Source: Methanosarcinales archaeon (GTDB lineage: Archaea; Halobacteriota; Methanosarcinia; DSM-18856; Methermicoccaceae). Taken from it: 20,042 nt of DNA. Of the stretch, positions 1 to 20,042 are shown piece by piece; position 1 is the stretch's first letter; each line of letters starts with the position of its first letter. A program made the position numbers and the translations under genes. The stretch is from the NCBI GenBank assembly GCA_003661015.1, contig QMVI01000005.1, positions 1 to 20,042 on the forward strand. The letters are read 5' to 3'. The notes under the pieces were generated by a model. It made no database searches and was not told the origin of the DNA. It worked only from the letters and a program-made list of their open reading frames with translations.

Positions 1-1469
1 TCAACATCCATTGAATCTCGGGTATATGCAGCAATTGCAGCCGATATTGCAGCCATTTTTGCATCCTCTACACCGAAAGCAGCCGCAAGCGAATCTCTCT
101 TTTCCTTCTCGTCTTTGACAATCTTTTCAACAGATGCAACTATATTTCTTTCCTGAACAAAGTGTGTGTTGTAGTTTCCTTTCCTAAACTCTTTGTCTCT
201 CATGACAGCTTTGTGGAATGGTATGTTTGTAATAACCCCCACTATTATGTATTCATAGAGCGCTCTGTCCATTCTCTTTATGCTCTCATCTCTGTTTCTT
301 CCCCACACAGACAATTTCGATATCATTGGGTCGTAGTAGGGCGGTATCTCGTAGCCCATATGCACACCACTGTCCACCCTAACTCCCGGACCTCCCGGAG
401 ATCTGTATCTTCTTATTCTGCCTGGACAAGGTGCAAAATCTCTCAATGGGTCTTCTGCGTTGATTCTGCACTCTATTGCGTGACCATTGACAGTTATGTC
501 ATCTTGGGACACACTCATACCCTCTTCAGATGCTATCAATATCTGCTCCTTTACGATATCGACCCCAGTAGTCATCTCGGTTATTGGATGCTCTACCTGT
601 AATCGTGTGTTCATTTCGAGGAAGTAGAAGTTGCCATTTGAGTATATGAACTCTACAGTCCCAGCGTTTTTGTATCCTATGATTTCCCCCACTCTTTTTG
701 CAACCTTCCCCATCTTCTCTCTAAGCTCCTCAGTCATCACAGGCGATGGGGCCTCTTCGATGAGTTTCTGATGTCTTCTCTGTATTGAGCACTCCCTCTC
801 ATTCAAGTGTATTATTTCTCCATCATAATTTCCAAGTATCTGAAATTCTATGTGTCTCGGATTTGGCAGGTATTTTTCAAGAATCAGTCTTCCATCACCG
901 AATGCAGATGTTGCCACGCTCGTCGCTCTCTCAAATGCTTTGAGGATATCCTCTTCACTACGAGCAATCTGCATTCCTATCCCGCCACCACCTGCAGAAG
1001 CCTTTAAGATGACTGGATAGCCTATTTTCTCCGCACACTTCAGCACACTATCTTCATTGATATCGGAATAACCCGGTATAACGGGAACACCACCCCTCTC
1101 CATCATCTCTTTTGCCTTGCTCTTATCCCCCATCATCTCGATAACATCACTCGAAGGGCCTATGAATGTGATACCTTCATCTTCACATCTTTTTGCAAAA
1201 CTATGGTTTTCTGCGAGAAATCCATAGCCTGGATGTATGGCATCTGCACCACACTTTTTGGCTATCTCTATGATTGCCCCTATGTTCAAATAACTCTTTG
1301 AGGGTGGAGCCTCTCCAATTCTGTATGCCTCATCTGCATATCTTGCAAACAGTGCACCCTTGTCAGCGTCAGAATAAACTGCAACGCTCTTTATTCCAAG
1401 TTCTCTGCACGCCCTCATCACACGGATCGCTATCTCTCCTCTGTTCGCTACGAGCACTTTTTTGAACAT
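1..1469 (-). CDS. Biotin carboxylase (ATP-grasp) subunit of a biotin-dependent carboxylase (pyruvate carboxylase subunit A / acetyl-CoA carboxylase AccC type); C-terminus runs off the window
   Basis: Absent from the ORF track because no stop lies in the window. Manual reverse translation from ATG (1469-1467) gives an uninterrupted ~489-codon frame: [37 protein letters not shown]...[11 protein letters not shown]...[20 protein letters not shown]...[16 protein letters not shown]...[11 protein letters not shown]. These are hallmark biotin carboxylase motifs. Confidence 0.9.
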
Positions 1470-1482
1470 GGTACCATAATTA

Positions 1483-1492
1483 ATTTTAAACT
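1483..1492 (+). promoter_or_regulatory. TATA-like box for thiDN (leaderless-type spacing)
   Basis: The A/T-rich ATTTTAAACT is centred about 26 nt upstream of ATG 1513. The 43-bp divergent spacer also carries ATTAATAG on the other strand, about 25 nt from the biotin carboxylase ATG. Confidence 0.3.
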
Positions 1493-1512
1493 ATTAATGG
1501 TTATTCTGTGGT

Positions 1513-2829
1513 ATGAAGTGTGTAATGACGGTTGCAGGTTCTGATTCTGGGGGTGGTGCTGGGATACAAGCTGACTTGAAGACGTTTGGTGCTCTTGGAG
1601 TTCATGGTGTGAGTGTTGTAACTGCCATCACCTCACAGAACACGTTGGGCGTCCGTTCAATACATATTGTGCCTGTTGATGAAATCGAGTCTCAGTTTGA
1701 AGCAATCTTCGAAGACTTCAATGTTGAGTGGTGTAAAACAGGCATGCTTCCAAATGAGGAGACTATAAAGCTTGTTTGTGAAATACAGAAAAAGTATGGG
1801 TTGTCTCTGGTTGTTGACCCAGTTGTTTATGCGGAAAGTGGTGCGAAATTGACCAAATCAGCTGATGCATTGTGGAGGATTATGCAGAGATGCGTGGTTG
1901 CGACTCCAAACAAGATGGAGGCAGAGCTACTTTCAGGGGTCAGAATAGAATGCGAGGATGATGTTATTGAGGCGGGAGAGAGAATTGTTAAGAGGGGGTG
2001 TTCTGCTGTTGTGATAACGGGTGGTCATCTGGATGGCTCTGATTACTTGATTACATCTGATGAAGTTGAGGTGATAAGAGGGAAGTTGGTGGAAGGAGGA
2101 ACACACGGTGCTGGCTGTACTTTCTCTGCAGCCCTCACATCTTACTTATCGAGGGGATTTGACCTTCTGGAAGCATGCAAACTGGCAAAGGAATTTACAA
2201 AGTCTGCAATAATACACAGTACTCCTGTTGGAAGAGGTTCACATCCCGTTGACCAACTTCACGAGACAAGGGAATACTCAGAACGTTTTAAAGTCCTTTT
2301 GAATGTCAGGAAAGCGGTTGATATCATTGTCAGCACCCCCGAGTTTTCCGAGGTTATACCTGAGGTTGGCACAAATGTGGGCATGGGCATAATGGGGGCA
2401 AAAAGCGAGGAGGATGTTGCTGCTGTGAGCGGAAGGATTGTTCGTACTCTCTGTACGACATCTCTCACCCAGTAGCCAAACGCATGTGGTGATGTAGAGT
2501 TTGGGGCAAGTGGGCATGTTGCAAGAATAATACTCACCGCTCATTCCATATTTCCACACATAAGAGCTGCAATTAATATGAGGTATGGAGAGGATGTTAT
2601 CAGGGCATGTGAGATACTGGGTTTGAGGATAGGTAGTTTTTCGAGAGATGAAGAGCCGGAAGGTGTATCCACGATGGAGTGGGGAATTTCGACAGTGCTA
2701 TCCAAGGGAGAAGTCGATGTGATATACGATAAGGGAGCAGTAGGCAAGGAGCCCATGGTCAGGTTGATAGGAAAGGATGCAGTTGAGGTTGCACAGAGAG
2801 CTGTTGATATTGCAAGATTTATAAGTTAG
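1513..2829 (+). CDS. thiDN: Bifunctional ThiD-ThiN (HMP/HMP-P kinase fused to ThiN-type thiamine-phosphate synthase), with one in-frame TAG at 2473-2475
   Basis: ORF-track pieces 1513..2475 and 2578..2829 share a frame and are separated by a single TAG. Hand translation of 2476-2577 ([34 protein letters not shown]) has no other stop. The N-terminal half carries ThiD motifs ([32 protein letters not shown]). The C-terminal half carries ThiN-type motifs ([28 protein letters not shown]) on both sides of the TAG. The annotated end is itself a TAG (2827-2829); the next in-frame stop is TGA 2851-2853. Confidence 0.85.
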
Positions 2830-2847
2830 GAATTGGATAGAAATAAT

Positions 2848-3145
2848 GGGTGAGAGAGGAAGGGCGGCTTACGCACCCATGGGGTGTGAGGAAAGTCCCC
2901 CCTCCGTTTGGACGCACGAACGCCCGAAAGGGCGTAGGGCGAGAGCCCTGGCAATGGCACAGAAACGACACCGCCACGTATGAGTGCGATGATTCCGCAA
3001 GGATGAGGTCGTACGTGTGCGGATGAAACGGCAAATCCTCGTGGGTGCAAGCGGTGGATGAAGGCGGACGTCCAACCGCCTCCACCAATATGCGCTTAGC
3101 CAAATGCCGCCGAAACAGAAGGGGGCTTACTCTCCTCACTCACCC
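2848..3145 (+). ncRNA. rnpB: RNase P RNA (archaeal type A-like)
   Basis: The universally conserved GAGGAAAGUCC (CR-I) is present and pairs, as P4 (AAGUCCCCC / GGGGGCUU), with a 3' ACAGAAGGGGGCUUAC element (the CR-V-like ACAGAA..GGCUUA motif). P2 is GGCGGC (2863-2868) / GCCGCC (3106-3111). The P1 terminal helix pairs GGGUGAG.GAGGA (2848-2860) with UCUCC.CUCACCC (3131-3145). The region is GC-rich and structured, and its only ORFs (2819..3139, 2826..3050, 2869..3075) are composition artefacts. Ends are approximate, within a few nt. Confidence 0.9.
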
Positions 3146-4209
3146 TTTGCTTTCGACACTCCCGCCTCCTCAAATGTTTTCATTTCGGTGAGAATTTTAG
3201 CACTTGCCTCCACGATTGAGATTCCAAGCGCAGCACCTGTCCCCTCGCCGAGACGCATATTGAAATTGAATAGGGGATTGAGTCCAAGTTCATTCAGAAC
3301 CGCTGAATGTCCCGGTTCTGCCGATTTATGTGCTATAGTCAGGTAATTCTTGACTTCCGGATGCAATTTAGATGCAATCAAAGCCCCGACTCCGGAAATG
3401 AATCCATCCACTACGACCGGTACATGGTTAGCACATGCAGAAAGCACAACACCACATATGCCTCCTATCTCAAAACCACCAACCTTTGATAAAACATCTA
3501 TTGGGTCGGCGGGGTCTGGTTTGTGAAGCTCGATTGCATTTTCTATGGCTTCAATCTTTCTTTTTAGCTTTTCATCATCTATACCAGTTCCTCTCCCACA
3601 AACCTTCTACACGGGGAGTCCTGTGAATACCGCTGTGATGGCGGTGGAGGGTGATGTGTTCCCGATTCCCATATCCCCTGTTCCAACCACATCACATCCT
3701 CGTTTATAAATTTCCTCAAAAATCTCTATTCCAGCCTCTATAGAGCGTATGGCTTGTTTTCTTGTCATGGCAGGCTCTTTTTCCATATTCCTTGTTCCAT
3801 GTCCTATTTTTTTCACGATGAAGTCTTGACGAGATTCAGGGGGTGGTCTGATGTCGGATTTCACACCCATATCCACCACAATCACTTTTGCACCGACATG
3901 TCTTGCAAGAACATTTATCGCAGCTCCACCAGATAAAAAATTGTACACCATCTGGGCGGTAACATCTTGCGGGTATATACCAATACCACTCTCAACTATC
4001 CCATGGTCTCCCGCCATCGTGATTATGACCTTTGAGTCGATTCTTGGCATTGGATTTCGTGTTATGCCAGCGAGTTTGACCGACAGATCTTCAAGAAGCC
4101 CAAGGCTTCCAATGGGTTTTGTTAAATTGTCCTGCCTGTCCTTTGCCTTCTTCATCGCTTCTTCATCAAGTGGTTCGATTCTTTCAATAGTCCTTTCAAT
4201 GGTATCCAT
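3136..4209 (-). CDS. cobT: Nicotinate-nucleotide--dimethylbenzimidazole phosphoribosyltransferase (CobT), with one in-frame TAG at 3607-3609
   Basis: ORF-track pieces 3607..4209 and 3136..3447 are in the same frame. Hand translation across the gap reads ...[75 protein letters not shown]... with no other stop. CobT motifs lie on both sides ([13 protein letters not shown] upstream; [25 protein letters not shown] downstream). Total is 357 codons, a typical CobT length. Stop is TGA. Confidence 0.88.
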
Positions 4210-4232
4210 TTCTCACCCCACTATCACACTCA

Positions 4233-4243
4233 GTATAAAGTTT
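4233..4243 (-). promoter_or_regulatory. TATA-like box for cobT
   Basis: The minus strand reads AAACTTTATAC, centred about 27 nt upstream of the cobT ATG (4209). Confidence 0.3.
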
Positions 4244-4341
4244 AAAAAATTTTTTAACTTTAATCAAAATATTTTTAGAAAGTTGTAAATTATATTTGAA
4301 TTGGGAATTTGAATTAGAGGTATGAATAATCTATGGAATAA

Positions 4342-4351
4342 TCTATAAATG
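4342..4351 (+). promoter_or_regulatory. TATA-like box for the HerA-like gene
   Basis: TCTATAAATG is centred about 28 nt upstream of ATG 4374. It lies within the tandem 11-nt repeat GAATAATCTAT (4324-4334 and 4336-4346). Confidence 0.3.
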
Positions 4352-4373
4352 TATAACTGCACCATCATGAATT

Positions 4374-5945
4374 ATGTTGCTTGGCAGAGTATGTACCTTT
4401 GACGCAGATACTTTCGAATTCATAACAAGAAAAGTAATTCCTTCTGGTATGTTTGTGTGCTATTACGAAGAAGATAAGCCGGTACTGTGTAGAGTGTGCG
4501 AGTGTACACCTTTGAATGAGCTCCCACCTGAGCTGTTGGATGCAGAGTCGGTAAAATGGGAGGAGATAATGGAGTTTTTCGGGTTTGATACCACTAATTT
4601 CAAACTTTTTAGTGTAAAAGCAAAACTTATAGGATATTTTGACAAAAACCTCGGCGAATTCATAAATCCAAGAAGGATGCCTCCGCCCGGCACACCTGTT
4701 GAGGAAGCTGGCAGGGATGTGTTGGTGTACCTCAGCAAGGTGGGAGACGGAGAAGGCTCTGCTTACATAGGAGAGGTGCTTGGCACTGATGTTCCAGTGT
4801 ATATTTCGGTAAGGGATATCGTGAGTCAGCACCTCTCTGTCATAGCATCAACCGGTGCTGGAAAATCATATGCAGTGGGTGTGATTCTTGAGGAGATGAT
4901 GATGCCCAAGAACTGTGCATCTGTTCTTGTGCTTGACCCACATGGTGAATATTCATCGATGGTAGAAATCATGAACAATCAGAATTTCAGGTCTGAGGAG
5001 TATCGGGCTAATGTAATGGTTGTGAAGCCAGAGAAAATAAAAGTTAGGCTGGGCGACCTTGAGCCAGAGGACTTGTTATCACTCATAGATGATGGAAACC
5101 TCTCTGAGAAGATGAGAACCTTCCTCACCAAGGCATATTATGACGCAAAAGAAAACATCCTCACGTATTCGAGTCTAATTGGTGCGGTTGAAGCTTTGGG
5201 GGAGGACAAGAGACACGAATCAACTGTTGATGCACTTAGATGGAGGCTCGAAAAACTTCGAAGAGTGGGTGTTCTTGATGACTATCGTGGAATTCCTCTC
5301 AGAGATTATTTCAGAGCAGGAAGACTGACAATCGTTGATGTGAGTGGCATACCAGACAGTCTACAACAACTTGTTGCAACAGTTCTTCTGAGACTGCTGT
5401 TTGATGCAAGAAAGGGAACTATCACGGGAGAGTATGTAGAAGGAGATGAGAGATATATCCCTTCCCCAGCGTTTGTCGTACTTGAAGAAGCCCACAGATT
5501 TGCACCAAGAGAAGGATTCTCTCTATCGAAAAAGATACTGAAGACAATTCTTTCTGAGGGAAGGAAGTTTGGTGTGGGCGTCTGCCTGATATCACAAAGG
5601 CCAAGCAAGATTGATCAGGATGTATTGTCTCAATGTCTGTCTCAAATCACACTGAGAATTGTGAATCCAGCTGACCAAGAGTACATAGCACAAACAGTAG
5701 AGAGTTTCAGCAGGGACATCGTGAGGGAACTACCTTCATTACCCACAGGTGTCGCCATCGTTTCTGGTATATGCATAAATACACCCACGCTTGTTAGGGT
5801 GAGGAACAGAATCATCAAACCGAGGATTGGGCAGTCGATAAATGCACCTGCGGAATGGAGGAGAATTGCCCAAGAGACAGATGACAGAATGTCGGAAGTG
5901 CCAGCACACAAATCATCATCGATTGAGGAGGACCTTGGGATATGA
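4374..5945 (+). CDS. HerA/DUF87-family P-loop ATPase (FtsK-HerA superfamily)
   Basis: 523-aa ORF with Walker A (IASTGAGKSYAVG), Walker B (FVVLEEAHRFAP) and the downstream EGRKFGVGVCLISQRPSKIDQDVLSQC...LRIVNPADQ block typical of HerA/DUF87 ATPases. The N-terminal ~130 aa resemble a HAS-barrel-like region. Stop is TGA, overlapping the ubiX ATG (ATGA). Confidence 0.8.
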   Translation: MLLGRVCTFDADTFEFITRKVIPSGMFVCYYEEDKPVLCRVCECTPLNELPPELLDAESVKWEEIMEFFGFDTTNFKLFSVKAKLIGYFDKNLGEFINPRRMPPPGTPVEEAGRDVLVYLSKVGDGEGSAYIGEVLGTDVPVYISVRDIVSQHLSVIASTGAGKSYAVGVILEEMMMPKNCASVLVLDPHGEYSSMVEIMNNQNFRSEEYRANVMVVKPEKIKVRLGDLEPEDLLSLIDDGNLSEKMRTFLTKAYYDAKENILTYSSLIGAVEALGEDKRHESTVDALRWRLEKLRRVGVLDDYRGIPLRDYFRAGRLTIVDVSGIPDSLQQLVATVLLRLLFDARKGTITGEYVEGDERYIPSPAFVVLEEAHRFAPREGFSLSKKILKTILSEGRKFGVGVCLISQRPSKIDQDVLSQCLSQITLRIVNPADQEYIAQTVESFSRDIVRELPSLPTGVAIVSGICINTPTLVRVRNRIIKPRIGQSINAPAEWRRIAQETDDRMSEVPAHKSSSIEEDLGI

Positions 5946-6529
5946 GGATAGTGGTTGGAATGACCGGAGCAAGCGGGATACAGATAGGATTGAAGATACT
6001 TGATGTGCTGAGCGAGGGAGGGGATGACATTGACATAGATCTGATACTCTCGAAACCAGCTCTCAGAATATTACAACTCGAGACTGACATGTTTCCAGAA
6101 GATGTGGTTGAAAAGGCTACGTTTGTGTGGGACGATTATGATATGGATGCTCCAGTAGCGAGCGGCTCCTGTCGATTTGATGGCATGGTTGTTGTACCGT
6201 GCAGTATGAAGACACTTGGAGAAATAGCATCAGGCATATCCCAGACGCTCATTTCAAGGGTTGCTGATGTATGTCTGAAAGAGAGAAGAAAACTCGTCCT
6301 CGTTCCGAGGGAGACACCTCTCAACGTCATACATCTGGAGAACATGTTGAAAGTTGCAAGGGCTGGAGCCATTGTGCTTCCAGCATGTCCTGCATATTAC
6401 ACAAGACCAAGGACTGCTGAGGATTGCATAGATTTCATAGCAGGCAGAGTTCTGGATATGCTTGGTGTCAAGCATTCTCTATACACAAGTTGGGAAGAGT
6501 TGAGAGAGGACGAACTCAGAGAAGGCTGA
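5942..6529 (+). CDS. ubiX: Flavin prenyltransferase UbiX (prenylated-FMN synthase)
   Basis: 195-aa ORF. Motifs: MRIVVGMTGASG N-terminus, VVVPCSMKTLGEIASG, and LKERRKLVLVPRETPL..IHLENM. These form the characteristic UbiX/Pad1 flavoprotein pattern. Confidence 0.88.
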   Translation: MRIVVGMTGASGIQIGLKILDVLSEGGDDIDIDLILSKPALRILQLETDMFPEDVVEKATFVWDDYDMDAPVASGSCRFDGMVVVPCSMKTLGEIASGISQTLISRVADVCLKERRKLVLVPRETPLNVIHLENMLKVARAGAIVLPACPAYYTRPRTAEDCIDFIAGRVLDMLGVKHSLYTSWEELREDELREG

Positions 6530-7673
6530 GTACCTCTTTCAGAATCTCTGAACTCTTTGGTCTGTCCTCATAGAGCTGCGGTATCTTAACAGTCTTTCCA
6601 TCGAGCCTTACAATCTCTCCACCTTCATCAAGTCCGAGCTTTGCAACCGGGAATGAATGGTGTGCGAGCTTTGTTGTGAGCGTTGGATGAGGCGACAGAG
6701 AGATTATTTTCGCATCGTTGCATGGAAGTTCGAATAGCACATCTCCACACAGGTCTATTATCAGGTCAGCTCCGCTTTTGTATATTGGTTCGGATTTTGT
6801 CCATTCGCCATCATATTTGATGGCATTTATGGAACCACTCCTTTCCATCATGAGTGTGCAAACCCCTCTTGAATTTGCGTTCAGGAATAGAGGTGAGAAT
6901 GAGAATGTAGTTTTCAGTTCAAGTGTCTCTTTCAACTCCAAAAAAGGTTTGAGCTCTTCATCCTTTACAGCCTCGTTTCCTATGATTACAACGCCATCCT
7001 CTGCCCTCTTTATTAGCCTTACAAGGTTTATTATCTCCTTTTGTTCAACATATTTTGTGGGTCTTGGAACACTCCCAGCTATCGCATCTGAGAGTATTGT
7101 GTAAAACTTGCTTATTTCAGCATACTCGACCTTCATATACTTGTTTACAACTCTGCCACACGATGATTGGTGCGCATCTATACACACAGTCTTCCTGTCT
7201 TTCTCCCATCCTTGTTGTCTTTTTTCTCCCCTTGGATAGTAAGAGTACATCGAAAGATGTCTTGGATGTGTGCTCAAAGGGTCACAAAAGAGGTATAGGA
7301 TAACATCTGCGTTGTCTTTTATCCAGTCAAGGCTAACTTCCCTCAATTCTCCTCGGAGTAATAGTTCCAGTACATGTCCGTGGTAGAGAGATGTCTCGTT
7401 ATCGACTCTTGCACCGACTTTTTCTGCTATATCAAGAGCATAACCAACGGCTTCCTGAGAGAGGTTTGATAGCCCATATATCAGAGGAGTAGATGCCTTA
7501 TCCAACTCCTGAGCAATCAGTTCGGCAACCTCCTCAACATCCAGCTCTTTCTTTAGATTTGCTTTGAGGTATTCAGTTCCTTTCCGACAGGCATTGAAGA
7601 TATCTGCCCCGTCTATCACCACGTCCTCACATGCGAGGGCACAACCCGTGCATACAGTAGTTATGGTACTCAT
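6516..7673 (-). CDS. Formylmethanofuran dehydrogenase subunit B (FwdB/FmdB)-like molybdopterin-oxidoreductase-family protein, divergent and orphan
   Basis: 385-aa ORF. It has an N-terminal Cys cluster (VCTGCALACED...NACRKG), then PLIYGLS, VGARVDNETSLYHG, NADVILYLFCDPLSTHPRH, and a C-terminal block (SLSPHPTLTTKLAHHSFPVAKLGLDEGGEIVRLDG), collinear with FwdB as I recall it. No fwdA/C/D genes are adjacent. Confidence 0.6.
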   Translation of the reverse strand: MSTITTVCTGCALACEDVVIDGADIFNACRKGTEYLKANLKKELDVEEVAELIAQELDKASTPLIYGLSNLSQEAVGYALDIAEKVGARVDNETSLYHGHVLELLLRGELREVSLDWIKDNADVILYLFCDPLSTHPRHLSMYSYYPRGEKRQQGWEKDRKTVCIDAHQSSCGRVVNKYMKVEYAEISKFYTILSDAIAGSVPRPTKYVEQKEIINLVRLIKRAEDGVVIIGNEAVKDEELKPFLELKETLELKTTFSFSPLFLNANSRGVCTLMMERSGSINAIKYDGEWTKSEPIYKSGADLIIDLCGDVLFELPCNDAKIISLSPHPTLTTKLAHHSFPVAKLGLDEGGEIVRLDGKTVKIPQLYEDRPKSSEILKEVLSLL

Positions 7674-7697
7674 GTTAAATGGACAGACAACCTTCGT

Positions 7698-7706
7698 GTA
7701 TATATT
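7698..7706 (-). promoter_or_regulatory. TATA-like box for the FwdB-like gene, inside a 13-nt direct repeat
   Basis: The minus strand reads AATATATAC, centred about 29 nt upstream of ATG 7673. CCTTCGTGTATAT occurs twice (7691-7703 and 7708-7720). Confidence 0.3.
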
Positions 7707-7727
7707 GCCTTCGTGTATATGTTGTTT

Positions 7728-8837
7728 TCAAAGGAAGTCTATCAGTGTGCTTTTGATGAGTTCTGACTTCTTCTTTTCCTCCTTTCCTTCCTCCTCGTAG
7801 CCATCGTAGTCTTTGATTCCAGATATTATGGCAAGTACCCTCACTTTACCCTCGTAGTCATCTCTCACTCTTGCTCCCCATATCACATTGGCATCATCGG
7901 AGATTTCAGATGTTAATGACCTTCCTATTAGGTTTGCCTCTTCAAGTGTCAGGTCAGGTCCACCTGTGATATGTATGAGTGCTCCTGTCGCGCCATGGAA
8001 TGTTGTGTTAAGTAGCTGATTATTCACCGCATATCTCACAACATCGTTTGCCTTTTCTGGTCCACTTGCCTCTCCAACAAGTATGGTTGCAGTTTTACCC
8101 TGACCTTTGCTTCCTCCCATCACGGATTTCACATCTGCATAGTCAAGGTTTATGAGAGATGGCTGGGTTATGGTCTCTGTTATACCTTTTATGGTCTCTG
8201 CTATGATTTGGTCCATGACCAAAAATGCCTGTTCGATTGGAAGATGTGGTACTATGTCAAGTAATCTCTGATTATCGAGGATTATAACTGTCTGGGACAC
8301 CTTTTTGAGCTCTCTTATCCCTTTCTCCGCCTTTGCACTTCTTGCTCTTTCAGTCAAAAACGGTGTGGAGACCATAGATATAACGATAGCACCAGTTTCT
8401 TTTGCAATTTCTGCAACAACAGGTGCAACACCTGTACCTGTTCCTCCCCCCATTCCAGCGGTTATAAAGACAAGGTCAGCACCCTCGATGTGTGGTCTCA
8501 GCTTCTCTCTTGAATTCTCTGCAGCCCTCCTCCCCTTTTCAGGGTCGCCACCAGTTCCAAGGCCTCTCGTTATGGACTTGCCTACTAGAATCTTCTTGTC
8601 TGCTTGTGTTATTCTGAGGTGTTGATGGTCTGTGTTTATTGCAATGGTCTCTGCACCTTCAATACCCATCTCAAAAAGACGGCGTATGGTGTTGTTGCCA
8701 GCACCTCCACATCCAATCACTTTTATTCTTGGTTTGTATTCATGTACATCGTCTAACTCGCCCTCAATATCCAACCCTTTTTTTGCATAACTCAAAGCCG
8801 CATTTATTATAGATTCCATTATATCCATCCCCTCCAT
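7728..8837 (-). CDS. ftsZ: Cell division GTPase FtsZ
   Basis: 369-aa ORF with the tubulin/FtsZ signature: [38 protein letters not shown], and the T7-loop region NLDYADV. It has an acidic C-terminal tail. It starts 6 nt after the cdrS-like stop. Confidence 0.95.
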
Positions 8838-8843
8838 GGACTT

Positions 8844-9029
8844 TTATGACATCTCAGAAAGGATTTTGATTTTCTCCATGATCTTGTCTTCTCTTCTTTC
8901 TATTAGCTCTCTGACAGCGTCTCTCACCGCCTCACTCACAGACGGAAATTCACCACATGCCACCAGTATATTGAGCATGCGTATCTGTTGTTCCGGAAGC
9001 CTCACAGTTATCTTTTCCATGGCTCTCAT
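8844..9029 (-). CDS. cdrS: Small ribbon-helix-helix (CopG/CdrS-like) DNA-binding protein immediately upstream of ftsZ
   Basis: The core MEKITVRLPEQQIRMLNILVACGEFPSVSEAVRDAVRELIERR shows the RHH pattern (beta strand plus two helices). Likely starts are ATG 9029 or 9020. The track ORF start at 9146 adds a Cys-rich extension that reads through repeat DNA. Synteny with ftsZ matches the cdrS-ftsZ2 arrangement described in haloarchaea. Confidence 0.7.
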   Translation of the reverse strand: MRAMEKITVRLPEQQIRMLNILVACGEFPSVSEAVRDAVRELIERREDKIMEKIKILSEMS

Positions 9030-9046
9030 CCTTTCTGACTTTGGGG

Positions 9047-9114
9047 TACATATGCCAGACATACACATGCCAGACACATGTCTGTCACTTGTCCGACATA
9101 TGATAGACACATGT
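9047..9114 (-). promoter_or_regulatory. Repeat-rich putative operator/promoter region upstream of cdrS-ftsZ
   Basis: The plus strand carries tandem units TACATATGCCAGAC (9047-9060) and ATACACATGCCAGAC (9061-9075). AGACACATGT occurs twice (9072-9081 and 9105-9114). There is an inverted repeat CAGACA-ca-TGTCTG (9071-9084). A TATA-like CTTTATATGG (minus strand, about 9122-9131) lies further upstream. Confidence 0.35.
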
Positions 9115-9142
9115 AGGACATCTCTCCATATAAAGATTTTGT

Positions 9143-10861
9143 TCATAACACATTTATCTTGGCGGGTGGTAATGTGATGATAATCCTTGTTCCCTCTCCC
9201 TCTTCCGAATGTATCAGTATGCTACCACCCAGAGACCTCACGATACCATACGAAACAGACAAACCAAGTCCAGTACCTTCACCAACCGGCTTTGTTGTGA
9301 AGAATGGCTCAAACACATGCGGCAGCACATCTTTTGGTATTCCTATCCCATTGTCCTCAATCTCGATGACAACCATGCCATCCTTTTCGTAAGTGTGTAT
9401 CTTTATTACCTTGTCCTGTGTCTCTTTATGATTCAGTGCCCATATTGAGTTCGATATTATGTTCAGAAAGACTTGCATGAGCTTCTCCCTTTCGCCCATC
9501 ACACTGCTTTTGGCATCGAGCATTTTTTCAACTTTTATTCCTCTCAGCTCATGGGCGAGGATTGTGAGAGTCTTTTCGATAACATCGTTGATATTCAGCT
9601 CATAAAATTCTCCTCCCCCTTTTCTTGAGAAGTCGAGAAGGTCTGAGACAATCTTCTTGATCCTCATTCCAGCCTCTTCGATCTCGCAGACAATTTCGTA
9701 GTGCTCGCTATCAGATGGCAGTTCGTCCTTCAATATCCAAGCATAGTTCAGTATTACCGTGAGCGGGTTGTTAATTTCGTGTGCAACTCCCCCAGCCAAC
9801 TGTCCAATTGATACAAGTCTCTCTGCATGGGCAAGCTGTGCTTCGAGTTTTTTTCTCTCTTCTTCAAGCTCTTTGATACGGGTTTTATCTAAGATAACCC
9901 CATCAACATGTTCGTTGATTTTTCTTCCCCGCTCTACAACATATTTCCCGTTGACAGTTCTGTACTCGGTTCTGTAAGGTTCCCCCTCCCGTATGTATTT
10001 CATCACGTTCTCTTTATCTTCGGGATGAATGAGTGTGAGATATGATTTTCCTATGAGTTCCGATGGTTCCAGTCCGAATAAGTTCTTGCTCTCATCACTC
10101 ATGTACTCGATTGTCAAGTTGTCATCCAGAAGTCTTCTGAAAACAACCCCCGGAATGTTTTGAACAAGCGTCTCAAATCTTTCCTTGGCTTTTTTAATTT
10201 CCTCTTCTGACTTCAGACGCTCTGTTATATCAACAAGACTTCCGAGAACAACTTTCTTTCCTCTGTATGTGGCTGATGCACCGTAAGCTTCAACCCACCT
10301 AACAGACCCGTCTTTTTTTACTAATCTGAACCTCAAAGGGGGCACATCCATCTTTCCTTCAAGCCTCTCCTTTATTCGATTCTTAACAATTTCTCTGTCT
10401 TCTGGATGCACCACTTCCAATAACGCATTTTTTCCAGTCAGCTCGTCTCTTTTGTATCCAAGTATTCTTGAAAACTTTGGATTCACATATACCAGCGTTC
10501 CATTCTCATCCACCATATACACACCATTTATTTCATTCTCGGTGAGAGTTCTGAACAATTCCTCTCTCTCTGCCAGAGCTTCTTTAGCGTCTTTGAAGTA
10601 TTTGAGCTCGTTCAGGATTACATCACACTCCTTTATCAGGGCAAGTGCAAATATCAGCATCCCAGTGCCCATCAGTATGCTCTCTGAAAGTTGGAGAATT
10701 ATGCTGTCTGATATCTCACTGACCACATTCACAAGTAAGCCGAGAGAAAACAGACCCCACCCTACGTTGACAAGGAATATTTTAAGTTTGGTGAGAAAGA
10801 AAAACGCAACTACTGAAGCACAGAATATTGCTATGTTGATTGCGATGAGCTCTGACATCAT
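9143..10861 (-). CDS. Membrane-anchored PAS/PAS sensor histidine kinase
   Basis: The N-terminal region is hydrophobic (about 3-4 TM segments). Two PAS-like modules follow (FRTLTENEINGVYMVD...; FETLVQNIPGVVFRR...), then an H-box (GVAHEINNPLTVI) and the HATPase N/G boxes (NIISNS...EDNGIGIP...GTGLGLS). The track ORF starts at 10915. I favour ATG 10861/10858 (MMSEL...) because a TATA-like ATTATATTG sits about 26 nt upstream and it avoids crowding the radA promoter. Confidence 0.85.
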   Translation of the reverse strand: MMSELIAINIAIFCASVVAFFFLTKLKIFLVNVGWGLFSLGLLVNVVSEISDSIILQLSESILMGTGMLIFALALIKECDVILNELKYFKDAKEALAEREELFRTLTENEINGVYMVDENGTLVYVNPKFSRILGYKRDELTGKNALLEVVHPEDREIVKNRIKERLEGKMDVPPLRFRLVKKDGSVRWVEAYGASATYRGKKVVLGSLVDITERLKSEEEIKKAKERFETLVQNIPGVVFRRLLDDNLTIEYMSDESKNLFGLEPSELIGKSYLTLIHPEDKENVMKYIREGEPYRTEYRTVNGKYVVERGRKINEHVDGVILDKTRIKELEEERKKLEAQLAHAERLVSIGQLAGGVAHEINNPLTVILNYAWILKDELPSDSEHYEIVCEIEEAGMRIKKIVSDLLDFSRKGGGEFYELNINDVIEKTLTILAHELRGIKVEKMLDAKSSVMGEREKLMQVFLNIISNSIWALNHKETQDKVIKIHTYEKDGMVVIEIEDNGIGIPKDVLPHVFEPFFTTKPVGEGTGLGLSVSYGIVRSLGGSILIHSEEGEGTRIIITLPPAKINVL

Positions 10862-10919
10862 AACCACAATTGTTGCACAATATACAATATAATGTTTATT
10901 TTCTATTATATTCACAATA

Positions 10920-10929
10920 CTTTAATAAG
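10920..10929 (+). promoter_or_regulatory. TATA-like box for radA
   Basis: CTTTAATAAG is centred about 26 nt upstream of ATG 10951. Confidence 0.3.
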
Positions 10930-10950
10930 AGGAGTACAAAGGATGGAGCA

Positions 10951-11952
10951 ATGGCAGAAGTGCAGGATAGAAAGACAATAGAAGATTTGCCAGGTGTTGG
11001 CGCAAGCACAGCAGAGAAATTGAGAGATGCAGGATACAACTCAATTGAAGCAATTGCAGTAGCATCTCCCTCTGAATTGGCATCTTCGGTTGCAGATATG
11101 AGCGAAAGCACCGCATCCAAGATAATCAAGGCTGCGAGAGAACTTGCAGACATTGGTGGGTTTGAGACAGGAGACATTGTGTATGAGAGAAGGAAGAAAG
11201 TTGGAAAACTCACAACGGGTAGCTCTGCCTTGGATTCTCTGATAGGAGGAGGTGTTGAAACACAGTCCATAACCGAACTTCATGGGGAATTTGGCTCTGG
11301 AAAGACGCAGATTGTTCATCAGCTGTGCGTGAATGTACAGCTTCCAAAAGAGGTTGGTGGGCTTGAAGGTTCTGCAATCGTGATAGATACCGAGAATACG
11401 TTCAGACCAGAAAGAATAACCCAGATGGTTGAGGGGTTGAAGATTAGGTATGAGGATGAGTACCCGGATATCTCGTTTGACCCAAAGGAATATTTGAAGA
11501 ATATACATGTTGCAAGAGCATACAACTCAAACCATCAGATTCTTCTGGTTGATAGTGCAAGCCAACTTGCAGAATCTTTGAAGGACTCAAAACCTGTGAA
11601 ACTCTTGGCTATTGATTCGTTGACTGCTCACTTTCGCTCCGAGTATGTGGGGAGGGGCACACTCGCTGATAGACAGCAGAGACTGAACAGACATCTTCAT
11701 GACCTTTTAAGATTTGCATCCCTATTTGATGCGGTTGTTGTTGTCACAAATCAGGTGATGGCACGTCCTGACGTTTTCTATGGTGACCCCAACAAGCCAA
11801 TTGGAGGACATGTACTTGCACACACCGCCACCTATCGAATATCTCTCAAAAAGAGCAAACACAACAAAAGAATTGCAAGATTGATAGACTCACCTTCACT
11901 TCCTGAGGGAGAGGTGATTTTTTCAGTCACAGAGTATGGAATTGCGGATTAA
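10951..11952 (+). CDS. radA: DNA repair and recombination protein RadA
   Basis: N-terminal HhH domain ([27 protein letters not shown]), Walker A (GEFGSGKTQ), Walker B (LLAIDS), and TNQV...GGHVLAH. The start is moved from the track's 10870 to ATG 10951 (MAEVQDRK...), because the 27 upstream codons read through the AT-rich promoter. Confidence 0.95.
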
Positions 11953-11962
11953 TGGGGAGAAC

Positions 11963-12670
11963 ATGCAAGTCAAGGTTGTTGCGACAGACATCGATGGGAC
12001 CCTCACAGACCGCTCAAGAAAACTGAATCCATCTGCTCTGCAAGTTGTTCAGAATCTCTCGGAGTGCGTGAAGGTTGTGCTTGCAACAGGAAACACCCTG
12101 TGTTTTACTTGGGCATGTTCTGTTCTTTTGGGAACTGGTGGGGCGGTTGTTGCGGAGAACGGGGCGGTTGTTGCGAGTGGGTACGATTCTGAGCCTCTCA
12201 TTCTCGGGGATAAGGAGAGATGCCTTAGAGTTTATCCCATTCTTGTGGAGAAGTTCTCTGCAAGAGCACTTGATATCGATTACAGACTTGGAGAGGTTGT
12301 TCTTGAACGGAATTTTTGCCTGTCCGAAGCTAAACGGATAGTTGAGCAGTATGACCCAGAACTGGAATTGGTCGATACAGATTTTGCAATTCATGTGAAG
12401 CTGAAGAATGTGAGCAAGGCAAGAGGACTGGAAAGACTGGTCAGCACCTTTTCTGCGAGTATGGATGAAGTTGCTGCTTTTGGCGACTCGAGGAATGATA
12501 TCCCGATGCTTGAAAAGGCAGGTGTCTCTCTGACAGTTGCGAATGCTCCATCAGATGTGAAGGGTGTGTGTGATTATGTGAGTCCGCATCCATTTGGAGA
12601 AGGGTTTGTTGATGGTGTTCGTTGGCTTGTTGAGAGGGGATTTATAGAGGATGTCGCAGGACTGTTTTGA
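11963..12670 (+). CDS. HAD-IIB (Cof-type) phosphatase, archaeal phosphoglycolate-phosphatase-like
   Basis: HAD motifs: DIDGTLTD (I), VLATGN (II), K...GDSRNDIPM (III/IV). The size is typical of the family. The likely start is ATG 11963 (MQVKVVATDIDG), preceded by GGGGAGA. The track start at 11936 overlaps the radA end. Confidence 0.75.
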   Translation: MQVKVVATDIDGTLTDRSRKLNPSALQVVQNLSECVKVVLATGNTLCFTWACSVLLGTGGAVVAENGAVVASGYDSEPLILGDKERCLRVYPILVEKFSARALDIDYRLGEVVLERNFCLSEAKRIVEQYDPELELVDTDFAIHVKLKNVSKARGLERLVSTFSASMDEVAAFGDSRNDIPMLEKAGVSLTVANAPSDVKGVCDYVSPHPFGEGFVDGVRWLVERGFIEDVAGLF

Positions 12671-13607
12671 TACCAGAAGTCTCGCTTTCAGAGTCGAGAG
12701 AGAGAAAGGTGAGAAAGTAAGACGTTGTCTTTTAGAGTAGGGACTTCTCAGAAAAGATTTGAAACCTTTTTCAGATGAAAAATTTGTTTATTTTCCTGTA
12801 AAAGATAGTGCAGAGGGTGTTATGGACGGGGATTTTGTCTGGAAGAGTTTTCAACCCATAAAAAAGCGAAAAACCCACTTGGACATTATTGGCAGAATAA
12901 GTTTTGACATCGTGGGTGATATAGCGCTTGTTGACCTCAAGGCTATCAGTGGGTTGGATAGGAAGGAGGTGGCAGACACACTCCTCAGCACACTCCCTAT
13001 CAGGTCAGTTTTTGGTGTTGGGGAAGTCAGTGGAGAGTTTAGAGTTGCCCAGCTCGTTCATTTGGGAGGAAGCAGAAACACACTGACTCTTCACAAAGAA
13101 AATAAATGCGTTTTCGAGCTTGATGTAGCCAGAGTTTACTTCAATCCGAGACTTGCAACAGAGAGAGCAAGGGTCGAGAGAAGAATCTCGCAAGAGGGGG
13201 CAAGGGTAATTCTCGATATGTTCGCTGGCGCAGGTCCATTTTCGATACTGATCGCAAAGATGGACAAAACCAGAGTTGTTCATGCGATAGAAAAGAATCC
13301 GGTTGCATGTCATTTTCTCAGAAGGAATGTTGAGCTAAATAAAGTGAGTAATGTGATAGTACATGAGGGAGATGTGAGAGATATACTTGCCACCCAGAAG
13401 ATAGAGGCGGATGCAATAATCATGAACCTCCCCCACACAGCAATCAACTTCCTCCCTCTTGCGTTGAAGTGTTCGCACCCCGGTACCCTCATATTCTTAT
13501 ATACGATATCTGCGGATGAGCCAGACATACAGGGAATGGAGAGGGCGAGGAAGGTGAAATCATATGCTCCGGGTGTTTCCATATGGTGTGTTGAAGTGAG
13601 GGTTTAA
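12651..13607 (+). CDS. trm5: Trm5/Taw2-family (Met-10+) tRNA methyltransferase, with one in-frame TAG at 12738-12740
   Basis: The track ORF 12759..13607 starts at a TTG. The same frame is open upstream to ATG 12651 except for one TAG: MSQDCFDTRSLAFRVEREKGEKVRRCLLE-TAG-GLLRKDLKPFSDEKFVYFPVKD. This is collinear with the N-terminal D1 domain of archaeal Trm5 (pattern GE..RR.L.E..LL.KD.K.....Y.Y.P.KD). The body has FDIVGDIALV, GEFRV..L.HL.G...T.HKEN, VYFNPRLATER, DMFAGAGPFSI, and NLP. Confidence 0.85.
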
Positions 13608-13617
13608 AAGAAAGAGT

Positions 13618-14904
13618 TTAAATTATAACCATACCAGTCTTTGTGATTGCAACCTCCCTAGGGAATGGATCTATCTTACCCTTGCCCTTCAACACCCTTA
13701 TATTTCTCTTCCTTCCACCGTCCACATATACAATGTGTACGATATAGTCCATGTATTGAGATATGTTAACACCAGTTGCAGGTGGCATCTCATTCATCGA
13801 GATGTTTGCCAAGAACATTGCAGTTGCGCCAACTGCCTTTAGATGGCTTGACAATATACAGAGATATTGTATGAGCTCATCTCCTAGAACTCTTACAGGT
13901 AAATCAATTGAGTCGATTACAACTCTCGAGGGTTTTGTCTTCCACAGTATATCGATAATATCTTTGAGTATCATTTCTGGTGAGGAAAGAGGTACATCAT
14001 AGACTGAGAGGTCCTTTATCCCAGTCCCATCAATGCTCTTTAGGTCTCTTCTAATCTCTTCTGCACTTCTTTCAAGTAATATGAGGAGCACCTTTTCCCC
14101 TTTCTTAAGCCCATCTAGTAGGAAGTGGATTCCAAGTGTTGTTTTCCCACTTCCTGGCTGTCCACCTATGAATGTAATGCTCCCCTTTATAACTCCTCCA
14201 CCAACCATTACATCAAGCTTTTCTATACCGGTTGATACTAACTCGTCTGAAATAAGAGGAGGCTTGTCAGAGGGGGTAATAACATCAAAACCAGAGCGGG
14301 TGATTACATAGGGGAACCCCACCATCGAATGTTCTGAGCGTCTCATCTTGCGCACAAATAATCTTCTCCTTAGATAGCCATTTTCCATCTGTGAACTCAA
14401 CTCGATTACTGAGTCTGCCATGTACATTGCATCTGTTTCCTTGCCTTCAACTGTCATCAAAATCGTCATTCCCTCGAGGCCGAAAAGAATGTTTGACAAC
14501 TCTCTTCTTTTCCTCATCCTATCGAACGATAGAAGGAGAGTACTGACAGAGTCTATAACCGCTCTTTCAGCTCCCCAGCTTATGAGTTCTGAGACAATCG
14601 ATATCAGTCGTTCATCAAAATCTGGGTCGAGAGGTGGAATCTCGAAAATTCTTATTTTGTCATTTTCTTTAAGATTCCATCCATATGAAGCCATATCTTC
14701 AATAAATTTCTTTGTGCTCTGGCCAACAAGAACAATAGCACCTTTCTCATTTTTATTGCACCCTTCGAGTATAAACTGAGTCGCAAGTGTTGTCTTTCCA
14801 GAACCCGGTGTACCAAGAAGTATTGTTGTTGAGCCCTTTGGAATTCCACCCCCCATCACTCTATCAAGATTATAATTTCCAGAAGAAATCCTCTGGATGG
14901 ACAT
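13618..14904 (-). CDS. KaiC-like double-domain RecA-superfamily ATPase
   Basis: 428-aa ORF with two tandem RecA/KaiC-type domains, each with a Walker A (LLGTPGSGKTTLATQF and IGGQPGSGKTTLGIHF) and DS-type Walker B regions. Confidence 0.85.
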   Translation of the reverse strand: MSIQRISSGNYNLDRVMGGGIPKGSTTILLGTPGSGKTTLATQFILEGCNKNEKGAIVLVGQSTKKFIEDMASYGWNLKENDKIRIFEIPPLDPDFDERLISIVSELISWGAERAVIDSVSTLLLSFDRMRKRRELSNILFGLEGMTILMTVEGKETDAMYMADSVIELSSQMENGYLRRRLFVRKMRRSEHSMVGFPYVITRSGFDVITPSDKPPLISDELVSTGIEKLDVMVGGGVIKGSITFIGGQPGSGKTTLGIHFLLDGLKKGEKVLLILLERSAEEIRRDLKSIDGTGIKDLSVYDVPLSSPEMILKDIIDILWKTKPSRVVIDSIDLPVRVLGDELIQYLCILSSHLKAVGATAMFLANISMNEMPPATGVNISQYMDYIVHIVYVDGGRKRNIRVLKGKGKIDPFPREVAITKTGMVII

Positions 14905-14927
14905 AACAGAGCTGTTAACAACTAATT

Positions 14928-14937
14928 GTTTATAACT
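14928..14937 (-). promoter_or_regulatory. TATA-like box for the KaiC-like gene
   Basis: The minus strand reads AGTTATAAAC, centred about 28 nt upstream of ATG 14904. Confidence 0.3.
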
Positions 14938-14960
14938 TTATTGTTTTTTGTGATGAAAAG

Positions 14961-14972
14961 GCTATATATAGC
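14961..14972 (+). promoter_or_regulatory. Palindromic TATA box for the TPR gene
   Basis: GCTATATATAGC is centred about 26 nt upstream of ATG 14992. Confidence 0.35.
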
Positions 14973-14991
14973 TGAAGATACATGTGTGTGT

Positions 14992-15831
14992 ATGGAAGAA
15001 GTAATTGCGACCTGCTCGAAAGCTCTCGAGCTTGCGGGTGAAGGTAAAATTGATGATGCACTTCAGATTCTCGATGAGCTTTATGAATCACTTGAAGACG
15101 AACTTGAGAAGTCTTTTGTACTTGAGAAAAAAGCTGGCATTCTGTCCATGGGCGGAAGGGTTGAGGAGTCTCTCTCGCTCTACGAGGATGTTATATCCAC
15201 ACAACTAAAGGCTGTGGATGAGGACATACCAATGGCTGTTGAGATGGTATCAACCTCATTCTACAATCTTGGTAGCATCCTTACAGACATAGGGGCTTTT
15301 AAGGAGGCTGAACTCGCATACGAACGCTCTCTTGATTTCCTCGAGAGAATCGGTGGCGAGGAGAATTATGCAGCAGATGTGGGTGGAATTCTTTATCATC
15401 TGGGTTTTCTTGCACAGGAGAGAGGCGATAACGAACTTGCAAGAAACAGATATGAAAAGGCTCTCAGAATATTCGAGACAATAGAATCCGCAGAGGTTCA
15501 TACCGTGATGTGTGCAAACATACTCAACAACTTAGGGGTGATAGAAGTCCGAAGTGGTGAATTGGAGAGAGCAGAAGAGTTTTTCAAGCAAGCATCTGGC
15601 AGATATGTTGAGGTTGATAGTTTGGAGTCTTTGTTCTATGCTGCAACCACTCTTGGCAGTCTTGGAATGATCAGACGTGAACTCGGAAAGATAGATGATG
15701 CAAGGGATGCGTACTCCGATGCGCTGGAGATAGCACAGAAGCTTCTTGATAAAAGTGGAGATGATGAGCTTTATAGGGCTGTTGCAATGCGTCTCATAAG
15801 CGAGATTGAAGAAATGAAGAGTGCACTTTAA
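14992..15831 (+). CDS. Tetratricopeptide-repeat (TPR) protein
   Basis: Repeated 34-aa-like A/Y/L helical pattern (e.g. AELAYERSLDF, ARNRYEKALRIF, AEEFFKQA, ARDAYSDALEIA). The start is placed at ATG 14992 (MEEVIATCSKALEL) rather than the track's TTG 14926, on promoter spacing. Confidence 0.7.
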   Translation: MEEVIATCSKALELAGEGKIDDALQILDELYESLEDELEKSFVLEKKAGILSMGGRVEESLSLYEDVISTQLKAVDEDIPMAVEMVSTSFYNLGSILTDIGAFKEAELAYERSLDFLERIGGEENYAADVGGILYHLGFLAQERGDNELARNRYEKALRIFETIESAEVHTVMCANILNNLGVIEVRSGELERAEEFFKQASGRYVEVDSLESLFYAATTLGSLGMIRRELGKIDDARDAYSDALEIAQKLLDKSGDDELYRAVAMRLISEIEEMKSAL

Positions 15832-15845
15832 TTTTTTACTTTACT

Positions 15846-16610
15846 TTACTTTTCTTTTCTTTTTTCTGGTGAATTTTCAATTATCACTTCAAACCTCTCT
15901 TTATATCTTTCAAGCATGGATATCGTTTTTGGAGCAAGCATTAGTATGAAGATGACGTTTCCAATTGCATGCATTGTATCAAACCAGAAACTCGCGAGTT
16001 GGGTGAGGACGAAGGTTTTCCAGGTGAGTGGATAAACATACGTAGCCCAGTGCCATATGTTCAGAATCCATCCATAGAGATACCCCCACACCGCACCATA
16101 TATGGAAAGAAACAAGAGACTTAAGTTTCTTTTAGAATTTCCAATGTTCTTTCCAATTCCAAAGAAATTCCGTAGAAATCCACTTGTTAGTCCAGCAAGT
16201 CCCCACCCAAGCATCTGGAATATTGTCCAAGGACCTTGACCGAGGAAGAGATTTGAGACAGCAGCACTTATGGCTCCAACCATGAATCCCGCAATAGGCC
16301 CAAAAACGAGACCTGTGCAGATTGTGAAGAATGTGCATGGCTGGACACTTGGAATGGTGGCAAATGGAACCCTTGAAACAGCAGAGATTGTTCCAATCAT
16401 GGCAATCAATGCTATTATTTTGGTGGATGTGTGTCTCTCTTCGAATTCAAACAGCATCCCAAGGACTGTGAGACATCCAATTGTGAGGATGCCAATTGAC
16501 CACGTACGTGATAGTTCTCTTGAGTGTTCAGGACTAACAATCGGCATAATGAGATATAACACCACGATTATGATTGCCAGAGCAATCATCAATTTCCCCT
16601 TTCCTCTCAC
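15846..16610 (-). CDS. Polytopic membrane protein, putative ECF-transporter S (substrate-capture) component
   Basis: 254-aa ORF with about 7 hydrophobic segments. It is the last gene of the ECF operon, and its GTG start overlaps the ATPase TGA (GTGA at 16607-16610). No specific substrate family is recognised. Confidence 0.6.
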   Translation of the reverse strand: MRGKGKLMIALAIIIVVLYLIMPIVSPEHSRELSRTWSIGILTIGCLTVLGMLFEFEERHTSTKIIALIAMIGTISAVSRVPFATIPSVQPCTFFTICTGLVFGPIAGFMVGAISAAVSNLFLGQGPWTIFQMLGWGLAGLTSGFLRNFFGIGKNIGNSKRNLSLLFLSIYGAVWGYLYGWILNIWHWATYVYPLTWKTFVLTQLASFWFDTMHAIGNVIFILMLAPKTISMLERYKERFEVIIENSPEKRKEK

Positions 16611-18334
16611 CTTCCCCCCCGCCTTAAACCTATATCAATTACCTCAAGTGCCTCCTCCACAGTGAGAATCTCCTCTGGCACACCATATCTTCTGAAAGAT
16701 TGTATCATCCTGTTTATCTGGGGTGAAAATAGGAGGGCGTTGGCAAGCCCCTTATGTTTCTCATCATCTATTACAATCTTACCTTCACTCATTATTACTG
16801 CTCTGTCTCCATGTCTTGCAGCAGTTTCAACATCGTGTGTCGAGTATATCACTGTCCTCCCATTTTTTCTGTACCCATCCAGTATTTTCATAATGTATTC
16901 CTTGAGTGAGAAATCGAGCCCTCTCGTTGGCTCATCGAGTATCAGTATCTCTGGCTTGAATGCAAGAACACTCGCTATCGCAACTCTCTGTTTCTCTCCT
17001 CCAGACAGACTTCTTGGATAGCAATCTCTGTATCTCTCGAGTTTTAACAGTTTGAGAACCTCCTTCACCCTTTCTTCGATGTTATCGTATCCCATACTCT
17101 TGAGTGGGAATGCGACCTCTTCAAAAACGGTATCCGCAATTAAGTGGTCATTTGGATTCTGAAAAACGAATCCAACATGTCTTGCAAGCTCAGCAACCGT
17201 TGCCTCCCTCGTATCAAGCCCACAGACCACCACTCTCCCTTTGCTGGGTATGTTGAGCCCTATCAGATGCTTTAGTAGGGTTGTCTTTCCAGATGCATTC
17301 CTTCCCAAGAGGGCAACAAACTCACCTTTCCGAACATTCAAACTCACACCCTTTAAGATGGGCTGGTCGTATTCATATCCGAACCATACATTCTCAATCG
17401 AGATAACAATTTTTCCCGTTTGGTGGTGTGTTTTTGGTTTCCACCCCACTCCATTGACCCTTCTGAAGAGAGGTCTTAGAATCTTTCTCCCCTCCTTTAC
17501 CGTCAGAGGAATCTTGAACCCATCTCGGAGTACATCTGGCTCGTAATGTTCCATCACTTTGAGAGTCAAATCAACTACTGGAGGGATTTCTGTACCAGTC
17601 TCTCTCAATCTTTCGTCTCTCATGACTTCTCTTGGCTCTCCATCGGCGATTATCCTACCCCTGTTCATCACAATCACTCTGTCAACAAGATGCATCACTC
17701 TGTCGAGTCTGTGTTCTATCAGTATGACCGTGATACCGAGTTCATCGTTTAACCTCTCCACAACTTTTAAGACATCCTCTGCCCCCTGCGGGTCTAACTC
17801 ACTTGTCGGCTCGTCAAGAACAAGTACATTTGGATGAAGTGCAAGAACACTCGCTATCGCAACTCTCTGTTTCTCTCCTCCAGACAGTTCTTTCGGATGT
17901 TTCTTTCTCAGATGAAGTATCCCAACCGTATCGAGAGCTTCTTCAATCCTCTTTCCTATCACATCCTTTGGCAGTCCTATGTTCTCAAGACCAAATGCTA
18001 TTTCTCTCTCTACTTCCATTGATACCAGCTGATTCTCTGGGTCTTGGAAAACGAATCCAACATGTCTTGCAAGCTCAGCAACCGTTGCCTCCCTCGTATC
18101 AAGCCCACAGACCACCACTCTCCCCCCAAATTTTCCTCCATGAAAATGAGGAACAAGACCATTGAGACATCTTGCAAGCGTACTCTTACCCGAGCCAGAG
18201 GGACCTGCAAGAAGCACAAACTCTCCCTCATCGATTGCAATACTCACATCCACTAAAGCGGGCGTCTGACTTCCCGAGTATGTAAAGTGCAGTCCTTCTG
18301 TGAGAACAATTCCTTCTCCGCATTCTCTGTTCAT
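16607..18334 (-). CDS. ecfA: Fused tandem ECF-transporter ATPase (EcfA-EcfA', two ABC domains)
   Basis: Two complete ABC cassettes: Walker A (GPSGSGKST and GRNASGKTT), two LSGGEKQRVAIASVLA signatures, and two Walker B motifs (LVLDEPTS and LILDEPTR). The start is placed at ATG 18334 (MNRECGEGIV...), which overlaps the ecfT TGA (ATGA). The track start at 18382 lies inside ecfT. Confidence 0.9.
   Translation of the reverse strand: MNRECGEGIVLTEGLHFTYSGSQTPALVDVSIAIDEGEFVLLAGPSGSGKSTLARCLNGLVPHFHGGKFGGRVVVCGLDTREATVAELARHVGFVFQDPENQLVSMEVEREIAFGLENIGLPKDVIGKRIEEALDTVGILHLRKKHPKELSGGEKQRVAIASVLALHPNVLVLDEPTSELDPQGAEDVLKVVERLNDELGITVILIEHRLDRVMHLVDRVIVMNRGRIIADGEPREVMRDERLRETGTEIPPVVDLTLKVMEHYEPDVLRDGFKIPLTVKEGRKILRPLFRRVNGVGWKPKTHHQTGKIVISIENVWFGYEYDQPILKGVSLNVRKGEFVALLGRNASGKTTLLKHLIGLNIPSKGRVVVCGLDTREATVAELARHVGFVFQNPNDHLIADTVFEEVAFPLKSMGYDNIEERVKEVLKLLKLERYRDCYPRSLSGGEKQRVAIASVLAFKPEILILDEPTRGLDFSLKEYIMKILDGYRKNGRTVIYSTHDVETAARHGDRAVIMSEGKIVIDDEKHKGLANALLFSPQINRMIQSFRRYGVPEEILTVEEALEVIDIGLRRGGR
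16961..17008. repeat. 48-nt perfect direct repeat, copy A (ABC signature region)
   Basis: Identical to 17840-17887. It encodes LSGGEKQRVAIASVLA. Confidence 0.95.
17163..17239. repeat. 77-nt perfect direct repeat, copy A (C-terminal ABC half)
   Basis: Identical to 18048-18124. It encodes GRVVVCGLDTREATVAELARHVGFVFQ in both halves of the fused ATPase, and the flanking bases differ. Confidence 0.95.
17840..17887. repeat. 48-nt perfect direct repeat, copy B (ABC signature region)
   Basis: Identical to 16961-17008, at an offset of 879 nt (in frame). Confidence 0.95.
18048..18124. repeat. 77-nt perfect direct repeat, copy B (N-terminal ABC half)
   Basis: Identical to 17163-17239, at an offset of 885 nt (in frame). 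Confidence 0.95.
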
Positions 18335-19266
18335 TGATGACCTCCATGAGCCAGTGGTTCTGAGGAATTGTACGTAATCCACACAGATACATAGGGTATG
18401 ACCAGCATAGAAAACAGCAAGACACCGAGGATTATTGACTCGAGTTCAATTGGAGAAAGTACAGGATAGTATTCATATATGCCATAACCGAGAAATCTTG
18501 CAATTATTCCCACGAGGAGAGTTGAAAAAATAAATACGCTTACGAGTTTATCTGCATTGGAAAGTTTCAGTTCTTTATAGAATGTTCTTTTTTTGTTCTC
18601 TCCAAAAGCTCTTGCCTCCATCGCCTCTGCAATTTCAACACTTCTCTCGAGTGAGTTTGCCAGCAGAGGCACAAGCACAGGAAATCTGTTTTTTATTCTT
18701 TTGATTATTGAGCCTCTATCGAGTTCAAGTCCTCTTGTTCTCTGTACGTCTGTGATTGTCTCAACATCAGAAAGCAGAGTGGGTATGAATCTTGATGAGA
18801 GGGATACAATTAGCACAGATTTGTATGGCACCTTCATTTTTAACATCAACATGAGAATATCGTCTGGATGCACACTCACAGTTATGATTGCAAATGCAGA
18901 TAGGATAACAAGCAATCTAACACCCATCATGATACCATAGAAGAGTGCTTCAAGTGTTATGACCGGAGAACCAAAGAAAGGCAGGTCATATCCGAGACTG
19001 TACAAAATATGCTCACCATTGTGATTGAATGCGATGTTTAGCAGAACTATCACCGGAATGAAAAAAAGTCCGAACTTAACAAAGAATGACCACTCTTTGA
19101 TTATTTTTCCAAATACTGCTGGCGGTATTGTTGCAACAAAAAGCAATATCAAAACAACGGGATTGTCAAAAATAAGGCTCAGTATTAGGATTGTGATTGC
19201 CCATATTATCTTTGGCATTGCATTCATCCTGTGAATCGGCGTGTTTGCCTCTTTATAGACCATCAT
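18331..19266 (-). CDS. ecfT: ECF-transporter transmembrane T component (EcfT/CbiQ family)
   Basis: Polytopic membrane protein with the coupling-helix region (SSRFIPTLLSDVETITDVQRTRG...RSVEIAEAMEARAF), matching the Ala-Arg-Gly-type motifs of EcfT/CbiQ. The start is placed at ATG 19266 (MMVYKE...), overlapping the upstream TGA (ATGA). Confidence 0.85.
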   Translation of the reverse strand: MMVYKEANTPIHRMNAMPKIIWAITILILSLIFDNPVVLILLFVATIPPAVFGKIIKEWSFFVKFGLFFIPVIVLLNIAFNHNGEHILYSLGYDLPFFGSPVITLEALFYGIMMGVRLLVILSAFAIITVSVHPDDILMLMLKMKVPYKSVLIVSLSSRFIPTLLSDVETITDVQRTRGLELDRGSIIKRIKNRFPVLVPLLANSLERSVEIAEAMEARAFGENKKRTFYKELKLSNADKLVSVFIFSTLLVGIIARFLGYGIYEYYPVLSPIELESIILGVLLFSMLVIPYVSVWITYNSSEPLAHGGHQ

Positions 19267-19730
19267 GGTACTGGAATCACCTCTCCATTCACAACCACAC
19301 ACGCATACCTGTATCTTATTTCATCCGGGTTCAGAAGCACATTTACACCGCCCTCAACCTCCTCGGCAGTGGTACCAGCCACCACCATCACCATATTCTC
19401 ATTGGCAGCAGTTCCCTTTGGATTCCAAGGGTTGTTTACTGCAACTATAACACATCCATCATCGTATTCCCTTCCATTAACCGTCACAACCTTTCCATTC
19501 TCGATATATGCGTACAAATTGAGTCTCTGAGCTATGGAGAAGATATGGGATGCTGGCTCAAATGATGCATCCCCTATCAGTATCAGATTGTCTTTTTTCT
19601 TCTCATCATCCTTCAACTCATCCCATCTCTTTACCTTCACACTTGCCCCAGCACCTTCAAGATATTTCTTTATCTTCTCAGCATCATCATTGAATCCGTT
19701 TTGATAGACTATGATTGTATCTCTAACCAT
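19263..19730 (-). CDS. Hypothetical soluble protein/domain; either a separate 155-aa protein or the C-terminal domain of the DUF4430 protein if TAG 19737-19739 is decoded
   Basis: ORF MVRDTIIVYQNGFNDDAEKIKKYLEGAG...VVNGEVIPVP. I recognise no family. It is in the same frame as the upstream DUF4430 ORF, separated by TAG-AAC-GGC. Stop is TGA, overlapping the ecfT start. Confidence 0.6.
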   Translation of the reverse strand: MVRDTIIVYQNGFNDDAEKIKKYLEGAGASVKVKRWDELKDDEKKKDNLILIGDASFEPASHIFSIAQRLNLYAYIENGKVVTVNGREYDDGCVIVAVNNPWNPKGTAANENMVMVVAGTTAEEVEGGVNVLLNPDEIRYRYACVVVNGEVIPVP

Positions 19731-19736
19731 GCCGTT

Positions 19737-20042
19737 CTATCCATGCACGAAGGGCTCTGGATATGCACCTACCATCGCCACCCTTCCATAGGTCTCCCAT
19801 GCGTGATAATCCCATATCTCGAAATCCCCGGGGTGGAGTACGTACTGGGCTGCTCCTACCTCTGCAAAAAACCCGTTTATGGTGTAGAACCAATCCACCT
19901 TTTCACCCATCTTGAATAGGGATTCATGTCCGTTTATTGCCTCTACAAATCCACCCCCATAAGCTGTTTTAACAGATGCAACTTTTTTCAGGGCATCCAT
20001 TGCAGTGGTTTTACCTTCTTCTATCTCAACCTCTTTGTCGAG
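19737..20042 (-). CDS. DUF4430 (transcobalamin-like C-terminal domain) protein; N-terminus outside the window; the frame meets a TAG at 19737-19739
   Basis: Open frame from the window edge: LDKEVEIEEGKTTAMDALKKVASVKTAYGGGFVEAINGHES...DWFYTINGFFAEVGAAQYVLHPGDFEIWDY. This matches the DUF4430 pattern (t.a.d.L......G.fv..I.G......W.y.vNg....vga..y.l..GD.i.w.Y). Confidence 0.7.
   Translation of the reverse strand, partial: LDKEVEIEEGKTTAMDALKKVASVKTAYGGGFVEAINGHESLFKMGEKVDWFYTINGFFAEVGAAQYVLHPGDFEIWDYHAWETYGRVAMVGAYPEPFVHG

Follow-up and report, generated by a model that had tools for sequence, protein, structure and literature searches.

In-frame TAG read as a sense codon in an uncultured archaeon congeneric with Methanomicrobia archaeon JdFR-19

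In the JdFR-19 lineage of the Methanosarcinales, TAG is a translated, evolving sense codon that is missing from gene ends. The stretch of DNA analysed here, 20,042 nucleotides long and referred to below as the window, carries such codons in several genes. Pseudogenes or errors do not account for them, because the TAGs are conserved in or exchanged with a sister genome, the sequence downstream of them is under selection, the same codons are reproduced in different assemblies, and relatives outside the lineage do use TAG as a stop. UAG is probably translated as an amino acid through the pyrrolysine system known as Genetic Code 34, with UGA and UAA as the only terminators. The recoding in the window is a further example of this published code and not a new code or mechanism.

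In-frame TAG codons and gene ends

Five in-frame TAGs interrupt four otherwise intact genes, those for ThiDN (two TAGs), CobT, Trm5 and a DUF4430-domain protein, which amounts to 4 of the 19 genes in the window. A first-pass annotation had placed them at 2473-2475 (+), 2827-2829 (+), 3607-3609 (-), 12738-12740 (+) and 19737-19739 (-), and all five were found exactly there; its further observation that no gene carries a frameshift or an in-frame TGA or TAA was borne out across the window. The genes and codons concerned are as follows.

1513..2853, plus strand: thiDN, a fusion of HMP-P kinase and ThiN thiamine-phosphate synthase, with two TAGs read through and a TGA end at 2851-2853
2473..2475, plus strand: ThiDN TAG, codon 321, within the ThiN domain
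2827..2829, plus strand: ThiDN TAG close to the natural C-terminus, with 7 further codons (ELDRNNG) before the TGA
3136..4209, minus strand: cobT (nicotinate-nucleotide:DMB phosphoribosyltransferase), 357 codons long with one TAG among them, TGA end
3607..3609, minus strand: CobT TAG, codon 201, inside DBI_PRT
12651..13607, plus strand: trm5 (tRNA m1G37 methyltransferase, Trm5b-like), one TAG, TAA end
12738..12740, plus strand: Trm5 TAG, codon 30, in the N-terminal D1 domain, inside Trm5_N
19263..20042, minus strand: DUF4430-domain protein gene, 5' end outside the window, one TAG, TGA end
19737..19739, minus strand: TAG of the DUF4430 gene, with 158 codons more before the TGA

Domain matches run across most of these codons. 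ThiDN comprises Pfam Phos_pyr_kin (residues 11-247) and ThiN (residues 264-430), and its first TAG occupies a variable, indel-prone loop with the conserved motifs GRI and EFGAS on either side; PDB homologues likewise align on both sides of this TAG, which falls in a gapped loop. CobT matches the full DBI_PRT profile (1-329 of 329) over residues 11-351 with 468 bits and has at least 120 full-length homologues at 61-70% identity. Trm5, the start of which is the ATG at 12651 (a minor correction to the first reading, with an extra TAG lying upstream at 12645), matches Trm5_N (residues 14-56), TYW2_N_2 and TRM5-TYW2_MTfase, and aligns with PDB 5yac and 2yx1 from residue 10 on. The DUF4430 protein is encoded upstream of ECF-transporter genes, and its Pfam match sits N-terminal to the TAG. 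In the classification of Kivenson et al., Category 1 denotes homology on both sides of a TAG where readthrough adds over 15 aa; ThiDN, CobT and Trm5 belong here by virtue of domains that span the TAG, and the DUF4430 ORF by virtue of its unbroken counterpart in the sister genome, JdFR-19. About one gene in five in this stretch is split or truncated by standard-code annotation of the window genome.

The second TAG of ThiDN (2827-2829) could be either a stop or a sense codon, corresponding to Category 2 of Kivenson et al. The ThiN profile stops at residue 430, and PDB 2php runs about 13 residues beyond the aligned end. Readthrough adds 7 codons without overlapping another protein-coding gene, and the closing TGA (2851-2853) adjoins the RNase P RNA gene.

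Residues opposite the TAGs outside the genus were taken from homologue and PDB alignments in place of synteny, which was sought in more distant relatives and, beyond the genus, is kept only for RadA-PGP. The column at CobT codon 201 contains A/E/R/K/S across 120 homologues, and Trm5 codon 30 lies opposite Leu or Asn in the solved Trm5 structures. Together with the gapped loop of ThiDN, these columns uphold the initial impression that the TAG positions are variable in homologues.

Seventeen gene ends can be read in the window, of which 11 are TGA, 6 are TAA and none is TAG; the earlier tally of 16 ends (10 TGA, 6 TAA) agrees with this count, the TGA of ThiDN making the eleventh. In the 28.7 kb of JdFR-19 sequence compared, every long gene terminates in TGA or TAA. 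The sample thus defined, 20 kb of the window genome and about 29 kb of JdFR-19, comprises about 49 kb, within which Category 4 genes (a TAG terminator with an out-of-frame overlap of more than 60 nt after readthrough) are absent. Among more distant relatives, TAG terminates 10-43% of genes. At the rate found in relatives of similar G+C (about 19% of long ORFs), the probability of observing none in 17 ends would be about 0.03, and at that of the nearest CobT relatives (16 of 43 genes) about 0.0004.

Exchange of TAG and selection between sister genomes

The window aligns with contig MTMG01000014.1 of JdFR-19 at 93% DNA identity, gene order being conserved, and the RadA proteins are 98% identical. 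The window organism is an uncultured archaeon congeneric with Methanomicrobia archaeon JdFR-19 (Methanosarcinales), but of a different species. JdFR-19 has been placed in the family Methermicoccaceae and originates from crustal fluids of the Juan de Fuca Ridge (Kivenson et al. 2024, bioRxiv 10.1101/2024.09.30.615893). Its 28.7-kb stretch carries TAG in 3 of about 26 genes, two of them at codons where the window has a sense codon.

9416..9418, minus strand: histidine-kinase codon within HATPase_c, CAG (Gln) in the window and TAG in JdFR-19
12657..12659, plus strand: Trm5 codon 3, CAG (Gln) in the window and TAG in JdFR-19

Across the two genomes, all seven in-frame stop-type codons are TAG, with no TGA and no TAA. 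Three sites are common to both. The ThiDN TAG at 2473-2475 is shared by JdFR-19 (L001) and a Logan assembly (L002) despite nearby substitutions, the TAG at 2827-2829 and its tail are identical in JdFR-19, and Trm5 codon 30 is TAG in JdFR-19 as it is in the independent ENA assembly L087 (99.9% identical). The remaining four of the seven differ, with TAG in one genome facing TCG (Ser), TAC (Tyr) or, twice, CAG (Gln) in the other. CobT codon 201 is TCG in JdFR-19, where the protein is intact at 357 aa; CobT calls from a further JGI contig (P0139) and from ENA assemblies (P0137) are 200 aa long and end where the window has its TAG. The DUF4430 ORF of JdFR-19 has TAC at the TAG site and is continuous over 358 codons from stop to stop. 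In the opposite direction, the histidine kinase of JdFR-19 is cut by the gene caller into pieces of 479 and 77 aa.

Alignment of about 6,000 codons between the two genomes revealed 741 synonymous differences and about 318 that change an amino acid, the four TAG/sense exchanges representing about 1% of replacements; differences involving an in-frame TGA or TAA were sought in the same codons and none was found. With no constraint, synonymous and non-synonymous differences would be expected at about 1:3. Past the TAGs, the corresponding counts are 19:3 over 156 codons of CobT, 41:17 in Trm5, and 10:9 over the 117 codons that follow 2473-2475 in ThiDN, the last with no stop and no frameshift; purifying selection therefore acts on these regions. 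The 158 codons past the TAG of the DUF4430 gene contain 13 synonymous and 16 non-synonymous differences, again with no stop and no frameshift. The sister-genome comparison and the selection past the TAGs bear out the earlier judgement that random pseudogenisation was unlikely. Conservation and exchange of the codon, selection downstream and the lack of TAG gene ends likewise support its proposal of genome-wide sense use or very efficient suppression.

Pyrrolysine and alternative readings of UAG

The first-pass annotation took the pyrrolysine system, first found in methylamine methyltransferases, as the only accepted archaeal reassignment of TAG. A view that confines pyrrolysine to those enzymes is outdated by the description of JdFR-19 under Genetic Code 34, in which all TAG codons are read as pyrrolysine (Kivenson et al. 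2024, bioRxiv 10.1101/2024.09.30.615893). In that study, JdFR-19 is the outlying, most extreme case: it is classed as fully recoded, 191 Pyl proteins are predicted from it, and 13% of its genes contain TAG. Suppression of TAG by its PylRS/tRNAPyl pair was reported in E. coli, and the Code 34 proteomics covers M. alvi and M. burtonii only. The genome encodes PylSn, PylSc and tRNAPyl (PMC9630628). On the strength of this literature on JdFR-19, the residue inserted in the window proteins is most likely pyrrolysine, and the machinery most likely pylT, pylSn/Sc and pylBCD.

Under this scheme, pyrrolysine would be made from lysine by PylB, PylC and PylD, and tRNAPyl (anticodon CUA) would be charged with it by the split PylSn+PylSc synthetase and would then decode every UAG, with no special mRNA signal. 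[quoted passage not shown] No shared downstream RNA structure of the SECIS or PYLIS type was detected when 120 nt after each of the five TAGs were folded (z-scores of -0.3 to -1.6, and -2.2 at 2827 due to the adjoining RNase P RNA), and this absence of a local readthrough signal is consistent with signal-free decoding.

The window contains no tRNA detectable by ARAGORN, and no pyl gene is present among its 19 genes. Searches for the synthetase elsewhere led mainly to other lineages. The best 120 matches to D. hafniense PylSc are all from Firmicutes, and a representative search at 50% identity gave about 25 full-length PylSc representatives, for which cluster names and genomic contexts pointed to bacterial loci, one UBA MAG and one archaeal pylSc-pylBCD cluster (L083) adjoining an mtr operon. 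A metagenome scan with this archaeal PylSc returned its own contig and one relative at 52%, and nothing from the JdFR-19 metagenome. A. arabaticum PylSc, the closest to that of JdFR-19 according to Guo et al., recovered the PylSc of JdFR-18 Hydrothermarchaeum (P0511), and that of JdFR-19 was not among the matches listed. These searches carry no weight as evidence of absence.

UAG might instead be decoded ambiguously, partly as pyrrolysine and partly as a stop through aRF1, which would give a truncated and a full-length product from each TAG gene, possibly tuned by Pyl expression. Such dual meaning has been reported for Methanosarcina acetivorans, a Pyl-encoding methanogen (Shalvarjian et al. 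2025, PMC12626013), and the TAG at 2827, where ThiDN naturally ends and a TGA follows 7 codons later as a back-up, would suit it. It is nevertheless unlikely here. TAGs lie deep within single catalytic domains of housekeeping enzymes, where truncated products would be useless; the codon is used in 4 of 19 genes while wholly avoided as a terminator; and it swaps freely with sense codons between sister species. The same observations mean that readthrough must be efficient. Given the M. acetivorans findings (PMC12626013), the formulation that all TAG codons are Pyl may still overstate decoding efficiency.

Beyond efficient pyrrolysine insertion, a stronger version, in which UAG termination has been lost altogether in the JdFR-19 genus, past the point where Pyl-tRNA merely outcompetes the release factor, and Pyl codons turn over almost neutrally, is compatible with the difference at four of seven TAG sites at 93% DNA identity, about 1% of replacements; it is put forward tentatively, as less probable than not by a good distance.

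It is very improbable that TAG specifies a standard amino acid (Gln, Tyr or Ser, for example) delivered by a CUA suppressor tRNA unrelated to the Pyl system. Codes in which TAG means Gln or Tyr are known in other organisms, and in the sister genome TAG is matched by Gln at two sites, by Tyr at one and by Ser at one. The codons involved (TCG, TAC and CAG) are, however, mere one-mutation neighbours of TAG, the aligned columns (A/E/R/K/S, L/N and a gapped loop) give no single identity, although seven sites afford low power, a working PylRS/tRNAPyl pair exists in JdFR-19, and the window contains no tRNA.

Least credible of all is that the TAGs arose by disabling mutation or by error in sequencing or assembly, leaving pseudogenes or separately expressed fragments such as ThiD alone or a Trm5 without its D1 domain, begun at the TTG at 12759: standard-code gene callers do split the TAG genes, and Trm5 D2-D3 alone might keep activity, but these readings are largely refuted by disruption through TAG only (no TGA, TAA or frameshift), by recurrence of the codons across independent assemblies as well as in JdFR-19, by purifying selection downstream, and by a placement within domains, not between them, with no TAG at true gene ends.

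Significance and relation to known systems

The window contributes a second, independent species, obtained from a different sample, to the archaeal lineage with the heaviest known TAG recoding. TAGs kept or exchanged in genes under selection constitute evolutionary evidence for sense decoding that is independent of proteomics, and the sister comparison bears on the dispute between 'Code 34', with all TAG as Pyl, and 'ambiguous amber decoding'. Should the total loss of UAG termination be borne out, no natural example of a 21-amino-acid code carried to completion would be clearer than the JdFR-19 genus, and its pair of sister genomes would open the fitness cost of pyrrolysine to direct measurement. 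An altered aRF1 might then exist as well; we know of no archaeon for which one has been shown.

The nearest known system is Code 34 in JdFR-19 itself, which shares with the window a genus-level lineage, three identical TAG positions, Category 1 TAGs, a large proportion of TAG-bearing genes and the lack of TAG terminators. It differs in belonging to another species, in four of the seven TAG sites, and in that PylSn, PylSc and tRNAPyl are reported for it.

The classical pyrrolysine system of Methanosarcina, where UAG occurs in mtmB, mtbB and mttB and is decoded ambiguously (PMC12626013), presumably relies on the same pylT, pylS and pylBCD genes and, like the system presumed for the window, needs no obligatory mRNA signal. 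In contrast to it, the window TAGs occur in unrelated housekeeping genes and in a far larger share of genes, and the sampled window genes never use TAG as a terminator. The synthetase of JdFR-19 is also split into PylSn and PylSc, whereas the Methanosarcinaceae type is fused. Bacterial and phage reassignments (TGA to Gly in Gracilibacteria/SR1, and TAG to a standard residue in some phages) depend on a mutated standard tRNA, while the residue in the window would be a 21st amino acid with its own biosynthesis and synthetase.

In-frame TAG codons and gene content

When ORFs were called with TGA and TAA as the sole stops, the window yielded 19 protein-coding genes plus a single RNA gene; exact protein look-ups identified the GenBank proteins of the 20,044-bp contig as RLG22845-RLG22859.

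Genes of the window
biotin carboxylase (3' end outside the window)
ThiDN
2852-3141, +, archaeal RNase P RNA (Rfam RF00373; 210 bits, full length)
CobT
HerA-like ATPase
UbiX
6516-7673, -, FwdB-like protein (formylmethanofuran dehydrogenase subunit B model)
FtsZ
ribbon-helix-helix protein
9143-10915, -, PAS histidine kinase
RadA
phosphoglycolate phosphatase
Trm5
13618-14904, -, two-domain KaiC-like ATPase
TPR protein
putative ECF S component
fused ECF ATPase
ECF T component
DUF4430 protein (5' end outside the window)

The five in-frame TAGs lie exactly where the first-pass annotation had placed them, and the genes are otherwise intact, as it claimed, with Pfam domains spanning TAG in ThiDN (ThiN domain, residues 264-430; TAG at codon 321), CobT (DBI_PRT, residues 11-351; codon 201) and Trm5 (Trm5_N, residues 14-56; codon 30). 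Its reading of the window genes as free of frameshifts and of in-frame TGA or TAA also holds, and the unambiguous gene ends are indeed TGA or TAA only (17 readable ends, 11 TGA and 6 TAA). The variability that it supposed at the TAG sites is borne out by A/E/R/K/S in the CobT column of 120 homologues, by Leu or Asn in solved Trm5 structures, and by a gapped loop flanked by conserved motifs in ThiN structures. No one standard amino acid opposite TAG is indicated by these alignments, and no RNA structure common to the sequences 3' of the window's TAGs was found.

The Trm5 TAG is kept in an independent ENA assembly (L087, 99.9% identical). Gene calls on a separate JGI 1.1-kb contig (P0139, CobT) and in ENA assemblies (P0137, CobT; P0141, ThiDN) stop at residues that correspond to the window's TAGs.

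Several loci deserve separate mention. The RNase P RNA gene is wedged between thiDN and cobT, its first bases overlapped by the thiDN TGA and its 3' end by the cobT stop. The FwdB-like protein aligns over the full subunit B model with a score of 189 bits, far under the cut-off of 328 bits, and has no Pfam match. An apparent ECF-type uptake operon (15846-20042, -) comprises the DUF4430 protein, whose C-terminal 158 residues have no Pfam or NCBIfam match, a T component, a fused double ATPase, and an S component with a weak match. Of the four TAG genes, three (ThiDN, CobT, DUF4430 protein) may be cofactor-related, which is probably a coincidence.

Comparison with JdFR-19

A RadA scan of GTDB species representatives gave a single close match (98% identity), on the 50,301-bp contig MTMG01000014.1 of Methanomicrobia archaeon JdFR-19, also reached via CobT; the next-best matches were at most 72% identical. 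The two contigs are colinear, with 93% DNA identity over almost the entire window, the exception being the KaiC-like gene, which JdFR-19 does not have. Judged from this colinearity, the DNA identity and the distance of the other RadA matches, the window organism is another species of the genus to which JdFR-19 belongs, the second one. Codon-by-codon alignment over about 6,000 codons revealed 741 differences that are synonymous and about 318 that change an amino acid, with no in-frame TGA or TAA in either genome.

TAG sites in the two genomes (site; window; JdFR-19)
ThiDN 2473-2475, +; TAG; TAG
ThiDN 2827-2829, +; TAG; TAG
Trm5 12738-12740, +; TAG; TAG
CobT 3607-3609, -; TAG; TCG (Ser), CobT intact, 357 aa
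DUF4430 protein 19737-19739, -; TAG; TAC (Tyr), ORF continuous, 358 codons stop to stop
histidine kinase 9416-9418; CAG (Gln); TAG, within HATPase domain
Trm5 codon 3 (12657-12659); CAG (Gln); TAG

The Logan assembly L002 carries the JdFR-19 codons and is identical to that contig at the compared TAG sites. Downstream of the TAGs, synonymous changes equal or outnumber non-synonymous ones (19:3 in CobT, 41:17 in Trm5, 10:9 in ThiDN), the ThiDN ratio being the most telling because its TAG is present in both genomes. TAG as a stop, a pseudogene mark or an error would not give this pattern, which is the one that a translated sense codon would produce, so that the earlier proposal of sense use was right by this comparison. 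Of the seven sites, four differ between these two genomes, whose DNA is 93% identical, which suggests that TAG gain and loss are under no strong counter-selection in the genus.

Apart from the TAG sites, the RNase P RNA shows a single difference from JdFR-19 in 282 positions, whereas divergence elsewhere is about 7%. The KaiC-like locus is a gene-sized indel (about 1.35 kb in the window, about 87 bp in JdFR-19). The PAS histidine kinase, whose JdFR-19 copy has its own in-frame TAG, has evolved much faster than neighbouring genes (72 non-synonymous and 81 synonymous differences, 10 gapped codons).

TAG as a terminator in relatives

In related Methanosarcinales and Archaeoglobi loci of similar G+C, TAG ends 10-27% of long ORFs. 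It is very common throughout the loci of the two closest CobT relatives outside the genus (L107 and L109; 70% and 64% identity, the latter Methermicoccaceae by NCBI name; G+C about 53%), ending 9 of 21 and 7 of 22 called genes, so these relatives do not share the recoding. Because relatives often terminate with TAG, the lack of TAG terminators is specific to the JdFR-19 genus, and chance is an unlikely cause (p ~0.03 to 0.0004, by background chosen).

Pyrrolysine and the published archaeal recoding

No pyl genes are present among the window's genes, and those of the JdFR-19 genus were not among the matches of protein and representative searches, cluster and context look-ups or a metagenome scan; pyrrolysine as the inserted residue is accordingly inferred from the JdFR-19 literature. 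These searches recovered other clusters, including a PylSc of JdFR-18 Hydrothermarchaeum and an unrelated archaeal pylSc-BCD cluster adjoining mtr. On the latter contig (L083, G+C 41%; 10001-13949, also L084-L086 and L092), pylSc-pylB-pylC-pylD lies directly 3' of a complete mtrEDCBAFGH operon, and each of the four pyl genes scores above its NCBIfam cut-off. None of the other full-length PylSc representatives compared exceeds 49% identity to the PylSc of this contig, pylSc and pylD end in the tandem stops TAG-TGA and TAG-TAA, and no PylSn or tRNA was detected near the cluster.

PylSn, PylSc and tRNAPyl of JdFR-19 were earlier reported by Guo et al. 2022 (PMC9630628). Kivenson et al. (bioRxiv 2024, 10.1101/2024.09.30.615893) put forward Genetic Code 34, in which each TAG encodes pyrrolysine, confirmed it with proteomic data from M. 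alvi and M. burtonii, and inferred an ancient code switch. In the same study JdFR-19 had the highest number of predicted pyrrolysine proteins (191) and was a 'recoding outlier' with TAG in 13% of genes, and its PylRS/tRNAPyl pair supported suppression of TAG in E. coli. The completeness of the reassignment is still under debate, UAG being both stop and pyrrolysine in M. acetivorans (Shalvarjian et al. 2025, PMC12626013). TAG recoding is already published, with JdFR-19 as its textbook extreme; a modest new point is that TAG codons turn over between the two species.

What the first reader, a model, noticed from the sequence alone, without database searches (positions are those of the whole stretch)
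2473..2475. In-frame TAG inside the ThiN domain of ThiDN
The TAG lies after ThiN-type motifs ([14 protein letters not shown]) and before the conserved FGASGHVAR and TMEWG blocks. It therefore does not fall at the ThiD/ThiN fusion boundary, and the pieces cannot be two separate genes. The first start codon downstream (ATG 2578) would discard 34 codons, including FGASGHVAR. The context is ACC CAG TAG CCA AAC.
Basis: seen in the sequence. Interest (0 to 1): 0.7.

Follow-up and report, generated by a model that had tools for sequence, protein, structure and literature searches.

The report
Pyrrolysine codon inside archaeal ThiDN gene
The in-frame TAG in this thiamine-synthesis gene is real, but it is best explained as a sense codon for pyrrolysine, because the window comes from a close relative of archaeon JdFR-19, a lineage already reported to read every TAG that way.

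Summary
TAG at 2473-2475 is codon 321 of a 438-codon ThiDN frame (1513-2826), and the Pfam ThiN model aligns in one stretch (residues 264-430) straight across it.

It is neither an error nor a pseudogene:
- The same TAG is present in an independent ENA assembly (99.8% identical) and in Methanomicrobia archaeon JdFR-19 (93% nucleotide identity).
- The 117 codons after the TAG are under purifying selection (dN/dS 0.26, p=0.003).

It is also not unique in the window:
- CobT (TAG 3607-3609) and a DUF4430 protein (TAG 19737-19739) carry internal TAGs with homology on both sides.
- All 17 terminators assigned in the window are TGA or TAA.
- ThiDN's apparent end (2827-2829) is itself a TAG, followed seven codons later by a TGA.

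Published work (Kivenson et al. 2024 preprint; Guo et al. 2022) classifies JdFR-19 as using "Genetic Code 34", in which all TAG codons encode pyrrolysine. It reports 191 predicted Pyl proteins, PylSn+PylSc and a tRNA-Pyl.

The ThiDN Pyl sits in a hypervariable, low-confidence hairpin loop enlarged by a lineage-specific 6-residue insertion, so it is probably a tolerated neutral substitution.

This is a known phenomenon in a sister genome. The Pyl machinery itself lies outside the window and was not verified here.

The parts
1513..2853 (+). ThiDN coding sequence, read with TAG as a sense codon and ending at TGA 2851-2853. The ThiD kinase domain covers about 1543-2253 and the ThiN domain about 2302-2802.
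   Evidence: Translation. Pfam PF08543 matches residues 11-247 and PF10120 residues 264-430, each as one stretch. NCBIfam PRK08573 matches residues 2-434.
2473..2475 (+). In-frame TAG, codon 321 of ThiDN; inferred pyrrolysine codon. This is the finding under review.
   Evidence: Present in the window, in ENA contig L001 and in JdFR-19 (L002). Homologs carry V/L/K/S/Y/R/A/E at this column. In the AlphaFold model it lies in the loop between strands (model residue 69; that 10-residue block has mean pLDDT 68 against 92.7 overall).
2446..2463 (+). Lineage-specific 6-codon insertion (TLCTTS) in the ThiN hairpin loop. It ends three codons (LTQ) before the TAG.
   Evidence: It appears as a gap in all 29 other ThiDN sequences aligned and in PDB 2PHP/2PB9. 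It is shared with JdFR-19.
2827..2829 (+). Second TAG, at the apparent end of ThiDN (codon 439). If read as sense it adds O-ELDRNNG before TGA 2851-2853.
   Evidence: Translation. The 27-nt tail is identical in JdFR-19. Homologs end at about this point, so whether it acts as stop or sense is undecided (a 'Category 2' short extension in Kivenson's scheme).
2852..3141 (+). Archaeal RNase P RNA gene, wedged between ThiDN and CobT. It marks the window as archaeal.
   Evidence: Rfam RF00373, 210 bits, E=9e-62, full length.
3136..4209 (-). CobT-type phosphoribosyltransferase (DBI_PRT) with an internal TAG at 3607-3609 (codon 201).
   Evidence: Pfam PF02277 matches residues 11-351 and profile positions 1-329 of 329, in one stretch across the TAG. 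The TAG is also in L001, whereas JdFR-19 has TCG (Ser) at that codon.
3607..3609 (-). In-frame TAG in CobT; inferred Pyl codon, specific to the window's lineage.
19263..20042 (-). DUF4430-domain protein (N-terminus lies off the window) with an internal TAG at 19737-19739.
   Evidence: Homologs of the part after the TAG are the C-terminal halves of 300-360 aa proteins. BLASTP of the read-through product against P0122, P0123 and P0125 is continuous across the TAG, and all three have Tyr there.
19737..19739 (-). In-frame TAG in the DUF4430 protein; inferred Pyl codon replacing a Tyr that is conserved in homologs.
9416..9418 (-). CAG (Gln) codon in the PAS histidine kinase, at the position where the JdFR-19 ortholog has TAG.

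Best explanation
The window comes from an archaeon of the JdFR-19 lineage (Methermicoccaceae), about 93% identical in DNA to Methanomicrobia archaeon JdFR-19. In this lineage UAG is read by pyrrolysyl-tRNA(Pyl) as a sense codon, the published 'Genetic Code 34', and termination relies on UGA and UAA.

ThiDN is therefore made as a single full-length bifunctional protein with pyrrolysine at residue 321. That residue sits in an exposed, hypervariable beta-hairpin loop of the ThiN domain, next to a lineage-specific 6-residue insertion. It is most likely a tolerated, near-neutral substitution that arose by a single-base change, not a catalytic residue. No special mRNA signal is needed.

Shown here:
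- The TAG is real and is conserved in relatives.
- The reading frame is continuous and under purifying selection across it.
- Other genes in the window also carry internal TAGs.
- No gene in the window needs TAG as its terminator.

Inferred from the literature, not from the window: the inserted residue is pyrrolysine, and the organism carries pylT, pylSn, pylSc and pylBCD.
For: (1) The Pfam ThiN model aligns in one stretch across the TAG. MAFFT alignments with 29 ThiDN homologs and with PDB 2PHP/2PB9 are also continuous.

(2) The TAG appears in three independent assemblies: the window, ENA ERZ27227322 contig L001 (99.8% identical, 10 mismatches in 5.4 kb) and JdFR-19 (93.2% identical over 12.9 kb).

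(3) Window versus JdFR-19 gives dN/dS 0.10 upstream and 0.26 downstream of the TAG. Downstream there are 117 codons with no stop or indel. Synonymous change exceeds nonsynonymous change there (Fisher p=0.003).

(4) Two further genes carry internal TAGs with homology on both sides: CobT and the DUF4430 protein.

(5) In 17 curated genes (6396 codons) there are 4 in-frame TAGs. The 16 complete genes of that set end in TGA (11) or TAA (5), and none needs TAG. A small RHH gene at 8844-9146, outside the set, also ends in TAA.

(6) Residues aligned to TAG differ from site to site: Tyr, Ser, Gln, and V/L/K/S/Y/R. Where the matching codon was read it is one base from TAG (TCG, CAG; Tyr codons are too).

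(7) JdFR-19 carries extra internal TAGs in neighbouring genes: a geranylgeranyl-reductase-like gene, TruD and the histidine kinase.

(8) Literature: JdFR-19 is classed as fully recoded to Code 34, with 191 predicted Pyl proteins and 13% TAG frequency. Its PylRS/tRNA-Pyl pair is active in E. coli (10.1101/2024.09.30.615893). It encodes PylSn+PylSc and a tRNA-Pyl (PMC9630628; PMC9499178).

(9) There is no unusual RNA structure after the TAG (z=-0.07), consistent with context-independent Pyl insertion.
Against: No Pyl machinery lies in the 20-kb window: there are no tRNA genes at all. My attempt to retrieve the lineage's PylSc failed. The identity of the inserted residue therefore rests on published analysis of the sister genome.

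No proteomic data exist for this lineage; the proteomics in the preprint were done on M. alvi and M. burtonii.

The residues aligned to TAG are simply the one-step neighbours of TAG. They cannot on their own discriminate Pyl from another amino acid.

In Methanosarcina acetivorans UAG is decoded ambiguously as stop or Pyl (PMC12626013), so some truncated ThiDN may also be produced.

Retention of the TAG at 93% identity is only weak evidence by itself: roughly half of neutral codons would be unchanged at that divergence.
Confidence: 0.88

Rival explanations
1. Ambiguous decoding. UAG is read partly as pyrrolysine and partly as stop through competition with aRF1. The cell would then make both full-length ThiDN and a 320-residue truncated form, possibly depending on Pyl supply.
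For: UAG has a dual meaning in Methanosarcina acetivorans (PMC12626013). The preprint notes that aRF1 is retained in all Pyl archaea. ThiDN's natural end is itself a TAG with a back-up TGA 7 codons later, a layout that tolerates either reading.
Against: Internal TAGs sit in three genes of biosynthetic or transport function within 20 kb. No gene in the window needs TAG as terminator. Both facts argue that read-through must be efficient. JdFR-19 is classed as fully recoded. This rival is a matter of degree and is not a different mechanism.
Confidence: 0.08
2. Pseudogene. A nonsense mutation has inactivated ThiDN, or at least its ThiN half.
For: Under the standard code the ORF stops at 2475. Gene callers split it into 320-aa and 83-aa fragments.
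Against: The downstream 117 codons stay intact and under purifying selection across the split from JdFR-19 (dN/dS 0.26, p=0.003). The same pattern occurs in CobT and the DUF4430 protein, and in further genes of JdFR-19. Three nonsense pseudogenes among 17 genes, all TAG and none TAA or TGA, is implausible.
Confidence: 0.01
3. Sequencing or assembly error at 2473-2475.
For: None beyond the prior chance of error in metagenome assemblies.
Against: The same codon is present in three independent assemblies from at least two studies.
Confidence: 0.005
4. TAG is a sense codon but is read by a suppressor tRNA charged with a canonical amino acid (for example Gln, Tyr, Trp or Leu) rather than pyrrolysine.
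For: The window itself says nothing about which residue is inserted. One site replaces a conserved Tyr and another corresponds to Gln in the sister genome.
Against: The aligned residues disagree between sites: Tyr, Ser, Gln and a variable column. Published analyses find a complete PylSn+PylSc/tRNA-Pyl system in JdFR-19 that suppresses UAG in E. coli.
Confidence: 0.02

Closest known systems
Genetic Code 34 in Methanomicrobia archaeon JdFR-19 (Methermicoccaceae), Kivenson et al. 2024 preprint
   Same: The lineage is the same (93% nucleotide identity, syntenic over 12.9 kb). Both ThiDN TAGs are at identical positions. Internal TAGs lie in housekeeping genes and TGA/TAA serve as terminators.
   Different: This is a different genome, probably a sister species. 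It has its own TAG in CobT (JdFR-19 has TCG) and lacks the JdFR-19 TAG in the histidine kinase (CAG here). I could not read the preprint's Table S11 to confirm that ThiDN is listed among the 191 Pyl proteins.
Pyrrolysine in methylamine methyltransferases (MtmB/MtbB/MttB) of Methanosarcina
   Same: UAG is decoded by Pyl-tRNA(Pyl) inside a single reading frame.
   Different: There Pyl is a conserved catalytic residue, and mtmB carries a downstream PYLIS-like structure. Here the site is a hypervariable surface loop with no downstream structure (z=-0.07), so a catalytic role is unlikely.
Neutral-drift Pyl sites, such as tRNA-His guanylyltransferase in Methanosarcina (cited in the preprint)
   Same: Pyl occurs at a non-conserved position of a housekeeping enzyme, restricted to one genus, and arose by point mutation.
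   Different: In Methanosarcina UAG remains ambiguous between stop and Pyl. In the JdFR-19 lineage internal TAGs are far denser (3 of 17 genes here).
Selenocysteine recoding of UGA
   Same: A stop codon is read as a non-standard amino acid inside an ORF.
   Different: Sec needs a SECIS element and a dedicated elongation factor and is site-specific. Nothing comparable is seen or needed here.

Membership tests
ThiDN (fused HMP/HMP-P kinase ThiD + thiamine-phosphate synthase ThiN) | N-terminal phosphomethylpyrimidine kinase domain (PF08543) | tested here: met
   Residues 11-247 match profile positions 1-246 of 246, E=1e-75. TIGR00097 scores 262 bits, above its cutoff of 205.
ThiDN (fused HMP/HMP-P kinase ThiD + thiamine-phosphate synthase ThiN) | Complete C-terminal ThiN domain (PF10120) in the same frame | tested here: met
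   Residues 264-430 match profile positions 1-163 of 165 in one stretch across the TAG. It aligns to PDB 2PHP and 2PB9. The invariant motifs PEVG.N, GR, FGAS.H and [11 protein letters not shown] are kept. The AlphaFold model has mean pLDDT 92.7.
Genetic Code 34 (TAG = pyrrolysine genome-wide) | Internal TAG codons in conserved genes, with homology before and after the TAG ('Category 1') | tested here: met
   ThiDN, CobT and the DUF4430 protein: 3 of 17 genes in the window.
Genetic Code 34 (TAG = pyrrolysine genome-wide) | TAG is not needed as a terminator, and no TAG read-through creates a long out-of-frame overlap ('Category 4' absent) | tested here: met
   Terminators of the 16 complete curated genes are TGA 11, TAA 5, TAG 0; the small RHH gene at 8844-9146 also ends in TAA. 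The only terminal TAG (2827-2829) gives a 7-codon extension. The sample is only 20 kb.
Genetic Code 34 (TAG = pyrrolysine genome-wide) | The genome encodes tRNA-Pyl (pylT), PylRS (pylS, or pylSn+pylSc) and pylBCD | not testable with these tools
   No tRNA gene lies in the window. A PylSc homolog search returned only Methanosarcina sequences in its listed hits. The machinery is reported for the sister genome JdFR-19 in PMC9630628 and the preprint.
Genetic Code 34 (TAG = pyrrolysine genome-wide) | Pyl detected at TAG positions by mass spectrometry | not testable with these tools
   No proteome exists for this uncultured lineage. The published proteomics were on M. alvi and M. burtonii (supplementary table list).
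PYLIS-assisted Pyl insertion (mtmB type) | Stable stem-loop immediately 3' of the UAG | tested here: not met
   Positions 2473-2580 fold at -24 kcal/mol against a shuffle mean of -23.8, z=-0.07. The literature does not require this structure for Pyl insertion.
Nonsense pseudogene | Relaxed selection, frameshifts or stops downstream of the premature stop | tested here: not met
   Downstream dN/dS is 0.26 with no indel or stop in 117 codons against JdFR-19. The other two reading frames of the same segment each contain 7 stops.

The most novel reading that the evidence does not exclude
Comparing this genome with JdFR-19 shows that pyrrolysine codons are still turning over after the code change. 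One TAG is shared (ThiDN). One is specific to this genome (CobT, TCG in JdFR-19). One is specific to JdFR-19 (histidine kinase, CAG here). One replaces a Tyr conserved in the homologs compared (DUF4430).

The most novel reading not excluded is that the conserved ThiDN Pyl, sitting beside a lineage-specific loop insertion, has been retained by selection and contributes to ThiN function or regulation. One version of this would couple thiamine synthesis to Pyl availability. The alternative is that it is simply neutral.
Probability: 0.08. Interest if true: 0.55.

Novelty: already known. Interest (0 to 1): 0.28.

Why it matters
Practically, standard (code 11) annotation splits ThiDN, CobT and the DUF4430 protein into fragments. 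That would wrongly suggest the organism has lost thiamine and cobamide functions, so genomes of this lineage need to be called with TAG as a sense codon.

Scientifically, the window adds a second genome to the most heavily recoded Pyl lineage known. It gives a small, concrete view of gain and loss of Pyl codons between sister genomes (TCG/TAG, CAG/TAG). That bears on the published idea that this lineage switched code long ago and that recoding is a one-way street. It does not reveal a new mechanism.

Tried and rejected
(1) I searched for the lineage's PylSc using the M. mazei PylRS catalytic domain. The 120 listed hits were all Methanosarcina-type, so nothing could be tied to JdFR-19 or to sample ERZ27227322.

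(2) The supplementary tables of Kivenson et al. and Guo et al. are not held. I could not check whether ThiDN is in the list of 191 JdFR-19 Pyl proteins, nor obtain the pylT or PylS sequences.

(3) An exact-product look-up of the 155-aa ORF after the DUF4430 TAG found nothing.

(4) A metagenome scan for close ThiDN relatives returned only the JdFR-19 contig again (L047). The remaining hits were at most 57% identical over long matches (one 54-residue fragment reached 64%), so no additional genus members were found.

(5) A PYLIS-like structure after the TAG was looked for and not found.

(6) Split-gene reading, with ThiN re-initiating at ATG 2578: rejected. The 34 skipped codons include the invariant FGAS.H block and are conserved.

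(7) Two separate genes at the DUF4430 TAG, since an ATG lies 3 codons downstream: rejected. Homologs are single 300-360 aa proteins that align across the site.

(8) A full-text search for papers mentioning both pyrrolysine and ThiDN found none.

Full report
**Observation.** The window reads ACC CAG TAG CCA AAC at 2467-2481. The frame opening at ATG 1513 gives 320 sense codons, then TAG at 2473-2475, then 117 more sense codons up to 2826. The next ATG (2578) is 34 codons downstream.

With X in place of the TAG, Pfam finds the ThiD kinase domain (PF08543) at residues 11-247. It finds the ThiN domain (PF10120) at residues 264-430 as a single stretch covering profile positions 1-163 of 165. NCBIfam's ThiDN model PRK08573 aligns over residues 2-434. 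The TAG (residue 321) therefore lies inside ThiN.

**What kind of genome this is.** An archaeal RNase P RNA lies at 2852-3141 (Rfam, 210 bits). A scan of GTDB species representatives with the read-through protein found one close relative. That relative is Methanomicrobia archaeon JdFR-19, contig MTMG01000014.1. It is 93.2% identical in DNA to window positions 3-12910 and syntenic with them.

The next-nearest ThiDN sequences come from Methermicoccus shengliensis and a Methermicoccaceae MAG, at 56-57% identity. A JGI metagenome scan found only the same JdFR-19 contig again. An independent ENA assembly (ERZ27227322) carries contigs 99.8% identical to the window.

**The TAG is neither an error nor a pseudogene.** The ENA contig and JdFR-19 both have TAG at the same ThiDN codon. 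Between the window and JdFR-19 the gene has about 82 substitutions. dN/dS is 0.10 upstream and 0.26 downstream of the TAG.

The 117 downstream codons have no indel or stop, whereas the two other frames of that segment each contain 7 stops. The excess of synonymous over nonsynonymous change downstream is significant (Fisher p=0.003). The 34 codons a restart at ATG 2578 would skip differ by only two conservative replacements and one synonymous change. They include the invariant FGAS.H block.

**The TAG is not alone.** Reading TAG as sense reveals two further interrupted genes.
- **CobT-type phosphoribosyltransferase (3136-4209, minus strand).** It has a TAG at 3607-3609. Pfam DBI_PRT aligns at positions 1-329 of 329 in one stretch across it.
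- **DUF4430 protein (19263-20042, minus strand, N-terminus off the window).** It has a TAG at 19737-19739. Homologs of the segment after the TAG are almost always the C-terminal halves of 300-360-residue proteins. The read-through product aligns continuously with three such homologs, all with Tyr at the TAG position.

In 17 curated genes (6396 codons) there are 4 in-frame TAGs. The 16 complete genes of that set terminate at TGA (11) or TAA (5), and none needs TAG. A further small RHH gene (8844-9146) also ends in TAA. The fourth TAG is ThiDN's apparent terminator at 2827-2829. Read-through there adds seven codons to TGA 2851-2853, and the 27-nt tail is identical in JdFR-19. Whether that TAG acts as stop or sense cannot be decided here.

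**Comparison with JdFR-19 shows turnover of TAG codons.**
- The two ThiDN TAGs are shared.
- The CobT TAG is specific to the window lineage; JdFR-19 has TCG, Ser.
- The JdFR-19 histidine kinase has a TAG where the window has CAG, Gln, at 9416-9418.
- The 8.5 kb of the JdFR-19 contig beyond the window holds further internal TAGs, in a geranylgeranyl-reductase-like gene and in TruD.

The residues aligned to TAG are Ser, Gln, Tyr and a variable column. Where the matching codon was read it is one base away from TAG (TCG, CAG), as Tyr codons also are. They do not agree on any single canonical amino acid.

**Where the residue sits.** In alignments with 29 ThiDN homologs the TAG column is hypervariable (V, L, K, S, Y, R, A, E, G, H). 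It lies in the hairpin between GRIVR and (A/V)xG.xxFGAS. The JdFR-19 lineage alone has a 6-residue insertion (TLCTTS), which ends three residues before the TAG. The solved ThiN structures 2PHP and 2PB9 show the same gap.

An AlphaFold model of the ThiN domain is confident overall (pLDDT 92.7). It places the residue in the loop between two strands, in the only low-confidence block (mean 68). This points to a tolerated surface position, not a catalytic one; that is inference. The RNA after the TAG has no unusual structure (z=-0.07).

**Mechanism and what is known.** The literature addresses this lineage directly.
- **Kivenson et al. (bioRxiv 10.1101/2024.09.30.615893).** They define "Genetic Code 34", in which all TAG codons are pyrrolysine. 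They single out JdFR-19 (Methermicoccaceae) as the genome with the most predicted Pyl proteins (191), 13% TAG frequency and up to four Pyl per protein. They show that its PylRS/tRNA-Pyl pair suppresses UAG in E. coli.
- **Guo et al. 2022 (PMC9630628) and Meng et al. 2022 (PMC9499178).** They report separate pylSn and pylSc genes and a tRNA-Pyl in JdFR-19.

The best explanation is therefore that UAG 2473-2475 is decoded as pyrrolysine and ThiDN is made full-length. The steps I showed myself are reality of the codon, frame continuity, purifying selection, multiple internal TAGs and absence of TAG terminators. The identity of the residue and the presence of the Pyl machinery are taken from published analysis of the sister genome. 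The window has no tRNA genes, and my PylSc search was uninformative.

Shalvarjian et al. 2025 (PMC12626013) show that UAG is ambiguous in Methanosarcina acetivorans. Some termination at UAG therefore cannot be excluded.

**Verdict.** The cause is a known, published recoding in this very lineage, so novelty is low. What the window adds is a second genome of the JdFR-19 group and direct evidence of lineage-specific gain or loss of Pyl codons. Annotators should call these genomes with TAG as sense; otherwise ThiDN, CobT and the DUF4430 protein appear as fragments, as in the ENA gene calls.

Noticed in passing
window 3607-3609 (minus strand), within CobT 3136-4209: A second gene with an internal TAG. 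The DBI_PRT profile aligns full-length across it. JdFR-19 has TCG (Ser) at this codon, so the TAG is specific to the window's lineage.
   Followed up: yes
window 19737-19739 (minus strand), within 19263-20042: A third gene with an internal TAG, a DUF4430-domain protein next to an ECF-type transporter module. The three homologs compared all have Tyr at this position.
   Followed up: yes
window 2827-2853: ThiDN's apparent stop is itself a TAG. The back-up TGA at 2851-2853 overlaps the first bases of the RNase P RNA gene (2852). A TTTATAA at 2818-2824 inside the ThiDN 3' end looks like the TATA box for RNase P RNA. The 27-nt tail is identical in JdFR-19.
   Followed up: partly
window 3136-3141: The CobT stop codon (3136-3138, minus strand) overlaps the 3' end of the RNase P RNA gene (ends at 3141), so the RNA gene is squeezed between two coding genes with no spacer.
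   Followed up: no
L002 17567-19315 (minus strand); window 9416-9418: The JdFR-19 ortholog of the PAS histidine kinase has an internal TAG where the window has CAG (Gln). TAG codons thus differ in both directions between the two genomes.
   Followed up: yes
L002 1385-2560 (+) and L002 1-1395 (-): In JdFR-19, just beyond the window's left end, a geranylgeranyl-reductase-like gene (TAG at codon 121 of the open frame) and a TruD pseudouridine synthase (TAG at codon 406) also carry internal TAGs.
   Followed up: partly
window 6516-7673 (minus strand): A 385-aa protein with no Pfam hit at E<=0.001. It has an N-terminal Cys-rich motif (CTGCALAC) reminiscent of formylmethanofuran dehydrogenase subunit B or molybdopterin oxidoreductases. 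It is conserved in JdFR-19.
   Followed up: no
window 15846-19302 (minus strand): An ECF-type transporter module: an S component (15846-16610), a fused double ABC ATPase (16607-18382) and a CbiQ/EcfT subunit (18331-19302). It lies directly downstream of the DUF4430 gene. Together with CobT this may be a cobamide-related neighbourhood.
   Followed up: no
window 2446-2463: A six-codon insertion (TLCTTS) in the ThiN hairpin loop, found only in the window and JdFR-19 among the 29 other ThiDN sequences aligned. It ends three codons (LTQ) before the Pyl codon.
   Followed up: partly

Follow-up and report, generated by a model that had tools for sequence, protein, structure and literature searches.

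The cobT gene on the stretch of DNA analyzed here most likely yields a complete, working CobT that carries pyrrolysine where the protein tolerates change, in a clade in which TAG appears to stand for pyrrolysine (Code 34). The stretch, called the window throughout, is 20,042 nucleotides of contig QMVI01000005.1. Its source is an uncultured archaeon of the Methanosarcinales type, represented by a metagenome and forming a sister lineage of Methanomicrobia archaeon JdFR-19, and this clade appears to have dropped TAG as a terminator and to decode it as pyrrolysine ("Genetic Code 34"). A ribosome arriving at the UAG of cobT codon 201 would thus insert pyrrolysine from a Pyl-tRNA(CUA) charged by PylRS, with no downstream RNA signal involved, and translation would run on to the TGA at 3138..3136. 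The predicted product is a CobT of 357 residues; its pyrrolysine would lie four residues ahead of the invariant GRGTG loop, in a short, variable helix. Pyrrolysine as the inserted residue, pylTSBCD in the genome, and CobT activity are the most likely state of affairs, deduced here or carried over from the literature on JdFR-19. The cobT features are listed below.

3136..4209, minus strand: cobT, nicotinate-nucleotide--dimethylbenzimidazole phosphoribosyltransferase; 357 codons and a terminal TGA, with one TAG read as sense
4209..4207, minus strand: cobT ATG
3609..3607, minus strand (plus-strand CTA at 3607..3609): in-frame TAG of cobT, codon 201, putative pyrrolysine codon
3139..3606, minus strand: the 156 cobT codons 3' of the TAG, with the GRGTG, GGFEIGG, and LGEGTGA motifs
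3445..3447, minus strand: GTG codon 255, start of the second cobT piece under the standard code (P0122, 103 amino acids)
3138..3136, minus strand: terminal TGA of cobT

The first-pass annotation had reported an in-frame TAG in the middle of cobT, and translation confirmed it as codon 201 of 357, at 3607-3609, with 156 codons following; the nucleotide context that it gave (CCC GTG TAG AAG GTT) and the peptide context around the TAG are both exact. Under the standard code the frame is interrupted at codon 201, and it is open solely if TAG is a sense codon. Truncation would remove GRGTG and LGEGTGA, as had been claimed, since both lie 3' of the TAG; the same holds for GGFEIGG (GRGTGIDD, 205-212; GGFEIGG, 244-250; LGEGTGA, 320-326). 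The second piece was likewise correctly placed at a GTG 53 codons past the TAG (3447..3445, codon 255). When codon 201 is translated as X, the protein matches Pfam DBI_PRT (PF02277) in a single stretch over positions 1-329 of 329 (468 bits) and NCBIfam TIGR03160 (cobT_DBIPRT) over positions 1-334 of 334 (459 bits against a cut-off of 319). Every column found invariant in sets of 20 and 28 homologs is retained, including those of the motifs GRGTG, GGFEIGG, and RLGEGTGA, and the Glu of RLGEGTGA probably aligns with the catalytic base of the Salmonella enzyme. Among solved structures, those of Thermus thermophilus CobT come closest (PDB 1WX1 and 1J33; E = 5e-80). The TAG is the sole lesion in the gene, with no frameshift and no second stop in the 156 downstream codons.

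The gene content of the window is archaeal (RNase P RNA, RadA, FtsZ, a KaiC-like protein, HerA, an FwdB-like protein, and an ECF transporter), and its proteins are in NCBI as RLG22845/52/59, locus tag DRN72_, under the name "MAG: Methanosarcinales archaeon." The window is syntenic with JdFR-19 contig MTMG01000014.1, at 93% nucleotide identity over 13.6 kb. The CobT proteins of the two are 96% identical, that of JdFR-19 (P0124) being an uninterrupted 357-residue protein in the same 90%-identity cluster as the N-terminal CobT fragment from the window. Codon-by-codon comparison places TCG (Ser) in JdFR-19 where the window has TAG at codon 201. A gene for a KaiC-like double ATPase (13618..14904, minus strand) has no counterpart on the JdFR-19 contig, which is otherwise syntenic. 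Between thiDN and cobT lies a complete archaeal RNase P RNA gene (2852..3141, plus strand; 210 bits), which overlaps the cobT stop codon by 6 nucleotides on the opposite strand; its identity to the JdFR-19 copy is 99.7%, versus about 93% for the flanking genes. The gene at 6516..7673 (minus strand) resembles formylmethanofuran dehydrogenase subunit B, scoring 189 bits against a cut-off of 328 with TIGR03129 and giving no Pfam match, and its predicted product is a divergent FwdB-like protein.

The cobT TAG is kept in two further assemblies of the same lineage (99.8% identical). One of them (L001, ENA ERZ27227322) is 99.8% identical to the window over 5.4 kb and carries an identical cobT, TAG included. 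The other (L004, JGI 3300014913) is a 1.1-kb contig whose cobT has two substitutions, one synonymous and one Asp to Glu, and keeps the TAG. The 200-residue N-terminal CobT fragment is recorded from both. Because the TAG is found in three assemblies, we rejected a sequencing or assembly error as its origin.

The 156 codons after the TAG are still under strong purifying selection. Pairwise dN/dS between the window and JdFR-19, a value that mixes both lineages and would tell little about the window lineage if its TAG were very recent, is 0.042 after the cobT TAG (3 nonsynonymous differences of 23, the other 20 synonymous; binomial P = 3.5e-10 versus neutrality) and 0.095 before it (9 nonsynonymous of 34). 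The relaxed selection that the first-pass annotation had named as evidence for a pseudogene is thus not seen. Codons 202-253, which a restart at the GTG would skip, have a dN/dS of 0, with 0 nonsynonymous and 5 synonymous differences (P = 6e-4). We judged the GTG restart at codon 255 to be an annotation artifact, as the skipped 53 codons are conserved and hold GRGTG.

To see how TAG is used elsewhere, the window was re-read with TAA and TGA alone as stops. Two further genes with in-frame TAGs were found, together with one codon that is TAG in JdFR-19 and sense here.

1513..2853, plus strand: ThiD-ThiN fusion gene (thiDN), with TAGs at 2473..2475 and 2827..2829 and a TGA stop at 2851..2853
19263..20042, minus strand: DUF4430 gene, its 5' end beyond the window; TAG at 19739..19737
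9416..9418, minus strand: codon 500 of a histidine kinase gene (PAS/HisKA/HATPase), CAG here and TAG in JdFR-19 (L002 4856..4858)

Both thiDN TAGs stand at identical codons in the window and in JdFR-19. The ThiN domain (PF10120) spans the first of them in a single stretch (positions 1-163 of 165). ThiDN gives the cleanest selection result: at a pairwise dS with JdFR-19 of about 0.2, the ThiN domain after the first TAG, where the TAG is present in both lineages, has a dN/dS of 0.26 (11 nonsynonymous of 22; P = 0.004), and the presence of the TAG in both genomes together with this constraint downstream means that it is translated there. The second TAG is followed by seven codons (ELDRNNG) and then TGA. 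The nucleotides of this seven-codon tail are identical in the window and JdFR-19, and the tail abuts the RNase P RNA gene. The DUF4430 gene has 155 codons between its TAG and TGA, the downstream part giving no Pfam or NCBIfam match, and it may hold a third pyrrolysine site or else join two neighboring genes that share a frame. On the JdFR-19 side, the kinase (HATPase) domain after the TAG has a dN/dS of 0.11 (4 nonsynonymous of 14; P = 2e-4). Gene calling with the standard code cuts that histidine kinase into pieces of 479 and 77 amino acids. A geranylgeranyl reductase gene of JdFR-19 also has a TAG, at L002 20951..20953, between its FAD-binding and GGR_cat parts. In the window and in JdFR-19 alike, the in-frame stops are TAG every time, with no TAA, no TGA, and no frameshifts.

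TAG does not end any of the 17 other genes in the window, a small sample from one 20-kb contig, all of which end in TGA or TAA; the sole terminal-looking TAG is that of thiDN, which reads on for seven codons to TGA. The nearest other CobT sequences are 64 to 70% identical, one of them from an organism that NCBI names as Methermicoccaceae. At the nearest cobT outgroup loci (L170 and L172; GC content of 53 to 54%), TAG ends 16 of 43 genes, which is ordinary usage and differs from the window count of 0 of 17 (Fisher exact P = 0.0026). In view of these outgroups, the loss of TAG terminators seems to be limited to the clade of JdFR-19 and the window.

The pattern fits what has been described for JdFR-19, which encodes separate pylSn and pylSc genes and a tRNA-Pyl (Guo et al. 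2022). In Genetic Code 34, every TAG means pyrrolysine (Kivenson et al., bioRxiv 10.1101/2024.09.30.615893). According to that study, JdFR-19 is an outlier among Code 34 organisms, with TAG in 13% of its genes, 191 predicted pyrrolysine proteins, and up to four pyrrolysines per protein, and its clade has the highest internal TAG density reported. The same study found that the JdFR-19 PylRS/tRNA pair suppresses UAG in Escherichia coli. Its proteomic validation of Code 34 comes from two species other than JdFR-19, and pyrrolysine insertion in JdFR-19 itself is a genomic prediction. Kivenson et al. also describe pyrrolysine sites outside the methyltransferases as mostly singletons, restricted to one genome or genus, and the TAG/TCG difference in cobT fits this singleton pattern. 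The window resembles JdFR-19 in its syntenic locus, its thiDN TAGs, the lack of a PYLIS-like element and of local TAG terminators, and internal TAGs of housekeeping genes, flanked by homologous sequence on either side ("Category 1"). The TAGs of that category are those in cobT and thiDN in the window and in the histidine kinase and geranylgeranyl reductase genes in JdFR-19. On this one 20-kb contig there is no TAG terminator and there are no large out-of-frame read-through overlaps (no Category 4). The cobT TAG itself, unlike those shared with JdFR-19, is specific to the window lineage; JdFR-19 has TCG at this codon, so the site is absent from its 191 predicted pyrrolysine proteins. The literature searched contained no mention of pyrrolysine together with CobT.

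We searched for the pyrrolysine machinery of the clade in several ways. The window, which makes up the whole 20-kb contig, and related loci contain no tRNA detectable by ARAGORN. A PylSc of the JdFR-19 clade was not among the top 120 matches to Desulfitobacterium hafniense PylSc, all of which were bacterial. An exhaustive HMMER search against cluster representatives recovered some 25 full-length PylSc clusters, none of them from the clade, and cluster look-ups returned Acetohalobium and several bacterial clusters. The clade was also absent among the matches listed in a PylSc profile scan of JGI metagenomes. Two candidates were rejected. An unrelated archaeal contig (L085, 1802..13949) carries mtrEDCBAFGH followed by pylSc-pylB-pylC-pylD, with no tRNA found by ARAGORN; its PylSc (P0275) has its nearest relatives in Methanosuratincola (60%), a different archaeon. 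The other candidate (L125), the one contig from the Guaymas sample of interest, has a YraN-like neighbor and appears to be bacterial. RNA signals were sought as well. Predicted folds 3' of the cobT TAG, over 67 to 113 nucleotides, were no better than those of shuffled sequences (z = -1.23, +0.25, and +0.62), the same was true 3' of the thiDN and DUF4430 TAGs, and a permissive Rfam scan 3' of the TAGs gave no match near the gathering score. A PYLIS-like element after the TAG was rejected on these grounds.

Position 201 of CobT looks tolerant. Alignment to homologs, the comparison suggested in the first-pass annotation, showed the TAG column to be variable (A/E/R/K/S): among 121 homologs, it holds Ala in 54, Glu in 44, Arg in 12, Lys in 4, and Ser in 3, with single cases of Asn, Val, Gly, and His, and it ranks as the 56th most variable of 357 positions. 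T. thermophilus CobT (1WX1, 1J33) has Glu there. In an AlphaFold AF2 model of the JdFR-19 protein (pLDDT 92.3), residue 201 is part of a one-turn helix (200-203) directly ahead of the invariant G205-R-G-T-G209 loop, and a bulky lysine derivative at such a position is plausible. Residue 204 (3598..3600, minus strand), directly before GRGTG, is Cys in the window and JdFR-19 and Thr in 119 of 121 homologs.

The codon also suggests a history. The nearest outgroups have GAA or GAG (Glu) in the TAG column. A change from GAG to TCG takes two substitutions, and TAG is one of two possible intermediates. By parsimony, 2 steps suffice if the ancestor shared by JdFR-19 and the window lineage already had TAG, versus at least 3 for the alternatives; this modest argument suggests that the cobT TAG is older than the split from JdFR-19. 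The codon probably arose by a change from GAG to TAG and later became TCG (Ser) in JdFR-19. A more general account is tentative, and we hold it to be somewhat doubtful: the TAG would predate the split as an intermediate between Glu and Ser, and the pyrrolysine codons of the clade would be gained, kept for a long time, and lost again within core enzymes. A bolder version would have Pyl201, together with the clade-specific Thr204Cys change, alter CobT function.

Several other explanations were weighed against translation of codon 201 as pyrrolysine. The UAG could be decoded ambiguously, partly as pyrrolysine and partly as a stop through aRF1, to give full-length CobT plus a 200-residue fragment without activity. 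How much active CobT is made would then depend on the supply of Pyl-tRNA, and a regulatory effect could follow. There is precedent in Methanosarcina acetivorans, where UAG serves as both stop and pyrrolysine codon (Shalvarjian et al. 2025, PMC12626013), so that some of the cobT product may be truncated, and the terminal TAG of thiDN with its perfectly conserved seven-codon tail fits either reading. We nonetheless regard ambiguous decoding as unlikely, because no gene in the window ends in TAG, the TAGs stand in housekeeping enzymes where truncation would be useless, frequent termination would be costly at the internal TAG density of the JdFR-19 clade, and the sequence 3' of the TAGs showed no cis element able to shift the balance between the two readings. 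It is very improbable that cobT was inactivated by a nonsense change from TCG or GAG to TAG and that the organism relies on cobamide salvage or another enzyme. With the standard code the gene is indeed broken, its 200-residue product would lack the C-terminal motifs, the closest relative has a sense codon at 201, and the ECF-type transporter in the window (CbiQ and DUF4430 components) could in principle import corrinoids. A pseudogene of this kind, however, would have to retain 156 downstream codons free of further lesions at a dN/dS of 0.042, with the TAG fixed in three variants and placed before the JdFR-19 split by parsimony; the same codon would have to have disabled two other conserved genes as well, one of which has its TAGs at identical sites in JdFR-19, and TAG terminators are absent from the window.

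TAG might also be a sense codon for a standard amino acid, read by a suppressor tRNA or by near-cognate read-through. Such reassignments of TAG exist in other organisms, and where one sister genome has TAG the other can have a Ser (TCG) or Gln (CAG) codon. TCG and CAG are, however, single-base neighbors of TAG and are silent on the identity of the residue, no archaeal reassignment of this kind is reported in the literature, and JdFR-19 is reported to have PylSn, PylSc, and tRNA-Pyl, with a pair that decodes UAG in E. coli; we give this explanation only a slight chance. The least probable reading, with next to no chance of being right, is a split gene in which residues 1-200 and the 103-residue piece starting at GTG 255 assemble into an active enzyme. 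Gene callers that use the standard code annotate exactly these two pieces, but the 53 codons in between, with the invariant GRGTG, would be lost, codons 202-253 are conserved (0 nonsynonymous versus 5 synonymous differences), and none of 120 retrieved CobT homologs is divided in this way.

Translation of the TAG, most likely as pyrrolysine, therefore stands as the first-pass annotation had it, rather than a pseudogene, on the basis of the dN/dS of 0.042 after the TAG and the lack of any other lesion. The pyrrolysine reading in particular agrees with the in-frame TAGs in two more window genes, the lack of genes ending in TAG, and the machinery described for JdFR-19. Recoding specific to cobT does not hold up; given the other TAGs and the missing TAG ends, cobT is rather one case of a genome-wide code that has already been described. 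It is a new example of that phenomenon and no new mechanism.

Comparison with known pyrrolysine proteins places the case more closely. The methylamine methyltransferases MtmB, MtbB, and MttB also rely on TAG, presumably decoded by the same tRNA and synthetase. In those enzymes, unlike CobT with its variable column (A/E/R/K/S), pyrrolysine is catalytic and conserved across phyla, and mtmB has a PYLIS stem-loop after its TAG, whereas the sequence after the cobT TAG has no structure beyond that of shuffled controls. A nearer parallel is Thg1, the tRNA-His guanylyltransferase of Methanosarcina, an example of the neutral or near-neutral pyrrolysine sites outside these methyltransferases, which also has a single TAG at a nonconserved position of an ordinary enzyme, with no insertion element and with a standard residue at the site in close relatives. 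For Thg1, pyrrolysine was demonstrated experimentally; for cobT it is deduced. The density of such sites in Methanosarcina is far lower than the 3 in about 19 genes of the window. M. acetivorans resembles the window organism in encoding pyrrolysine, in belonging to the Methanosarcinales sensu lato, and in having in-frame TAGs in genes other than those for methyltransferases, and it differs in that TAG is still a terminator there, with long and short forms made (PMC12626013), whereas the window has no TAG-terminated gene.

For work on this clade, the practical consequence is that standard-code pipelines split cobT (200 and 103 amino acids) and thiDN (320 and 83 amino acids), so that cobamide and thiamine biosynthesis would be scored as broken; genomes of the clade need to have their genes called again with TAG as sense. 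With the window, the single lineage reported to have an unusually high density of pyrrolysine codons gains a second member, sampled independently. The TAG/TCG codon of cobT, the CAG/TAG codon of the histidine kinase gene, and the thiDN TAGs present in both genomes offer concrete sites for testing whether noncatalytic pyrrolysine is neutral. If the cobT TAG did serve as an intermediate between Glu and Ser, then Code 34 would open mutational paths that the standard code closes, and the two sister genomes would be a natural system for measuring how a 21st amino acid turns over and what it costs in fitness.
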